Source: an uncultured delta proteobacterium (GTDB lineage: Bacteria > Desulfobacterota > Syntrophia > Syntrophales > Smithellaceae). Taken from it: a stretch of DNA of 64,000 nucleotides. Each line of letters starts with the position of its first letter. The first letter of the stretch is position 1. A program made the translations under genes and the position numbers. The stretch lies in contig CAVWEH010000005.1 of assembly GCA_963753975.1 (NCBI GenBank), positions 1 through 64,000 on the forward strand, written 5' to 3'. The notes beneath the pieces are model-generated. The model made no database searches. It was not told the origin of the DNA and was given only the letters and a program-made list of their open reading frames with translations. Shown here in pieces: positions 1-64,000 of this stretch.

Positions 1-139
1 AAAAGTTGTTTCCTGGTCTCTATCATAGAGTTCAAATTAAATATTTTTAAATCGCGCTTGGAATAGCAATTTCAATTCCTGATTCTTTTGTGATTATTTT
101 ATCATAATTAATTGATTCGGGCATACTTTTTATAATTAT

Positions 140-1594
140 TTATGGAATAAACCGGAAGTTTTCAAATTGCCAAACATCGGCAGTTGGGGTGTTGGCCGGG
201 TTTTCTTTAAAATAGACTACGCGGTTTTTAATGGGAGTCCAGTCCGAAGCCTTGGAAATAAAATTGCCTAAATAAGGTTTAGCAATAGCCAGTACAAAGT
301 CGTGCGGTAAATCATCGGGTAAATTCAATCCCCTTTTCGGGTTTTCTATCATCCAAAGTACCGCGCTGATAACCCCGAGCGCGACCTGCAAAGTTGTGGC
401 ATTTTGTCCTGGCGCCAGCCTTCTGGCTTCTTCTATGGAAAGATCGCTGCCTGTCCACCAGGAAGTGTATTCATGGCCCATAAGCAAAGCGCCTAAGATA
501 TCCGCGCCAGTAGTAATTTCATCGCCCATAATTCTTAATTTTGGCGGCAAAACATAATTTCTGCCGCGAAGTTCGTAAATGGAAGACAAAGTTTCGTGGC
601 AAGGCATGTACGCGTAATGTACGGTGGGACGAAAAACGGCCTTTCCTTTTTCCCAGACTGTAAGTCGATCCGATAATCCAAAAGCTTCGCCATGGCGGAT
701 AACCATGCCCACAATTTCCTGGTCCGGAATCCAAGACCTGACCCAGGTGTTCATACCCATTTGCGCCAAAGCGATTTGGTTTTTTGGGCCATATGGCGGA
801 ACATGCGCCAGGTTCGGAAGTTTTTGCTCATGCGTACCCCAGCCCATTTCCGCCGGCGCCGTGCCTTCTTCCCGAAGGCCTTCTATGCTCCAGGTGCCTA
901 CGAATTCATCCACTTCCTTGGGGCGATTAGTAATTTGCGTGTCGCGCTCGCTGCAATGAATGACTTTGACCTTTAGTTTTTGGGCAAGCAAATTAAATTT
1001 TCGGGATTTGATTAATTCTTCCAGTTCTTCTTTGTCTTGCACGGTCACCTTGCCATCAGCTATCATTTTATTTGCAATATCAATCAGACCCTGTTTTACA
1101 AAATGTGAAATCAGCCCTGGATTAGCGCCATGGTCAACCACGGAACTTACGGAGTCTTTTGGCCAGTCTTTGATCATTTCGCGGAGTTTCATTTGCCGCC
1201 AGTACAAAGATTTTTCAAACGGACTGTCTTTGTGTATCCCTTCTAAAGAATCCCAAACCTCAACTGAAGTATTTATGTACAAAATGTTATTGTCATGGCA
1301 CCAGCCAATAATATCATTGGCGCCAATATTCCAGGCCAAATCTATAATCAGGCCGCCATTGCCAGTGTATTTGGCAAGCTCTTTGCCCATATTTTCCGGG
1401 GTAATGCGGTTGCGGACAAATTGTACACCTTGATCAGTAAATTTCTTTAAACTTTGGACTTTGTCTTCAAAATCCAGAACAGTGACATTTTTCGGGTCCA
1501 CTTTCAAATGCTCAAAAAGAATTGGCAAAGTGCATTGCGAAACCGAGCCATAGCCGATGATTAAAATTTTGTGGTCAAATTTTTTCTCAGCCAT
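140..1594 (-). CDS. hss: Homospermidine synthase
   Basis: 484 aa; N-terminal Rossmann motif (IIGYGSV), HGANPGLISHF, TWSIEG, PAEMGWG and NATTLQV motifs typical of bacterial HSS. Confidence 0.92.
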   Translation of the reverse strand: MAEKKFDHKILIIGYGSVSQCTLPILFEHLKVDPKNVTVLDFEDKVQSLKKFTDQGVQFVRNRITPENMGKELAKYTGNGGLIIDLAWNIGANDIIGWCHDNNILYINTSVEVWDSLEGIHKDSPFEKSLYWRQMKLREMIKDWPKDSVSSVVDHGANPGLISHFVKQGLIDIANKMIADGKVTVQDKEELEELIKSRKFNLLAQKLKVKVIHCSERDTQITNRPKEVDEFVGTWSIEGLREEGTAPAEMGWGTHEQKLPNLAHVPPYGPKNQIALAQMGMNTWVRSWIPDQEIVGMVIRHGEAFGLSDRLTVWEKGKAVFRPTVHYAYMPCHETLSSIYELRGRNYVLPPKLRIMGDEITTGADILGALLMGHEYTSWWTGSDLSIEEARRLAPGQNATTLQVALGVISAVLWMIENPKRGLNLPDDLPHDFVLAIAKPYLGNFISKASDWTPIKNRVVYFKENPANTPTADVWQFENFRFIP

Positions 1595-1749
1595 TTTTTT
1601 GATCCGTATCCGCCAAATAATAGTGTTCGAATTTGTTTTGTTCTTTTTTGATAAGATATTGATTTTACATGGTTGAACTATAGGAATTACGGTCTTGTGT
1701 CAAGGAAATCTTGGCCACAAAATGTAGGTTCGGATTATGTTCGTTACCG

Positions 1750-1814
1750 ATTGAAATGTTGTGTTAATTGGGAAAATAAGAAAATCAACAGTACAGGAAG
1801 AAGTGCTTGTTGAC
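1750..1814. repeat. 65-bp degenerate direct repeat, copy 1
   Basis: ATTGAAATGTTG..CAACAsTACAGGAAG..TTGAC aligns without gaps to 2497-2561. Confidence 0.75.
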
Positions 1815-1926
1815 TACACCTACAAGTCCTCAGTTTTTCGACTGAAAAAATCTGATAATTTACGTTAGAAAGTTGCAATCTTTTTACCATGTAATCTGAT
1901 TCCCTCGTGGTCTAAATGTAATATTT

Positions 1927-2259
1927 CTATAGAACCGCAACTACATTAATTTCTTTCAGGATTGCATCTTTGGCTTTTGCAGGCATATTAAGGAATTTTA
2001 CACCCATTCCAGTATCCTTTGACGAAGCGCCTTTATTAATCCACATAACTTCTGCATTAATTTCTATTTTTTTTAAATTGCCTATGGAAAAAATCAATTT
2101 TATTGTTGACCCTACTGCCGGCGGTCTTTCTGTATCAACAAACATGCCATCCGCCGAAATATTTTTTGTATAAGATATAAGATAATCATTTTCATGTACA
2201 TATGAAATTTCAAATTTAGTATCTAACCTTTTATTTATCCTGCGTTCATCTTTTGACAT
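1927..2259 (-). CDS. Single-domain PilZ protein (TIGR02266-like)
   Basis: ERRxxKR, NISADG and GMGVKF motifs. Confidence 0.85.
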   Translation of the reverse strand: MSKDERRINKRLDTKFEISYVHENDYLISYTKNISADGMFVDTERPPAVGSTIKLIFSIGNLKKIEINAEVMWINKGASSKDTGMGVKFLNMPAKAKDAILKEINVVAVL

Positions 2260-2496
2260 ATTATCTCCATTTCATTTATAACCGGTATTAAAGCATTTGC
2301 CGCATCATTGGCATTGTCTTCAAAGCAATGCTGACATTATCTAGTGAATTAATTATGAAAATATTATCCAGCCTGCTTCCTCATTGGTCATCTCAGCGAA
2401 AAACAGTCTTTAAGTAACGATGATATATCACATGTTAAGTTAGAATTCTGCCATTTTGTGTATAATTAGGTTCATGTCCTCGTTCATTCATTTCCA

Positions 2497-2561
2497 ATTG
2501 AAATGTTGCATAGGTAAGCAAAAATGAAAAAACAACACTACAGGAAGTTATCTATATTGAC
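2497..2561. repeat. 65-bp degenerate direct repeat, copy 2
   Basis: Aligns to 1750-1814. Confidence 0.75.
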
Positions 2562-2724
2562 ATTATAAGATGTTTAATTATCTGCACCGTTATTTGTTGA
2601 TAAAAATATGATTGGTCGATCGACACGCAGATAAACGCCATCCATGCTTAAAACCCAAAATAGCGAAAAGAGGTCAAAATGTGGACAGAGCAAAAAAGGC
2701 ATTGTCGGAAAAACCCTTGTAATT

Positions 2725-2801
2725 TGGTGCCCCTGGCGCGAGTCGAACGCGCGGCACACGGATTAGGAATCCGTTGCTCTATCCTTCTGAGCTACAGGGG
2801 C
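2725..2801 (-). tRNA. tRNA-Arg(CCT)
   Basis: Reverse complement GCCCCTGTAGCTCAGAAGGATAGAGCAACGGATTCCTAATCCGTGTGCCGCGCGTTCGACTCGCGCCAGGGGCACCA: cloverleaf, CCT anticodon, TTCGA T-loop, encoded CCA. Confidence 0.97.
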
Positions 2802-2827
2802 AACCGTTTTTCACAGGAATTGCCGCG

Positions 2828-2856
2828 ATTTAACACAGTTTCAGATTCTCTGTCAA
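2828..2856 (-). promoter_or_regulatory. Sigma70 promoter of the tRNA
   Basis: TTGACA-17-TTAAAT followed by GC-rich discriminator CGCGGC. Confidence 0.65.
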
Positions 2857-2900
2857 TTGTTATCAGGAATAGACTTCTCACCGCGTTCGCAGTAGCGCTG

Positions 2901-4355
2901 CTATCTTTCCGGCTCGAATTGATTTTTCGCCGACCAGAACGACGGCAGATGACGCGTTAAATAGATCAGGCTTTTTCGATGCTGCCAAATACGTCCGCGA
3001 AATTTTTTGCGCCAGACGGTATCGGAATAAAAGCGCTTCACATGCTCGTTATAGAGTTGATCAAGCTTTTCTTTGGAGGCAATGCCTTTAGGGATAAAAA
3101 CGAAATTCAAACAGTTCATCAGCCGCCAATTTTCATCAAAACTCCCCTCTTCCCTTATCGTTAACCACAACGGTGCACCGGGAAACGGTGTGAATTTCGC
3201 CATGTTCATGTCATCCAGCCCCAGCGAAATGATGAAATCAGAAGTATGATGGATAGATTCTTCCGTTTCGCCGGGCAAACCCATCATAAAAAGGCCTTTG
3301 GCGCGTAATCCTGCCTTCTGAATCCGACGGACTGTATCGCGCACATCATCGAGCGATACGCCGGCCTTGTGTCTCGCCAGCATTTGCGGGTCGGCGGATT
3401 CAATGCCCAGGGATACCATGAGGCATCCGGCACTTTTCAGCATCCGTAAAAGCTCATCATCCGTGTAGCCCACACGCACGGCGCAATTGAAATTTATTCC
3501 TAAAGGGAAGCGACTGAGTTTGTCACAAAGCTCGACAACCCTCTGGCGGTTGGCCGTAAACAAATCGTCGTAAATATTTATGTGCCTCACGCCAAACCTT
3601 TCCCGTAAATACTTCATGTGTTCATAAATATATGGGGCAGAATTGTAGCGGAAACCTTTTTTAAAAACCGAACGGTCGCAGTAGGAGCATTGATATATGC
3701 AGCCCCGCGAGGTGATCATGGTCGCTCCGGGTATCTGCGTGTAACTGAACAAGGGCAAATGGTAGTCGCGGGGAAAACCTTTGAGTTTCTCGTAGGCAGG
3801 AAACGGCAGGCTGTCCAAATCGGGTATTTTCTCCCTGGGCTCGTTGGTCATCACTTCTTTGCCCTGGCGCCGGATCAATCCTTTGATATCGGCCGGTTCA
3901 AATCCCGCAGCAAGCTCGGCCATAGTCAGCTCGCCTTCGCCCGCAACAAGAAAATCAAAGACGGGGTAATCTTGCAGAAGCTTTTGCTCCAGTGCCGAAA
4001 CATGGACTCCGCCGCAGACTGTCATAATGTCAGGTGATTGTTCTTTGATTTTTTGCGCGAGGTCGGCGGCGTCGGGAAACGAAGATGTTGTTGCCGAAAA
4101 ACCGACGATCTGCGGCCGGTAGGCTAAAACTGCCCGCACCTGCTTTTGCAGGTCAACCGGGGCTTCCGGGCCAAGGCAATCGTAAACAAAAACATCATGA
4201 CCCCGCTCTATCAAATAAGCGGCGATGGAGAGAAGCCCCTGCGGAACCATCCGGTTGGCGATATCGGTAATGTCGCGTTTCCCCGGAAACCAGTTGAATC
4301 CCCGGGGATGAACAAGGACAATACGTTTTTTTTGTTGAGACCGAAAAGTTGTCAT
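2901..4355 (-). CDS. B12-binding domain radical SAM protein (class B methyltransferase-like)
   Basis: N-terminal cobalamin-binding region (GLLSIAAYL, CGGVH), SRGCIYQCSYC motif, GIES, GLPGET, TPFPG. Confidence 0.9.
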   Translation of the reverse strand: MTTFRSQQKKRIVLVHPRGFNWFPGKRDITDIANRMVPQGLLSIAAYLIERGHDVFVYDCLGPEAPVDLQKQVRAVLAYRPQIVGFSATTSSFPDAADLAQKIKEQSPDIMTVCGGVHVSALEQKLLQDYPVFDFLVAGEGELTMAELAAGFEPADIKGLIRRQGKEVMTNEPREKIPDLDSLPFPAYEKLKGFPRDYHLPLFSYTQIPGATMITSRGCIYQCSYCDRSVFKKGFRYNSAPYIYEHMKYLRERFGVRHINIYDDLFTANRQRVVELCDKLSRFPLGINFNCAVRVGYTDDELLRMLKSAGCLMVSLGIESADPQMLARHKAGVSLDDVRDTVRRIQKAGLRAKGLFMMGLPGETEESIHHTSDFIISLGLDDMNMAKFTPFPGAPLWLTIREEGSFDENWRLMNCLNFVFIPKGIASKEKLDQLYNEHVKRFYSDTVWRKKFRGRIWQHRKSLIYLTRHLPSFWSAKNQFEPER

Positions 4356-4382
4356 TCTAGAAAATATGCTAAATTGAAAAAA

Positions 4383-5384
4383 TTATTTTGTTGATGCAAC
4401 GACCAACGTCTGCTTGCCCGAAGCATGACAATTATAATGCACGAAATGAGCGGACTGTATTTGTTGCAGGGCGCGGGCTATCCCGAAAGCCGCTGCTGTC
4501 GGATGAATACCGCAGTAAGGCAAGTAGTCGTCGATTTCCCAGCCTTTGGACTTCCAGAAATGAGAATCGATTTTATTCATACGGAAACCCGGCAACAAAA
4601 AGTGCTTCTTTCCGCTTGCAGCTGCCTCAGGAATTAATTTTTCGCCGATGCTTAAAATATTTTCGCCCCGCGAAAATTCTTTCGGCGGGATTAATTTATT
4701 GCCGAATTCTACAGCTAAAATATCACCTATCTTTTCCTCGGAGCTTGCGCCGAGTAAAAGCCAGGAGCTTCCTTCACCCATAGGCAGCAGACGGGAATTA
4801 CCGGGCTGCAAATCCATCCGTTCACGGTATTCTCCAATCGTCGGAGTAAAAACGTCACAGCCGCCGACCAGTGCCAAATCGAGCAGGCCCTGTTCCAAAT
4901 AGCTCTGCGCCAGCCAGAGCGCCGACTCAAATGATAATTCTTCTTCCGATATCGTCAGGACAACTCCCTTGATTTCACAAATCCGCGCCAGAAAAAAGGC
5001 GGCGGCGTTGCTCACCGAATTGGCGAATTGATTCGGGCTGGGAAATCCGCCCTCATGTTTGAAAACCTGGGTAATGAACGGCAATATTTCATCGACATTC
5101 CCCAAACCCGTGGCCAAAAAAATTCCTGCTTTTTTTGTTTTTAAATAATCGGAAGGAACTTTTTTCAGACAACTCAACGCCCCACAGCAGACCATTTTGA
5201 TGAATCTTCCGGCGCGGCGCATCGGCTGTCCCATGATTTCGGCAATCAAATCATCCGCATTTAGCGGCAGCTTTTCTTCTTCACAGGTCACATCGCGATC
5301 GGGCACAAGCGCGGGGCCGATGTAGCTTGCCGCGATCACGGGCAGGGAAGGAATAGTTTTCTTTTCGTGTGGTCGAGAGGACAT
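4383..5384 (-). CDS. Beta-ketoacyl synthase chain-length-factor-like subunit (non-catalytic)
   Basis: SPNQFANSVSNAA and LSFESAL (no catalytic Cys); directly follows an active KS; start placed at MSSRP. Confidence 0.75.
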   Translation of the reverse strand: MSSRPHEKKTIPSLPVIAASYIGPALVPDRDVTCEEEKLPLNADDLIAEIMGQPMRRAGRFIKMVCCGALSCLKKVPSDYLKTKKAGIFLATGLGNVDEILPFITQVFKHEGGFPSPNQFANSVSNAAAFFLARICEIKGVVLTISEEELSFESALWLAQSYLEQGLLDLALVGGCDVFTPTIGEYRERMDLQPGNSRLLPMGEGSSWLLLGASSEEKIGDILAVEFGNKLIPPKEFSRGENILSIGEKLIPEAAASGKKHFLLPGFRMNKIDSHFWKSKGWEIDDYLPYCGIHPTAAAFGIARALQQIQSAHFVHYNCHASGKQTLVVASTK

Positions 5385-5389
5385 TTTCT

Positions 5390-6559
5390 TTATTCCTTGG
5401 TAATCAAATAACTCGTGCATGTACCGCCGAATCCAAAATAGCTGCAGAGATATGCGCCGTTTGGTGCCGGATTGTTTTTTAATGCCGGGGCAAATCCTAT
5501 CTCCGGATCGGCCTCAATGAAACCAAAACTGCGGGGAAGCACTCCTTTTTCCAGACAGGAAAGCCAGACGGCTGTTTCCACAGCGCCGGCCGCACCCAGG
5601 GCGTGTCCAATTGCACCTTTCAGGGAAATCACGGGGGGAAGTTTTTTCCCAAAAAGTTTGACCAAACCTCTTCCTTCGGAAAGGTCGTTGTCCCTTGTAC
5701 CCGTACCGTGGGCTTTAATCGCTACGACATCGCCGGAAAGCACCTGCGCCGAGGCTAAGGTTTGTTGAATGACATTGCCGACAAGTTCACCATCAACTCC
5801 TGCCGAAGTAAGGCTGCTATTATCGTTGAACAAGTAGCCTCCGGCAAACTTATATTTTCCTTTTCTTCGGGCAGGCAATCCATTTTGCTCCATGATTACG
5901 GCCGCCACGCCCTCTCCTATTTGCATGCCGGACCGGGTAGCGCAAAACGGACGGCACTGATCATAATCGTAAAGAAGCAGGCTGGCAAATCCATGTAAAG
6001 TCAGATTCAAAAGCGGCTCGAAGCCGACGACAATCGCCCGGCGAATTTTTTTCTGCTCCAAAAGCTGCGCGGCAACTACCAGGGCGTGCGAGCTGGAAAC
6101 ACAAGCCATGCTGAAAGTCAGCGTCATGCCCCTAATGCCGTATTTGCCGGCAATTAAACCGGCTACCTCCCCAGGCCCTCTGTTGCGGCAGGAGATGGCC
6201 GGTGATTCCTTGTCTGGATTTTTGCGCACCGCTTCGGTAAATTCATATTCATTGCGGATGAAAAGGCCGCCTGTTGTTCCCACCAGCAAGCCGGATTCGG
6301 CAATTTCAGCAGGAGATAGTCCCGCCCTCGATATCGCTTCGTTAAGCGCGCTATCCAGCATCGCCTGGGATTTCTCCAGAGGATTGCCTGCATAGGGAAC
6401 TTCAAAAGCCTTATATTCGCGGCTGATTAAATGGGAGGAACTGCCTGCTTTTGCCGGCGTCACTTTTCCGTGAATCAGGTTCTCAGCCGACTCAGGCGCG
6501 CTCCAACCAAGCGCGGTTACGGCTCCCCAACCGCGCACATAAATATCGCTTTTTTTCAC
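5390..6559 (-). CDS. Beta-ketoacyl-ACP synthase (active KS)
   Basis: Cys-His-His triad: MACVSS, HGTGT, KGAIGHALGAAG. Confidence 0.9.
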   Translation of the reverse strand: MKKSDIYVRGWGAVTALGWSAPESAENLIHGKVTPAKAGSSSHLISREYKAFEVPYAGNPLEKSQAMLDSALNEAISRAGLSPAEIAESGLLVGTTGGLFIRNEYEFTEAVRKNPDKESPAISCRNRGPGEVAGLIAGKYGIRGMTLTFSMACVSSSHALVVAAQLLEQKKIRRAIVVGFEPLLNLTLHGFASLLLYDYDQCRPFCATRSGMQIGEGVAAVIMEQNGLPARRKGKYKFAGGYLFNDNSSLTSAGVDGELVGNVIQQTLASAQVLSGDVVAIKAHGTGTRDNDLSEGRGLVKLFGKKLPPVISLKGAIGHALGAAGAVETAVWLSCLEKGVLPRSFGFIEADPEIGFAPALKNNPAPNGAYLCSYFGFGGTCTSYLITKE

Positions 6560-6867
6560 TTTTTAACCTTTGGTGCGTTGATGACAAAATCGGCCAGTGT
6601 ATCAAACGACTGCATCGCTTTGGCCGCGGTTGATGCGTTCTTTAGTTCCACGCCGAACTGATACCGGAGCTCCATAGCAATTTCCATGGCATCAAGGCTA
6701 TCCAACTTAAGCGGACCCGGCCCGCCGATAAAAGGAACGTCGGTGGGTATATCTTCCGGTTTCACGTCTTTAATTTCACACGCCTTAATAATCAGTTCTT
6801 TAAGCTTAAAAATCAACTCTTCTCTCGATGATACATTTAATTCTTTTAAAGCCCGGCTTACATCCAT
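6556..6867 (-). CDS. Acyl carrier protein
   Basis: LDSLDAME phosphopantetheine site; 103 aa. Confidence 0.9.
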   Translation of the reverse strand: MDVSRALKELNVSSREELIFKLKELIIKACEIKDVKPEDIPTDVPFIGGPGPLKLDSLDAMEIAMELRYQFGVELKNASTAAKAMQSFDTLADFVINAPKVKK

Positions 6868-7979
6868 TTAACTTTCCTCCCTGCTATATAAAAACAACCC
6901 AATGCAAAAAGCATTAAAATAATTATTTTCGGTAAAATAAAACCAAAGGACGCGTCGCGCAAAAACACATCCAGATAGGCCTGATGCGCCCAATACATCG
7001 GTGAAATCATCGCCAGTTTTTTCATTACCAGCGGCATAACTACATACGGCACCATAATGCCGCCGAATACTCCCATCAACACCGCCCCTGTTGCTGCGAT
7101 TGTGGAAGCTTGCTCAGGTGTTCGCGCCAGAGACGCCACTAACACGCCAAAACCAGTAGATGCCGCGGCGACAACAATCGTAATCGGCATTAGATACCAC
7201 GGATGTTCACCCATGTTAAACGGTAAATTAATTACGCATGGCATTATATAAACTCCCACGATAAGCATTAATACGAACTGAACTAAATTAATCAAATAAT
7301 AGGGAATAAGTTTGCCCAGGATAATCAAACTGGCACTTATGGGATAGGTAAAAAGGCGCTGTAAAGTACCGGCATTTTTTTCCCGTAAAAAGCCGATGGA
7401 CATGGGAATGGCAATAAAAAACATCGCAAAAATTGACCAGCCGGGAACACTTTGCTGCAGCGGGCTGGGGAAAGTGCGATTTTTTTTTGTCTTTTCGACA
7501 ACAAAATTAGAGGTTAGAGTTTCAATATCATCTATACCCATAACCACTTCCGCAGTCAGGCCGGTAATAAGAGAACGTAACGCGACTTTATAGCCGGCAT
7601 CAAGCACGGGATCGAATTCCATTTCTACCGGTTTTGTGCCGTCGCCAAACCCTTCCGGTATAATAATTACAGCGTGTGCGCTACCGGATTCAAAAAGCAT
7701 GTCGTCATCATAGCCAGCCGGACGTTGGACACGCCGAACCAACTTGCTTGCGCTTATTTTTTCTTCCAGCTTGAGAGCCTTCGGTGTATGAGCAGCGTTT
7801 TCCAGAACCAATAAAATCTGATGGCCGGTGAATTTATCCGCATAGACTCCTTCCAGCGCCAAAGACAGGAAAAAAATCAGCGCTACGGGCATGATGAATA
7901 AGACAGGAATGGTCTGGCGGTCGCGCAATAACACCAGTATTTCTTTCCTGATTAATTCTTTCAATTTCCTGAAGATCAA
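6858..7979 (-). CDS. ABC-2 type exporter permease
   Basis: KEILVLLRD start, REKNAGTLQRL motif, several TM helices; TTG start uncertain. Confidence 0.88.
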   Translation of the reverse strand: MIFRKLKELIRKEILVLLRDRQTIPVLFIMPVALIFFLSLALEGVYADKFTGHQILLVLENAAHTPKALKLEEKISASKLVRRVQRPAGYDDDMLFESGSAHAVIIIPEGFGDGTKPVEMEFDPVLDAGYKVALRSLITGLTAEVVMGIDDIETLTSNFVVEKTKKNRTFPSPLQQSVPGWSIFAMFFIAIPMSIGFLREKNAGTLQRLFTYPISASLIILGKLIPYYLINLVQFVLMLIVGVYIMPCVINLPFNMGEHPWYLMPITIVVAAASTGFGVLVASLARTPEQASTIAATGAVLMGVFGGIMVPYVVMPLVMKKLAMISPMYWAHQAYLDVFLRDASFGFILPKIIILMLFALGCFYIAGRKVKWM

Positions 7980-7994
7980 TTTACTTCGGCCTCA

Positions 7995-8123
7995 TCACGG
8001 GTATGAACCCAAAAACAAGTTTTGGGGTTCATACCCTCCGCTTCGCGGGATAATTCGCCCTGCAAGCTTCAGCGGAGTGACCTTTAGGTTATGCACTCCG
8101 TTTCTGAAACTTGGGTCTCATTA
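7995..8123 (-). repeat. Composite hairpin repeat locus A (expanded 54-nt unit at 8051-8123 plus downstream hairpin modules)
   Basis: Minus strand TAATGA GACC CAAGTTTCAG AA ACGGAGT GCA TAACCTAAAGGTCA CTCCG CTGAAGCTTG CA GGGC GAATTA, then TCCCGCGAAGCGGA and GGGTATGAACCC..GGGTTCATACCCGTGAT. Confidence 0.88.
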
Positions 8124-8181
8124 TAATTTACCAATTTCCCTGCACTTCGTTATGGAAATTGTAGTTTCAAAAATAAATACT

Positions 8182-8928
8182 TCAGTTTTCATCGCGCAGA
8201 TCATGCCCGGTCCGCTCCAAAAAAAACCTTTCCAGATTATCGATTTCGTTCATATCGCCGGAAAATACGACGGAACCATTGTCCAGGAGCGTTATTCTGG
8301 AACACAAGCGCTGCGCTTCGTCCATGATATGCGTGCATAAAACAACCGTTACTCCTGCTGTGTTCATTTTTTTTAACAGCTCATAAATATGATGGCGGCT
8401 CTGCGGATCAACTCCGACGGTGGGTTCATCCAACAACAGCAGTTGCGGTGAATGCAGGAGAGCAACAGCCAGATTTAACCGGCGCAACATGCCTCCGGAG
8501 TAGGTCGATACGCGTTTTCGAGCATAAGACAAAAGTCCTGTTTCAGTCAATACTTCCGCTGACCGTTCTTTTATAAGCTTGTCCGCAAGCCCAGCCATGA
8601 CGCCAAAGATGCGCAAGTTTTCCATCGCTGTTAGTGTTGTATATACCGATATGGGCTGAGGCGCGTAACCAATAAGATTTAATGCCTCTTTATTTACGTT
8701 TTTATAGCCGTAAATATTTATCTCCCCTGTGTATCCCCTCAACTGCCCGGTAATCAACCGCATCAGAGTGGTCTTGCCTGCGCCGTTCGGCCCTAAAAGG
8801 GCATGAAATTGACCGGCCTCCACAGACATGGAGAAATCACGCAGAGCGTGTTCATTCCCTGCTATACTTGATTTGTCCACCGGTTGATTGTAAGAAAAAT
8901 TTATTCCGGAAATTTCCAGAGCCTTCAT
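8182..8928 (-). CDS. ABC transporter ATP-binding protein
   Basis: GPNGAGKT, YSGGM, LLLLDEPT. Confidence 0.95.
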   Translation of the reverse strand: MKALEISGINFSYNQPVDKSSIAGNEHALRDFSMSVEAGQFHALLGPNGAGKTTLMRLITGQLRGYTGEINIYGYKNVNKEALNLIGYAPQPISVYTTLTAMENLRIFGVMAGLADKLIKERSAEVLTETGLLSYARKRVSTYSGGMLRRLNLAVALLHSPQLLLLDEPTVGVDPQSRHHIYELLKKMNTAGVTVVLCTHIMDEAQRLCSRITLLDNGSVVFSGDMNEIDNLERFFLERTGHDLRDEN

Positions 8929-9959
8929 GCCTTGAGATTCCTGACAACAGTATTAAGAGTTTTAAAAAACTCTTCTTCCCGTCCCGCGCAGATAAGCATC
9001 AATCCGCCTGCCTTGCCAAAGTTATCTTCGGACTGACCTCTTTGTTTAATGATCCGCGCAGACACCACGGCAAATTCGCGCCATATATCGCCGATGGCCG
9101 TCATTTCTTGCGATAATTGGCGAAGCTCCGCCGAACCAAAAAGATCGGCCGCCTCCTCAAGAAATGCGGCATACATGAAACGGAATCCCGCGCCGCCTGT
9201 GCCTACTTCTTCCTGCATGCGGACAACATTGGCCAGATGCCGACAGGCTTCATGAAAACCGATCTTATCAGGCATTTTGATAATTCTTTTGGCGAGCGAA
9301 CGTATACCGCGAATACCGAAAATCGGCAGGGGAATCTTCAACATCATATTGCAGGTATCCTTCATGCCTTTGATACAGGCCAAACGAAGATCAGGATTTT
9401 GAGGAATGGATTTTGGATAATACATAAACCCATGCGGCTCGAGCGGTCCACGCGCAAAACGCGCCCTTTCCAGATCTTCAGTCAGGCAATCCACAGGATG
9501 ATCCAGTACCGGATCACTGATACGGAAACCGTTTTCAATTTGGCACAAAACAATAATATTATGACCATTGAATTGAAAGCGGAAGCGATTGGGGAAATAA
9601 GAAAGCCAGTAGATGTTGGTCGTCAATCCCACAATCTGCCCTTCTTTCAACACGCGGCGCAATTCATCCATACCTTTTTGCGGATTACGGAAACGCTGCG
9701 TGACAAATTCACCCCCCAATCTTTTTGCCGCCTTGCGAAAGACAGCCCCCGGTTGAGACCGGAAAGTGCTGATCGGTAATCCGACCCATTTGACAAACGG
9801 CAGATGGCCGAAAAATATCCCGCTGCCGATGCCGAAAATCATGGCTTCGCTGATTTCCACTCCTTTATCCCTAAACAAAGCCGAAGTAACGCCGCTTTCA
9901 CAATGTGCTGAATGATGATGAATAAAAGGCTCTCCGCCTGCTGTCATTTCGGTAGTCAT
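8925..9959 (-). CDS. BtrH N-terminal domain / DUF4872 protein (papain-like hydrolase)
   Basis: HCESG Cys, FNGH His, EEVGTGGAGFRFMYAAFL motif. Confidence 0.8.
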   Translation of the reverse strand: MTTEMTAGGEPFIHHHSAHCESGVTSALFRDKGVEISEAMIFGIGSGIFFGHLPFVKWVGLPISTFRSQPGAVFRKAAKRLGGEFVTQRFRNPQKGMDELRRVLKEGQIVGLTTNIYWLSYFPNRFRFQFNGHNIIVLCQIENGFRISDPVLDHPVDCLTEDLERARFARGPLEPHGFMYYPKSIPQNPDLRLACIKGMKDTCNMMLKIPLPIFGIRGIRSLAKRIIKMPDKIGFHEACRHLANVVRMQEEVGTGGAGFRFMYAAFLEEAADLFGSAELRQLSQEMTAIGDIWREFAVVSARIIKQRGQSEDNFGKAGGLMLICAGREEEFFKTLNTVVRNLKA

Positions 9960-9978
9960 TTGCTGACTGCTACCTTTC

Positions 9979-10154
9979 TAATGAGACCCAAGTTTCAGAA
10001 ACGAAGTGCATAACCTGAAGGTCACTGCCGCTGAAACTTGCTGGTCGAATTAATGAAACTGCAATTCCGAAAGCCCAGCGCATCGGAATTGGTAAGTTGA
10101 ATTATCCCACAGCCGAAGGCTATTGGGATATCCCACATGCATAGCATTGTGGGA
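9979..10154 (+). repeat. Composite hairpin repeat locus B (units 9979-10052 and 10051-10104 plus two hairpins)
   Basis: Two tandem TAATGA..GAATTA units sharing a TA, followed by TATCCCACAGCCGAAGGCTATTGGGATA and TCCCACATGCATAGCATTGTGGGA. Confidence 0.9.
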
Positions 10155-10165
10155 CCGTATTGTAG

Positions 10166-10561
10166 TTATTTTGGTACTTTCATCAATTCTTCCCGGGCAA
10201 CCGCGAGTGCTTTTGCATAACGATCCAGAACTGACGATTTAAGTTTGGCAAAGACAGCGGGTCGGAAATGCCTTTTGACCCGAAAACAGGCAATCCCCGC
10301 AGTCTTAGCCAGAATCTCCGGCGTCATCTGCCGCCGCTCCATATGATATAAAAGCGGACTTTTTTCTCCCCGTATAACTTCCTGCCTTACACCTTCCAGT
10401 TTTGCCTCCAGTTCGGCAACAGCCAGGCCATTGACGATTTCTTCAGCACTCCAGCCGGAACTGGTAACAACGACATACTTTCCATCCTCGTTAAGAGCAT
10501 AACAGGCGCGCTTGTAACCTTCATAATAGGTAATCTCCTGTGGAACTTCATTCACTTTCAT
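10166..10561 (-). CDS. Conserved hypothetical protein of the type found upstream of BtrH-like genes
   Basis: 131 aa; MKVNEVPQ start and KSPLLYHME..VKRHFRP motif; GGAG RBS. Confidence 0.7.
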   Translation of the reverse strand: MKVNEVPQEITYYEGYKRACYALNEDGKYVVVTSSGWSAEEIVNGLAVAELEAKLEGVRQEVIRGEKSPLLYHMERRQMTPEILAKTAGIACFRVKRHFRPAVFAKLKSSVLDRYAKALAVAREELMKVPK

Positions 10562-10628
10562 TATCGGCTCCTGTCAGCGGATTTAGAGACCTTCTTATAC
10601 TAAATTCAACTGGACGAAAAGCAAATTT

Positions 10629-10823
10629 TAATGAGACCCAAGCTTCAGAAACGGAGTGCATAACCTAATAACCTGAAGGTCACAAGAGGTCACACATGCT
10701 GAAGCTTGCAGGTTGTAATGAGTCTAAAACTTCAAAAGCAAAGCGCATTGAAGTTTTTTAGCCGAATTATCCAATAGCCAAGGGCTATTGGAAATTATCC
10801 CCGAAGCGGAGCGGAGCCGGATA
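10629..10823 (+). repeat. Composite hairpin repeat locus C (units 10629-10715 and 10716-10769 plus hairpins)
   Basis: Two tandem units, then TCCAATAGCC AAG GGCTATTGGA. Confidence 0.9.
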
Positions 10824-10824
10824 T

Positions 10825-11739
10825 TTACTCCTTTTTATTTATCTTTTCACCTAGAAAGGGCTCGAAATGATGCCATTCGAACGGGTGCTTATCGGCCATT
10901 TGCATCAGTTCATTGGCATAGGTTTGTGCCGAGGCCGATACTGCTTTTTGACGATCGGCACGTGTTGCAGCTGAAACCCGCCGCCCTTGCGATACGGCGA
11001 TATGATATTTGTTGGACGCTTTCTGATGAACAAAAAAGGTCATCAGCGGCGCACCCGACATTAAAGCAAACAAATGGGGTGTGTCGGGCAGTTTTACCTT
11101 GTACCCCAGAAAGTCAACCACAACGAAACTCTGATTTCCCCACAACCGGTCGCCCGTCATGGAAACTATTCCGCCTTCCCGTAAGAAATTGATCCCTTCC
11201 AGAAGAGCAAAAGGAGAGCTTTCTTTATCCGACGTCGCCACTATTTTAATTCCGCTTTTAACCAGAAATTCTTTTTGCATGCGTTCGAGTTGCTCTTTGT
11301 GCTTCGCTCCCAAATACAGCATAATGGGCAATCCCTTGCGGTTCAACATTTGCGCCGCCAGCTCCCAGTTGCCGATATGCGACATTACCACAATAGCGCC
11401 GGTCTTTTTTTCTACCGCTTCGTCCAGATATTCCCATCCTTCTTTGGTAAATTCAAACTCTTCTTTTCCCAGTCCGACAAACCGGTGGAGATAGACATCG
11501 GTAAAGTTATGATACTGCTTCCATACACAATACAAATGATAGGAAAAACCTCGCATGGGGAACAACGCGCGGTAAAATTTCAGGCTGTGTGCAACGCGTA
11601 CCGGAAAAAGAAAAAAATAGCCGGTGGCAATAAACCAGGAAAAAGTGTGGAAAAACCACGCCCCCCAAAGCCGGGAAAAATAAATTGCTATGCGATATGA
11701 TAATATTTTCATAAAATGTAATCTAAGGCCATTATTCAA
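10825..11739 (-). CDS. Lysophospholipid / lipid A-type acyltransferase
   Basis: SHIGNWE, GDR and WHHFEPF motifs. Confidence 0.85.
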   Translation of the reverse strand: MNNGLRLHFMKILSYRIAIYFSRLWGAWFFHTFSWFIATGYFFLFPVRVAHSLKFYRALFPMRGFSYHLYCVWKQYHNFTDVYLHRFVGLGKEEFEFTKEGWEYLDEAVEKKTGAIVVMSHIGNWELAAQMLNRKGLPIMLYLGAKHKEQLERMQKEFLVKSGIKIVATSDKESSPFALLEGINFLREGGIVSMTGDRLWGNQSFVVVDFLGYKVKLPDTPHLFALMSGAPLMTFFVHQKASNKYHIAVSQGRRVSAATRADRQKAVSASAQTYANELMQMADKHPFEWHHFEPFLGEKINKKE

Positions 11740-14700
11740 GAGGTCTTATTACCGATAAACCATTTCTCTTCTATTCCTGATGTGTCGGAAGGATGAACGC
11801 TGACAAGGAAACCGGTTTTTTCCATAAAAGCCACTAATTTTTTTTCACTACGGAAACGTCCCGGTGTGTGAGTCAGTTTTAAGCGAGCAGTTTCTATCCA
11901 GCGCTTCCAGGGAATTTTTTTGTTCGATGGTACTGTCGCTCTTATCAGCAAAGTTCCACCCGCTTCCAGTTTACCGTAAATACGCTGCAAAACAAGTTGC
12001 AGTTCTTCATCGGAAACTAAATGCAGCATGTCCAGCATCAGCACACAGTCAACAAAACCTTCGACGGCAGGCAAGTCAGGCGCCCGGCCTATTTCGACAC
12101 TACCGCGAGTTCCTATGGCGCAAGATGCAATGAGCACGCGTATTTCGTCCGGCTCCAAACCATATACTTGAGCGGAAGGATAAATTTCCAGAAGCCAGAC
12201 GGCGGGAATTCCGTAGCCGCAACCGATATCTATAATCCGGCTGGGGTTTTGCACATACCTATCCAACTCTTTGAACATCGGATCAATCATAATTTTAAAA
12301 TGGGCAAAAAGCCGCGGATACGCTTCCAGATGGCGGTAACGCAATAGAGCACGCTTCCGATGCTCTTTTGAGCCTGTCTTCAATGGTCCGGAAGGAAAAT
12401 TAAACGGTGCATATATTTTCTTCACTAATGTCGGCAAAATAAGATAGGCTCCAATGATGGAGTAGCCTATGCCTAAAAGAGAGGTGAGGCCGATACTGCG
12501 CAAAAGATTGTGTCTGGCTATCGCCAATACACCGAAACCGACAAGCGTGGTAAAAGATGCCAGAAACATTGCCAGTTTGACGATGTCCATGGCAGGATGT
12601 TTTTCATCACGGTAGCGCTGATAAAAACAAGCATAATAAATAGAATAATTAATCCCCATGCCCATAATGACAATCCAGAGCATGATGCTGGGTATATCCA
12701 GAGGATGGCCGATGATTTGCAAAGTTCCCAGTGTGGCTACTAAAGCAAAAGTAATCGGGGCCAGCACCGCCAGAGATAGGAGCCAGTCAAGATAAAACAC
12801 AAAGACAATGACTACAGTGCCTATCCCTGTAATCAGTGCAATCTGGATGAAAATGCTTTTCAAAAAACTTCCCAGTTTATCGTTAAATAGACCGACATCA
12901 AATATTTTAGCGAGCCCCTGATGGGCGAGGCGCGATGCTAGATCTTCGGCATCGTAATTTTTGCCGGTTGTGATTAAGCTCAGTTGCGTATATTCGGTCG
13001 GGCTCTTGGTAATTCCAAAAAATTCAAAATATTTTTCCGGTATTTCTTCGGAATGTAAATTTTTATTATTCATTATTTTCCAAAAGGGCGCAAAAGCAGA
13101 AGGCGCAAAACCATTTTCTTTCGCCGCCACAGCCATATTTCGCTTTAGTTTGGCCAGGCGTTCCTTGCTCCAAAAGCCCTGCCAGGCTTCCATATTTTTT
13201 TTGCTCACTGCCGGCGAGGGAAACAATAAAGATGGAAGAAAAACCGAAGACAGTTTTTCCTTCTGAATATCGGCTGCCAAGATCGGCATTAACCGATCGT
13301 TTTTTTGCTGCAACTGCGCAATGCTGGGCGCTTGCAGAAACACATAACATTTGCCGGAAAAATCACCCCAAATATTCTGTAATGTCTTTTCGGCATGAAT
13401 TGTTTCTTTACTCACGGAATTCATGGCATTAATATTGGCATCAAATTCCGGATGGGCAAAAAAAAGCATCACCACTCCGAAAACAATCATTATCAGCAAT
13501 TTCCATTTGGCCGGAGTCGCAATCTTTTGCAGAGCATGCATAAGCAAGGGATTACTTTGATGCTTGGCAGGCGGCATCGATGGAAATATTTTCGGGAAAA
13601 TAAAAAGGACAAAAAGAAGAGCAAAAGTAACGCCCAGCGCAGAGAAAACACCAATTTCGGCAAGGATTTTAAAATCACTGATAAGCAATAGAAGAAAAGA
13701 ACCGACAGTCGTGAGCACCGCCAGAAGCTCAGCTAACCAGACCTCACGGGCCACCTGCCGCCCATATGTTTCTTTCGTCTGATCCAAAAAAAGCAAATAG
13801 GTAATGCCCAGATCAACCGTAAAACCCATTATCGCCCCACCGAAACCGATAGCGAGCATGGACATGGATTTAAAGAAAAAAGAACAGACGAACAAGGCAG
13901 TGATTGATCCCACTATCGAAGGCAACAGCGCCAGAAGACCAATGAGCGGACGGGGAAAAGCAAAAAGCAGCAACAAAGCTATGCCGACAGTAGTTAAGAT
14001 AATAGCGATTCGTGTATCGCGCTTCGCGGTTTGTTCATTATCCAGAGCCGCACGATATGCTCCGACCGGAGTTAGTACATATTTATCTTCGGCCAAAGTT
14101 TGATTGGACTTTAAATCCTGCTCGATATCTTTCATTAACTTCTCAATCTTAGCGGAGATCGCTGTATCCGTCCCTGATCCGGCGATCTTAGCGATGATGA
14201 GCGCGTGCTTGCCGTCTTCAGATATCAGCTGCCCCTGATAAAATTGAGTCTTATGGGCGGGAAGCAAAGCGGATAACTGCCGCAGGATTATGCCGGAAAA
14301 TCCCAGAGGATCTTTGGCCATCATTTCAGCCCGGCCGATTCCCTCCAGCTGTTCCAAACTTTTCCGGTTTTGGGCAAGAGCTTCTTTAATTTTCGCCGGC
14401 TCCAGGAGAGGTTTTATTTCTTTTTCTAATTGTTCCGTGCTGAAAAGAAGGGGCAAACTATTCATTACCTGCGCCATAAGCTCGGGAAAATTTTTTGCCT
14501 CGTCGCCTATGCCGACTTTGGTAAAAAGGCCGCTTTGCACGAGTTTATCCATTACTCTTGATACGGTTTTAACCAGACGATCCCTGTCGGGAGATTCCTG
14601 GCCCAAATCAATAAATAACTTATCCTGGATGGGTAAATGCCTGATGATCTGGCGCGCATCGGCCAGCACCGGATCATTGTGCGGCATTGATTCCAGGATA

Positions 14701-14807
14701 TCCGTTTCGATTTTTAAATGTTGGGATTCCCAGATGAAAAGTATTGCGACAACCAGCGCAACAATAAGGACAATCGGCCACTTTATTTGGTATTCACGTA
14801 GGGACAT
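11736..14807 (-). CDS. MMPL/RND-family exporter fused to a C-terminal class I SAM methyltransferase
   Basis: Two TM bundles separated by large soluble loops; C-terminal IIDIGCGYG and MLDMLHL. Confidence 0.85.
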   Translation of the reverse strand: MSLREYQIKWPIVLIVALVVAILFIWESQHLKIETDILESMPHNDPVLADARQIIRHLPIQDKLFIDLGQESPDRDRLVKTVSRVMDKLVQSGLFTKVGIGDEAKNFPELMAQVMNSLPLLFSTEQLEKEIKPLLEPAKIKEALAQNRKSLEQLEGIGRAEMMAKDPLGFSGIILRQLSALLPAHKTQFYQGQLISEDGKHALIIAKIAGSGTDTAISAKIEKLMKDIEQDLKSNQTLAEDKYVLTPVGAYRAALDNEQTAKRDTRIAIILTTVGIALLLLFAFPRPLIGLLALLPSIVGSITALFVCSFFFKSMSMLAIGFGGAIMGFTVDLGITYLLFLDQTKETYGRQVAREVWLAELLAVLTTVGSFLLLLISDFKILAEIGVFSALGVTFALLFVLFIFPKIFPSMPPAKHQSNPLLMHALQKIATPAKWKLLIMIVFGVVMLFFAHPEFDANINAMNSVSKETIHAEKTLQNIWGDFSGKCYVFLQAPSIAQLQQKNDRLMPILAADIQKEKLSSVFLPSLLFPSPAVSKKNMEAWQGFWSKERLAKLKRNMAVAAKENGFAPSAFAPFWKIMNNKNLHSEEIPEKYFEFFGITKSPTEYTQLSLITTGKNYDAEDLASRLAHQGLAKIFDVGLFNDKLGSFLKSIFIQIALITGIGTVVIVFVFYLDWLLSLAVLAPITFALVATLGTLQIIGHPLDIPSIMLWIVIMGMGINYSIYYACFYQRYRDEKHPAMDIVKLAMFLASFTTLVGFGVLAIARHNLLRSIGLTSLLGIGYSIIGAYLILPTLVKKIYAPFNFPSGPLKTGSKEHRKRALLRYRHLEAYPRLFAHFKIMIDPMFKELDRYVQNPSRIIDIGCGYGIPAVWLLEIYPSAQVYGLEPDEIRVLIASCAIGTRGSVEIGRAPDLPAVEGFVDCVLMLDMLHLVSDEELQLVLQRIYGKLEAGGTLLIRATVPSNKKIPWKRWIETARLKLTHTPGRFRSEKKLVAFMEKTGFLVSVHPSDTSGIEEKWFIGNKTS

Positions 14808-14964
14808 GCAAACCTATAAACTTACGGAGTTTTTATATCGGAAAACGTCTTCATAAAAACACATTTCTCGAGTGCTGGCAAGCTAAAAAGGTTTGAGGAA
14901 AAAGGTAAATTGTTATCACTGTGAGTGTAGCGAAATGACTGGAATCAATGAGCTAATGATTGAA

Positions 14965-15705
14965 CTAGCGCAGAGAAAATATCCGGCTGAAAATCAAACG
15001 TGTAAAAGTCGAGGAGTTGCGTAAAAAATCGACGAAAGGACGAAAATGAGAGATGCGAGAACCTGTGGGATTATAATTTACGCGCACCGGAACTTCTATC
15101 ACCGGCACACCATTTCTTTTGGCCCGCACCAATATTTCCACCTCAAATTGGAAACGCCGCGCCTTTGTGCCCAGATAAAGAGCCTGAGGCAAAGGATAAA
15201 TGCGCATGCCGCTCTGGGAGTCCAAAAGAGCGGGCCCACCGGAAATCCATACCCAGAAATTAGAAAACTTCCGGCCGAAACGACTAGTCCAGGGAACATG
15301 CTCACCAATCATGCCGTCTCTTACCCCCACAACAATCGGCCTTACTCCCCCCGGAATCGCAGCGATTAGTTTTAAAACATCTTCCGGATAGTGCTGGCCA
15401 TCGGCATCAATCGTAATTGCCCAATCAGCGGAAGCGGAGGCAGCTTTAAATCCACTCATCAGAGCCGCGCCTTTACCCATGTTTTTTTCATGACGAATGA
15501 TTTGAATTCCCTTAATTGCGGCAATTCTTCCAGGAGTCGCATCGGTCGAACCGTCATCAACGACAAAGACGGGGAAATTTAAACTGAGCGCTTCTCCGAT
15601 AACTTGTGCCACCGAATCAGCATGGTTGTAAACAGGAATGATAAAAGCAAATTTTCCTTTTTGATTAATTCCCGGCTCCGGTTTTTCTTTTTTTCTTTTA
15701 CTCAT
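14965..15705 (-). CDS. Glycosyltransferase family 2
   Basis: IIPVYN, DDGSTD, DADGQH, DSQSGMR, SHFRP. Confidence 0.92.
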   Translation of the reverse strand: MSKRKKEKPEPGINQKGKFAFIIPVYNHADSVAQVIGEALSLNFPVFVVDDGSTDATPGRIAAIKGIQIIRHEKNMGKGAALMSGFKAASASADWAITIDADGQHYPEDVLKLIAAIPGGVRPIVVGVRDGMIGEHVPWTSRFGRKFSNFWVWISGGPALLDSQSGMRIYPLPQALYLGTKARRFQFEVEILVRAKRNGVPVIEVPVRVNYNPTGSRISHFRPFVDFLRNSSTFTRLIFSRIFSLR

Positions 15706-17426
15706 GGCTCATCTATCTGCGGCAGGAATGCAACTCCCCACGTGCCCGGTCCCATATGAGCGCCTGATGTCAATGATAATGGCTGCAAAATAACCTCCGC
15801 TTGCGGATAGTGATCCTCCAATATTTTTTTCACTGTTTTATTTACCCAATCACAATTATCGGAGTACTCCAACATAATAAGAACAGGGGAATCATTTTGC
15901 AACGACCCAGCAAGACGTTCTTGGGCTATCTTTAATTGCTCTTCCTGGTTTCTGACCACGCCGACTTTTTTCGCTCCTTCCGGCTGAGGAGAAATAACGG
16001 GCTTCATTTTAAGCATATCACCAAAAAAGGCGCTGGTTTTTGAAAGCCTTCCGCCTGCAGCCAGGTATTCTAATTTATCAAGAAACACATATTCCTCGCA
16101 CAAATGCAGCGCCTTTTGCGCAAAAGCAAAAGTCTTTTCCATATCGTTTGTTTTAGCCAGATAGCGAGCGGTGGCTAAGACAATTGTTCCTAACCTTCCG
16201 GAAGCCGCACCAGTATCAATTACCAGAAGTCTGTTCCGGGGATCATTATGCTTCTTCCATTCCATGACTACGTCGAAGTTACCGGTGAAGACAGAGCCAA
16301 CACACAAATATAAAACTTTTTCAAAACGATTCAAGACACTGTCGTAAAATTGATGCCTTTCAAAAATGGAAGCCTGGGAAGTAGAAACCTTTATCCCTTG
16401 CCGCATTGCGCTGTAAAGTTCATCAGGATGAAAATATGTCTCCGGCAGGCATTTTTCACCAACATTGAGATAACTGTTCAAAAGCGTAAAGCTATATTTC
16501 TTAGCATCCTGACGCGTCACGGAACCGGCGGCATCGGTCATTATGTGCAATGATTGATCGGGATTTGTATCCATAAATTCCTTAATCTGGGATGCCAGAT
16601 TGTCTTCTTCCCAATTGACCATACTGCCCAGCGTTGCTATTTGAGCTATGACCTTCCCCCTGTTTTCGGTATGGAGGTGAATCTTGTAAAGATCGCCTTC
16701 GGGAATGATAACGACACTTTTCTGGGCTTGTGTAAGTTTCTCTAATTCATCTTTGGATTTATTCGGTGCTTTGACGACAAAATCAACGCAGTATCCTGAT
16801 TCCGCATTTTCCTGAAATGAAGACAAAATCTGCAAACGATTTTTAAACACTTCCGTAATGGGACGATAGATTTTCGCCAGACCTGACAACGAATAAAAAA
16901 ACCCTTCAAAAAAAATATATATACCCAAAGCTCCGGCGTCAACAACGCCAGCCTTTTTTAATTTGGGCAAAAGTTCATTAGTCTCATGAACTGCTTTCTC
17001 CAGGCGGTTGATGATCGTGTCTACGGTTTTTCGATCAAAAGTTATGTCATCCTGGCCAAGAACATCGCTCACAACATCAAAAACTGTTAACATTGTACCG
17101 GGGCGAGGATCACTTACCGCCCTCCAAGCTCTGGCACTTCCTTCTTTAGCGTATACTGCCAGATCGGATAGAGTATCCGCAGAGTAAAACGCAGAAAAAT
17201 ATCTTGACGCAATATTCCCGGAATTGCCTCGCGCCGCCAAAAGAAGCTGACGAATAACCTTATCTTTTTCTTTGTTTACCGCACGCAGAGGAGAAAGACT
17301 AATTGAAAGATTTCTACCGGTATCCCCATCGGCAACGGGAAAGACATTAATTGAATCGAGTAAATCCGCCCAGGCCGCAACCCGTTCCACACCGGCAATA
17401 AAAGATTTTTGCAGTGACTCTTCCAT
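15702..17426 (-). CDS. DAK2-DegV fusion (fatty acid kinase FakA/FakB-like)
   Basis: INVFPVADGDTGRNL, ARGNSG and VVDAGA (DAK2); STSQ, YLAAGGR and GAHMGPG (DegV). Confidence 0.88.
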   Translation of the reverse strand: MEESLQKSFIAGVERVAAWADLLDSINVFPVADGDTGRNLSISLSPLRAVNKEKDKVIRQLLLAARGNSGNIASRYFSAFYSADTLSDLAVYAKEGSARAWRAVSDPRPGTMLTVFDVVSDVLGQDDITFDRKTVDTIINRLEKAVHETNELLPKLKKAGVVDAGALGIYIFFEGFFYSLSGLAKIYRPITEVFKNRLQILSSFQENAESGYCVDFVVKAPNKSKDELEKLTQAQKSVVIIPEGDLYKIHLHTENRGKVIAQIATLGSMVNWEEDNLASQIKEFMDTNPDQSLHIMTDAAGSVTRQDAKKYSFTLLNSYLNVGEKCLPETYFHPDELYSAMRQGIKVSTSQASIFERHQFYDSVLNRFEKVLYLCVGSVFTGNFDVVMEWKKHNDPRNRLLVIDTGAASGRLGTIVLATARYLAKTNDMEKTFAFAQKALHLCEEYVFLDKLEYLAAGGRLSKTSAFFGDMLKMKPVISPQPEGAKKVGVVRNQEEQLKIAQERLAGSLQNDSPVLIMLEYSDNCDWVNKTVKKILEDHYPQAEVILQPLSLTSGAHMGPGTWGVAFLPQIDEP

Positions 17427-17843
17427 TTAGAAACCCAGGGAAGTGCGAATTTCTTCCGGTATGCTGAACAAAGTCTCCATCTCCGGTGTTTTCACTGTAA
17501 CCTGTTCAGTGCGGCCGCGGGCGCAAACTTTGCCATCCGCTATCCTCCTTATTTCAAAATCAACAACCAGTTTTATATTTGCATCGACAAGGGTAGCTTT
17601 GCAAATGATCTCATCGCGGTGGCGTAAAGGAAAAATGTGTTTTGTCGAGGTTTTGATAATGGGAAAAATTAATTTATGCTTATCATAGAAAGAATAAAGA
17701 TCGACATCGTAATGCTCGAAAAGTGCCGCGCGCGCGATCTCGAAATAGTTCAGGTAATTACCGTGCCATACTATCTGCATAGGATCGAGATCAAAAAAGG
17801 GCACGTGAATTTTAACCTCAAAGCTTTTTTGTTCTTTTTTCAT
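17427..17843 (-). CDS. Hot-dog acyl-CoA/ACP thioesterase (4HBT/YbgC family)
   Basis: FFDLDPMQIVWHGNYLNYFE. Confidence 0.9.
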   Translation of the reverse strand: MKKEQKSFEVKIHVPFFDLDPMQIVWHGNYLNYFEIARAALFEHYDVDLYSFYDKHKLIFPIIKTSTKHIFPLRHRDEIICKATLVDANIKLVVDFEIRRIADGKVCARGRTEQVTVKTPEMETLFSIPEEIRTSLGF

Positions 17844-17845
17844 TA

Positions 17846-19393
17846 CTAAATCCTGAAGAAATCGGAATACCTGATTGCCGTACACATGCCTTCAATATCT
17901 TTATCCAGCGGTCTATCTTCTGTGAGAGGCGCGCTGATTAATCCAATTTTTTGTGTAACTTTGGCCAAAAGCGGCCTTACACTGATATTTTTTCTTAAAT
18001 AACAGGCTTGCGCCGCCGCGAGAAGATGAATCGACACAACACGTTCCGTAAGCGTGCAAATTCTTTCAGCGTCGCGTGCCGCGATAGTTCCCATGCTGAC
18101 CTTATCCTGATTATGAGATTCGGTCGAGCGGGAAAACGACGCTGCGGGCATGGTTTCTTTCAGGGCTTCCGCCGCTAGAGCGGAAGAAGAAATAGACATG
18201 GCCTTAAAACCGTGGAACAGGCCATTCTCCTTCTCTGTTATTCCTACTAAATCGCCCGGCAATTCTCTGTTTACATTCGGATTGACCAACAACATCACCT
18301 GGCGGTCGCACATATCGGCAACAGAAGCCAGCGCGGCCTTCAGGCCGTCCATGGCAAAAGCAATATGACCTCCATAAAAATTACCGCCCATGAGAACCTG
18401 GCCGGTTGCCGGATCAAAAATAGGGTTATCGTTGGAACTATTGGCTTCAATTTCCACCCATTTTTTTATCCAGTTAAGGGCATCATACAAAACTCCCAAC
18501 ACCTGCGGAGCGCAGCGCAGTGAATAAGGATCCTGCAGGGTTTCCAGAGCGTCATCTTCCAGTTGACGCGTTGAAACTCTGGCTTGTAAAAGATGGAAAA
18601 TCTTTCCGGCGACAAAAATCTGGCCGTCAAAAGGTTTGGCTTCCGATATCACCGGATGGTAATGATGAGCGTTGCCCTTGAGTGCGTGAATGCAAAGAGC
18701 TGTCGCATAAATTCCGGCATCCAGAATGCGTTCGGCTCTATCTATATTAAGAGCGGCTATACCTGTCATCGTCGTTGTGCCATTAACCATCGAAAGAGGT
18801 TCTTTGGGCAGATATTTGTAAGGCTTTAGCCCGGCCTTTTTCATTGCCTTAGCGGCGGACATTTTTTCTCCCCGGTAAAATACTTCTCTCTCGCCGGCCA
18901 GACAGGCGCCGATATAAGACATCGGCGTCAAATCGCCGGAAGCTCCGACAGAGCCCTCACAGGGAACCACGGGTGTTATTCCTTTATTTAAAAAGTCGGC
19001 CATCTGTTTGAGCAGGGCAACTGAAACTCCCGAATAACCTCTTGCCAGACAAATTATGCGGCACAGCATGGCCGCTCTGGTTTCTTCAATGCCAATAGGC
19101 TCACCCGTGCCGCAGCCGTGAAAACGAAAAATGTTTGCACCATTTTTCATGGCAATATTCATCGGCATGCGCCTGCCGCAAGAACGACCGTAACCGGTGG
19201 TGACACCGTAAACAGCAATCCCCTTGCGCATAGCTGCCATCAGCATCTTTTGCGTTGCTTCCATCCGTTGCAAAAAACGGCCGCTTTTGCTGATCTGCAC
19301 AAATACTCCGTCTCGCGCGACAGCGATAATATCATCCATGCTGACATGGCCGCCGTCGATAACAACGGCGGCTTTTGAACCAACTTTTTTCAT
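17846..19393 (-). CDS. MIO-dependent aromatic amino acid ammonia-lyase (HAL/PAL/TAL family)
   Basis: YGVTTGYG, GSVGASGDL (MIO-forming ASG), QDPYSLRC, NQDKVSMG; start could be an upstream TTG. Confidence 0.92.
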   Translation of the reverse strand: MKKVGSKAAVVIDGGHVSMDDIIAVARDGVFVQISKSGRFLQRMEATQKMLMAAMRKGIAVYGVTTGYGRSCGRRMPMNIAMKNGANIFRFHGCGTGEPIGIEETRAAMLCRIICLARGYSGVSVALLKQMADFLNKGITPVVPCEGSVGASGDLTPMSYIGACLAGEREVFYRGEKMSAAKAMKKAGLKPYKYLPKEPLSMVNGTTTMTGIAALNIDRAERILDAGIYATALCIHALKGNAHHYHPVISEAKPFDGQIFVAGKIFHLLQARVSTRQLEDDALETLQDPYSLRCAPQVLGVLYDALNWIKKWVEIEANSSNDNPIFDPATGQVLMGGNFYGGHIAFAMDGLKAALASVADMCDRQVMLLVNPNVNRELPGDLVGITEKENGLFHGFKAMSISSSALAAEALKETMPAASFSRSTESHNQDKVSMGTIAARDAERICTLTERVVSIHLLAAAQACYLRKNISVRPLLAKVTQKIGLISAPLTEDRPLDKDIEGMCTAIRYSDFFRI

Positions 19394-19429
19394 TTCTCTC
19401 AAATTTCTCCTTTCGCTCCCGGACAACCC

Positions 19430-20659
19430 TTATTCGCGCAGGCGCGGCTTGTAGGTCCCGTCTGCTTTTTCCTTATCCATTACTTTTTTAAGCATTTTAA
19501 ACATTTTATAGTTTTGCGACTCTTCCTCGTAGAACTTGTCCCAGCAATAGTAATACATTTCCTGCAGCTTTTCCGGTGTCATTGTTTTGGGCTGAAACAC
19601 CACTTTGCCGCAGGTGTAATCATTCCAATCATAGGACAATATTCTCTTGGCGTTATGCAAATCATCGAAAGTCCGGGTATGCGGGAAAGGCGTAAGAATC
19701 GTAAATTCCGCCATGTCCAGCTCGATATCTAGCAGAAAATCCATCCACTTTTTAATGTAATCCTCGGTGTGATAATCAAGCCCCAGTAAAATGCTGCCTT
19801 CTACCGCTATTCCGTAATCATGGTAACGCTTAATGCGGTCACGGATGAAGTCGGATGAATCAAAAATCGCCTGATAGACAAACCAAGCGCCGGCTTGGGC
19901 TGCCAGATCCAGCACCTGGTCGTCATTTTCAATCGGATGACAGCACCAATTCTTTTTTAGCGGGATCATTTCCCTAAACAAACCAACTTCCCATTCTTTG
20001 TCCTGCGCCAGTGAATTATCGACAATGAAAAGCCGGTTATTGTCGATATTAGCCATCTCCTCTACCACCTTATCATAGGGACGAGGACGAAATTTCCTAC
20101 CGCCTAAAAACCGGACACAACAGGGATAACAATTAAAGCGACACCCGCGCGAGGCGTGCACCAAATCTACCATCTGCACACCGCGATAATTATACAGGTC
20201 TCTTTTTAATATGCTACGTCTGGCAGTGCCTACGCTTTCGATCGGCGGAAAATCATGCATGTAATTATAAACTTTCTGCAGTTTTCCTTCTTTGAAATCT
20301 TCGAAGACCTTCTCCAGACGGCCTTCGACTTCGCCCAGAAAAACGGCATCGGCATGCTCTTGCGTTTCTTCGGAATGCAGCATCGTGGCAATGCCGCCGA
20401 ACATTACTTTGATTCCTTTTTTGCGGAAAATATCGGCTATTTCCCAACCGCGTTTGATCTGAGTGGTAAGCATCATCGAAATTCCGACAAAATCGGTATC
20501 TGCATCAAAATCAACCGCCTGCACATTTTCGTCAATAAATTCCACATCCACATAATCAGGCAGGGCTGCGGCCATTACGACCGGTCCGTGCGGCGGTAAC
20601 GTAAAGCGCGTTTGCCGGGCTAACTTTTCCCACTTGGGATAAATCAATTTAAATCTCAT
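19430..20659 (-). CDS. B12-binding domain radical SAM protein
   Basis: SRGCRFNCYPC motif, N-terminal B12-binding region (FGGIA), TPFPHT. Confidence 0.87.
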   Translation of the reverse strand: MRFKLIYPKWEKLARQTRFTLPPHGPVVMAAALPDYVDVEFIDENVQAVDFDADTDFVGISMMLTTQIKRGWEIADIFRKKGIKVMFGGIATMLHSEETQEHADAVFLGEVEGRLEKVFEDFKEGKLQKVYNYMHDFPPIESVGTARRSILKRDLYNYRGVQMVDLVHASRGCRFNCYPCCVRFLGGRKFRPRPYDKVVEEMANIDNNRLFIVDNSLAQDKEWEVGLFREMIPLKKNWCCHPIENDDQVLDLAAQAGAWFVYQAIFDSSDFIRDRIKRYHDYGIAVEGSILLGLDYHTEDYIKKWMDFLLDIELDMAEFTILTPFPHTRTFDDLHNAKRILSYDWNDYTCGKVVFQPKTMTPEKLQEMYYYCWDKFYEEESQNYKMFKMLKKVMDKEKADGTYKPRLRE

Positions 20660-20776
20660 ACTTCCTCTTTTTCCATCAATTTATTGCAATATTGTCTTGG
20701 CAATAAAGCAATTCATTTTTGTCCTCCGCCCGCCTCACCTTTTTTTTCATCAGAGCTTCGCACGATACGCTTCCGT

Positions 20777-22300
20777 TTAATTATCTTCAAGCTGTTTTTT
20801 TAAAATCCTTTTTAAGACCTTCCCTGCTTGATTGCGGGGAAAGTCATCAACAAAAAATATCCTTTGGGGAATTTTATAATGTGCGATTTTCTCTTGCAGC
20901 GCGGTCAAGATATCACTTTCCGTAATTCGGAGATTTTTATGAAGGATGACAAAAGCACCAACTATTTCACCTCTTTTGTGATCGGGCATTCCCACTACAG
21001 CCGTTTCCTTGATCTGCGGCAGGGATTGCAGAGCTCTTTCCACTTCCGCCGGATAGATATTTTCACCGGAAGATATAATCATTTCCACTTTTCGGCCGAC
21101 AATATAAATGAATCCGTCTTCATCGCGCCGCCCCATATCTCCCGTATGAAACCAATCATCCTGCATAGCTGATGCGATCGTAGTATCTTTACGCCAGTAA
21201 CCTGCAAAAACGTTTGGCCCCTGTACGATAATTTCTCCGGCTTCGTTTGGCCGCAGATTATTTCCTTTTTCGTCAACAATGCGCAGGTTTACGTGAAATA
21301 CTTCTTTGCCGACAGAACCGGCCTTGTTGATGGAATCTTCCAGATCGAGTGAAGTGAGCCTGCCCGTTTCCGTGAGTGCGTACCCCTGAACGAAACCAAC
21401 GTTCTTTTCTTCCTGATATTTCTTTATTATCGGCAGAGGAATCGGGGCACCGCCGGAAATAAAAAAATGAACATGCCCAAGATCGGCATCCTTCCATTCT
21501 TCCACTTCCGTCATCATTTGAAACATAACCGGTACGGCGAACATGTAATTTATTTTTTCCTTGCAGATAATGCTCAAAACTTCAGCAGCACTGTAAAAAC
21601 TGCTGATCATAATACTTCCCCCGGCGTAAACAATGGGGGTTACGGAAGCGGCTAAGGCGCCAATGTGAAAAAGCGGCGCGACTACCAGTGATTTATAAGA
21701 CCGGTTAACTCCATAGCCCAAAAGAGAATGAATTGCTCCGAACAAGATATTCTGATGGGTTAATACCGCACCTTTCGGATCGCCGGTTGTGCCGGAAGTA
21801 TACATGATAAAAAGAGGATCGTTCAAATCGACACTTACCTCCGATAGAGGTTCCGACTCCGGAAAATTATTTACATACTCTAAAAATACGGAATCGTTTT
21901 TAAGTGCTTTCCCTCCGAGAGACATGTACCGCTTAAGTCCAAGATCAGCGGCCTTAATTTCCTGAATCTTGGGGGCAAACTCGGAAGAATAAATTAGAGT
22001 GGAAGGTTGGGAATCACTAAGAATATATATAAGCTCCGGTACCGCCAAACGAAAATTCAAGGGAACCATAATTGCGCCTGTTTTTGCGCACGCAAAAAAC
22101 ACTTCAAGAAATTCACTGCAGTTGGACATCAAGATGGCCACGCGATCTCCTTTTGTTATTCCTAAATGACCTAACGCGTGCGCCGTTTTGTTCACCCTTT
22201 CGTTAAACTGCCGATTATTGTAAATTTTGTTTTTTTCAGTTAAAAACGGCTTATCCGCTTGAATTATTGCTCTTTTACTTATCCACTCTCCGATGTTCAA
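20777..22300 (-). CDS. Acyl/aryl-CoA ligase (AMP-binding)
   Basis: YTSGTTGDPKG, GYALTE, TGDMG, GENIYPAEVE; TTG start with GGAG RBS. Confidence 0.92.
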   Translation of the reverse strand: MNIGEWISKRAIIQADKPFLTEKNKIYNNRQFNERVNKTAHALGHLGITKGDRVAILMSNCSEFLEVFFACAKTGAIMVPLNFRLAVPELIYILSDSQPSTLIYSSEFAPKIQEIKAADLGLKRYMSLGGKALKNDSVFLEYVNNFPESEPLSEVSVDLNDPLFIMYTSGTTGDPKGAVLTHQNILFGAIHSLLGYGVNRSYKSLVVAPLFHIGALAASVTPIVYAGGSIMISSFYSAAEVLSIICKEKINYMFAVPVMFQMMTEVEEWKDADLGHVHFFISGGAPIPLPIIKKYQEEKNVGFVQGYALTETGRLTSLDLEDSINKAGSVGKEVFHVNLRIVDEKGNNLRPNEAGEIIVQGPNVFAGYWRKDTTIASAMQDDWFHTGDMGRRDEDGFIYIVGRKVEMIISSGENIYPAEVERALQSLPQIKETAVVGMPDHKRGEIVGAFVILHKNLRITESDILTALQEKIAHYKIPQRIFFVDDFPRNQAGKVLKRILKKQLEDN

Positions 22301-22312
22301 ATTTCTGCTCCC

Positions 22313-23563
22313 TTATTTATCGTCATTGGCAAAAACTAAATACACATAAGTCCCACCAAAAGAAATACCGGCAAGTATCGCATTATTTATTCTCATTCCT
22401 CTTTTATCACCCGTAACAAATCCCAACGGTTGGATAGGCTTTGCAAGTCCGACTGTCGGAGGCATAATATTTTTCTCCATGGATAAAGCCAAGGCACAAG
22501 CTCGTATTCCCCCACTGGAAAAACTTTCTCCAATAGCACCTTTGAGGGAAGTAATCGACGGTTGTTTTCCCAAATCCATAAAAATTCCGGCGTAGGCTTC
22601 AGCCTCAACGGCATCCAGAACTTTGCCGCCGTTGGCGGCCGCGTAAATAGCCTCAATATCACGTGCTCTAACTTCGGCATTTTGCAGCGCTCGACCAATT
22701 GTTCGTTTTATGCCGGCCGGATCATCCGGCCAAGCGGTGGGACCTGTGGGAGATGAGCCCATTCCAAATCCTTTTATTTCACAATACGGTTTATGGCTTC
22801 TTCTTTCCGCCGATTCCCAGCTTTCCAGGCAAACTATGCCGCATCCTTCTCCAACTACAATTCCGTTACGGGCTTCATCAAATGGCCGGCACGCTTCTTT
22901 GCCTCTATCCAGGGGAGAAAGACCGCGAAATCTGCTCAGTGCTTCATAATAAAATTTTGATAAAATATCTACTCCACCGGTCAGCACAAAATCGGCAGTG
23001 CCGCGCCGGATTTCTTCTACAGCATACGCCAGAGCCGTCTCTGCGGAAACAGCAAAATGCGTTATCGTTGTATTGACACCGCGAAATCCCAGTTCAATGG
23101 AAGCATGCCCTGCCGGAGCGTTCATAACCGTGTTCGGCACTAAAATCGGATTGACAAAAGCCGGCCCGTGAACGAGCAGTGTTCCCGCAAACTGAACGGT
23201 CACATCGGTCGCGCCGAAAGAAGTACCCAAAATAATACCGACGCGGTCACGATTTTCTTCATTTATTTTAATTCCCGCATCATCCAAAGCGAGGCGCGCA
23301 GCAGCAGTTAATATTGAGGATGTTCTATCCATCCGCCGCAGATTTTTTACGGAGATAAAATCACGCGGTACGAAAGCGGTTACTTCCGCTCCCAAATGCG
23401 ACTTGCAGGAACTCGTATCAAAAGCTTTTATTGCCTCGATGGCGCATTCGCCGGCAAAGAGCCTCCTGCTGAATTCTTCTTTGCCGATACCCAAAGGGGT
23501 TACGACACCTAAGCCTGTAATGACAACCTTAGTAGCCTTACGCGTCCGGCACTTTTTATTCAT
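22313..23563 (-). CDS. Full-length ketosynthase-like chain-length factor (non-catalytic)
   Basis: KS fold with the triad lost: THFAVSA (no Cys), AANG for HGTG, GES for GH. Confidence 0.82.
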   Translation of the reverse strand: MNKKCRTRKATKVVITGLGVVTPLGIGKEEFSRRLFAGECAIEAIKAFDTSSCKSHLGAEVTAFVPRDFISVKNLRRMDRTSSILTAAARLALDDAGIKINEENRDRVGIILGTSFGATDVTVQFAGTLLVHGPAFVNPILVPNTVMNAPAGHASIELGFRGVNTTITHFAVSAETALAYAVEEIRRGTADFVLTGGVDILSKFYYEALSRFRGLSPLDRGKEACRPFDEARNGIVVGEGCGIVCLESWESAERRSHKPYCEIKGFGMGSSPTGPTAWPDDPAGIKRTIGRALQNAEVRARDIEAIYAAANGGKVLDAVEAEAYAGIFMDLGKQPSITSLKGAIGESFSSGGIRACALALSMEKNIMPPTVGLAKPIQPLGFVTGDKRGMRINNAILAGISFGGTYVYLVFANDDK

Positions 23564-24806
23564 TACCGACGTCTCCTTCGGTATATTTGCCAAAAATAAT
23601 AGTAGTATTATTTCCTCCGAAAGCAAACGAATTGGAAAGAGCTGTATGTAAGGGGGTATATCTTACGCCGTCGATCACATAATCTAAATCGCATAAGGGA
23701 TCTGCAGCGCGGTAATTTATCGTCGGAGGGATAAACCCGTTTTGTAAGGAAAGCACGCAAACTATTCCTTCCAAAGCGCCTGCAGCCCCCAGAGTGTGCG
23801 CGTGCATCGATTTAGTTGAGCTTATCGGGATCGAATAAGCGCGTTTGCCAAATACTTCTTTAATTGCTTTTGTCTCCATAACATCGTTAACCGCCGTAGC
23901 CGTGCCGTGTGCGTTGATGTAATCAATATTATCGATGGAAAGACCGCTGTCTTTTAGCGCGGCGCGCATGGAGCGAACGGCACCGGAAGCCTGCTCATCA
24001 GGAGCAGTCATGTGAAAAGAATCGCAGGTAACACCATAGCCTAAGATTTCTCCATAAATTTTTGCTCCTCTATTCAAAGCGGCATCCAGCGGCTCTAAAA
24101 CCATTATGGCTGCCGCCTCGCCTAAAGAAAGACCGTTGCGGTTTTTATCAAAAGGCCGGCAGACTTCCGGATCAACGGATTTTAAGGCGTTAAAAGCTGC
24201 GTAAGTGATCCGGCACATGGGTTCTACTCCGCCGGTAAGCATGACGGAAGCGTAATTGTGAACAATTAAGTCCCGCGCATACCCTAGCGCCGTTGCTCCA
24301 GCGGAGCAGGCCGTCATGAAAGTTGTTTTGGGCCCCATAAGACCTAAAGTGGAAGCAATGCGATCGGCAGATGAAGCACAATAAACACTGGAGAGCCGGG
24401 AAAACCGCGCCCGGCGAACTCCTTTTTTCAGCATTTCGCTGTAGAAGTTTTCCGCTTCCCAGAGTCCGCCCGAACCGCCGCCGATCGCAACTCCCATTTC
24501 TTCTTTTAATTGATCTGGAAGAGGATAAAGGCCGGCATCGCGCAGGGCTTCAAGAGTCGCGGCAAAAGATAGCATATCCGCTCGTGACATTCTTTTGATC
24601 GACAAATCCCGGGGTATGTAATCCTGGACTGTAAAATTCTTGACCTGACCGCCGTTTTTGCTGCGGAATCCGGTTGTATCAAAGAGGTCTATCGCCTTAA
24701 TGCCGCAGGAACCTTCCTTAAGCGCACGGACGAATTGCGGAACATTATTGGCAACAGCATTTAATGTTCCCAAACCGGTAATAACAATACGTCTATTCTT
24801 GTTCAT
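23556..24806 (-). CDS. FabF-like beta-ketoacyl-ACP synthase (active KS)
   Basis: TACSAG, NAHGT, KSMHAHTLGAAG, NSFAFGG. Confidence 0.93.
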   Translation of the reverse strand: MNKNRRIVITGLGTLNAVANNVPQFVRALKEGSCGIKAIDLFDTTGFRSKNGGQVKNFTVQDYIPRDLSIKRMSRADMLSFAATLEALRDAGLYPLPDQLKEEMGVAIGGGSGGLWEAENFYSEMLKKGVRRARFSRLSSVYCASSADRIASTLGLMGPKTTFMTACSAGATALGYARDLIVHNYASVMLTGGVEPMCRITYAAFNALKSVDPEVCRPFDKNRNGLSLGEAAAIMVLEPLDAALNRGAKIYGEILGYGVTCDSFHMTAPDEQASGAVRSMRAALKDSGLSIDNIDYINAHGTATAVNDVMETKAIKEVFGKRAYSIPISSTKSMHAHTLGAAGALEGIVCVLSLQNGFIPPTINYRAADPLCDLDYVIDGVRYTPLHTALSNSFAFGGNNTTIIFGKYTEGDVGNE

Positions 24807-24852
24807 TTTAATAAATCAGTATTAACCTTTGCGACTTGTTTCAGGTGGATGA

Positions 24853-24881
24853 AACTTAAATTGGGTATAAAAAAAAGTCAA
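24853..24881 (-). promoter_or_regulatory. Candidate sigma70 promoter of the PKS/FAS cluster
   Basis: TTGACT-17-TAAGTT upstream of the first KS. Confidence 0.45.
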
Positions 24882-25068
24882 GTGAATAACCATCTACATT
24901 AGAGAGTATAACTTGATTTATAGTCGGACAATGAGTGCTACCGGCATTTGATATTAGATAACGTTCTTCAAGAGTTGTTTTACCATAAGTTAAGAGGTGA
25001 GAAAGTCCGGCAAGGACAGAGAAAAAAATGCATCAATTTATTTTAATGCCTGAAAGCATTCAAAGCGA

Positions 25069-25105
25069 AGGCGAAAGATAACCTAATGCAGGCTATCTTT
25101 CGCCT
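25069..25105 (-). terminator. Hairpin, probable terminator after the TRAP operon
   Basis: AGGCGAAAGATA..TATCTTTCGCCT 12-bp inverted repeat. Confidence 0.6.
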
Positions 25106-25136
25106 CATGTATTTTAATATTCTGAATTTCCGTTAT

Positions 25137-26462
25137 TTACCCGTATAATACCGTCGGTAGAAAAAGAACGATTTCGGGAAATGATGTAAAAACCATCAGT
25201 CCAATCAATTGCAAAAGAAGGAAGGGCAAAACGCCGCGATAAATATGCCCCCAATTTATACCTTCAATTTTCATTCCCGCTAAATAAAAAAGCGCGTAGC
25301 CAAAAGGCGGGGCAAGAAAGGATATTTGCAGATACATAGCCATCATGATAACGAACCAGACCATATCAAATCCCATCAATCGCGCAATCGGCAGGAATAT
25401 CGGGAAAGTAAGAAATATTAGGCCGACCCAGTCGATGAAGCACCCCAAAATAACCAGCAAAATCATCATCACAAAATAAAGTCCCCATTTGCCCAGCCCG
25501 ATAGACGTCAATGATTCGACCACGGCTGTTCCACCACCCATACCTAAAAAAATCCCGGTAAAACAAGATGCTCCGACCATAATTATTAGAACCATCGTAC
25601 TTGCTTTTGCCGTCTGGTAAAGGCAGGACAGGAATTCTTCCCAGGTAAAACGCCGATAAAGTAAGACTAAGACAAAAGCCAGGCTGGCACCGATTCCTGC
25701 TGCTTGCGTGGGTGAGGCAAAACCAAAAAATATTGCCCCCATAACACCTACAATTAAAGCTAAAGGCAACAGGGAATAAATAATAAAGTCCATTAACCTG
25801 TCGCTGAAAGGCATCAGCGCGATTTCTTCCGCGGGAATAGGCGGGCCCAGTTCCGGATGGAGGCCGCAGCGAATACGTACATACAGCATGTAAAGAATGG
25901 CCAGAGAAATACCCGGAACGATAGCTGCCGCCAGAATGTTACTTACCGGCAGACCTGCCTGGTCGCCCATGACAACGAGCATAATACTGGGTGGAATCAT
26001 AAGACCCAGTGTCCCTCCGGCGGCAATCATGCCCATAGTCAGTTCTTTTTGATAGCCGTAGCGCAATAGCATGGGGCCGGTAAGCAGGCCTACGGTAACA
26101 ACGGATGCGCCTACTATTCCAATACAGGCGGCCAGCATGATACAAACAGCCAAAACCGCGACGCCTAAACCACCGCGAATTGATCCCAAGAAATAGCGCA
26201 AAGATTCAAATAGTCTATCGGCTATGCCGGAAATAGTCAGCAAATTACCCATAAAAATAAACAGCGTAATGGCAACCAGCGTAAAGTTGCCCATGATACC
26301 TACGAAAATTCGGTCCATAAAGGTGTTGAAAAAAGCCGTTCCCATGACAAAATAACCGAATACAGTTCCCACTCCTCCAAGGACAAAAGCCAATGGATGT
26401 CCGAGGAAGAAAAAGATAATGACGGCGAGAAGCATTAAAATCGCTATCAACGTCACACTCAT
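25137..26462 (-). CDS. TRAP transporter large permease (DctM family)
   Basis: GGTLGLMIPPS, SPTQAAG, PPFG; highly hydrophobic. Confidence 0.93.
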   Translation of the reverse strand: MSVTLIAILMLLAVIIFFFLGHPLAFVLGGVGTVFGYFVMGTAFFNTFMDRIFVGIMGNFTLVAITLFIFMGNLLTISGIADRLFESLRYFLGSIRGGLGVAVLAVCIMLAACIGIVGASVVTVGLLTGPMLLRYGYQKELTMGMIAAGGTLGLMIPPSIMLVVMGDQAGLPVSNILAAAIVPGISLAILYMLYVRIRCGLHPELGPPIPAEEIALMPFSDRLMDFIIYSLLPLALIVGVMGAIFFGFASPTQAAGIGASLAFVLVLLYRRFTWEEFLSCLYQTAKASTMVLIIMVGASCFTGIFLGMGGGTAVVESLTSIGLGKWGLYFVMMILLVILGCFIDWVGLIFLTFPIFLPIARLMGFDMVWFVIMMAMYLQISFLAPPFGYALFYLAGMKIEGINWGHIYRGVLPFLLLQLIGLMVFTSFPEIVLFLPTVLYG

Positions 26463-26992
26463 TCGAACACCTCCTCAGATAATTCTGATAATATGCTAAT
26501 TGTTACAATGGACTTTATTACTTCCGACAGACCCTGCAATATCAAGAAAACAGCTGCTAACGGAATCACGAATTTGATAGGATATAAAATCGGCGCCCAG
26601 AGACTCCATGATTTTTCGGCAACCGACCAGGACGAATAGAAATAACCCCAGCCATAATAAAGCCAAACAATCATAAACGGGAAAAACAGGATAAGATAAC
26701 AAATAATGGAAATAACTGCCTGCGTTTTTGGGGAAAGACGGCTGGTAAAAAGATCAATGCGAACATGGGAACCGTAAAGCAAGCCATAACCGGCAACCAG
26801 CATAAAGTGAGCGCCGAAAATAAAACTGCTTGATTCAAACGTCCAGATTGTAGGCACGTTCAATGTCCTTGTAATAAATTCAATGATAATTACTACGGCC
26901 AGCGGCACAACGAGCCAGGAAAAAATTCTGCCCGTCCATTCATTAATATTGTCAAGAAAATTAGATAATCTGACTAAGAAATCCCCTCCCAT
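26459..26992 (-). CDS. TRAP transporter small permease (DctQ family)
   Basis: HVRID motif, 4 TM segments. Confidence 0.92.
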   Translation of the reverse strand: MGGDFLVRLSNFLDNINEWTGRIFSWLVVPLAVVIIIEFITRTLNVPTIWTFESSSFIFGAHFMLVAGYGLLYGSHVRIDLFTSRLSPKTQAVISIICYLILFFPFMIVWLYYGWGYFYSSWSVAEKSWSLWAPILYPIKFVIPLAAVFLILQGLSEVIKSIVTISILSELSEEVFE

Positions 26993-27024
26993 TTTATGCT
27001 CCTCTTTTTTTTGGATTTTTATAA

Positions 27025-27056
27025 GGTTTTGCCGCAGATTTTATCTGCGGCAAACC
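27025..27056 (-). promoter_or_regulatory. Intercistronic hairpin after the TRAP binding-protein gene
   Basis: GGTTTTGCCGCAGAT TTT ATCTGCGGCAAACC. Confidence 0.6.
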
Positions 27057-27069
27057 ATACTTTAAAACC

Positions 27070-28170
27070 TTACTTCAAATTGGGCAATTTGGGCCACTTG
27101 GACGGATTTCGTCCCTGGGAGTAAGGCACTTCGTAATCCCGGGCATGGCTAAAATCCTTCATGTATTGGAACATGGAAGTGGCGACTTTATCATAATCGG
27201 GATTTTTAAGAGCTTCAGCAGCAATAAATTCCCATACCCAGTCTTCTATCTGAGCTAAATCCTTCGCGGAAAACTTGGTTACCTGGATACCTTTTTCCTG
27301 CCACTTCTTAAGAGCAAGAGAATTATCCCATTCAGACAGAGTGCTCATGGTCATAAGATTCTCAGTGGCGGCAACTTCTATAATTTTTTTCAAATCAGGA
27401 GGAAGAGTGTTCCAGGCATCTTTATTAATCATCACCCCGCCACTGCTGAAGGGCTGATTCCAGCCGGGACCGATGTTGTATTTAGTAACTTCAGCCAGAC
27501 CAATGCTCATGTCAATATTGGGTGTATTAAAAGCAGCGGCATCAATAGTTCCGGCCGCCAGGGCTTGAGCAATTTCCGCGGGCGCCGTCATTACCGGGGT
27601 AGCCCCGGCCTTCTGTAGGACGTAACCCGCAACTCTGCCGGACGTTCTAATTTTTTTACCTTTAAGATCCGCCAGACTTCGAATAGGCGTGCGCGAGCGG
27701 ATACCCGAAGCAACGCACGTAACGCCGGTAAGAAAATAAATCATGTTATATTTTCCGTACATGTAGTTAAAAATATCAGACCCGCCGCCATGGAGATACC
27801 AATTAATTAAATCATACTGGGACATCGCCATAGGTAATGATCCGAGCAGGTCAAACGCGGAGTTTTTGCCCGCCCAATAGCTGGCATAATCCTGTCCCAT
27901 TTCCGCCGCACCCTTTTCAACCGTATCAAAAACCGCGGACGTGGGAACAAGTTCTCCTGCCGCATAATCAGTAATTTGCAGGCGGCCGCCGCTGAGCTCA
28001 TAAACATTTTTAGCAAAGCGTTTTTCGCTTTGAGAGATAGACGAATACGACGGCCAGCAGGAAACCATCCTCCATTTTATTATTTGGGCGACAGCCGGGG
28101 CAGCAAATATTGTCATGGTCATGAAAACAGCGGCTATAATTATTACTATGATCCCATAGAATTTTTTCAT
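27070..28170 (-). CDS. TRAP substrate-binding protein (DctP/TakP-like)
   Basis: Signal peptide, KWRMVSCWP, SGGRLQI, YWAGK, DLKGKKIR. Confidence 0.92.
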   Translation of the reverse strand: MKKFYGIIVIIIAAVFMTMTIFAAPAVAQIIKWRMVSCWPSYSSISQSEKRFAKNVYELSGGRLQITDYAAGELVPTSAVFDTVEKGAAEMGQDYASYWAGKNSAFDLLGSLPMAMSQYDLINWYLHGGGSDIFNYMYGKYNMIYFLTGVTCVASGIRSRTPIRSLADLKGKKIRTSGRVAGYVLQKAGATPVMTAPAEIAQALAAGTIDAAAFNTPNIDMSIGLAEVTKYNIGPGWNQPFSSGGVMINKDAWNTLPPDLKKIIEVAATENLMTMSTLSEWDNSLALKKWQEKGIQVTKFSAKDLAQIEDWVWEFIAAEALKNPDYDKVATSMFQYMKDFSHARDYEVPYSQGRNPSKWPKLPNLK

Positions 28171-28332
28171 TCCAAATATCCTCCTTTTTTAAAAAATACT
28201 TTCTATTGTTCTATAATTTCTGCCTAAATCTTGATATTTTATAATGATTTTATTAAAACAACTGCATTCAAATTCACCAAGCCAAAGTTTTACTTATCCG
28301 CTGGTTGCTTCTTTTCTTCCTTCCACAAAATA

Positions 28333-30075
28333 TTACTTCTTTTCTCCAGTAAAGGTACCGGTTTCCTGTCCTGCAAAATCAACATCTCCGGACATCTTCT
28401 TGCCGTCAACCTTGCCTTTATAAACAGTTGTCATTCCCCCCAGCGTAAACTTCATTTCAAAGTTTCTTCCTTTAACGGCTCCCGTTACCGACGCCTGTCC
28501 AAAACGACCAGAGTAATCACCGGTTAATTTATTGCCCTCTTGCTTCAAAATAAAATCCGGGCTACCCGGGCCGCGTGGCGTTATAACCGACAAATTCCAT
28601 GTGCCGGTCATATCCACTTTTTCTTTTTCGGCCGCCTGGATCACCGCCGCTACGCCTGCTTTATCACTTTTAGCCGGTGCGGTAGTAGTAGAAGTAATGG
28701 TGGTGGTAGCTGATTTAGCGGCCGGAGCAACAGTTGGCGTAGTGGTAGCAGTAGCTGGTTTTGTGGCCGGAGCTGACGAAGTGGGCTTGGGCTTAACAGC
28801 GGGAGCCCGTAGTTTAACGGCTGGAGCCGGTTTTTTCTTTTCTTCTATCTCAACAGCGGCGGCCTTATTAAAACCCTGAGCAGGAAACGGATAAATTAAT
28901 TTGGCCGTCGCGAATTCCCATGGCCAAATAATTTTTATTTTTCCACCTTGCCATTGCATAAGCTTCGGATTAGCTCCTGCTTGATGATTAATGCCCAGAC
29001 TCTTTACAAAAACAAATGTATCGCCCAGCGGGGATTCATATTTTGTCTTCTCCAAGGCCTTAATCAAGGCTTCACTTTCCAGAGTACCCGCTCTTTTGAT
29101 TGCCTCAGCAACAATCATTATATTGGTATAGGCAAGAGGACCGAAGTATGTGGCCGGAGATTCATTAAATTCCTTGTTGAAAGCATCACCGTAATCTCTG
29201 CTTGCTTTATTTTTGCTTTTCATTGATTCGTTCCAGTAACTGTACAACATAACACCTTCGGAACCCGCCAAAGTAGAAAAGTCGGCAGGCCATACCAAAG
29301 TTGTTCCTAAATAAACAGGAGGGGCAAATCCGATATTTTTAGCATTTTCCAGCATTGGTTTAGCGTCTTTTTCCGAACCATCCCAGATAAAAATATCCGG
29401 GCCAAATTTTCTGGCATTACTCAACATTGTCCGATAATCTGTACTGTTATATGCTTCGCCCTTCAGCAAATTTAAATAAGCTTTGGCTATGGGACTGGCA
29501 ATGCTGAAACTATCGGAACCGAAAGGGTCTTCTTTATACGCAACGAATATTATTTTCTTTTTAACATTCGGATACTTTTGGACAACTTCTCTCCACATTT
29601 TTTCATAATACGCGCCGAGTTCATAATCCCAAGACTGCAGGTGAAAAAACCAGTTCTGCCCCTCCAGTGCCTGTTCGACTTTTGCCGAAGACGCTCCACA
29701 CCAAACCGTTACTTTCTTATATTTTTTTAAAGCCGGTACTATTTCCATAGTTGTGGCATTGGCCGTACCGCCAACAAGTATATCAACCTTGTCACTATTG
29801 ACCAATTTCTCTACAACGGCCAAAGCCTTATCCGGCTTCATTTCATCGTCAACTATTATTAATTCCAGTTGCCGTCCCAGCAAACCGCCTGCGGCATTGA
29901 TTTGTTTTACGGCCAATTGCATAGATTTTGATGCATCTTTACCAATTACTTCCGCCAACGGTAAAACGGCACCGATTTTAATTGTCTCAGCTGCCATAGC
30001 AAAATTTGCGATTGTCATAAAAAGGAGGCCGATTGTGAAAACCGTTGATAAAAAGCGGATAAATATCTTAATCAT
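28333..30075 (-). CDS. Branched-chain amino acid-type periplasmic binding protein with Pro/Ala/Thr linker and extra C-terminal beta domain
   Basis: IKIGAVLPL and INAAGGLLGRQLEL; low-complexity linker; C-terminal DMTGTW..LKQEGNKLTG domain. Confidence 0.85.
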   Translation of the reverse strand: MIKIFIRFLSTVFTIGLLFMTIANFAMAAETIKIGAVLPLAEVIGKDASKSMQLAVKQINAAGGLLGRQLELIIVDDEMKPDKALAVVEKLVNSDKVDILVGGTANATTMEIVPALKKYKKVTVWCGASSAKVEQALEGQNWFFHLQSWDYELGAYYEKMWREVVQKYPNVKKKIIFVAYKEDPFGSDSFSIASPIAKAYLNLLKGEAYNSTDYRTMLSNARKFGPDIFIWDGSEKDAKPMLENAKNIGFAPPVYLGTTLVWPADFSTLAGSEGVMLYSYWNESMKSKNKASRDYGDAFNKEFNESPATYFGPLAYTNIMIVAEAIKRAGTLESEALIKALEKTKYESPLGDTFVFVKSLGINHQAGANPKLMQWQGGKIKIIWPWEFATAKLIYPFPAQGFNKAAAVEIEEKKKPAPAVKLRAPAVKPKPTSSAPATKPATATTTPTVAPAAKSATTTITSTTTAPAKSDKAGVAAVIQAAEKEKVDMTGTWNLSVITPRGPGSPDFILKQEGNKLTGDYSGRFGQASVTGAVKGRNFEMKFTLGGMTTVYKGKVDGKKMSGDVDFAGQETGTFTGEKK

Positions 30076-30576
30076 TTATAATCCCTCCACAAAGTTTAAT
30101 AAATGTAATGAATTAATATATTAAATGTTTTCACCACAGCGCAAAACATTAAATACTGGTTTATCTGCTCGAACGGCAATTCTCAGGATACTTCTTTTCT
30201 TATTTGTGGTTTGTAGCAAGATAAGCGGACTAGCAATTGAGTTAATATTTACGTAAAACATTGAAGCACTTCCCCGTAGAATTTAAAGTTATCTAAAGTT
30301 ATCTTCAAGTTACGTGTATTTATTAACAGGAAACACTATTTATGTCAAGAGGTATATAGAGAAAAATCCATGTGCCGTCTGTATTAAATGAAAAATTTGA
30401 AACACCGCCGGGCAATGCTTTTTATACATTTGGCGACGGTAAATAATAAAGAGCAAGTTTCAAAAACAACGTACATCTTCAAATTGGCAGGCAGATAATT
30501 ATGTGTTAGGAATTAAACAGAACGTATTTATGTAATGAGAATAAATTTATAATCAATATTAGGATAATTATAAAGC

Positions 30577-31071
30577 ATGACTATCCCTATAGTATCCATT
30601 GTCGGCAAATCCAGCGCCGGCAAGACAACCTTATTGGAAAAAATAATTCCCGAATTAGTAAAAAGGGGATACCGCGTAGCTACAATCAAGCACGATGTTC
30701 ATGGTTTTGAAATAGATCATAAAGGCAAGGACAGCTGGCGGCACAAGAAAGCAGGCGCCCACACAACGATTATTTCTTCCCCTCTGCGGATAGCTTTGGT
30801 TGAAGACGTAGATCACGATCAGACGCTAGACGAAATCAGAAAGGAATACATTAAAAAGGTGGATATAATTCTTACCGAAGGTTACAAGGGCAACCCTTTC
30901 CCCAAAATCGAAGTTTTCCGCTCTGCACTGAAGCGTACGCCTTTATGCAAAAAAGAGGATAATTTACTGGCAATTGCCTCGGATATAAAGCTGGATATCG
31001 GCGTTCCTTGTTTTGATATCAATGATTTCCAAAGCCTTGTCGATTTAATAGAAAATAAATTTTTAAAATAG
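30577..31071 (+). CDS. mobB: Molybdopterin-guanine dinucleotide biosynthesis protein B
   Basis: GKSSAGKTTL, IKHDVH, GKDSWRH, EGYK. Confidence 0.93.
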   Translation: MTIPIVSIVGKSSAGKTTLLEKIIPELVKRGYRVATIKHDVHGFEIDHKGKDSWRHKKAGAHTTIISSPLRIALVEDVDHDQTLDEIRKEYIKKVDIILTEGYKGNPFPKIEVFRSALKRTPLCKKEDNLLAIASDIKLDIGVPCFDINDFQSLVDLIENKFLK

Positions 31072-31229
31072 TTATCAATGACAGAATCGTTAACGGAAGT
31101 AAGAACTAAATACGGCGATTCTCATTTCGGTCACATTTCTCTCGACGGATCTAAAAGGCAAACAACACTCGATAAGGTGTAACAATAAAAGCAATACAAA
31201 TTCGTAAGCAAAGAGCGACAAATACATCC

Positions 31230-32615
31230 TTATTCCTTAATTTTTAGGCTTTTCCGCAGATAATTTTTAAAATCAGTGTAATTATTTGTCATGGATATGG
31301 CTTTCCCCGCTCGACGATCGATGTCTTTTAAACTTTCGGGTAAATTCAATTTTAATCCCAGAAGCTTTTGAATTTCTTCCGGGAATTTTGCCGGGTGAGC
31401 GGTTTCCAGACAAATGACCATTTTTTTATCCGAGGTTTTACTTAAATAATCTTCCAGGCCTGCCCAGCCGACAGCTCCATGCTGTTCTAAAACCACATGG
31501 TAACGCGCGTAGACACTCCGAATGGTTTTTCTGGTTTGTTCATCCGAAACGCTTATCGAATATATATATCGCCTCATTTCTTCTATGTCGGGATAGCGAT
31601 GCACATTCCCCGCTCGGTCAACAGTGCCGCCGTACAACTCAAAGAAACGCGCCAGATTGCTGGGATGTCCGACATTCATGGCGTTGGAAATGCACGCTCG
31701 AGAAGGCGAAACCTTATTGTACCTGCCGGATTTCAAGAAGACGGGAAATTCATCATTTTCATTGGTGGGCATAACGAGCTTAGCCACCGGCAAGCCCATG
31801 CGGCGTGCGTATTCACATCCCAGGGCGTTCCCGAAGTTCCCCGAAGGAACCGAGAAGACTACTTCTTCTTCGGCAGAGGCAAGCTGGGCGTAAGCGTAAA
31901 TATAGTAAACTATCTGCGGTAAAATCCGGCCAAAGTTAATCGAATTGGCCGAAGATAAATTAAATTTAGCCAACTCCGGATCGGCAAAAGCTTGTTTGAC
32001 CAAGTTCTGGCAGTCATCAAATTTCCCCTCTACACAGAGAGAATGGACATTACCGCCGATGGTATCGAGCTGCTTTTTTTGCCGGAGACTTACTTCTTCG
32101 GCCGGATAAAGAATAGCAACATCGATTCCTGCGACTCCCTTAAAAGCTTCACCCACGGCACTTCCCGTATCACCGGATGTAGCCACCAAGATATTGATGC
32201 GTTCACCCTTTGGGCGACAGTGACTCATGAGCCTCGCCATCATCCGCGCAGCAAAATCTTTAAATGATGCAGTGGGGCCTTGATCCAAATGCATCACGTA
32301 GGCTTGCGGGCATACTTCCTCCAAAGGCACGGAAAAGTTATAAGAGTCGGCAACAACATTTTTCAGAATTTTATCGGAAAATTCATCAGACAGAAACGTC
32401 CTCGCTACAAGCAGCGCAGTTTCCCGGTAAGGCTTACTTTTCAACTTTTGTATATCTTTTAACGGAAGAAGCGGTATTTTATCCGGCATAAACAAACCTT
32501 CATCCGGAGCCTGGCCGGTAAGCAATGCCTCTCGGAACGAAACTCTTCCGGTAAAAGGAATAATCCCCGGAACATTATTCAAATAACGGTTTGTGCTGTA
32601 ATACTTGATAGACAT
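31230..32615 (-). CDS. thrC: Threonine synthase
   Basis: GPTASFKDF (PLP Lys), ATSGDTG, SANSIN, PSGNFGN, TAHPAKF. Confidence 0.95.
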   Translation of the reverse strand: MSIKYYSTNRYLNNVPGIIPFTGRVSFREALLTGQAPDEGLFMPDKIPLLPLKDIQKLKSKPYRETALLVARTFLSDEFSDKILKNVVADSYNFSVPLEEVCPQAYVMHLDQGPTASFKDFAARMMARLMSHCRPKGERINILVATSGDTGSAVGEAFKGVAGIDVAILYPAEEVSLRQKKQLDTIGGNVHSLCVEGKFDDCQNLVKQAFADPELAKFNLSSANSINFGRILPQIVYYIYAYAQLASAEEEVVFSVPSGNFGNALGCEYARRMGLPVAKLVMPTNENDEFPVFLKSGRYNKVSPSRACISNAMNVGHPSNLARFFELYGGTVDRAGNVHRYPDIEEMRRYIYSISVSDEQTRKTIRSVYARYHVVLEQHGAVGWAGLEDYLSKTSDKKMVICLETAHPAKFPEEIQKLLGLKLNLPESLKDIDRRAGKAISMTNNYTDFKNYLRKSLKIKE

Positions 32616-32801
32616 TATGCTTACTTTCTTTTTTAGTGTCCTTTCTTTAATCCCATTGCAGTAAATAAATCAATAAAAATCCAGACGGGCCCCTACGATA
32701 GATTGGAATTAAACCAGGAATGGAATTCCGGTTGGAAAATACATCCGTATGTGTTAAAAATAACACGTGGAAAATATTTGAAAAGATTGGCCAAGGAGAA
32801 A

Positions 32802-33854
32802 ATGGAAGAAAAAAAGATTCTTCGTTTAACAGAAACAGTACAAGGCGCGGGTTGAGCCTGTAAGATAGGTCCGGGAGACCTTGCCGAAATACTGCGAGAT
32901 TTGCCGCTGATTTCCGATCCTAATCTGATCGCGGGAATTGAACATGCGGAAGACGCGGGAGTGTATAAACTTTCCGCTGATCTCGCCCTGGTGCAAACGG
33001 TCGATTTTTTTACCCCTATTGTTGACGATCCTTATATATTCGGCCAAATCGCCGCAACCAACGCATTAAACGATGTCTACGCCATGGGCGGAAAGCCGAT
33101 AACAGCGATGAATATTGTTTGCTTTCCGATCAAGAAAATGGACATATCGATTCTGCGGGAAGTTTTACGCGGTGGCTTGGATAAAATGCGTGAGGCAGGT
33201 GTTCTGCTCGTGGGCGGTCACAGTGTTGAAGACAATGAAATAAAATATGGTCTTTCCGTAACCGGGCTAATCCATCCGGACAAGGTTTTATTCAACCAAG
33301 GCGCCAGAGACAAAGACAGCTTGATTCTCACCAAACCATTGGGCACCGGAATTGTCAGCACAGCGTTGAAAGGCAGAGCGGTAAGCGAACACTTACTTCA
33401 AAAAGCAATTGCCAGCATGACGGAGCTCAACAAAAAAGCTTCAGAGATGATTATTTCCGAAGGTAACATTCACGCTTGCACCGATATAACCGGCTTTGGT
33501 TTTTTGGGACACGCCTGCGAAATGATCGAAGGCGGCAATGTCGGCCTGCGTATAAATTCCGCCGCAGTCCCGGTGTTTGAAGGAGTGCGTCAATTGGTAG
33601 AAACAGGTTTTGTTCCCGGCGGCCTTTACCGCAATAAAGATTTCCGCATCAAGCAAGTCGAAAAAGAACAGACCTGCCCGGACTGGGTTTTTGACGTTCT
33701 GTTCGATCCCCAAACAGCCGGAGGATTATTGTTTAGCCTACCCGGAAAACAGGCGCACGCTTTTGTAAAAAAAATGCATGATTCCCGGATAACAAATGCC
33801 GCCGTTGTTGGCGAAGTTGTCGTACAACATCCCGGTAAAATTTTTGTTTACTAA
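32802..33854 (+). CDS. selD: Selenide, water dikinase (selenophosphate synthetase), selenocysteine-containing
   Basis: AAGGAG RBS, ATG at 32802, MEEKKILRLTETVQGAG-U-ACKIGPGDL with in-frame TGA at 32853-32855, continuing into the ORF-track 32901 frame (EDAGVY, QTVDFFTP, TDITGFG, DPQTAGGL). Confidence 0.95.
32867..32881 (+). promoter_or_regulatory. Bacterial SECIS-like hairpin in selD
   Basis: AGGTC-CGGGA-GACCT stem-loop starting 12 nt after the UGA, G-containing loop. Confidence 0.75.
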
Positions 33855-33885
33855 GTCACTCGGCCTGGTTTTTTAAGCTCAAACC

Positions 33886-34965
33886 ATGAAAACAGAGACC
33901 ATCCACATAAAAAAAGAAACAGAGCAAAACTTTAAAAAGCTCATGGATATGGCACGCCCTGATGATTCTTTGCTCTTGCTTCTGCACGGCAGCCCCGATC
34001 CTGATGCCATAGCTTCCGCCATGGCTCTGCATGAACTTATCCAGCGCACAAAAGGCCTGGCTAAAGGTATTTTTGTTTCCACGGAACCGCTGGTTAGGCA
34101 GCAAAATGCCGAATTTGTTTTAGCCATGCGTCTCCATATCCACTTAGTCAATCAAGTGGATTTGAATGCTTACCGTTTAATCGCGCTGATAGATGCTCAA
34201 CCTTCTTTTCTTAGCGGCGCATTGAGATCTATCCAGCCCCATATTGTTTTCGATCATCACCCCCGCGAAGGCCGATGGCAAGCGGATATGGAAGATATCC
34301 GGCCCAACTACGGCGCTTTATCCAGCGTCTTGACCGAATATTTGCTCTGTGCCCATATTAAAATCCCGCGCAACCTGCATACAGCCCTTCTTTACGGGAT
34401 CAAAACCGATACAGGCAATTTCGATCGCGATACTATTTTCGAAGATATTAGCGCATACACTTATCATACAAAATACGCCAATATGCAACTCATACGCCGC
34501 ATAGAACTTAATCAAACACCGGGCCGTTTTTTGAAATATTACGATCACGCCTATCATCACATGAATAATTTCCGCGGCCGACGGGTTTGTTTCCTGGGGG
34601 ATATAGAAAGCGCCGATGTTTGCGTTCAGGTGGCCGATTTTTATCTGCGCTTAATCGGCACTTACTATGTTGTCGTGGCCGGAATAGTGAGCGATAGATT
34701 TATCATTACTTTCCGCGGCGACGGATACAGACAGGATTGCGGCGCCATTGCGCAAAGGGCTTTCGGATTATTGGGTAAAGGCGGCGGTCATAGAAGCGCT
34801 GCGCGCATGGAAATTCCTCTGGATGCACTGAAAAAAAAGTTAGGAGGAAATTTATCCCAGCGCAGTGTCGATAGGTTTCTTTTAGAAAGTCTGAAAGGAT
34901 ATCGAAAAATAACCACTGCCGGACAGGAACTCTCCAAAAACAACTCCGGGAAGGAAAACATATGA
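33886..34965 (+). CDS. DHH family phosphoesterase
   Basis: PDPDAIAS, FDHH, GIKTDT, GGGH. Confidence 0.9.
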   Translation: MKTETIHIKKETEQNFKKLMDMARPDDSLLLLLHGSPDPDAIASAMALHELIQRTKGLAKGIFVSTEPLVRQQNAEFVLAMRLHIHLVNQVDLNAYRLIALIDAQPSFLSGALRSIQPHIVFDHHPREGRWQADMEDIRPNYGALSSVLTEYLLCAHIKIPRNLHTALLYGIKTDTGNFDRDTIFEDISAYTYHTKYANMQLIRRIELNQTPGRFLKYYDHAYHHMNNFRGRRVCFLGDIESADVCVQVADFYLRLIGTYYVVVAGIVSDRFIITFRGDGYRQDCGAIAQRAFGLLGKGGGHRSAARMEIPLDALKKKLGGNLSQRSVDRFLLESLKGYRKITTAGQELSKNNSGKENI

Positions 34966-35999
34966 ACTACGTTGGTTTCAAAAAAGAAATGACAACCGGC
35001 CGTTATCTTAACCCCTTCAATGGATTCGAGGAAAAAGAAGTCACTATCGAATTACGCACTGATGAAATTACCGGCGTGGCCTGCCGGATACTGCCCTATC
35101 GCGTCCGCCCGGCCCAAAAGCCTGATTTGAATTTCTATCTCGATAAATCGCCGGAATCGTTATGCCCTTTTTGTTCCACTCTGTTTGAAAAAACGACACC
35201 GAGATTTACGGCGGATATCATTCCGGAAGGAAAATTCAAGCATGGAGAAGCGTGCCTGTTTCCCAATGCCTTCCCTTACGACCAAAACAACTCTGTGGCC
35301 ATTTTCTCCTCAAGGCATTTTATTCCCCTGGACGAATTAACGCCGCAGACGATGCAAGCGGGCTTTGACGTTTGCCGCGATTATTTTCACCGTATCGCCG
35401 GAATGAATTTGGGTTACAAATACTGTTCCATCAACTGGAACTATATGCCGCCGGCCGGCGGCGGACTGGTTCATCCGCATCTGCAGACGATTGTGGGCGA
35501 CAAACCGACCAATTTCATGCAACGCCTGTTGACCAGCGCGCAAAGTTATGCGGCGGCGGAAAACGGCGATAGTTTATGGCGCAATTTGATTGCCCTGGAG
35601 AAAGACGCAAAAGAAAGATTCATTGCCTCTACCGGCACTATCTGCTGGCTGACCAGTTTCGCGCCCAAGGGCATGGCCGGAGAGATTGATTTCATCTTTC
35701 AGGAGAAAACTTCTTTTTTTGATTTAACGGAGGCAAATTTCACCGAACTTCTTGCCGGATTGGCTAAAGTATTCGGCTATCTTTACGCGAATAATTTTAT
35801 AAGTTTCAATATGTCCCTTTACGCCCCGATGATACATAATCGTTATTTCTGGGTACAGGGTAAAATTGTGCCGCGTTTTGTAATCAATCCGCTGGGGACA
35901 AGCGATTTGAACTATTTTGAAAAACTGCACAATGAAATTATTTGCCCGACTGTTCCGGAAGAGCTCTGCCGCGAACTGCAACTTTATTTCCAGCAGTGA
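34962..35999 (+). CDS. GalT-like (HIT-superfamily) nucleotidyltransferase
   Basis: CPFC, FPNAFPY, NYMPPAGGGLVHPHLQ. Confidence 0.8.
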   Translation: MNYVGFKKEMTTGRYLNPFNGFEEKEVTIELRTDEITGVACRILPYRVRPAQKPDLNFYLDKSPESLCPFCSTLFEKTTPRFTADIIPEGKFKHGEACLFPNAFPYDQNNSVAIFSSRHFIPLDELTPQTMQAGFDVCRDYFHRIAGMNLGYKYCSINWNYMPPAGGGLVHPHLQTIVGDKPTNFMQRLLTSAQSYAAAENGDSLWRNLIALEKDAKERFIASTGTICWLTSFAPKGMAGEIDFIFQEKTSFFDLTEANFTELLAGLAKVFGYLYANNFISFNMSLYAPMIHNRYFWVQGKIVPRFVINPLGTSDLNYFEKLHNEIICPTVPEELCRELQLYFQQ

Positions 36000-36027
36000 T
36001 CCCGATAGCTTGAAGCTACGGGATTAA

Positions 36028-36315
36028 TCATTCTTTCTTATCGGCCTTTACTGTTTCAGTCTTGGCTATTTCTTTAGCAGCCGGAGAGGTTTCGCTGGTT
36101 TCAGCTTTTTCCGCTTTGACGGCCGCCGGAGGTTTTTTCCCGGCATAATCTGTTGTATACCAGCCCGAACCTTTCAAGCTGAACGAAGAAAGTGACACCA
36201 GCTTTTGGACCTTCCCTCGACAGAACTCGCAGGTTTTTAATTCCGGATCGGAAATTCCCTGAAACACTTCATATTGTCTGCCGCATTTTTGGCATTTATA
36301 TTCATAAATAGGCAT
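36028..36315 (-). CDS. FmdB-family zinc ribbon protein
   Basis: MPIYEYKCQKC..CEFC..KGSGWYTTDY. Confidence 0.9.
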   Translation of the reverse strand: MPIYEYKCQKCGRQYEVFQGISDPELKTCEFCRGKVQKLVSLSSFSLKGSGWYTTDYAGKKPPAAVKAEKAETSETSPAAKEIAKTETVKADKKE

Positions 36316-36342
36316 ACTAAAAACCCCCTCTACAACTATCGA

Positions 36343-36879
36343 TCAATTAATTAGATCGCCAATTTTAAAATCGTTGCTGAAACATTCTAAAACTATTCCC
36401 AGGTCATGCTCTTGGACCGGCCGCAAAGCCTCTCTCGTGAGGCCGTGAACAATCTTTTCTTCCTTTTCCTTTTCCGCACTCACCGCATCAAAATCGCTCT
36501 CACCATTGCCAAAACGCAAGACATGTATCAACTCATGGACGGCAATATAAAGCATCAGGGGGCTTAACTTTATAAACGGAGTTGCTCTTTCTACCGCGTC
36601 CAGAATGATATTATCCTGCAGGCACACCCGGTAAAAATCAAACCCGCCTTTCCCGTTTTCAGCCAAGCTCTCGCGTTTACCGTAAGCATATTTGCAAAGA
36701 TGCGCAAAAGCGCCGTCTTTTATTTCATGTTGATCCAAATAAGCAAGTGTTTTTACATCATACTTATTCTTTTTTAACTGATCTTCGCTCAACCTGAAAT
36801 TGCGCACAACGAGCTTTTCGGCATCGTTAAATGCTTTATTTGCCATCGGCAACTGCGCCGCACTAAAATAAGGAGACAT
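36343..36879 (-). CDS. Hypothetical protein with HExxH zinc-metallopeptidase-like motif
   Basis: VHELIHVLRF followed by downstream EE. Confidence 0.65.
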   Translation of the reverse strand: MSPYFSAAQLPMANKAFNDAEKLVVRNFRLSEDQLKKNKYDVKTLAYLDQHEIKDGAFAHLCKYAYGKRESLAENGKGGFDFYRVCLQDNIILDAVERATPFIKLSPLMLYIAVHELIHVLRFGNGESDFDAVSAEKEKEEKIVHGLTREALRPVQEHDLGIVLECFSNDFKIGDLIN

Positions 36880-37020
36880 AAACTCACCGCAAAACCTATT
36901 CAAACTTCGTAAATAACATATGCATTTAATTGATTAATGTCAAGACGGGGGGCGTGTTGACGGATCATGCCAAAAACTAAAATTAAATTGACATCTTCAT
37001 TGTCCAAAGCGTATATCAAA

Positions 37021-37152
37021 GTGGAGACTCTTCCGGTCGCAGATGACCTTTAGGTTACAGGAGCCGGAGGCTCCTTACAATAATGCGACCTCCCGCAGGT
37101 TACACCGCATTCCTCCTCCGGCTGAAGCCGAGGGGATTCCAAACCGCGGGAT
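37021..37152 (+). repeat. Repeat family 2, copy 1
   Basis: GTGGAG..GGTCGCAGATGACCTTTAGGTTACAGGAGCCGGAGGCTCC..TAATGCGACC..CGCGGGAT; aligns to 44186-44313. Confidence 0.88.
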
Positions 37153-37185
37153 GAAAATGATACAATAATATTGTAAGGAGAAGCT

Positions 37186-37644
37186 ATGCAGCAGCCCCTG
37201 AACTTTTATAAAGGTATTCGTAAGCGCTCATCCACAATTGTTTTTGGCCTGCCGCTCTGGGCTATAGCGCTGGGGCCGGATCCCGAAAAAGGCGAGATTC
37301 GCGGCTATGCCCGCGGCTTTATTGCCATCGGCGATATCGCCAGAGGCTTCATTGCTCTGGGTGGTGTTGCTTACGGCGGAATCGCCATCGGCGGCCTTTC
37401 CCTGGGTCTCGTTTCGCTGGGCGGTCTGAGCGTGGGGCTTTTTGCTTTCGGCGGATTAGCCATCGGCGGCATTGCTTTCGGCGGCGCGGCAATCGGCATC
37501 GTCGCTATCGGAGGAGCCGCGTTTGGATACTATGCGCTGGGCGGCGGCGCTTTCGGCAAATACGTTGTTTCCGCAATGGAAAGAAACCCCGAGGCTGTCG
37601 AATTTTTCAAACAATTGTTTCCGAATCTACCGATAATGAAATAG
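37186..37644 (+). CDS. Glycine-rich membrane hypothetical protein
   Basis: FGLPL, then repeated G(x)IA(I/L)GG pentads. Confidence 0.75.
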   Translation: MQQPLNFYKGIRKRSSTIVFGLPLWAIALGPDPEKGEIRGYARGFIAIGDIARGFIALGGVAYGGIAIGGLSLGLVSLGGLSVGLFAFGGLAIGGIAFGGAAIGIVAIGGAAFGYYALGGGAFGKYVVSAMERNPEAVEFFKQLFPNLPIMK

Positions 37645-37655
37645 CAGGATGGGAT

Positions 37656-38777
37656 ATGGCGCAGAAAACTAAATTAAGGATCGGCGTTTTATACGGCGGC
37701 CGGTCGGGCGAGCACGATGTTTCGCTTTGTTCCGCTGCTTCGGTTATTTCCGCACTCGACAAAAATAAATACAAAGTAACAGCCATCGGCATTGACCGGG
37801 GAGGAAAATGGTATGTGCAGGAAAAACCGCAAATTTTGCAGCACAAAGATTTCGGCAAAGTGCTGGCCCTAAAAAAGAAAGGCAAGTGGCTCGTCAATCA
37901 CTTTCAACAAAACAATCAATTGCACCTCTACGATCTCAAAAACAAAAATAAAAAAATTGTTGTAGATGTAATCTTCCCTGTTCTGCACGGAACATTCGGC
38001 GAAGACGGCACACTGCAGGGCTTGCTTGAGCTGGCGATGGTACCTTACGTCGGGGCTGATGTCATCGGTTCCGCGATCGGGATGGATAAGGATGTCGCCA
38101 AGAGATTGCTTCATGAAGCACGAATCCCCGTCGTCCCTTCGATAACCGTAAGCAAACGGCAGTGGAAAAATGATTCACAGGATATAATGCAAAATGCGCT
38201 CGACAAACTGGGCTTGCCTCTGTTCGTTAAACCCGTGTGCACAGGCTCATCTGTAGGCATCAAAAAAGTAAAGGAAAGAGAGTCACTTGCCAAAGCAATT
38301 AATTTTGCCTTTCAATTCGACACACGGGTGCTGATAGAAAAAGGGATAGACTGCCGCGAAATTGAATGTGCGGTGCTGGGAAATGACGATCCGCAAGCTT
38401 CCACACTGGGCGAAATAATTCCTCATCACGAATTTTATTCCTACGAAGCCAAGTATCTTGATCCCGAAGGCGCATCTTTGAAAATTCCGGCGCAAATCGA
38501 TTCGTCCCTTGCCGACAAAATCGGGAAAACTGCGGTTGCCGGATACACAGCGCTAGGCTGCAGCGGCATGGCCAGAGTTGATTTCTTTTTGGATAAAAAG
38601 ACGAATGAATTTTATCTCAACGAAATAAATACCATTCCCGGCTTCACCAGCATCAGCATGTATCCCAAACTATGGGAAGCCACCGGCCTCAAATACCCCG
38701 ATCTTCTGGACAAGCTCATTCAATTGGCACTGGAACAGCATAAGAAAAAATTGGAAATTAAGACAGAAGGTGTTTAG
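37656..38777 (+). CDS. ddl: D-alanine--D-alanine ligase
   Basis: GGRSGEHDVS, HGTFGEDG, MDKDVAK, GSSVG, YEAKY, NEINTIPG. Confidence 0.96.
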   Translation: MAQKTKLRIGVLYGGRSGEHDVSLCSAASVISALDKNKYKVTAIGIDRGGKWYVQEKPQILQHKDFGKVLALKKKGKWLVNHFQQNNQLHLYDLKNKNKKIVVDVIFPVLHGTFGEDGTLQGLLELAMVPYVGADVIGSAIGMDKDVAKRLLHEARIPVVPSITVSKRQWKNDSQDIMQNALDKLGLPLFVKPVCTGSSVGIKKVKERESLAKAINFAFQFDTRVLIEKGIDCREIECAVLGNDDPQASTLGEIIPHHEFYSYEAKYLDPEGASLKIPAQIDSSLADKIGKTAVAGYTALGCSGMARVDFFLDKKTNEFYLNEINTIPGFTSISMYPKLWEATGLKYPDLLDKLIQLALEQHKKKLEIKTEGV

Positions 38778-38903
38778 TCGTAGACTTTCATTTGATAGAT
38801 CGACGGTTACTGATACTTTACTAAAAATAAATGTGCTTGTGGAGTGAAGATGGAAAAAAATTAACTGCCATTATTTGGGAGGCAATGCGAGATTTAAACA
38901 ACA

Positions 38904-40445
38904 ATGGAAACAAGATTACAGAAATGTAGAGAAATACTTAACAAATTTTTGCGAGAGTGGCCACTTGACAGAGTTAAGAGAATGGCTCTTGCAGATTATG
39001 TTGATACTGATAATCCTGAAACTTTTTGCCAATGGATTGAAACGCGGACACGACAACTCGGTAGCATTAAAGGACATTTCTCAAACAAATTTGGAATCTA
39101 CAAACGGAAAAATCCAAACGAGCAACCTTCAACTCTTATTTCGGACAGTGTTTATAGTTGGCGACATTATTATGGTAAGACAAGAGCAGAAGCTTTTCAA
39201 AATGTAAAGCAAGATATCATTAATATTATCGCCGCTGCACAACTTGGAAACTTTAGCGAAATTGATAACATACACCTAAATCATCTTGTAAAATGGAAAA
39301 TTGCATTTCTCTATTCTAACGAACAACTTGTTCCAATTTTCAAAAAGGATATTCTCTATGATATTGCAGAATATCAAGGATTAAAAAATGCGAGAGAATT
39401 GCCAATCGCACAACTTCAATCTTTAATTTTTAAAAATAAACCATCACACAAAAATATTTATCAATACGCAACGGACTTGTTCCATAAATTTGGCCCGAAG
39501 GAGAATGAAGAACCAGCATTTTACTTAATTGGTTCAAAATATGGTGAGAACAATGATCGTGATATGTTTCCATTAATGGAAGAATACAATGTTGTTTGTA
39601 CGGGTTTCGCTTGGGATTACGACTTGACTCATCTTTACCTAGCTGATGAGGAAGATATTGTTGATGAACTTAAAGACAAAGAAGAACCTAAATCATACAA
39701 TGCTCTAAGACAATTTTTGCAATTAAAACCAGGGGACATTGTAGCAATCAAATCTACTGGGGGCCCGAAGGCAAGGGAACCATTTTTAGAGATAATTGCT
39801 TACGCTCTTGTAGTAGAAAGAGATGGATTTGTTTATTGGCACGACGCTGAAAACTTCGGACACTGTATCAATGTTCAATACATCAAGACAGGCTTAAAGA
39901 AACAATTTAAATTAGGCGGTTATGGTAGGACTATTCATAGCATAAAAGACCAAGAACTGATTAATACACTTTTTGATAGTTATAAAAACGCAAGTTCAAG
40001 TGATGTAAGAGAGAAAATAAAAATAAGAAGGAGAACGAGAAAAGCCGTAACATCTAAAAATACTGCTGGACAAAGAAGAAAAGGCTCTGGTGCTTATGTA
40101 ACAAATCCAAAGCACAATAAAATACAACAACTATTCAAAGAATATTTGGAATCTGAATTTGGACATCACAATGTTCGTCTTGAAGAAAACAATGTTGATA
40201 TAAAATTATTTCAGTCTGACAGCGTCACACTTTATGAGGTAAAACCATATGACTTTGCAGAAGACTGTATAAAAAGTGGACTTGGACAATTATTATTTTA
40301 TCTTTCCATTGATACCGACAAACGAAAAAAGAAAATTAAAATAGCTGGACCTTATCCACCTGACGAGGATGAGAAAAAATTTATTGCGTTTCTTAAAAAT
40401 AACTTAACTGTTGACTTTGAATACGAGTATTTTGAAATTGAATAA
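38904..40445 (+). CDS. Putative restriction-type nuclease (McrB-N-like domain, PUA/EVE-like domain, C-terminal PD-(D/E)xK)
   Basis: LGSIKG..KFGIY; FLQLKPGDIVAIK; HNKIQ..VDI..YEVK..LGQLLFY; visibly AT-rich. Confidence 0.6.
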   Translation: METRLQKCREILNKFLREWPLDRVKRMALADYVDTDNPETFCQWIETRTRQLGSIKGHFSNKFGIYKRKNPNEQPSTLISDSVYSWRHYYGKTRAEAFQNVKQDIINIIAAAQLGNFSEIDNIHLNHLVKWKIAFLYSNEQLVPIFKKDILYDIAEYQGLKNARELPIAQLQSLIFKNKPSHKNIYQYATDLFHKFGPKENEEPAFYLIGSKYGENNDRDMFPLMEEYNVVCTGFAWDYDLTHLYLADEEDIVDELKDKEEPKSYNALRQFLQLKPGDIVAIKSTGGPKAREPFLEIIAYALVVERDGFVYWHDAENFGHCINVQYIKTGLKKQFKLGGYGRTIHSIKDQELINTLFDSYKNASSSDVREKIKIRRRTRKAVTSKNTAGQRRKGSGAYVTNPKHNKIQQLFKEYLESEFGHHNVRLEENNVDIKLFQSDSVTLYEVKPYDFAEDCIKSGLGQLLFYLSIDTDKRKKKIKIAGPYPPDEDEKKFIAFLKNNLTVDFEYEYFEIE

Positions 40446-40454
40446 GGACCATTT

Positions 40455-41018
40455 ATGAACAACAATGAAAATTATTTTCGGCAAAAGTTTAAAGAGTGCG
40501 GGAAATTTCTTAATGTTAAGCCAGCTAATCTAATTTCTCTTAAATATAGGGAAATGAGAGACCATCACTACTATATAGAATTACTTGGCCACCTAAAAAA
40601 TATCAAAGGTCTGGCAATTAAGGATATTGGCGACGCATTGAACGGTAAGGCTTATTTTGTTTCATATGGCAATCAAAATATAGTGTTAGTTGAACATGAA
40701 ACCGGTTTGGAAATATTATATATTGCCGGATCTATAGCCAGTTTAATAGGACTTGTTTTGCAAATTAGTTCAATGATCAGTAATCGCAGACAAAGATTCG
40801 ATTCATTTCCTTCATCCTTTGAGGATGTTGAAGTTAGATACTTTGACAATGCAGACAAACTTATTGAAGAACATAAACATCATTATTTACCTTATGAGAT
40901 TTTTTTACTGCCTCAATCAAATAATGCCGACACCGAACTATTGAGAAATAGAATAGCTAAGCTTGAAAAGAAAATAGATAGATTAACTAAGGAGCAAACA
41001 AAAAATAAAAAGAAATAA
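40455..41018 (+). CDS. Hypothetical protein (hydrophobic central helix, C-terminal coiled coil)
   Basis: 187 aa, 9 nt after the nuclease gene, AAGGA RBS. Confidence 0.75.
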   Translation: MNNNENYFRQKFKECGKFLNVKPANLISLKYREMRDHHYYIELLGHLKNIKGLAIKDIGDALNGKAYFVSYGNQNIVLVEHETGLEILYIAGSIASLIGLVLQISSMISNRRQRFDSFPSSFEDVEVRYFDNADKLIEEHKHHYLPYEIFLLPQSNNADTELLRNRIAKLEKKIDRLTKEQTKNKKK

Positions 41019-41048
41019 AGCAAACTTTTTTATATAGGAGGTATAACT

Positions 41049-41237
41049 ATGAAACGACCCGCATCATTAGTAGCAGCTATTTTATTTCTTTTGATGGCCA
41101 TTGCCCAATTGTGCCGCTTCTTTTTGCAGGTTAATATCGTCGCCGGAAGTGTGACCGTTCCCCTTTGGCCCAGCCCGATTGCCGCTGTAGTTCTGATATT
41201 GCTGGCTGTGTGGCTTTTGATCGAAAGACGTAAGTAG
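41049..41237 (+). CDS. Small two-TM membrane protein
   Basis: AGGAGG RBS, two hydrophobic segments. Confidence 0.7.
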   Translation: MKRPASLVAAILFLLMAIAQLCRFFLQVNIVAGSVTVPLWPSPIAAVVLILLAVWLLIERRK

Positions 41238-41434
41238 CACTAGAAAGTAAGATCACAAATTAGATTTCATAGCGTCTGCTATCTATGACACAGTGAGTAG
41301 TTGTGTTCACCGCGATGGGCAATTAAAACATTAAAAAGTATTGCGGAAAGGACTGGATTAACGGTAACAATCGGTAATTAATAAGCTCAACATCATATAA
41401 CTGAATTTTGAAGGTGATTGAACCGCTTTAAAAT

Positions 41435-43390
41435 TTAAATATCCCAGGTAAAGATCACGCCGCTGGTGGGGAAAATCCATTCCTTAGCAGAAACTTTCAC
41501 TCTAACAAATTTACCTTTACTTGAGATAACCGCAGGCGACGGATGTCTTCCGGCAAAAAAGCTTTCTGCTTTAACATTTTTCAGCTTTGCTTTTTTATAG
41601 CTGAAGTTAATATCCACACCTCTTGTAGGATAAACAAGATATACGGGGAAAATTTTGTTATCTTTTGACTGTTTGGTGGTAATTTCTATTTCGATTTTTG
41701 CCTCTTTGTTTATTTTCTCTTTGAGTTTCTCAGTGCCGCACCAGACTTCGTAGCCGCGCTCGGTTTTTTTTGCTTCAATGATAGGAATATTTTTGTCATC
41801 GACACGCACACGCTCAACGGTAAAATCGCGTTCCATGACCAAATTCCCGCCGTCGCTCAGAAGCCAGCGGTATTCGCAGCGCGGGTCTTCAAACAATTTT
41901 GCCAATTGCGAATTGTTCAGCGCGCAGCCGATCATAAAAACATTGTTTCTGATTGTTTTTTTATACTCGATGCGGGTGTTGACGCGAAAATAATGTTCGG
42001 CGTTCGCGCCGTTTTTTCTTCTCGTCGGAATTTGCGCAATGCGGATATTGTAGCGAAAACCGGAACGCAATTCGAGCTGGCGGTCTTCCTTGCCGAAAAG
42101 TGTTTCAAACATTTCGTAGTAGATGGCATTGCCCAACTCCTCATCGTGCGCACGCGCCTGCAGACAATGGCGGATAATATTGTCGATGCGGGAGATGGAT
42201 TTTTCCTCGTCCGGGACAAATATTCGTCTCAGCCGCGGCTCTATCGTATCGGTTTTCCCTTTCTGCAGAAATACTCGCGGCGCTCTTTTACCTAAAGCGC
42301 AAAGAACTTCATAGCTGATAGTCTTTGCTTTTTGGGCAATCTCGTTGGCACTGATGTATTCCTTGCCCTGCCTGCCCAAAAGGACAACCTCGTCGCCCAC
42401 AGCACAGCGGGGAACATCGGTAACATCGATTGTGCACATATCCATCGAAATCCTTCCGACAATCGGCGCGCGCCGGCCGCGGATCAAAGCCTCGCCCTGG
42501 TTGGAAAGAATAAAAGCATAGCCGTCCCCATAGCCTACCGGAATAGTGGCGATGCGGGTTTTTCTTTCAGTTACATAGGTACTGCCGTAACCGATGCCAT
42601 ATCCTTCAGGAAAATCTTTCAATAAAACAACACTGGTCTTAAAGGACATCACCGGGAGAAGCTTTGCTTTGAACTCAGTTTCCCCAGAAGGATAAATTCC
42701 GTAAGCCATGAGACCGGGACGCACCATATTCAGTTTGAATTCGGGGTAATTTAAAATAGCGCCGCTGTTATCTATATGCCGGAGGGGAATGTTTATTCCC
42801 AGGCTCTCGAGGGAGGCAAGAACATCCGAAAACAGATGCCATTGCTTATCATTGTAAGGAAGCATAACTTCGCTTGAAGCAAAATGGCTGAAGACCCCTT
42901 CCAGCTCAATATTGGACAGCTTGGCTATTTTCAGGATAAGCTTCAACGCTTCGGTGTGCATAGTTCCGCCACGCCCCATACCGGTGTCCACTTCAATATG
43001 CACAGGTAATTTTCGATTCGATTTTTTCAACGCTTTATGCAGCTTTTTGGCGAAATCGGCATCCGAAACGGAAGGGGTGAGCTTGTATTTGATAATCTCA
43101 TCGATTTCGGCTGTGGTTGACGGCCCTAAAATAACGATTGGCGCCTCTATGCCGCTTATTCTCAATTGAACGCCTTCGTCCGCGTTGGCTACGCCGAACA
43201 TCTTCGCACCGTTTTTTAAGGCGGCATTCGATATTTCTATGGCGCCGTGCCCATAAGCATCGGCTTTGACGGCCGGCATAAAATCAACTTGCGGTCCGAT
43301 CAGTCTTTTTATTTCCTTTAGATTACCGATGAAATTATCCAGATCAACTTCTACCCAGCTGCGATATTTCTGTTCTGTTTTTAACGGCAT
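41435..43390 (-). CDS. alr: Alanine racemase with ~280-aa C-terminal extension
   Basis: AVKADAYGHG, VDTGMGR, VRPG, GYGSTY, GYGDG, GRISMD, TISYE. Confidence 0.92.
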   Translation of the reverse strand: MPLKTEQKYRSWVEVDLDNFIGNLKEIKRLIGPQVDFMPAVKADAYGHGAIEISNAALKNGAKMFGVANADEGVQLRISGIEAPIVILGPSTTAEIDEIIKYKLTPSVSDADFAKKLHKALKKSNRKLPVHIEVDTGMGRGGTMHTEALKLILKIAKLSNIELEGVFSHFASSEVMLPYNDKQWHLFSDVLASLESLGINIPLRHIDNSGAILNYPEFKLNMVRPGLMAYGIYPSGETEFKAKLLPVMSFKTSVVLLKDFPEGYGIGYGSTYVTERKTRIATIPVGYGDGYAFILSNQGEALIRGRRAPIVGRISMDMCTIDVTDVPRCAVGDEVVLLGRQGKEYISANEIAQKAKTISYEVLCALGKRAPRVFLQKGKTDTIEPRLRRIFVPDEEKSISRIDNIIRHCLQARAHDEELGNAIYYEMFETLFGKEDRQLELRSGFRYNIRIAQIPTRRKNGANAEHYFRVNTRIEYKKTIRNNVFMIGCALNNSQLAKLFEDPRCEYRWLLSDGGNLVMERDFTVERVRVDDKNIPIIEAKKTERGYEVWCGTEKLKEKINKEAKIEIEITTKQSKDNKIFPVYLVYPTRGVDINFSYKKAKLKNVKAESFFAGRHPSPAVISSKGKFVRVKVSAKEWIFPTSGVIFTWDI

Positions 43391-43785
43391 ATATATTCAG
43401 TCCGAGAGATAATTATCACTTCGTTTTCATGGTCAATACCCCGTCCCGAGGCTGGGCCGGCGGCTTTGGCTCCCGACACTTTTAATTAATCTATTAATTT
43501 AGCCATAGTGGTTCTGGGCCAGGGTCAGCGGCCAAGCTCTGAAATGCTTTTCTCGTCATGGTTAAATATTTTATACTATGCATCACCTAAAACATTATTT
43601 TAATTGAAGCTTACCGCCGCAGAATCATATCAAACCGTTGATGAAAGTCAAGCTGTCTATGCTTTTCAAAAAATAAGCAAAAACAGCAAATATGTGCTTG
43701 AAAGAAAAAATTATTTTAATTAAAATTAAATAAGTGATACTGGTGGATAAATATCCAACATATAAAGATCGAGGAGGAAAGGCAA

Positions 43786-44040
43786 ATGTCGAAAGCAAAG
43801 ACCGGAGATGTTCTTAGTTGTGAAGTATGCGGACTTACCGTAATCGTGGACGAAGAATGCGGGTGTGCTGCGGTCGGAGTTACCTGCTGCGAGGAACCCA
43901 TGATCAACAAGGGACCGGCAGCGCCAAAGAAAAAAGCCTTATTAAAGAAAACAAAATCGACAACAAAAAAGAAAATGGCGAAAAAGAAACCCGCAAAAAA
44001 ACCACCGGCAAAAAAGAAGGCAACTAAAAAAAGAAGATAA
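43786..44040 (+). CDS. Small Cys-rich metal-binding domain with Lys/Ala/Pro-rich tail
   Basis: GAGGAGG RBS; CEVCG..CGC..CC..PM, then KKK-rich tail. Confidence 0.8.
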   Translation: MSKAKTGDVLSCEVCGLTVIVDEECGCAAVGVTCCEEPMINKGPAAPKKKALLKKTKSTTKKKMAKKKPAKKPPAKKKATKKRR

Positions 44041-44067
44041 TTAACCGTTGTGGTGACTTCTCTGTTT

Positions 44068-44096
44068 TTATAGAGCCTCCTTGTGGGGCTCTATAA
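44068..44096 (+). terminator. Probable terminator hairpin
   Basis: TTATAGAGCCTC-CTTGT-GGGGCTCTATAA with T-rich sequence shortly downstream. Confidence 0.6.
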
Positions 44097-44185
44097 CCTG
44101 TACTTTTTACAAAAGCGACGGCAATTACATTGATATTTCCGACAGGAAGTCCTTTAATTTTCTCCGCAGGCAAATATTTCTATCA

Positions 44186-44313
44186 GTGGAGCCCCTCTGG
44201 TCGCAGATGCCCTTTAGGTTACAGGAGCCGGAGGCTCCCTAAAATAATGAGACCCCCCGGGTTACGGTGTTTTCTTCCCTCGGCCGAAACCGGGGGATTT
44301 CAAGTCGCGGGAT
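44186..44313 (+). repeat. Repeat family 2, copy 2
   Basis: Aligns to 37021-37152; ends just before the SRAP RBS. Confidence 0.88.
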
Positions 44314-44322
44314 TGAGGAAAT

Positions 44323-44943
44323 ATGTGTGGAAGATTTGTTTTAATGAGTAATGCGGCTAAAATTGCCGAGGAATTTAATTTAGCCGCCGTCACCTCGTCG
44401 CCCATCCCTTCAGGAGATATTCACCCCAGTGAAAAAGCCGTCTGCATAGTGAGCGAAGACAAGAAGAACATCCTGCAGGTTTGGCGATGGGGATTTTTTT
44501 CGCGCCAGCCGAAGCCGACGACAAAATCCGCATTACTGATCAATGCCCGTGCGGAAACTCTGGCTGTAAAGCCAACTTTCCGGGAAACTTTTCAAAAAAG
44601 AAGGTGCCTGGTAGTCGCTGACGGATTCTACGAGTGGTCCAAAGAAAAAAAGCCGTATTATTTTTATCTACAAAGCCACAGACCTTTCGGATTAGCGGGC
44701 ATCTGCGACGAACCGCAACTTCCGGCAACAGGCCGTGAGGCTTCTTTCGTCATTATCACCACCAGCCCCAACCGGCTCGTCTCCCCCATCCATAACCGCA
44801 TGCCGGCTATTATCCCGCATGATGAACAAGCTCTATGGTTGGATAACAAAAAATACAACGAATCAGAATTGCAATCCCTAATGACGCCTTATCCGGCGCA
44901 AGAGATGGAAATGCGACCGGCAGCCTTTATTACCGGCCATTAA
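44323..44943 (+). CDS. SOS response-associated peptidase (SRAP/YedK family)
   Basis: MCGRF N-terminus, INARAET, RRCL..GFYEW, IHNRMP. Confidence 0.95.
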   Translation: MCGRFVLMSNAAKIAEEFNLAAVTSSPIPSGDIHPSEKAVCIVSEDKKNILQVWRWGFFSRQPKPTTKSALLINARAETLAVKPTFRETFQKRRCLVVADGFYEWSKEKKPYYFYLQSHRPFGLAGICDEPQLPATGREASFVIITTSPNRLVSPIHNRMPAIIPHDEQALWLDNKKYNESELQSLMTPYPAQEMEMRPAAFITGH

Positions 44944-45019
44944 GTGGAGCCCCCTCCGGCGGGTTACGGCGCTTTCCTCCCCCGGCCGGAACAGTGGGAT
45001 TCCAAGTCGCGGGATCCAC
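44944..45019 (+). repeat. Repeat family 2, copy 3 (lacks the internal module)
   Basis: GTGGAGCCCC..GGGTTACGG..GGGATTCCAAGTCGCGGGATCCAC; GTGGA/TCCAC ends. Confidence 0.8.
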
Positions 45020-45028
45020 GCCTTTTTC

Positions 45029-45817
45029 TCATCGTTCTTTTCCCCATAAACAAATCGGCAGCCTCATCTGCGGCAATTTGTCGCCTTCATACAATATTTT
45101 TTCCAGGAACAATCCGGAAGGCGGGGCGGTATATCCGGCGGGAATTGAGGAATAAGATTCGAGCATCAATTCTATATCGCGGATAGAGAAATTGCCGCGG
45201 CCGGCCTCGACAGTAATTCCCACTATGCGCCGCACCATTTTCCAGAGAAAATGAGAAGCAACAAAACGCAGGGCGATAATGTCCTCGAATTCTTTTAACT
45301 CCACTCTTTCCATTTTGACTTCCGTGGATGTGTCTTTATCCATCCTTTTATCGGCAAAAGAGATAAAATTATGGAATCCCTGAAAAATGCCCAGCGACTT
45401 TTGCATCTTGCCGAGATCGAGCTTGTCTTTGATCCACCAGACATAACGCTTGCCGAAAGCGGTGCGTCTCTTCGCGATTAGATATAGGTAACTCCGGCCA
45501 AGGGCGTTATGGCGCGCGTGAAATCGCTCCGGGACATTTTCGATCTGCAATATATTAATGCTCGCGGGTAAGTTATCATTAAGGCCGATACGAAGAGTCT
45601 CCGTATTAATTTTCCTGGAGGCTTTCAGATGCGCTACTTGCGCCAAAGCGTGAACCCCGCTATCCGTGCGTCCGGCTCCCTGAATTTCTACCGGCGTCCC
45701 TAAAACATTTTGTGCCGCACCGGTTAAAGTTCCTTGAATACTTTTGGCATTTTTCTGCGTTTGCCAGCCGCTGTAATTGGTTCCGTCGTATTCCAAAATA
45801 ATTTTATAATTATACAT
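45029..45817 (-). CDS. truA: tRNA pseudouridine(38-40) synthase
   Basis: EYDGTNYSGWQ, AGRTDSGVHA, FHARH, FLWKMVR. Confidence 0.95.
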   Translation of the reverse strand: MYNYKIILEYDGTNYSGWQTQKNAKSIQGTLTGAAQNVLGTPVEIQGAGRTDSGVHALAQVAHLKASRKINTETLRIGLNDNLPASINILQIENVPERFHARHNALGRSYLYLIAKRRTAFGKRYVWWIKDKLDLGKMQKSLGIFQGFHNFISFADKRMDKDTSTEVKMERVELKEFEDIIALRFVASHFLWKMVRRIVGITVEAGRGNFSIRDIELMLESYSSIPAGYTAPPSGLFLEKILYEGDKLPQMRLPICLWGKER

Positions 45818-45818
45818 T

Positions 45819-45980
45819 CAATGACACTCGCTGACTATAGGAAGCGTTAGTTGAATTGATCCCGCCATATAAGGCGGATGGTATCACAGATACCCGTGAT
45901 TAATGAAACTCAGATATTACCAGCGAAGCGCAGCAATATTTGCAAGTTGAATTGATCCCGTAGCCAAGGCTATCGGGATA
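45819..45980 (+). repeat. Composite hairpin repeat locus D (short unit 45819-45858, full unit 45901-45954)
   Basis: CAATGA..GAATTG, then ATCCCGCC..GGCGGA..ATACCCGTGAT, then TAATGA AACT CAGATATTAC CA GCGAAGC GCA GCAATATTTG CA AGTT GAATTG, then ATCCCGTAGCCAAGGCTATCGGGAT. Confidence 0.85.
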
Positions 45981-45998
45981 CTCTAAATACCGCTCGGT

Positions 45999-47384
45999 TC
46001 AGGGCTTATCCTGAGAGTCAATACTACCTTGTTTTGGCCGCTGACTTTGATTATAAGGCACCAATACACTCATAGCGGAAATTCTGTTCAGTAAATAGTC
46101 TTCCTGCTGGTCAATGAAATTTAACTCATATCCGAGACGCAAAGTGGTAATTACGGCTTGCCCGATGATTTTTCTGCTTTCTTTGCCTGCAGAATCTCTT
46201 GTTTTTATGCCCCAAATATTATGGAAAATAAGCGCATGACCGTTATATTCGCCAATGTACAGCATGACATGACCTTTTCGCCAGAGCAAACTCAAATAAG
46301 GAATTCCTTTCTCCAAAATGATTTTTTCCTTTTGTTCGGGAGAAAGACCTTGCAGTTCTATGTAATTCCCCACTTCTTTAACTTGATCTTCCGAGTGCCG
46401 CGGCAGCCAGATACCGAAAGGGGCAAAAAAATCTCTCGTCATGGACGAACAATCCCGATTGCCGTAAAGACCGCCCCAGCCATAAGATTCGCCGATTAAT
46501 TCATCGCCAATCTTTGCTGCGTTGGCATAATTGAAACGCAAAGGTTTGACCGCCGAAATTTCCCGGCTAACGAAGCCGTGCTTGATTATGGCATTCGTGT
46601 TTTTATCAGTCGCCGCAACAAGTATTTCCAGTTTATCCGGCATTTCTTCAATTAAGGGGAAAATATAGCCGAGTGAGGATCTCAGAATGAAATTATCGTC
46701 GGCATCCAAAATAGAAGTTTGATCCCTGGTAATTACGGCATAACGGCCGGACTCCCATGTTTTTATGAAGCCGGCATCGACACGCGCAAAGTCCTCGACA
46801 GGTATCCAGCCGAAAGTATAACAGGTTTCCACAAGAGCCCAAGCTTTGTCGGCACTGATATGGCAAACAAATATAGGCGTATTTGCGGCCACAGACGACC
46901 TCTGCAAATTATCAAAAGGCCAGCCGGAGTTATCGCCTTCGGGGCTACTAAAGTGCGGACCCTGTACGGGCAGAACGCGGAGATTGGTGTTTCGTGTTGT
47001 TATGGCAAAATATAGTGCATTGGGATAGGTTTTTAAAAAAGCATTTTGCTGGAGTTTTTTTATCCAAGCCTTAGAATGTTTTATTTTGTTTTCACCGTAA
47101 CCAAGGCTTACGCTGAATTTTTTAAAATCAAGAGATACTCTTTCGGGCAAAGCATAAAAAGGCTGACACTGGTGCCAAACAGAAAAGTAAATAATGTTAT
47201 AATCTTCATCCATTAGCGATTGAGTTTCTGCCGCAAGAATATCTTTTGCCTTGACCGCATCACTCAAATAAAAAGCATGACTTTGATGCAACTCGCTTAC
47301 GTCTTTGACAATATCTGCCTGCTTCAAACAACCGGCCAGCAGAAAGAAAATCGGCAAAACAGCAAAAGGAGTTCGTATTTTCAT
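45999..47384 (-). CDS. NlpC/P60 lipoprotein with SH3 domains (peptidoglycan endopeptidase)
   Basis: LAGC lipobox, YGWGG..RDCS, LPRHS, GHVMLY. Confidence 0.9.
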   Translation of the reverse strand: MKIRTPFAVLPIFFLLAGCLKQADIVKDVSELHQSHAFYLSDAVKAKDILAAETQSLMDEDYNIIYFSVWHQCQPFYALPERVSLDFKKFSVSLGYGENKIKHSKAWIKKLQQNAFLKTYPNALYFAITTRNTNLRVLPVQGPHFSSPEGDNSGWPFDNLQRSSVAANTPIFVCHISADKAWALVETCYTFGWIPVEDFARVDAGFIKTWESGRYAVITRDQTSILDADDNFILRSSLGYIFPLIEEMPDKLEILVAATDKNTNAIIKHGFVSREISAVKPLRFNYANAAKIGDELIGESYGWGGLYGNRDCSSMTRDFFAPFGIWLPRHSEDQVKEVGNYIELQGLSPEQKEKIILEKGIPYLSLLWRKGHVMLYIGEYNGHALIFHNIWGIKTRDSAGKESRKIIGQAVITTLRLGYELNFIDQQEDYLLNRISAMSVLVPYNQSQRPKQGSIDSQDKP

Positions 47385-47562
47385 GAAAAAATACCTTGAT
47401 TTAATTTTATAGGTTTTTATAGTCTTTTTTTAAGTTTTGAGCAAGATTAAAGAACGATGAATAATTTTTTTTCAGCAGTTGATAAATAATTTTGTGGCAT
47501 AAGATATCGAACACTGATATAAATGAAATAAATATTTCGGACGGGAAGAAAGGAGTTGACAG

Positions 47563-48111
47563 GTGGAAGATTTTGTACCCAGAAGAATTTTTTTTACAAA
47601 AGGGGTCGGCACGCACAAAGATGAATTGCACTCCTTTGAACGTGCCTTAAGAGATGCAGGAATAGAAAAATGCAATTTGGTGCAGGTATCCAGTATATTT
47701 CCGCCTCGCTGCAAAATAACTTCCAAGTCGCAGGGACTCAAAGGCTTAGTACCCGGAGCCATTACCTATTGCGTCATGAGTCGCTGCTGCACCAATGAAC
47801 CTAAAAGGCTCCTGGCGGCATCCGTTGGTTGCGCCATCCCTGCTGATAAAGCATCTTATGGATATATAAGCGAGCATCACGCGTATGGTCAAACCGAAAA
47901 ACAAGCGGGCGACTACGCGGAGGACTTGGCTGCGGCCATGCTGGCCTCCACTTTGGGAATTGATTTCAATGTGGACGAAGGCTGGGATGAAAAAAAGGAA
48001 ATTTTTAAAATAAGCGGCAAGATTGTTCGTACCCTCAACGTAACCCAATCAACAATTTGTAAAGATAGTCAATACACCACGGTAATGGCTGCGGCTGTGT
48101 ACGTCTTTTAG
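47563..48111 (+). CDS. pdaD: Pyruvoyl-dependent arginine decarboxylase
   Basis: [25 protein letters not shown] (Ser-Ser cleavage site), YGYISEHH. Confidence 0.9.
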
Positions 48112-48148
48112 ATATGGGCTGATAGGAATCGGCAACGGCAAGAATTGT

Positions 48149-49024
48149 ATGCCTGAAAATGTTTTTAAAAAAGAAATTCCGGAGTTAAAGATGCAAGATG
48201 TCGGCGGAGCCGATTTACCCTACCTTTACTATGAGGGAGAAGCTTCGCCGATTCTTTTTGCCCATGCGACAGGTTTTTTGCCCTGGCTCTGGCATCCGGT
48301 AATAAAACAGCTTGTGCCGCAAAACCAAATTTGGGTGCCGTATATCTGCAATTATCGCGAGTGTGATCCGGAAAAAGGCGGGCTAAGCTGGGACATTATC
48401 GCCAAGGATATATCAACCTTTTGCCGTTCTCTCAAAATCAAGAATCCTTTGTGTGTCGGGCACTCCATGGGCAGTACAGTACTGACCATCGCCGCCGCCG
48501 GTTACGGCATAGAACCTCGCGGCATGATTTTAATCGAACCGATTTTCCTGCCGGAAGAATTTTACTCCTTGAAAGCCACAGTGAAAGATCATCCGCTGGC
48601 TTCGAAATCGATAAAAAGGACAAATCATTGGAAAAATGAAGACGAAGCCTGGGCTTATCTAAAATCAAAACCTCTTTTTTCCGATTGGGATGAGGAAGTT
48701 CTGACGCTATACCTCAAATACGGCATGGAAAAACAAAAAGCAGGAGATTTAAAACTTGCCTGTACGCCGGAAAGCGAGGCGGCGATGTTTATGGGCGGCT
48801 GGAGCAGGAATCCCTGGCCGCTGCTCGATAAATTGACTTGTCCGGTGTTGGTTGTGGAAGGAGAAAAAAGCGAAAATAAAAAATTTATCGATCTGAAAAG
48901 AGCGGTATCTTTATTGCACCGCGGCAAATATAAGTTAGTTGAAGGAGCCGGGCACTTAATCCCCATGCAGAAGCCCAAAGAAGTAGCTCAAATCATAAAA
49001 GAATATTTAGCGGAAATAATATAA
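48149..49024 (+). CDS. Alpha/beta hydrolase
   Basis: HATGF, GHSMG, GHLIPM. Confidence 0.9.
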   Translation: MPENVFKKEIPELKMQDVGGADLPYLYYEGEASPILFAHATGFLPWLWHPVIKQLVPQNQIWVPYICNYRECDPEKGGLSWDIIAKDISTFCRSLKIKNPLCVGHSMGSTVLTIAAAGYGIEPRGMILIEPIFLPEEFYSLKATVKDHPLASKSIKRTNHWKNEDEAWAYLKSKPLFSDWDEEVLTLYLKYGMEKQKAGDLKLACTPESEAAMFMGGWSRNPWPLLDKLTCPVLVVEGEKSENKKFIDLKRAVSLLHRGKYKLVEGAGHLIPMQKPKEVAQIIKEYLAEII

Positions 49025-49034
49025 ACCGCAAAAA

Positions 49035-49181
49035 TCACAGGTATGAATTTCAAAGCAAGCTTTGGGAACCTTTCCGCAGCGAACCGCGCGACATTTATAT
49101 TGCCCCGCTAAGCTTCACCCGCGGGATCAATTCGACCAACAAATTTCAGCGCACTTTGTTTCTGAAATTTGGGTCTCATTG
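49035..49181 (-). repeat. Composite hairpin repeat locus E (full unit 49128-49181)
   Basis: Minus strand CAATGA GACC CAAATTTCAG AA ACAAAGT GCG CTGAAATTTG TT GGTC GAATTG ATCCCGC; distal TCACAGGTATGAA..CAAAGCAAGCTTTGGG resembles locus A. Confidence 0.87.
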
Positions 49182-49193
49182 AGAAGAATCATT

Positions 49194-49478
49194 CTAACCG
49201 GCTCTCTTTATACCGGTTAATGCGGCAATCTTTTTTCCTTTCGGCATTCTTTTAATTCTGATTTCCAGGCGCATCGCTTCTTTTCTATTCATGCACCTAC
49301 TCATCGTTATTAACTTTACCGGCAGTCTTGATCGCGTGTATTTGGCGCCGGCCCCGTTATTATGAGTCGTAAGGCGTTTTTTGACATCGTTTGTCAAACC
49401 AGTGTAAAAACTATTATCCCTGCATCGCAGAAGATATACCACCCATGTTTTGCTCGTCGGCTTCTTTTTTGCTTTCAT
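49194..49478 (-). CDS. Small GIY-YIG nuclease (UPF0213/YhbQ-like)
   Basis: VYLLRC..FYTG.TND..KRL..HN.G.GAKYTR. Confidence 0.9.
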   Translation of the reverse strand: MKAKKKPTSKTWVVYLLRCRDNSFYTGLTNDVKKRLTTHNNGAGAKYTRSRLPVKLITMSRCMNRKEAMRLEIRIKRMPKGKKIAALTGIKRAG

Positions 49479-49538
49479 AATTGCAAAACTATATCACATC
49501 ATCAGCACCACGCCACACATTTTGTGGCCAAAATCCTC

Positions 49539-49568
49539 TTGACACACAAAATCCTCCCTGCGTATTAT
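49539..49568 (+). promoter_or_regulatory. Candidate sigma70 promoter of the pnt operon
   Basis: TTGACA-18-TATTAT. Confidence 0.5.
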
Positions 49569-49739
49569 AATCCAATTTCGGATGAATGTTTATAAAATTA
49601 AGTGGCCGCGTTCTCAGTACAAGATGCTTGACTCATCGAGCGCAGAGGGTTTACTTCTGAGTCGATGACGGGTATGAGGGCCGGCAGATCATATATGTCC
49701 GGGTTATGAATTTTAAAAATCTTGGTATGGAGGAATATC

Positions 49740-50900
49740 ATGTCCGTTGTAATCGGCGTGCTCCGGGAGACGGCTTCCGAAGAACGGCGTGTTGCTGTTG
49801 TGCCTGAAGTGGTCAAAAAGTTCAAATCGCTTGGCGTGGAGTTCTGCATTGAATACGGAGCCGGGGCAGGCAGTTATTTTCAAGATGGAGATTTCAGCCC
49901 GTCGAGCATTGTTGAAAACAGTAACGAGGTGTTCGCTCAATCCCAGATCATCTTCAAAGTGCAGCCACCGTCGCTCACCGAAATTCGGTTAATGCGGCCG
50001 GGCAGCATCCTCATCGGATTTCTAAATCCATACCAAGGTGTGGATCGGGCTCTCCTCCTGTGCGAAAAAAAAATCACCAGTTTTGCCGTCGAGTTGATTC
50101 CGCGTATTTCCCGCGCCCAAAGCATGGATGCTCTTACGTCCCAGGCCACAGTGGCCGGCTATCAATGTGCTCTTATTGCCGGCGTGCTCTCCCCTAAATT
50201 CTTTCCCATGATAACGTATGCCGCGGGCACGCTGCGTCCCGCGCGGGTACTAATAATCGGCGCGGGGGTCGCCGGGCTTCAAGCGATAGCAACCGTGCAC
50301 CGTCTCGGCGCCATCGCGGAGGCCTATGACGTTCGACAGGAGACCAGGGAGCAGGTCGAGTCCTTGGGTGCGAGGTTCGTCGACACCGGCGTGGCAGTTG
50401 ATGCTTCGGGTGGTTATGCACGCGAGCTAACCGACGAAGAAAAGAAGAATCAGAAGGAAAAATTGGCAAAAGCCGTCTCCCGGGCTGATGTGCTGATTAC
50501 CACGGCTGCGATTCCCGGCAAAAAAAGTCCGCTCATCATCACCGAAGACATGGTGCAGGGAATGAAACAGGGCTCGGTCATTGTGGATATGGCTGCCGAT
50601 TCAGGCGGCAATGTTGCCGGTTCGCGGCCCGGGGAAACGGTTGTTGTCCACGGTGTAAGCATTGTCGGCACCGTCAATCTTCCGTCCCGCATGCCGGTCC
50701 ATGCTTCCGAGATGTACTCGAAAAACCTGTTCAACTTCATTTCGCCGTTTATTAAGGCAGGCGAACTTCAGCTTGATTGGAACGATGAAGTCATTGCGGG
50801 CAGCGTCTTTACGCATGAAGGCCGGATACAACACGACGGGGCGAGGAAAGCACTGGAGGAATATACAAGCTCCAAATCTCAGGCATCAAATTCCAAATAA
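49740..50900 (+). CDS. pntA: NAD(P) transhydrogenase subunit alpha, part 1
   Basis: ERRVA, PRISRAQSMD, GAGVAGLQA, GGYA; GGAGG RBS. Confidence 0.95.
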   Translation: MSVVIGVLRETASEERRVAVVPEVVKKFKSLGVEFCIEYGAGAGSYFQDGDFSPSSIVENSNEVFAQSQIIFKVQPPSLTEIRLMRPGSILIGFLNPYQGVDRALLLCEKKITSFAVELIPRISRAQSMDALTSQATVAGYQCALIAGVLSPKFFPMITYAAGTLRPARVLIIGAGVAGLQAIATVHRLGAIAEAYDVRQETREQVESLGARFVDTGVAVDASGGYARELTDEEKKNQKEKLAKAVSRADVLITTAAIPGKKSPLIITEDMVQGMKQGSVIVDMAADSGGNVAGSRPGETVVVHGVSIVGTVNLPSRMPVHASEMYSKNLFNFISPFIKAGELQLDWNDEVIAGSVFTHEGRIQHDGARKALEEYTSSKSQASNSK

Positions 50901-50978
50901 ATTTCAGACGCAAATTTCAGCTTGTTTCGATATGTTGTCGATTAAATAGTATTTGAGATTTTATGAGGGAGGCATTTC

Positions 50979-51266
50979 ATGGAAGGATTTGTTGCGCTCT
51001 ATATTTTCATGCTGGCTGCTTTTACGGGCTATGAGGTGATTGCGCGTGTGCCCGTGATTCTGCATACGCCTCTCATGTCCGGCTCGAACTTCGTCCATGG
51101 TGTCGTGCTCGTGGGCGCCATGGTCGCGCTGGGACAAGCAAATACAGTGATTGAACAGGTGATCGGGTTTGTCGCCGTACTCTTCGGTGCGGCCAACGCT
51201 GCGGGCGGCTATGTGGTTACGGAACGCATGCTCGCCATGTTCAAGAGCGGGAAGGACAACAAATGA
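50979..51266 (+). CDS. pntA: NAD(P) transhydrogenase subunit alpha, part 2
   Basis: LHTPLMSGSN, GGYVVTERML. Confidence 0.95.
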   Translation: MEGFVALYIFMLAAFTGYEVIARVPVILHTPLMSGSNFVHGVVLVGAMVALGQANTVIEQVIGFVAVLFGAANAAGGYVVTERMLAMFKSGKDNK

Positions 51267-52642
51267 GCACGAGCATCCTGATCAATGCAAGCTACTTCGT
51301 TGTCGCGGTCCTCTTCATCCTCGGTCTGAAAAGTATGTCCTCGCCGGTCACAGCCCGGCGAGGTATCCTCTGGGCCGGTGCAGGCATGGTGCTCGCCACG
51401 TTCGTTACATTCGGCTGGCCGGGGATGACCAATTATACGCTGATCGTAATCGCGCTTGCTCTTGGCGGCGGCGCAGCATGGTGGTCGGGCAGGGTGGTAA
51501 AAATGACCGATATGCCGCAGATGGTCGCCATCTACAACGGCATGGGCGGTGGTGCAGCGGCGGCAATCGCCGCCGTCAAACTCACCTGCTGCGAGATGCA
51601 CAGCACCGCGGTTGTTACCTTGGCTGTTCTGGGGGCAATCATGGGGACTGTATCCTTTTCCGGCTCCTTTATCGCCTTTGCCAAGCTGCAAGGTATCATG
51701 AATAGGACGTATCGCCTGCCGACGCAGAATATTGTGAACATTATTCTGAATGTGTTAACGTTCCTCGTGAGCATCGCGATCGTGACCTCTGCCCACCCCG
51801 CCCCGATTCTGATTGTCGCTCTCTTTGTGCTCTCGCTTACGCTGGGTATAATCATCACCATGCCCATCGGGGGCGCCGACATGCCCGTCATGATCTCGCT
51901 TTTTAACGCGACCACCGGCCTCGCCGTGGGCTTTGAAGGCTTCGTCCTCGCCAATCCCGCGCTTATCATTGCCGGCATTGTAGTGGGTTCGGCAGGCACC
52001 TTGCTCACGCAACGCATGGCAAAAGCTATGAACCGGTCGCTGACAAGTATTCTGTTCAACCCGATCACCGGCGAGGCGCAAACAGGCGGCGGGGGCATCG
52101 TCGGCACGATGAAAGAAGCGACCGCCATGGATGCCGCTGCCATGATGCGTTATGCACGTAAAGTTATTGTCGTGCCCGGTTACGGAATGGCTGTGGCCCA
52201 GGCCCAGCACAAGGTATGGGAGATGGCAGAACTCCTGGAAGAGTTGGGAGTGGAGGTCAAGTTTGCCATTCATCCCGTGGCGGGCCGTATGCCCGGCCAC
52301 ATGAACGTACTGCTCGCGGAAGCGGGCGTACCGTATGAAAAGATATTCGATCTCGATCAGATAAACGCGGAATTCCCGCAGACGGACGTGGCGCTGGTGA
52401 TCGGCGCGAACGATGTTGTGAACCCGGTTGCGCGCACGGACAAGTCCAGCCCCATTTACGGCATGCCCATCCTGGATGCTGATAAGGCCCGGAACGTTAT
52501 TGTTATTAAGCGCGGCAAGGGCGCAGGATATTCCGGCATCGAGAATGCTCTCTTCTATGCAGAGAATACGCGTATGCTCTATGGTAGTGCACAGCAGGCC
52601 GTAAGTTCGGTGATCCAGTATATTAAGGAAATGGCATCGTGA
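51263..52642 (+). CDS. pntB: NAD(P) transhydrogenase subunit beta
   Basis: MPIGGADMP, PGYGMAVAQ, HPVAGRMPGHMNV, GANDVVNP. Confidence 0.96.
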   Translation: MSTSILINASYFVVAVLFILGLKSMSSPVTARRGILWAGAGMVLATFVTFGWPGMTNYTLIVIALALGGGAAWWSGRVVKMTDMPQMVAIYNGMGGGAAAAIAAVKLTCCEMHSTAVVTLAVLGAIMGTVSFSGSFIAFAKLQGIMNRTYRLPTQNIVNIILNVLTFLVSIAIVTSAHPAPILIVALFVLSLTLGIIITMPIGGADMPVMISLFNATTGLAVGFEGFVLANPALIIAGIVVGSAGTLLTQRMAKAMNRSLTSILFNPITGEAQTGGGGIVGTMKEATAMDAAAMMRYARKVIVVPGYGMAVAQAQHKVWEMAELLEELGVEVKFAIHPVAGRMPGHMNVLLAEAGVPYEKIFDLDQINAEFPQTDVALVIGANDVVNPVARTDKSSPIYGMPILDADKARNVIVIKRGKGAGYSGIENALFYAENTRMLYGSAQQAVSSVIQYIKEMAS

Positions 52643-52682
52643 TGAAATATCCCTGGCCAGATACAAGCATGAATATTACCTT

Positions 52683-53072
52683 TTATTTGACAATTTTCAA
52701 CCGGATCCGTTCCTGATATTCCATAATCTCATTTCTCAAAATATTGAGATCGGCAATGCGATCATCAAGCCTTTTCAGGTGATTGCCCAAAAGTTCGAGT
52801 AAGCGTTTGAGCACTTTTTCATTCGATTTCTCGATTGTCCACATTGCTTCGAGTTCCTGCATTTCCGAAAGCGTCATACCCATAATTTTCAGTCTTTTGA
52901 TCAGTTTCAGGCGGCGCAGATCAACATCGGTATAAACCCGGCGGCCCCCTTCCACGCGCTTGATGGAATTGAGCAGTCCGATTTCTTCGTAGTAGCGTAT
53001 CGTCCGCTGGCTCATCTCCAGCTTTTCAGCCAGCTCTCCAATGCTGCGTTCCGTCTCCATAGGTTTCTTCAT
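52683..53072 (-). CDS. MerR-family regulator (LiuR-like)
   Basis: IGELA..RTIRYYEEIGLL..RRVY..RLKLI. Confidence 0.9.
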   Translation of the reverse strand: MKKPMETERSIGELAEKLEMSQRTIRYYEEIGLLNSIKRVEGGRRVYTDVDLRRLKLIKRLKIMGMTLSEMQELEAMWTIEKSNEKVLKRLLELLGNHLKRLDDRIADLNILRNEIMEYQERIRLKIVK

Positions 53073-53088
53073 GGTCGCCTCGCGATGC

Positions 53089-54729
53089 TTATACAGAATA
53101 TTTTTGGGCAAAGGTTTCCTTCATTTTATATTTTTGAATCTTGCCGCTGGCCGTCATCGGAAAAGTATCAACGAACTCCCAATATTTGGGAATCTTGTGC
53201 CGGGCAATCTTACCCTTGCAGAACTCGCTCATCTCTTCGGGTGTGGCTTTCTGCCCATCCTTGAGCTGAAGCGCCGCCAGAACCTGCTCTCCATATTTTT
53301 TATCGGGAATTCCTATCACCTGCACATTGACAACCTTCGGGTGTTTATAAAGAAATTCCTCTATTTCCCGGGGATAGATATTTTCACCGCCGCGGATAAT
53401 CATGTCTTTAATCCGCCCGGTCACTTTGAAATAGCCGTTTTTATCCACTTCGCCCAAATCGCCCGTGTGCAGCCAGCCTTCTTTATCAATGGCCTCCGCC
53501 GTGGCTTCGGGCATCTTGTAATACCCCTTCATCACGCAGGCGCTGCGGGTGACAATCTCACCCTGAATATCGGCAGGTAAATCTTTCCCGCTTTCCGGAT
53601 CGATAATTTTGCCTTCAATATCCGGCAGGAGCCTGCCGACAGTTGCCACCCGCAACTCCACCGGATCGTCGCGCCGCGTCATCGTCATAACTGGAGCCGA
53701 CTCTGTCTGGCCAAAAGCAATTACAATTTCTTCACAGTGCATCTTCGTTCTGACTTGATTCATGGTTTCTTCGGGGCATGGCGCTCCGGCCATAATGCCT
53801 GTCCGCAGAGACTGCAAATCGTAGAGATTAAAATCGGGATGATTCAACATTGCCACAAACATCGTCGGCACTCCGTTTACCGCCGTGCAGCGCTCCGCGG
53901 CAATTGACTGAAGAGCTTTGGCGGGATCGAAGAATTCCAAAACAACCATAGTCGAGCCGTGATACACACAATTCATCGTGCTCATCACACAGCCGAAGCA
54001 ATGAAACAACGGCACCGGAATCAGAAGAGAGTCTTTTTCGGTCATACCCATTACATCCCCGACCATGCGGCCGTTGTTGACAACATTGTGGTGAGTCAGC
54101 ATGACACCTTTGGGGAAACCGGTCGTCCCCGACGTATACTGCATATTGATGACATCGTGATCATCAAGAGATTTCATCCGGTCATCCAATTCCTGATCCG
54201 TGATATTTTTCCCCTTGTTAATCAAATCGGCAAACCGGAACATCCCGGGCGTGTTTTCTCTCGGGCCGATAAAAATGACGGTTTTCATCAAGGGAAGTTT
54301 TGCTGAAACCAGACGTCCCGGTTTACAGGCATCCAATTCCGGAACGATACGCCGGACAGTTTCATAAAAGCTCGTGTCCCGGTAAGATTCCATAAGAAAG
54401 AGCGCTTTCGAATCGGATTGTTTCAGGATGTACTCCAATTCATGGGATTGATAACTGGTATTGACCGTCACCAGAACCCCGCCGATCATTCCCAGGGAAA
54501 ATTGCAAATAGATCCACTCCGGAATATTAGTCGTCCATACGGACACATTGTCCCCCCTTTTGATGCCCATAGCCATAAGCCCTTTGGCAATGGCTTTGCA
54601 GTTATCATAAAAATCATGATAATTTTGCCGGACACCGAATTCGGGATGGATAAGGGCGAGATTTTTCGGATAGCGCACTGCCGTTTCCCGGATTACCTGG
54701 CCGATTGTTTTATGGACAAAGCCGGACAT
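53089..54729 (-). CDS. Acyl-CoA synthetase (AMP-binding)
   Basis: QYTSGTTGFPKG, PLFHCFG, GQTE, TGDLG, GGENIYPREIE. Confidence 0.93.
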   Translation of the reverse strand: MSGFVHKTIGQVIRETAVRYPKNLALIHPEFGVRQNYHDFYDNCKAIAKGLMAMGIKRGDNVSVWTTNIPEWIYLQFSLGMIGGVLVTVNTSYQSHELEYILKQSDSKALFLMESYRDTSFYETVRRIVPELDACKPGRLVSAKLPLMKTVIFIGPRENTPGMFRFADLINKGKNITDQELDDRMKSLDDHDVINMQYTSGTTGFPKGVMLTHHNVVNNGRMVGDVMGMTEKDSLLIPVPLFHCFGCVMSTMNCVYHGSTMVVLEFFDPAKALQSIAAERCTAVNGVPTMFVAMLNHPDFNLYDLQSLRTGIMAGAPCPEETMNQVRTKMHCEEIVIAFGQTESAPVMTMTRRDDPVELRVATVGRLLPDIEGKIIDPESGKDLPADIQGEIVTRSACVMKGYYKMPEATAEAIDKEGWLHTGDLGEVDKNGYFKVTGRIKDMIIRGGENIYPREIEEFLYKHPKVVNVQVIGIPDKKYGEQVLAALQLKDGQKATPEEMSEFCKGKIARHKIPKYWEFVDTFPMTASGKIQKYKMKETFAQKYSV

Positions 54730-54790
54730 AAAATACCCCCTTATTTATTGGATATCGGCAACGTATTGCCACTTAACGTAAACTGGGTTG

Positions 54791-54818
54791 AGTATAATGG
54801 AATTTACGAATCTGTCAA
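54791..54818 (-). promoter_or_regulatory. Sigma70 promoter of the acyl-CoA synthetase-MerR operon
   Basis: TTGACA-16-TATACT. Confidence 0.65.
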
Positions 54819-54965
54819 GAAATATTAGCCAGTTAATGCCGCCAACCGGTTTGCTTTCTTTGTAAACAAAACTATCTGCAGAAAAAAAGATTCTAATTAT
54901 TTTACGATTTTAACTATATATGATAAGTTAATTATACATTTGATAAGATGAGTATGAGGGATATT

Positions 54966-55394
54966 ATGTGGATCAATATAAACAATGTTTGGCCAATGAG
55001 AGCGAAAAGTATATTATTTTTCTTCTTGCTCCTTTTTCTCGGTATTCTTGGCTCGTGTTCATTAAAGCCTGCTATCGTTTCTCCGGAGGGAACATGGGAC
55101 TATCCCGGGGGTGCCACTGAGCCGATGTCTATGGTTTTTCATTCGGACGGTAAACTTACTTTTGTCGGCGGTTTTAAAAAGTTCGAGCCGGCGACATGGC
55201 ACTATGATAAAAAGACGCAGATTTTGCAGATAAAGGTTTCGAATTACGATAAAGCCGATAACAAATGCGGCGAATATGACGATGAACAATATTCCTGCTT
55301 GCTTTATATTAGCAGTACGGACTCCTTCGGATGCCAATTGACCTCCAAGACCAAGAGCCTCAGTTTTTTAGGGTGGAATTTTTTGCGAAAGTAG
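54966..55394 (+). CDS. Hypothetical lipoprotein
   Basis: Hydrophobic signal ending in LGSC; start uncertain. Confidence 0.65.
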   Translation: MWININNVWPMRAKSILFFFLLLFLGILGSCSLKPAIVSPEGTWDYPGGATEPMSMVFHSDGKLTFVGGFKKFEPATWHYDKKTQILQIKVSNYDKADNKCGEYDDEQYSCLLYISSTDSFGCQLTSKTKSLSFLGWNFLRK

Positions 55395-55449
55395 TTGCGC
55401 GTAAAGATCGTTAAGAAGCCTCAGTAAATTTTTGTCATTCAAGGAGGAA

Positions 55450-56241
55450 ATGATGATTGATCAAAATCTTATTGAGAACATAAAACGATACGGATCATTC
55501 AAGGACACAGGCGAAGGCAGAATCAAAATAATAAAAGATATTGGTTTCCGGATGGACCAGAAGGCTGAATACGCCGTTATCAGCGGGTGCGTTCAGCCCG
55601 AGGCTATGCCTCAAGCCTTCAAGGCTTTATATAATCTTTTGGAAAACCTCAAGATTGATTATACTTTACTTTCCAAAGAATTCTGCTGCGGATGGCTGCC
55701 GATGGGCCAGACTGCCGTTATCACCAAGAACGATCCAGACATTGTTCAATTCAGAGAGATTTCCAGGGGCTTCATCGCGGAAAATTTCCGACAAGCGGAG
55801 ACGCTGGGAGTTCAGTCAATTGTTTTATTCTGTTCAGCTTGTGAACCTAATTACAGCAATTATAAAAAAGATACAAAATTGAATGTTCTGCACTACACTG
55901 AATTATTAAACAGATATTTCCAAGGCGGCAAATTGAACACTGAAGTTGATTACTATGCCGGATGTTACCGCTTCCGACGCAAGATTACAGACGAGAAGCT
56001 CGATGTGGAGCCGGCAGTCAGTCTCTTAAACAAAATCAACTGCCTGAAAGTAAATTATCTCAATAACGATCTATGCTGCAATAAACAGCCTAACTTTGAT
56101 GAGCTTTCTGCTGCTTTAAAAACAAAAAAGCTGATAACTATCTGTACAGGATGCTATCACAGCCTCACTGGGAAGCTAACCGGCAGGAGCGATTACAGCG
56201 TCGAAATGTTACCTCAACTATTACTTGAATCTATAAAATGA
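55450..56241 (+). CDS. CCG-domain (HdrB/GlpC-like) Fe-S protein
   Basis: SGC, EFCCG, CSAC, YAGC, CC, CTGC; AAGGAGG RBS. Confidence 0.8.
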   Translation: MMIDQNLIENIKRYGSFKDTGEGRIKIIKDIGFRMDQKAEYAVISGCVQPEAMPQAFKALYNLLENLKIDYTLLSKEFCCGWLPMGQTAVITKNDPDIVQFREISRGFIAENFRQAETLGVQSIVLFCSACEPNYSNYKKDTKLNVLHYTELLNRYFQGGKLNTEVDYYAGCYRFRRKITDEKLDVEPAVSLLNKINCLKVNYLNNDLCCNKQPNFDELSAALKTKKLITICTGCYHSLTGKLTGRSDYSVEMLPQLLLESIK

Positions 56242-56269
56242 TTCAGACAATTTAATGGAGCGTTTTCTA

Positions 56270-56338
56270 TTCGAATGCCAATTGACCTCCAAGACCAAAA
56301 GCCTCAGCTTTTTAGGCTGGAATTTTTTAAGGAAGTAA
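56270..56338 (+). repeat. Duplicated 3' end of the 54966-55394 gene
   Basis: 61/69 nt identical to 55326-55394. Confidence 0.9.
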
Positions 56339-56405
56339 CTATCTTTGCCAGCGTAACAAAAAAAGAGCGCTGTTCTTATTTATCAAGCTAAAGGAAATAA
56401 TAAAA

Positions 56406-57476
56406 ATGCCTATTGCTCAATTACAAATGTTACGCAAAGACGTCCGCGAATTTATGGAGAATTTTCAAAAATTACAAATAGAACTCGCCATACAGTACGC
56501 GATGGAATTTGCGCCGGAAATGATGCAAATTTGGCCAAAGGTTGCGGTAAATAACGAGAAGGCTATGAAACGTCAAGCTACCATCACGGACCTTTGGAAC
56601 GTGCTCAGCAAAGACGAGATGGTTATTATAGCAAAATCATTGCGTCACGTTTTGAACCAGATCACTACCGAGGCGTTGAAAAAAAACCCGCTACCGGCAG
56701 ATATTCGGCTAGAGAAAGTTGATGCGCGAGGAGTGCCCGCTGAATTTCAAACCGCTCCCGGAACAGACGAAGATTGCGTGATGTTGTTCTTTCATGGTGG
56801 CGGCATGGTGGTGGGTTCTATACATGATCACCGCCCTCTCAGCGTCGCGCTTGGAATTGCCACAAACATGCGCGTATTGAGCGTCGATTACAGACTCGCG
56901 CCCGAGTACCCGTTTCCTGCTGGTGTTGAAGACGGCACGGCCGCTTACGAATGGCTGCTGGCGCAAGGGCTCCACCCGAAAAATATTATTATCGCTGGAG
57001 ATTCAGCGGGCGGCACAATAACACTGGCGACAATCCTTAACCTGCGCAAAAAAGATATCCCCTTCCCACGGGGTGCAGTGTGTATATCCCCGGGAGTAGA
57101 TTATACGGTTATACCAGACTCTGCATACACAAATGCGCTGACTGATCCAATGTTAGCCGATGTTGGCTTGTTCTGGTGGATAATCGCCTATTTAGGTGCC
57201 GAGAAACCGACCGATCCGGCCAATCCGCTTGTTTCCCCATTACTCGGCGACTTCCATGGTTTCCCCCCGCTGCTTGTACAGGCTACTTCATCGGAAATTC
57301 TTTTTGAGGGGTGCCAAATGCTGGTGCAAAAGGCGCAAGAGGCAGGTGTTGATGCAACCTTGCAGACATGGGATGGACTGACTCACGTTTGGCACTTATA
57401 CGCTTTGGGTATATTGCCGGAAGCGCAAGAAGCAATTAACAAGATAGGCGATTGGGTGCGAAATCTTTTTGCGTAA
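56406..57476 (+). CDS. HSL-family esterase/lipase
   Basis: HGGG, DYRLAPE, GDSAGG, HVW. Confidence 0.92.
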   Translation: MPIAQLQMLRKDVREFMENFQKLQIELAIQYAMEFAPEMMQIWPKVAVNNEKAMKRQATITDLWNVLSKDEMVIIAKSLRHVLNQITTEALKKNPLPADIRLEKVDARGVPAEFQTAPGTDEDCVMLFFHGGGMVVGSIHDHRPLSVALGIATNMRVLSVDYRLAPEYPFPAGVEDGTAAYEWLLAQGLHPKNIIIAGDSAGGTITLATILNLRKKDIPFPRGAVCISPGVDYTVIPDSAYTNALTDPMLADVGLFWWIIAYLGAEKPTDPANPLVSPLLGDFHGFPPLLVQATSSEILFEGCQMLVQKAQEAGVDATLQTWDGLTHVWHLYALGILPEAQEAINKIGDWVRNLFA

Positions 57477-57609
57477 AAAAATATGGTCTAAAGCCTTAGC
57501 TTTTTATTTTTAAGAAAATGTATGAACTGGATTATGTGGCATCTAAATAGCTTTACCGACAGAACAAAATATTTTTCCGTCACTAACATGATAAAAAGAG
57601 AGGGTGTAT

Positions 57610-58371
57610 ATGAAAGTCTTTCTAAGTTGGTCAGGAGACAGGAGCTTTGAGTTTGCGTCAATTCTTAGTGATTGGATACCGAAAGTAATCCAAGCATGCA
57701 AACCATGGCTTTCAGCAAAAGACATTGATAAAGGTGCAAAGTGGTTCCCTGAAATATCGAAAGAGTTACAAGAATCGAAAGCCGGTATAATATGTTTAAC
57801 TAGTGACAACTTGGATTCTCCGTGGATTCTTTTTGAATCAGGTGCTATTTCAAAAACGGTAGAAAAATCTTTTGTTTGTCCATATCTCTTAGACATCAAA
57901 CCAACAGACATAAAAGGTCCATTATCCCAATTTCAGTCTACGAAAGCCGAGAAAAATGACACCCTTCTTCTAATAAAAACTATCAACAAAATTCTTGGAT
58001 CAGATGCTCTACAAGAAAAACAATTGGAGTCTATTTTTTCAAAATGGTGGCCGGATTTAGAAGCAGATCTTAAGAAAATTCTACCAATAAAAAGCGGCAA
58101 GAAAGAGCAAAGATCTGATAGAGAACTATTGGAGGAGATTCTCGAGGTTGTGCGTTCACTTATTCGTTCTGATTCTGCACAAAATATCTACTCATCAGTT
58201 CTGGCATCATTACTAACGGAGGCATCAGCATCAAGTAATGCAACTCCAGCGACATCAATAAGTAATTATTTAAAAGAATATGTGGACCAATCATCAAAGT
58301 CAAGAGGAGTGGGACTAAGAAATGCCAAATCATTCTTAGATAGCAAAAAAAATGATCCAGGGAATAAATAA
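57610..58371 (+). CDS. TIR-domain protein
   Basis: KVFLSWSG, DIDKG, ICLT..N..SPWILFESGA with putative catalytic Glu. Confidence 0.88.
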   Translation: MKVFLSWSGDRSFEFASILSDWIPKVIQACKPWLSAKDIDKGAKWFPEISKELQESKAGIICLTSDNLDSPWILFESGAISKTVEKSFVCPYLLDIKPTDIKGPLSQFQSTKAEKNDTLLLIKTINKILGSDALQEKQLESIFSKWWPDLEADLKKILPIKSGKKEQRSDRELLEEILEVVRSLIRSDSAQNIYSSVLASLLTEASASSNATPATSISNYLKEYVDQSSKSRGVGLRNAKSFLDSKKNDPGNK

Positions 58372-58448
58372 AAATAGAGAATGTATTAAGGCCAGGTCTT
58401 GGGATATAAGATTTGGTCATGATCGAAAAGTGAGGTGAGCCACTGTCC

Positions 58449-59446
58449 ATGAAGACCGAACAATAAGACCGGAAGCCATTCTGAAACTCAGCCGACAGTT
58501 CATGGAAAGCCGAATTCTTCTTTCCGCGGCCGAGTTAAATATCTTTTCTCTCCTTGACGGAACGCCGTCAACCGCCGAAGACCTGGCAGGCCGACTGCAT
58601 GCGGACTTGCGGGGACTAACAGTCCTCCTCAATGCACTCACGTCGATGGGCTTGCTCATCAAAAAGGACAACACTTATAAACTCGCCGCCGATTCTGCAC
58701 AGTTCCTCTCCGATAAGAGTTCCCGGTCTCTCCTGCCGATGATCCATCATGCGGCTCACCTCTGGGAGAGCTGGTCCGACCTTACAGCCATTGTTAACGG
58801 ACCGGGATCAGCCGTAACCGCATCATCTTCAGCCCGTGACGCCGATGAACTGCGCTCCTTCATCGGAGCAATGCATGTGGTCGGGATGCCTATGGCGCAA
58901 CAAATTGTGGCGGCTATCCGGCCCGGCAAGGCGAGGAACCTGATCGATGTGGGCGGCGCCTCCGGCACCTACACCATCGCTTTTCTTCAAGCTGTTCCAA
59001 AAATGAAAGCTACGCTCTTCGACAGGCCGGCGGTAATAGAAATAGCACGCGAGCGCGTACTTGAAGCGGGGATGTTCGACCGGGTTCGTCTTGTAGCCGG
59101 AGATTTTTATAAAGATAAACTGCCCGGCGGGCATGATCTGGCGTTACTTTCCGCCATCATCCATCAGAGCAGCCCCGCTCAAAATGTCGAACTGTTCCGG
59201 AAGGTGCTGCGCGCCATCGTTTCCGGCGGGCGGATTATCATCCGCGATCATGTCATGGAATCCAGCCGCACCAAGCCCAAAGAAGGTGCTATCTTCGCCG
59301 TCAACATGCTCGTGAACACAAAAGGGGGCTCTACCTACACCTTCGATGAAATCCGCGATTGGCTCGAGAAGGCAGGCTTCGTGAAAATTCGCCTTCTCAA
59401 AACAGGTAAACACATGGATGCGTTGGTCGAAGCCTTCAAGCGTTAA
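58449..59446 (+). pseudogene. Class II O-methyltransferase with apparent 5' frameshift (long ORF 58502-59446)
   Basis: DVGGASG, FDRP, GDF motifs; RBS-preceded ATG at 58449 reads MKTEQ* while the neighbouring frame reads IRPEAILKLSRQFMESR. Confidence 0.7.
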
Positions 59447-59535
59447 TCGGCATATAGAGGCAAGTCTTGAAATATAATGATTTGGTCATGATCGAAAACT
59501 AAGGTAAACTTGTAAGGCCTTATTAAGGTAAAGAA

Positions 59536-60033
59536 ATGTTAAAATATTGTTTCCCGGTGATAATTATTATCTTCTTTTTGCAAGGCATTGCCATTGCCGA
59601 TTATTACAAATGGGAAGATGAAAATGGTGGAGTTCATATTACGGATTATCCGCCGCCGGCTAAATCAGTTAAAAATGTTCAAGTTCATAAATATGAATCT
59701 GAATCAAGCAATGATCCCGCACCGGCAGAAAAAAAACAACAAGATGCATCTAAGAAAACTCCAGCTAATGAACAAAAGATAGAACAGAGGAAAAATTACG
59801 ATGTCGTCTTATACACTACAAGTTGGTGCCCCTGGTGCAAAAAGGCGCGTGATTTTTTTACATCCCGGAATATTTATTTCACTGATTATGACATTGAAAA
59901 AGATAAGGAAGCCGCTCAAAGGAAAAAACAACTGGATAGCAAGGATGGTGTTCCCTTTGCCATCATTAACGGACAATCGATACATGGATATAATCCGGTT
60001 GAATACGAAAACGCACTCCAAAAAAGCAGGTAG
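59536..60033 (+). CDS. Secreted DUF4124 + glutaredoxin-like protein
   Basis: YKWEDENGGVHITDYPP; YTTSWCPWC; GVP. Confidence 0.88.
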   Translation: MLKYCFPVIIIIFFLQGIAIADYYKWEDENGGVHITDYPPPAKSVKNVQVHKYESESSNDPAPAEKKQQDASKKTPANEQKIEQRKNYDVVLYTTSWCPWCKKARDFFTSRNIYFTDYDIEKDKEAAQRKKQLDSKDGVPFAIINGQSIHGYNPVEYENALQKSR

Positions 60034-60159
60034 CACAACCGTTCCATTAATTACACTTGGCCACCCCTACATTTATTTAAAAATCATTGATTCTGTTATT
60101 ATTTCAGCATATATAATAAAAACTGTTCAGTGGATAACTTCAAAAAGAGGGATACTAAG

Positions 60160-60696
60160 ATGAAAAGCAAAGGAATATGTTTGATTACAGTGATTGTTAT
60201 AATGATTATTTCTTTTTTATTTTCGGTCTATTCTTTTTCTTATCAAAATGAGCCTGATGGTTTTCGGGGAATTAAATGGGGAAGCAATATAAAAAACTTA
60301 CGAGGCTTGAAGTTAGTCGAAAATCATAAAGATGAAAAATATTATATCCGCAAGGCCGATAAATTAAAAATTGGAGGAGCAGCATTAAAAAGCATTGCCT
60401 ATGGTTTTCATAAAGATAGATTTTATTTTGTATATATCAGGTTTAAGTCAATTATTAATTTTTCCAGCATAAAAGAAACACTCTTTGAACAATACGGGGC
60501 AGGCGTTCAAGATAATAAATCCAAAGAAGAATACGTTTGGCTTGGCGGGGATGTCGATATATCTTTGCAATATAATGATATATCCCAAAAGGGTAAAATA
60601 TATTATTTCTTTAAGCCGATATCGCCAGAAGAAGATAGATATAAATATGAAGACAAAGATAAAAATGAGAAATCAAAAGAAGAAACCGGTGCTTGA
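60160..60696 (+). CDS. Secreted hypothetical protein
   Basis: Signal peptide, then NEPDGFRGIKWG; GAGG RBS. Confidence 0.75.
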   Translation: MKSKGICLITVIVIMIISFLFSVYSFSYQNEPDGFRGIKWGSNIKNLRGLKLVENHKDEKYYIRKADKLKIGGAALKSIAYGFHKDRFYFVYIRFKSIINFSSIKETLFEQYGAGVQDNKSKEEYVWLGGDVDISLQYNDISQKGKIYYFFKPISPEEDRYKYEDKDKNEKSKEETGA

Positions 60697-60847
60697 TAAA
60701 ATTTGATCGCTGGCGAAAATTGAGACGAGATCAAATTCATTCTTGCAGAGGGCACCAGGATCACATTTGGATCTGCCGAACCCGTATTGTAATCTTTCTA
60801 CCAATAACCATCAGTACAACACCTCACATTTTATGGTCAATATTTAA

Positions 60848-60877
60848 TTGACATACAATGAACGTTTCCCCTATACT
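60848..60877 (+). promoter_or_regulatory. Sigma70 promoter of the kinase gene
   Basis: TTGACA-18-TATACT. Confidence 0.6.
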
Positions 60878-60964
60878 ATCTTGCCGGAAAAAAAGTTCTT
60901 ATTGATTCAATTTATCAATGCAAATTTAACCGTAAGTAGCTGTGGTTAACCGGTGATAATATCT

Positions 60965-63900
60965 ATGGCCGTAAAATCCAAAAAAGATCGCATTGCCGCA
61001 ATGATTGCTTCCCTCAAGCGAGCAGCAGCAGGAGATTATTCAAAGATAATCGATATCTCAGGGAAACATGATGAGCTCGATTCCCTTGCCGACGCAATAA
61101 ATAATGTGCTCAAAAAAACTGACAAGCTTCTTTCCGGTCAGAAACAAACCAAAGCAAAATTGAAAACAAGCGAGAAGAGTTACAAAAATATCCTCGACAG
61201 CATGGAGGAATCTTATTTTGAGGTGGATTTGAAAGGGAATCTGGTGTTTCACAATGCTACAGTGCTCAGGCATCTTGGCTATACTTCCCGCGAGATCAAT
61301 AACATAAACTTCCGGCAGCTTGTCGATGACGAGAATGCGAAAAAAGTCTTTGCAGTATTTAACAACGTCTTTCGCACCGGAGAGGCAGTTAAAGGCTTCG
61401 ATTGGGAAATTCTCCGGCGGGATGGGGGAAAAATTGATGTCGAATCGTCAGTTACCCTGAAAAGAGATGAAAAAGGCAAACCGGTCGGTTTCCGGGGCGT
61501 TGTGCACGATGTTACGAAACGCAAGCAGACTGAAGAAGAATTGAAGCGGAGCGAGGAGAGATACCGCACTATTCTGGACATCATGGGCGATGCTTATTAT
61601 GAAACGGACTTGAAAGGCACATACACGTTTGTTAACGATACCGCCTGCAAGCTTTTTGGTTATCGGCAGAATGAACTAATCGGCATGAGTTACCGCGATA
61701 TTCTTACGCCGCAGATCGCCCGTTATATGAAGGAAGTTTACAGCAGAATTTACCTTAGTGGCAAGCCAGAACTGCTGATTGATTATGAAATTATCGACAA
61801 AGATGGAACCGTTAGAATCCACCAGATGAGTGCCACTTTGATGAGGGATGCTGTAGGAAAGCCAAATGGATTTCGTGCTTTGGCCTGGGATGTTACTGAA
61901 CACAAAAAAGCCGAGGCCGCCCTGCGCATAAGCGAGGAGAAATACCGCAATATTCTGGAAAACATGGAAGAGACCTATCTGGAATCGGATCTGAAAGGGA
62001 ATTTTGTTTTCTTCAATGACGCTTTATGCCGTATGCTGGGTTACTCCCGCGCCGAGCTTACCAATATGAACTACCGTAATTGCATTGCGCCCGAAACAAT
62101 TCCGAACATATTTCAGATATTCAATGAAATTTATCGCACCGATAAACCGAAAACAATTATCATTCATGAATTAATTGCCAAAGACGGTTCAAAAAGAATC
62201 GTGGAGGCGTCCGTCTCGCTACGCCGTGATCAGTCGAGCCAACCCGCCGGTTTCCGCGGTGTCGCCAGAGACGTGACGGAAAAGATCAAAGCGGAATTTG
62301 CCCTTAAAGAAAGCGAGAAACGCTACCGGATGATTGTGGAGAATGTCCATGATGTGGTTTTTACGGTCGATTTCAATTTCCAGTTTACCTTCATCAGTAC
62401 TCACCGTTCACTATTAACGGGTTACACGCCGGAAGAAATCAGAAAAATTCCCGTTGACAGACTAGTGACTGCTCAATCTCTGGAGTTTGTAACCAATGTA
62501 TTTGCCGAGGTAATGGAATTGCAGAAAAACAGGCAACCTACCCAAGAGTACGGATCGAGAACGCTCGAAGTGGAAGCATATCATAAAAACGGCGGCACCG
62601 TCTGGCTGGAAATTACCGCAACATTCGGCAGCGACGCGCATGGTAAACCACAGGAGATCATAGCAGTTGCTCGAAATATTACAGCACGCAAAAAGATAGA
62701 ACTGGCCCTCGAGGAGAGCGAGAAACGCTACCGCATGATTGTCGAAAACATACATGAGGTCGTCTTGACGACCGATCTCAATTTGCGCCAGATCTATGTC
62801 AGCCCGTCCTGCGTATGGCTTATAGGCTACAATCAGGAAGAGTTTATGCGTTTAGCTATTGATAAGCTCTTGACGCCGGATTCTTTTACACTGGCGCAAA
62901 ATACATTGGCGGAAGAATTGACCAGCGAGTTCAGCGGTGAACCCATTGACCCGTATCGATCAAGAACCCTTGAAGTGGAATTATATCATAAAAATGGTGG
63001 CATAGTCTGGCTGGAAATCACGGCCACTTTTATCCGCGATGAAAACGGCAAACCCATCGGACTGCTAATAGCCGGCAGGGACATTAATGCGCGGAAAAAG
63101 ACCGAGGAGGAAAAGGCAAAACTTGAACAGCAGCTATTACAGGCTCAGAAGATGGAATCGGTAGGAAGGCTGGCCGGCGGAGTTGCACATGATTTCAATA
63201 ATATGCTTAACGTCATTCTGGGGTATGTGGAATTATCCAAGCTGAAACTGACGCCGGGTGATCCGGTATTGAAGGATATTGAAGAGATCGAAAAAGCGGC
63301 CGGCCGTTCCAGAGATATCACTTCCCAACTTTTGGCATTTTCCAGGAAACAGATCGTTTCGCCCAAAATAATAAATCTGAATGAACTGATATTAAGCATA
63401 CAAAAAACCCTTGCCCGAGTTATCGGTGAGGACGTTCATCTGAGTTTTTATCCTCAAGAAAACACTCTGGCAGATAAAGTTTGATCCGACGCACATCGAG
63501 CAGATTCTCTTCAACCTTGCGGCCAACGCCCGTGATGCCATGCCCGGAGGGGGAAAACTGACCATAGAAACGCAGAATGTCCGTCTGGACGAAGCTTTTT
63601 GCCGGGATCATTTGGGCTTTCTGCCCGGAGATTATGTTGTCTTAACTGTGAGTGATAATGGATCAGGAATTGATAAGGAGAATTTACAATATGTCTTTGA
63701 GCCGTTTTTCACGACCAAAGATGTGGGTAAGGGTACCGGACTGGGATTGGCGATGGTCTACGGCATTGTCAAACAGAATGGCGGATTCATCAATGTTTAC
63801 AGTGAACCGGGGCAAGGGACAACTTTTAAGATCTATATGACGCGAAGTCTGGAAATAGATGCCACTGTAGAAGAAACTAAAGAAGAGTCGGCAGTCTTCA

Positions 63901-64000
63901 GTCCCGCCACGATTCTTCTGGTAGAAGATGATGATATGGTACGTGGCCTGATTGCTCAGATGCTGAAAGCAATCGGCTACGGCGTAATGGCCGCGGCAAC
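60965..64000 (+). pseudogene. Hybrid histidine kinase (HAMP-like, 5 PAS, HisKA, HATPase, REC) with frameshift near 63460; runs off the window
   Basis: AHDFNN H-box in the first frame; the +1 frame from 63465 reads [53 protein letters not shown]. Confidence 0.85.

Follow-up and report, generated by a model that had tools for sequence, protein, structure and literature searches.

Dispersed hairpin repeats in Smithellaceae genomes: a candidate family of non-autonomous palindromic DNA cassettes

What are the short hairpins that recur between genes of the 64 kb window (the whole stretch of DNA analysed here), and do they act as RNA or as DNA? A first-pass annotation had listed eight copies at five loci and proposed either a single-stranded DNA substrate or mobile repeat, or an independent small RNA. 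The eight hairpins probably, though by no means certainly, belong to a family of palindromic DNA cassettes, selfish, non-autonomous and specific to the lineage, that form a REP/BIME-like mosaic in Smithellaceae. The mobile-repeat part of the proposal was upheld and fits better, at the level of DNA, than the RNA reading; the small-RNA part was not upheld, since orientation is random relative to genes and wobble pairs are not in excess. The eight copies are real, but the count is too low for a mosaic system that spans the whole family and comprises several types of module.

Architecture of the unit and its arrays in the window

The unit is a fixed 54-nt hairpin with a 4-bp base followed by a G-A/G-A internal loop, a stem of 14 bp whose 3' side carries a 2-nt bulge, and a loop of 12 nt containing an RCRNAGY mini-hairpin. 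The ends (YAATGA...GAATTR) and the loop motif are constant, while the stems vary freely and covary strongly. The consensus derived from the window proved correct, with the same end columns (A2 A3 T4 G5 A6 and G49 A50 A51 T52 T53) invariant in 60 aligned copies. All eight copies were recovered with the coordinates and strands first assigned to them, and each is predicted to fold into the hairpin described.

The claim that structure rather than stem sequence is conserved was borne out by covariation in two alignments. In A1, 94.6 % of cells were paired and double-sided changes occurred in 17 of 20 pairs, of which pairs 1-4/51-54 and 7-10/45-48 are biased because copies entered A1 only if they had the outer stem and were folded in their minimum-free-energy structure; the observed values were reached in 0 of 500 shuffles, and the paired fraction fell to 24-40 % in slid registers. 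In A2, which was fitted to the covariance model and holds 124 distinct copies from other genomes, 95.4 % were paired, with double changes in 18 of 20 pairs. Mismatched pairs in 80 full copies were G-T in 35 cases versus A-C in 49, and therefore gave no sign of in-situ selection for wobble pairs; the A-C excess hints that the folded strand may be the complementary one, or neither. Some motifs suit a single-stranded form. With DNA parameters, 94 of 111 copies had a GA strand of higher predicted stability than the complementary strand. GCGAAGC ranked third among 210 permutations in the spacers (93 occurrences versus a median of 21), and the part of PMC13037366 drawn on here describes DNA mini-hairpins of the GCGNAGC type as extraordinarily stable. 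Modules were also seen to nest inside one another's loops.

Table 1 Repeat units and accessory modules in the window, with covariance model R1 scores
Position	Strand	Feature	Remarks
7997-8050	-	Accessory modules ending array 1	TCCCGCGAAGCGGAGG mini-hairpin and GGGTATGAAC...GTTCATACCCGT hairpin
8051-8123	-	Copy 1, 73-nt loop-expanded unit	19-nt loop insert (ATAACCTAAAGGTCAC...) in the 54-nt architecture; 25.9 bits (match 8054-8120)
8121-8172	-	Weak 'core-only' hairpin unit, first module of array 1	16.5 bits, E 0.22
9979-10052	+	Copy 2, 74-nt loop-expanded unit, first module of array 2	31.0 bits (match 9983-10048)
10051-10104	+	Copy 3, 54-nt unit	'TA' common to copies 2 and 3; 66.5 bits
10105-10157	+	Two small accessory hairpins ending array 2	TCCCACAGCC..GGCTATTGGGA; TCCCACATGC..GCATTGTGGGA
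10629-10715	+	Copy 4, 87-nt loop-expanded unit	Lacks 3' GAATTR end
10716-10769	+	Copy 5, 54-nt unit	70.9 bits
10770-10812	+	Accessory hairpins ending array 3	TCCAATAGCC..GGCTATTGGA and CCCCGAAGCGGAGCGG stretch
45819-45858	+	Copy 6, 40-nt deletion derivative	38.2 bits
45859-45900	+	Accessory module, two hairpins with common GGG	ATCCCGCC..GGCGGATGGTATC..GATACCCGTGAT
45901-45954	+	Copy 7, 54-nt unit	63.5 bits
45955-45980	+	Small accessory hairpin ending array 4	ATCCCGTAGCC..GGCTATCGGGAT
49025-49127	-	Accessory modules of array 5	
49128-49181	-	Copy 8, 54-nt unit, first module of array 5	76 bits

Run on the window with filters off, R1 gave eight matches, the four 54-nt copies scoring 63.5-76 bits (Table 1). 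Copy 4 was not among them, and only its 5' half (10629-10660) was found by nhmmer. The weak unit at 8121-8172 is a ninth, previously overlooked unit which folds as a hairpin and lies within a block absent from a related genome (G011). Orthologous sites show the loop-expanded and shortened copies to be genuine derivatives: G013 has a 54-nt unit in place of copy 1, and G011 a full 54-nt unit of the same type in place of copy 6. The minus-strand gene 45029-45817 has its start codon 2 nt from the beginning of copy 6. The module type that follows this copy comes after units at many loci, and the hairpin at the right edge of array 4 is conserved there in G010, G002 and G006. As had been noted, copies occur both sense and antisense within one operon: copy 1 shares its strand with the minus-strand genes around it, and those at 9979-10769 run the opposite way.

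Abundance, insertion and turnover

A genome-wide scan with the covariance model found many more units in the genome to which the window belongs (G000, a 2.43-Mb, 95 % complete draft in 6 contigs), where 138 of 150 scored candidates matched R1. With nhmmer, 203 matches in 121 co-oriented arrays were obtained, and a strict regular expression with pairing rules matched 193 times (72 exactly 54 nt) versus 18 in a reversed-genome control, far beyond chance. Of 24 further genomes of the same family (Smithella/Smithellaceae), 21 had R1 matches. So did 1 of 16 from elsewhere in the order, namely the single genome of a second family (f2), with none among the 15 from its remaining families. Within the genus, counts ran from 0 (G003, 95 % complete) to >130. 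Thirteen IMG/VR contigs also carried copies, set among genes of Mu-like and lambda-like phages. Rfam contained no matching family, either at the gathering threshold or up to E 5, and no earlier description was found within the Rfam and literature searches made, in agreement with the initial label of 'undescribed'; the family is neither a known Rfam family nor a classical REP.

Units lie directly 3' of a T, often that of a terminator T-tail or of a resident unit's GAAT. T was at position -1 in 35 of the 46 units with a unique upstream flank (background 31 %, p = 4e-10), and 13 of the 46 had a run of at least 4 T within the last 10 nt upstream (background 9 %, p = 1.4e-4). No target duplication was seen at the five orthologous sites compared, nor is there one to define the unit ends. 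Tandem spacers held 57 units sense and 66 antisense to the genes, and tandem (80/1743), convergent (16/319) and divergent (14/317) spacers were occupied evenly. The copies are thus dispersed genome-wide in an orientation independent of genes, as a repeat and not as an mRNA leader. Spacers with several units were co-oriented in 43 of 44 cases. Strong strand bias is expected of IS608-like single-strand transposition; relative to GC skew, the arrays leaned towards the leading strand (47 versus 30) without significance (Fisher p = 0.10), and the lean equals the gene-strand bias.

Whole arrays were present or absent at orthologous sites among species 87-93 % identical. G011 lacked all three arrays at 7997-10812, including the array 1 block (7997-8171), which is present in G013. 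Array 2 (about 9979-10157) was absent in four of four relatives (G011, G013, G006 and G003), as was array 3, and array 5 (49025-49181) was absent in three of five (G010, G002 and G006, present in G011 and G013). At the 45.8 kb site each of the six species compared had a different module series between fixed outer borders. At the 49.1 kb site, G000 and G011 were identical at 64 of 70 flanking positions and 18 of 18 unit-end positions but at only 12 of 36 interior positions, the G011 unit being of a different subfamily from copy 8. In the xerC-hslV spacer, G000 had one 72-nt unit more than G007, placed after the GAAT of the resident unit, and tandem units share the junction GAAT|YAATGA. Multi-module stretches of 130-226 nt recurred at unlinked loci with 90-97 % identity, and a 'nested' composite (C5:574979-575110) was also found in G002, G013 and G010. 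Junctions left by excision or belonging to circles were not seen, and the array differences and in-place swaps could stem from gene conversion between repeats instead of transposition. Low-copy genomes had few copies, at conserved housekeeping loci that were the same in several low-copy species, and some of these could have been retained for function.

Selfish DNA and the alternatives

The evidence points to selfish DNA rather than functional RNA, because orthologous sites differ in having or lacking whole arrays, cassettes replace one another in place and composites recur at unlinked loci; because orientation is independent of transcription, G·T is not favoured over A·C and phage contigs carry copies; and because insertion is directly 3' of T without target duplication. 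The comparisons show that close species acquire, lose and trade units and whole multi-module arrays, and that units enter directly 3' of T without target duplication, with a common orientation inside each array but with either orientation towards the genes. In the mechanism we propose, the folded single DNA strand of the hairpin would be recognised, by its shape and constant unpaired bases, by an enzyme that acts in trans. Copies would decay after insertion, and the conserved ends may enable exchange of cassettes between arrays. Intergenic DNA of Smithellaceae, and of phages bearing the same repeats, would be colonised by this mosaic.

The HUH/RAYT or IS110 partner suggested earlier was not found: profile searches of G000 (95 % complete, 6 contigs) gave no Y1_Tnp, IS110, TnpB, rve or DDE_Tnp_1, and hence no recognisable RAYT/IS200, IS110, TnpB or DDE transposase as mover. 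PF01797 had no match in G000, G002, G005, G010 or G011, each with >110 R1 matches, no unit lay within 1.5 kb of the Y1 genes at six loci, and no gene-bearing parent element was found in G000. Nor did a reverse-transcriptase partner emerge, the sole reverse transcriptase being a type VI retron in 3 of 41 genomes. Given the draft state of the assembly (95 % complete, six contigs), the enzyme could lie on unassembled or unbinned DNA.

That the units are functional structured RNAs, either small RNAs released by processing or elements within mRNAs that affect stability or processing and are bound by protein through the tandem G-A pairs and the loop, appears unlikely. Covariation with constant unpaired bases is a classic signature of structured RNA, the GA strand is predicted to be more stable in 82 of 111 copies with RNA parameters, and many arrays lie directly past gene ends or terminators; however, the units have no T-run of their own behind them, their orientation is random, and promoter-promoter spacers are occupied as often as other types. 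G-U is not favoured over A-C, Rfam gave no match, and arrays are dispensable between close species. In favour of RNA, several low-copy species retain a few copies, at housekeeping loci common to them. These last copies would also suit domesticated chromosome-architecture or replication signals at the DNA level (nucleoid protein or gyrase sites, single-strand priming) that spread secondarily, which we regard as very unlikely. Nucleoid protein or gyrase binding is a proposed role for E. coli BIMEs; the spread of about 121 arrays in 110 spacers evenly over all large contigs agrees with such a role, and the fixed distance between conserved ends and loop suggests a protein that measures the hairpin. 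Against this, a genome of the same genus (G003) has no matches, arrays come and go between close species, phage genomes carry copies, and the slight leading-strand lean is the non-significant one that equals gene-strand bias.

Integron integrases act on folded attC sites and Xer recombinases on folded phage DNA. It is accordingly conceivable, if quite improbable, that a site-specific recombinase (XerC/XerD or an unrecognised enzyme) uses the YAATGA/GAATTR ends of the folded strand for crossover, and that arrays grow and swap cassettes at these constant ends. The clean swap at 49.1 kb, the single unit added behind the resident GAAT in the xerC-hslV spacer, the constant tandem junctions, the fixed borders around species-specific arrays and an XerC encoded in G000 all suit such a process, and the paired ends, unpaired spacer, bulge, variable stem and variable-length loop appear to resemble attC. 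Yet the attC cores (RYYYAAC/GTTRRRY) are not conserved in A1, no gene cassettes lie between units, and the two recombinases tested scored 143.7 and 55.6 bits against TIGR02249, below the integron-integrase cut-off of 265. A single additional integrase is limited to 2 of 41 genomes, and Xer is universal and therefore does not explain 0 to >130 copies within a genus.

Comparison with known repeat systems

The Smithella repeats share with MITEs (Correia/NEMIS, RUP) their short length, abundance, inverted-repeat arms and location near gene starts or ends, but show no target-site duplication at the five compared sites, have arms that covary whereas MITE arms keep one transposase-binding sequence, and lack a gene-bearing parent in the Smithella genome. 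The attC sites conserve structure over variable sequence, with short constant ends, an unpaired spacer, extrahelical bases and an apical part of variable length. The Smithella units may be likened to them in the conserved structure, constant ends, spacer, extrahelical bases and variable-length apical part, but have neither the cores nor intervening gene cassettes, and the recombinases tested included no integron integrase. BOX elements (Streptococcus pneumoniae) have a modular A-B-C build. Like the Smithella family, they, ERIC and the CGTC REPs are structured repeats scattered through genomes for which no dedicated transposase is known; for the CGTC REPs this is stated in the sections of PMC3733652 used here. 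All are unrelated in sequence to the Smithella unit, which differs in its strict length, tandem G-A mismatches, GNA mini-hairpin loop and nested modules.

According to the portion of PMC6006769 consulted, IS200/IS605 elements and their miniature derivatives (PATEs) are hairpin-bearing DNA whose insertion, via single-strand intermediates, follows a short motif on its 3' side and leaves no target duplication. The Smithella units resemble them in the hairpins, the insertion site and the lack of duplication, and perhaps in the single-strand intermediates, but their genome lacks both Y1 transposase and TnpB, each unit consists of one symmetric hairpin without distinct left and right ends, and the arrays have no strong replication-strand bias. 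REP/BIMEs of enterobacteria and pseudomonads, with their RAYT/TnpA-REP, differ in the 20-40 bp of the REP versus 54 nt, in the GTAG/CGTC tag, in place of which the Smithella unit has constant ends and a loop motif, and in the mostly opposite orientation of REPs versus co-orientation in 43 of 44 arrays. Smithella units also do not avoid divergent spacers, and most high-copy genomes have no RAYT, with no REPtron arrangement. Common to both are intergenic hairpin palindromes, mosaic arrays with other short motifs and restriction to a species or clade; the excerpts of PMC3733652 and PMC6006769 drawn on describe REP/BIMEs as high-copy elements of this kind, regarded as mobile DNA that is non-autonomous and processed in single-stranded form.

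Structure and abundance of the hairpin unit

All eight copies that the first-pass annotation had reported at five intergenic loci were found at the same coordinates and on the same strands of the window, and the proposed hairpin fold was obtained for each of them. The unit consists of 54 nt with 18 stem pairs and two internal irregularities. Its outermost part is a 4-bp base (YAAT/ATTR) followed by a symmetric G-A/G-A internal loop, after which a 4-bp stem runs into a 10-bp stem, interrupted by a 2-nt bulge on the 3' side. The apex is a 12-nt loop containing a small RC-NNA-GY stem.

A strict regular expression combined with pairing rules gave 193 instances in the 2.43 Mb genome of origin (G000), 72 of which were exactly 54 nt long, and 18 instances in the reversed genome. 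Sixty copies (4 in the window, 56 elsewhere in the genome) were picked from the 72 for a closed outer stem, a folded MFE structure below -9 kcal/mol and non-identity, and were aligned without gaps (A1). The columns AATGA and GAATT were invariant in these 60 copies, and A8, C9, C11, A22, A27, G28, G42 and G46 nearly so. Pairing was found in 94.6 % of the cells and double-sided changes at 17 of the 20 pairs, values reached by none of 500 shuffles, with the outer helices being biased by the selection criteria, and the 10-bp stem and the mini-stem only indirectly. When the partner was slid by 1-3 columns, pairing fell to 24-40 %. A second alignment was made from other genomes with 128 matches (124 distinct, 91 loci), found either by the covariance model built from A1 (R1) or by a pattern of the constant positions only. 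The 124 distinct copies, fitted to R1, were 95.4 % paired, with double changes at 18 of the 20 pairs.

When the window was scanned with R1 with the filters off, eight matches were obtained, corresponding to seven of the copies reported earlier and one weak unit (Table). The 87-nt copy at 10629-10715 was seen by nhmmer alone, as its 5' half, and is too expanded for R1. In the whole genome, R1 matched 138 of 150 scored candidates (1080 candidates at first look), and nhmmer with the A1 profile gave 203 hits in 121 arrays, split 100 to 103 between the two strands. The family of eight copies was thus real, while its extent, at least 138 R1 matches and 203 nhmmer hits genome-wide, had been understated. 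Spacer DNA that recurs in at least three other spacers amounts to approximately 26.9 kb, which is 8.8 % of the spacer DNA and 1.1 % of the 2.4 Mb genome.

Across 40 relatives, R1 matches were present in 21 of the 24 genomes of the same family, many of the counts being lower bounds (scoring ceiling). Five matches were found in the one genome of a second family and none in the 15 genomes representing other families of the order. Within the genus, the counts ranged from 0 (G003, which is 95 % complete, and G014) to more than 130. When one genome per species was scanned with the pattern, at least 133 stretches were obtained, and among the 80 listed nearly all were titled Smithella, Smithellaceae, Syntrophaceae or 'delta proteobacterium'. 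Three stretches (loci L084, L112 and L143) were in bins labelled Bacteroidales, Mariniphaga and Woesearchaeota, and they are true units because they score 62-75 bits with R1. Most simply, their contigs are likely to be mis-binned Smithellaceae contigs, and the repeat could therefore act as a binning marker. The GenBank plasmid and phage collections gave no match to a 182-nt array in a distant-mode search. Among public sequencing runs no RNA run was listed, and the best DNA runs contained no more than 0.13 of the sampled words.

Location of the features discussed; positions without prefix refer to the window, C2 and C4 are contigs of G000 and L numbers are loci
Feature	Location	Strand	Remarks
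Array 1	7997-8171
Array 2	~9979-10157
Array 3	10629-10812
Array 4	45819-45980
Array 5	49025-49181
Left edge of array 4	45815-45820		2 nt from start codon of minus-strand gene 45029-45817
Weak further unit	8121-8172	-	R1
Second dispersed module	37020-37152, 44185-44320, 44960-45015		~130 nt, with TAATGAGACC and GACCTTTAGGTTA
Inverted near-identical array pair	C4:276852-281175		124 nt at 96.8 %
Inverted near-identical array pair	C4:295092-299252		162 nt at 95.7 %
Shared low-copy housekeeping spacers	L244, L247, L258; L253, L265; L251, L255; L268 and C2:523161-523232
Type VI retron	C2:428994-430180 (= L218:4995-6181)		HTH protein, then 292-aa reverse transcriptase
Direct repeats (families D2, D4, D5)	61169-63054		381- and 405-nt spacing

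Genomic context, turnover and occurrence in phages

A crude ORF call placed 152 of the 203 nhmmer hits in intergenic DNA, 13 partially so and 38 within genes, the last group probably including spurious ORFs over arrays. Spacers with units (110 in total) are longer, with a median of 291 nt compared to 77 nt for all spacers. Units were found at equal rates in tandem (80/1743), convergent (16/319) and divergent (14/317) spacers, the divergent ones not being depleted, and in tandem spacers 57 units were in sense and 66 in antisense orientation to the genes.

The units are accompanied by core-only hairpins in which the outer stem is absent, perfect 9-bp hairpins, a GGGTAT..ATACCCGTG hairpin module and TCCC..GA-GCGAAGC-GA..GGGA mini-hairpins, the last again having the G-A plus GNA-triloop design. 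Unit loops take in further modules of 19 nt, of about 60 nt or even a whole unit. A second dispersed module, with 20 BLAST hits genome-wide, immediately precedes the ORFs with starts at 37187 and 44323 in the window; some copies elsewhere adjoin hairpin arrays (e.g. C4:299030-299101), and its GACCTTTAGGTTA motif also fills expanded unit loops. Composites of several modules, 130-226 nt long, recur at unlinked loci with 90-97 % identity. Each of the two inverted array pairs on contig C4 encloses 4 kb of ordinary genes (hydrolase, Sir2 and CBS in one, nitroreductase and PolX-type polymerase in the other), and these segments could be invertible or recently colonised. The window also contains direct repeats inside coding sequence (Table), which resemble tandemly repeated sensor domains in a large signalling protein.

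Orthologous regions in genomes of the same genus were located by BLAST and then aligned. The relative G011 was without all three arrays of 7997-10812, the flanking genes being 89-93 % identical, and array 2 was absent in four of four relatives. Array 5 was absent in G010, G002 and G006 and present in G011 and G013. At 49.1 kb, 64 of 70 nucleotides of the upstream flank and 18 of 18 nucleotides of both unit ends were identical in G000 and G011, compared to 12 of 36 in the interior, which belongs to a different subfamily in G011. At 8.1 kb, a 54-nt unit was found in G013 at the position of the 73-nt form of the window. The module series of the spacer at 45.8 kb differs between all six species compared, with fixed left and right borders, and in all six a repeat unit abuts the start codon of gene 45029-45817, the N-terminus of which, we presume, resembles tRNA pseudouridine synthase. 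Array 4 is only 2 nt from this start codon, a distance too short for a separate ribosome-binding site. Between xerC and hslV, a further 72-nt unit was found in G000 compared to G007, sited after the GAAT of the resident unit.

No target-site duplication was observed when filled and empty sites were compared at arrays 1, 2, 3 and 5, or where the xerC-hslV spacer had gained a single unit, GAAT alone being shared there. The empty sites did not support models with duplication of TTAA, TA or AAT. The upstream sequence was analysed for the 46 units with a 40-nt upstream flank that is unique in the genome. T was at position -1 in 35 of them (background 31 %), and a run of at least four Ts occurred within the last 10 nt upstream in 13 (background 9 %). 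Among these T-runs are several T-tails of terminator-like hairpins and, in one case, the 3' end of a tRNA.

In five low-copy genomes, 29 matches lay beside ordinary genes, several of them at the same locus in two to three species. One shared site follows the terminator of an ATP-synthase c / RF-1-domain gene, another precedes sodA, a third follows a transpeptidase gene and the fourth is the xerC-hslV spacer. These shared copies are old insertions, which have possibly been retained.

The pattern was also found in IMG/VR, in 16 stretches on 13 contigs (loci L273-L288) with 24 R1 matches. Genes beside the viral units code for a Mu-like major head protein and protease, Mu Gp36/Gp37, GemA, tail sheath protein, lambda-type portal and large terminase. 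At locus L281 the Mu-like major head gene lies between two units 944 nt apart, one of which extends 13 nt into the 5' end of the gene. The repeats therefore colonise or travel with phages too. The phages, as judged from the shared repeats, presumably infect the Smithellaceae clade, and phage carriage could explain the patchy distribution of the repeat.

Folded form and search for a mobilising enzyme

The first-pass annotation had suggested either a single-stranded DNA substrate or a small RNA. A structured, mobile repeat acting at the DNA level is supported by the covariation, by the gain and loss of arrays and by an orientation that is free of transcription. Against a functional RNA, four observations speak: the orientation of the units is unrelated to transcription, divergent spacers carry units as often as other spacers, arrays are dispensable between close species, and G-T is not in excess over A-C (35 vs 49 in 80 full copies). 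The last counts against RNA because selection in place on RNA or on a single strand should tolerate G-T and purge A-C. The pattern as a whole fits a fold that is needed only during copying, with drift afterwards. The small RNA was consequently not supported. The GA-bearing strand was predicted to be slightly more stable than its complement in 94 of 111 copies with DNA parameters and in 82 with RNA parameters. GCGAAGC was strongly over-represented in spacers (rank 3 of 210 permutations), and GCGNAGC has been reported to be an extraordinarily stable DNA mini-hairpin (PMC13037366). The strand stability, as modelled, and the GCGAAGC excess would suit a single-stranded DNA form, being compatible with it rather than proof, and, given the A-C excess, the complementary strand could even be the folded one. 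The arrays leaned non-significantly towards the leading strand of the local GC skew (47 vs 30, p = 0.10, in a six-contig draft with weak skew), a lean which equals the gene bias. A strong bias relative to replication would be expected of IS200/IS605-derived elements.

An HUH/RAYT-type partner, as also proposed earlier, was not borne out. The Y1 HUH domain PF01797 was not matched in any of five high-copy genomes (G000, G002, G005, G010 and G011), it was present in several genomes without the repeat, and no R1 matches were found within 1.5 kb of Y1 genes at six loci. A RAYT/IS200 partner was rejected on the absence of PF01797 from the five high-copy genomes and of units around Y1 genes. IS110, TnpB, rve and DDE_Tnp_1 gave no match in G000; in the Y2_Tnp search the control itself was silent in all genomes. 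The sole RVT_1 gene of G000 is paired with an HTH gene in a type VI retron, which is present in only 3 of 41 related genomes, and the reverse transcriptase was rejected as the mover. Five PF00589 tyrosine-recombinase matches were found in G000, including XerC in its usual xerC-hslV setting and a sporadic 384-aa integrase (2 of 41 genomes), and both were rejected as the cause.

A gene-bearing parent element was sought as matching ends 150-6000 nt apart in G000; none of the 18 pairs encloses a candidate gene, and they are either coincidental or made up of two separate units. Multi-copy proteins, which would point to insertion sequences, were searched for in the G000 assembly, with 17 small paralogue groups and no large one as the result. 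The 6.9 kb contig C3 contains housekeeping genes, and the genes between the inverted array pairs on C4 code for ordinary enzymes. The 85 ORFs beside copies in low-copy genomes were housekeeping genes, with no transposase among them. The absence of the enzyme is not proven by these searches because G000 is a 95 %-complete draft.

The best explanation so far is that the units are selfish, non-autonomous palindromic DNA cassettes. We regard it as possible, if rather unlikely, that they are the substrate of a novel structure-reading DNA-mobilising activity, other than HUH, DDE, IS110 or reverse transcriptase, which would exchange or copy 54-nt cassettes at their YAATGA/GAATTR ends, insert them 3' of T-tracts without duplication, nest them in loops and spread them via phages among Smithellaceae. 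If this were true, a gene tracking the copy number (0 to more than 130 in one genus) would encode a hairpin-specific transposase or recombinase of a new class.

Significance and comparison with known repeats

Few parts of bacterial genomes are as poorly understood as small palindromic repeats, and to our knowledge a plausible enzyme exists for GTAG-class REPs only. The present family is unusually well defined: its length is fixed, the unpaired bases are constant, the stems vary freely and there are several types of module. The sharp presence or absence between close species and the occurrence in phages add to its value as a model. It provides a good system for studying how orphan hairpin repeats move by means of phyletic profiling, with hundreds of metagenome-assembled genomes in the clade. 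The interest would be considerably greater if a novel enzyme were found. Smithella is a key syntrophic degrader of alkanes and fatty acids, and there are practical consequences for its annotation and binning, as the repeats abut start codons and terminators and appear in bins that carry the labels of other phyla.

Searched against Rfam at gathering score, the whole window gave tRNA only, and in 7950-10850, with E up to 5, the best match was STnc490, whose 24.4 bits are below its gathering score of 56; no relevant described family was thus found in either. A likeness to group II intron domain V was rejected, as the helix and bulge spacing differ. In the published literature searched, the abstracts contained no description of Smithellaceae hairpin repeats.

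In its overall architecture the unit is in principle similar to attC, but the RYYYAAC / GTTRRRY cores are missing, the ends being YAATGA / GAATTR, and AAC/GTT is found in one subfamily only. Furthermore, units abut without gene cassettes between them, and both recombinases tested (two of the five PF00589 matches) were below the TIGR02249 cut-off. Unlike IS200/IS605 elements, the units have neither a Y1 transposase nor TnpB in G000, and in contrast to MITEs they are without target-site duplication at the compared sites and without a related full-length insertion sequence having the same ends in G000.

REPs have been described as 20-40 bp palindromic units with a GTAG or CGTC tag (PMC3733652), found mainly in unidirectional and convergent spacers together with a RAYT gene and in a REPtron arrangement (PMC3733652, PMC6006769). 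The units described here share the high copy number in intergenic DNA, whereas they differ in size (54 nt), have AATGA / GAATT ends with no GTAG/CGTC in the A1 consensus and do not avoid divergent spacers. In contrast to REPtrons, the five high-copy genomes have no RAYT gene and no units flank Y1 genes at the six loci examined.

The repeat family is a REP/BIME-like element of known kind without a recognisable mobilising enzyme. Neighbouring units alternate in orientation in BIMEs, whereas here they are co-oriented, with a single orientation in 43 of the 44 spacers containing more than one unit. REP/BIME mosaics are, yet with the defining REP features lacking, the closest analogues of the units, which like BIMEs form mosaics of a palindromic unit with other conserved short motifs.
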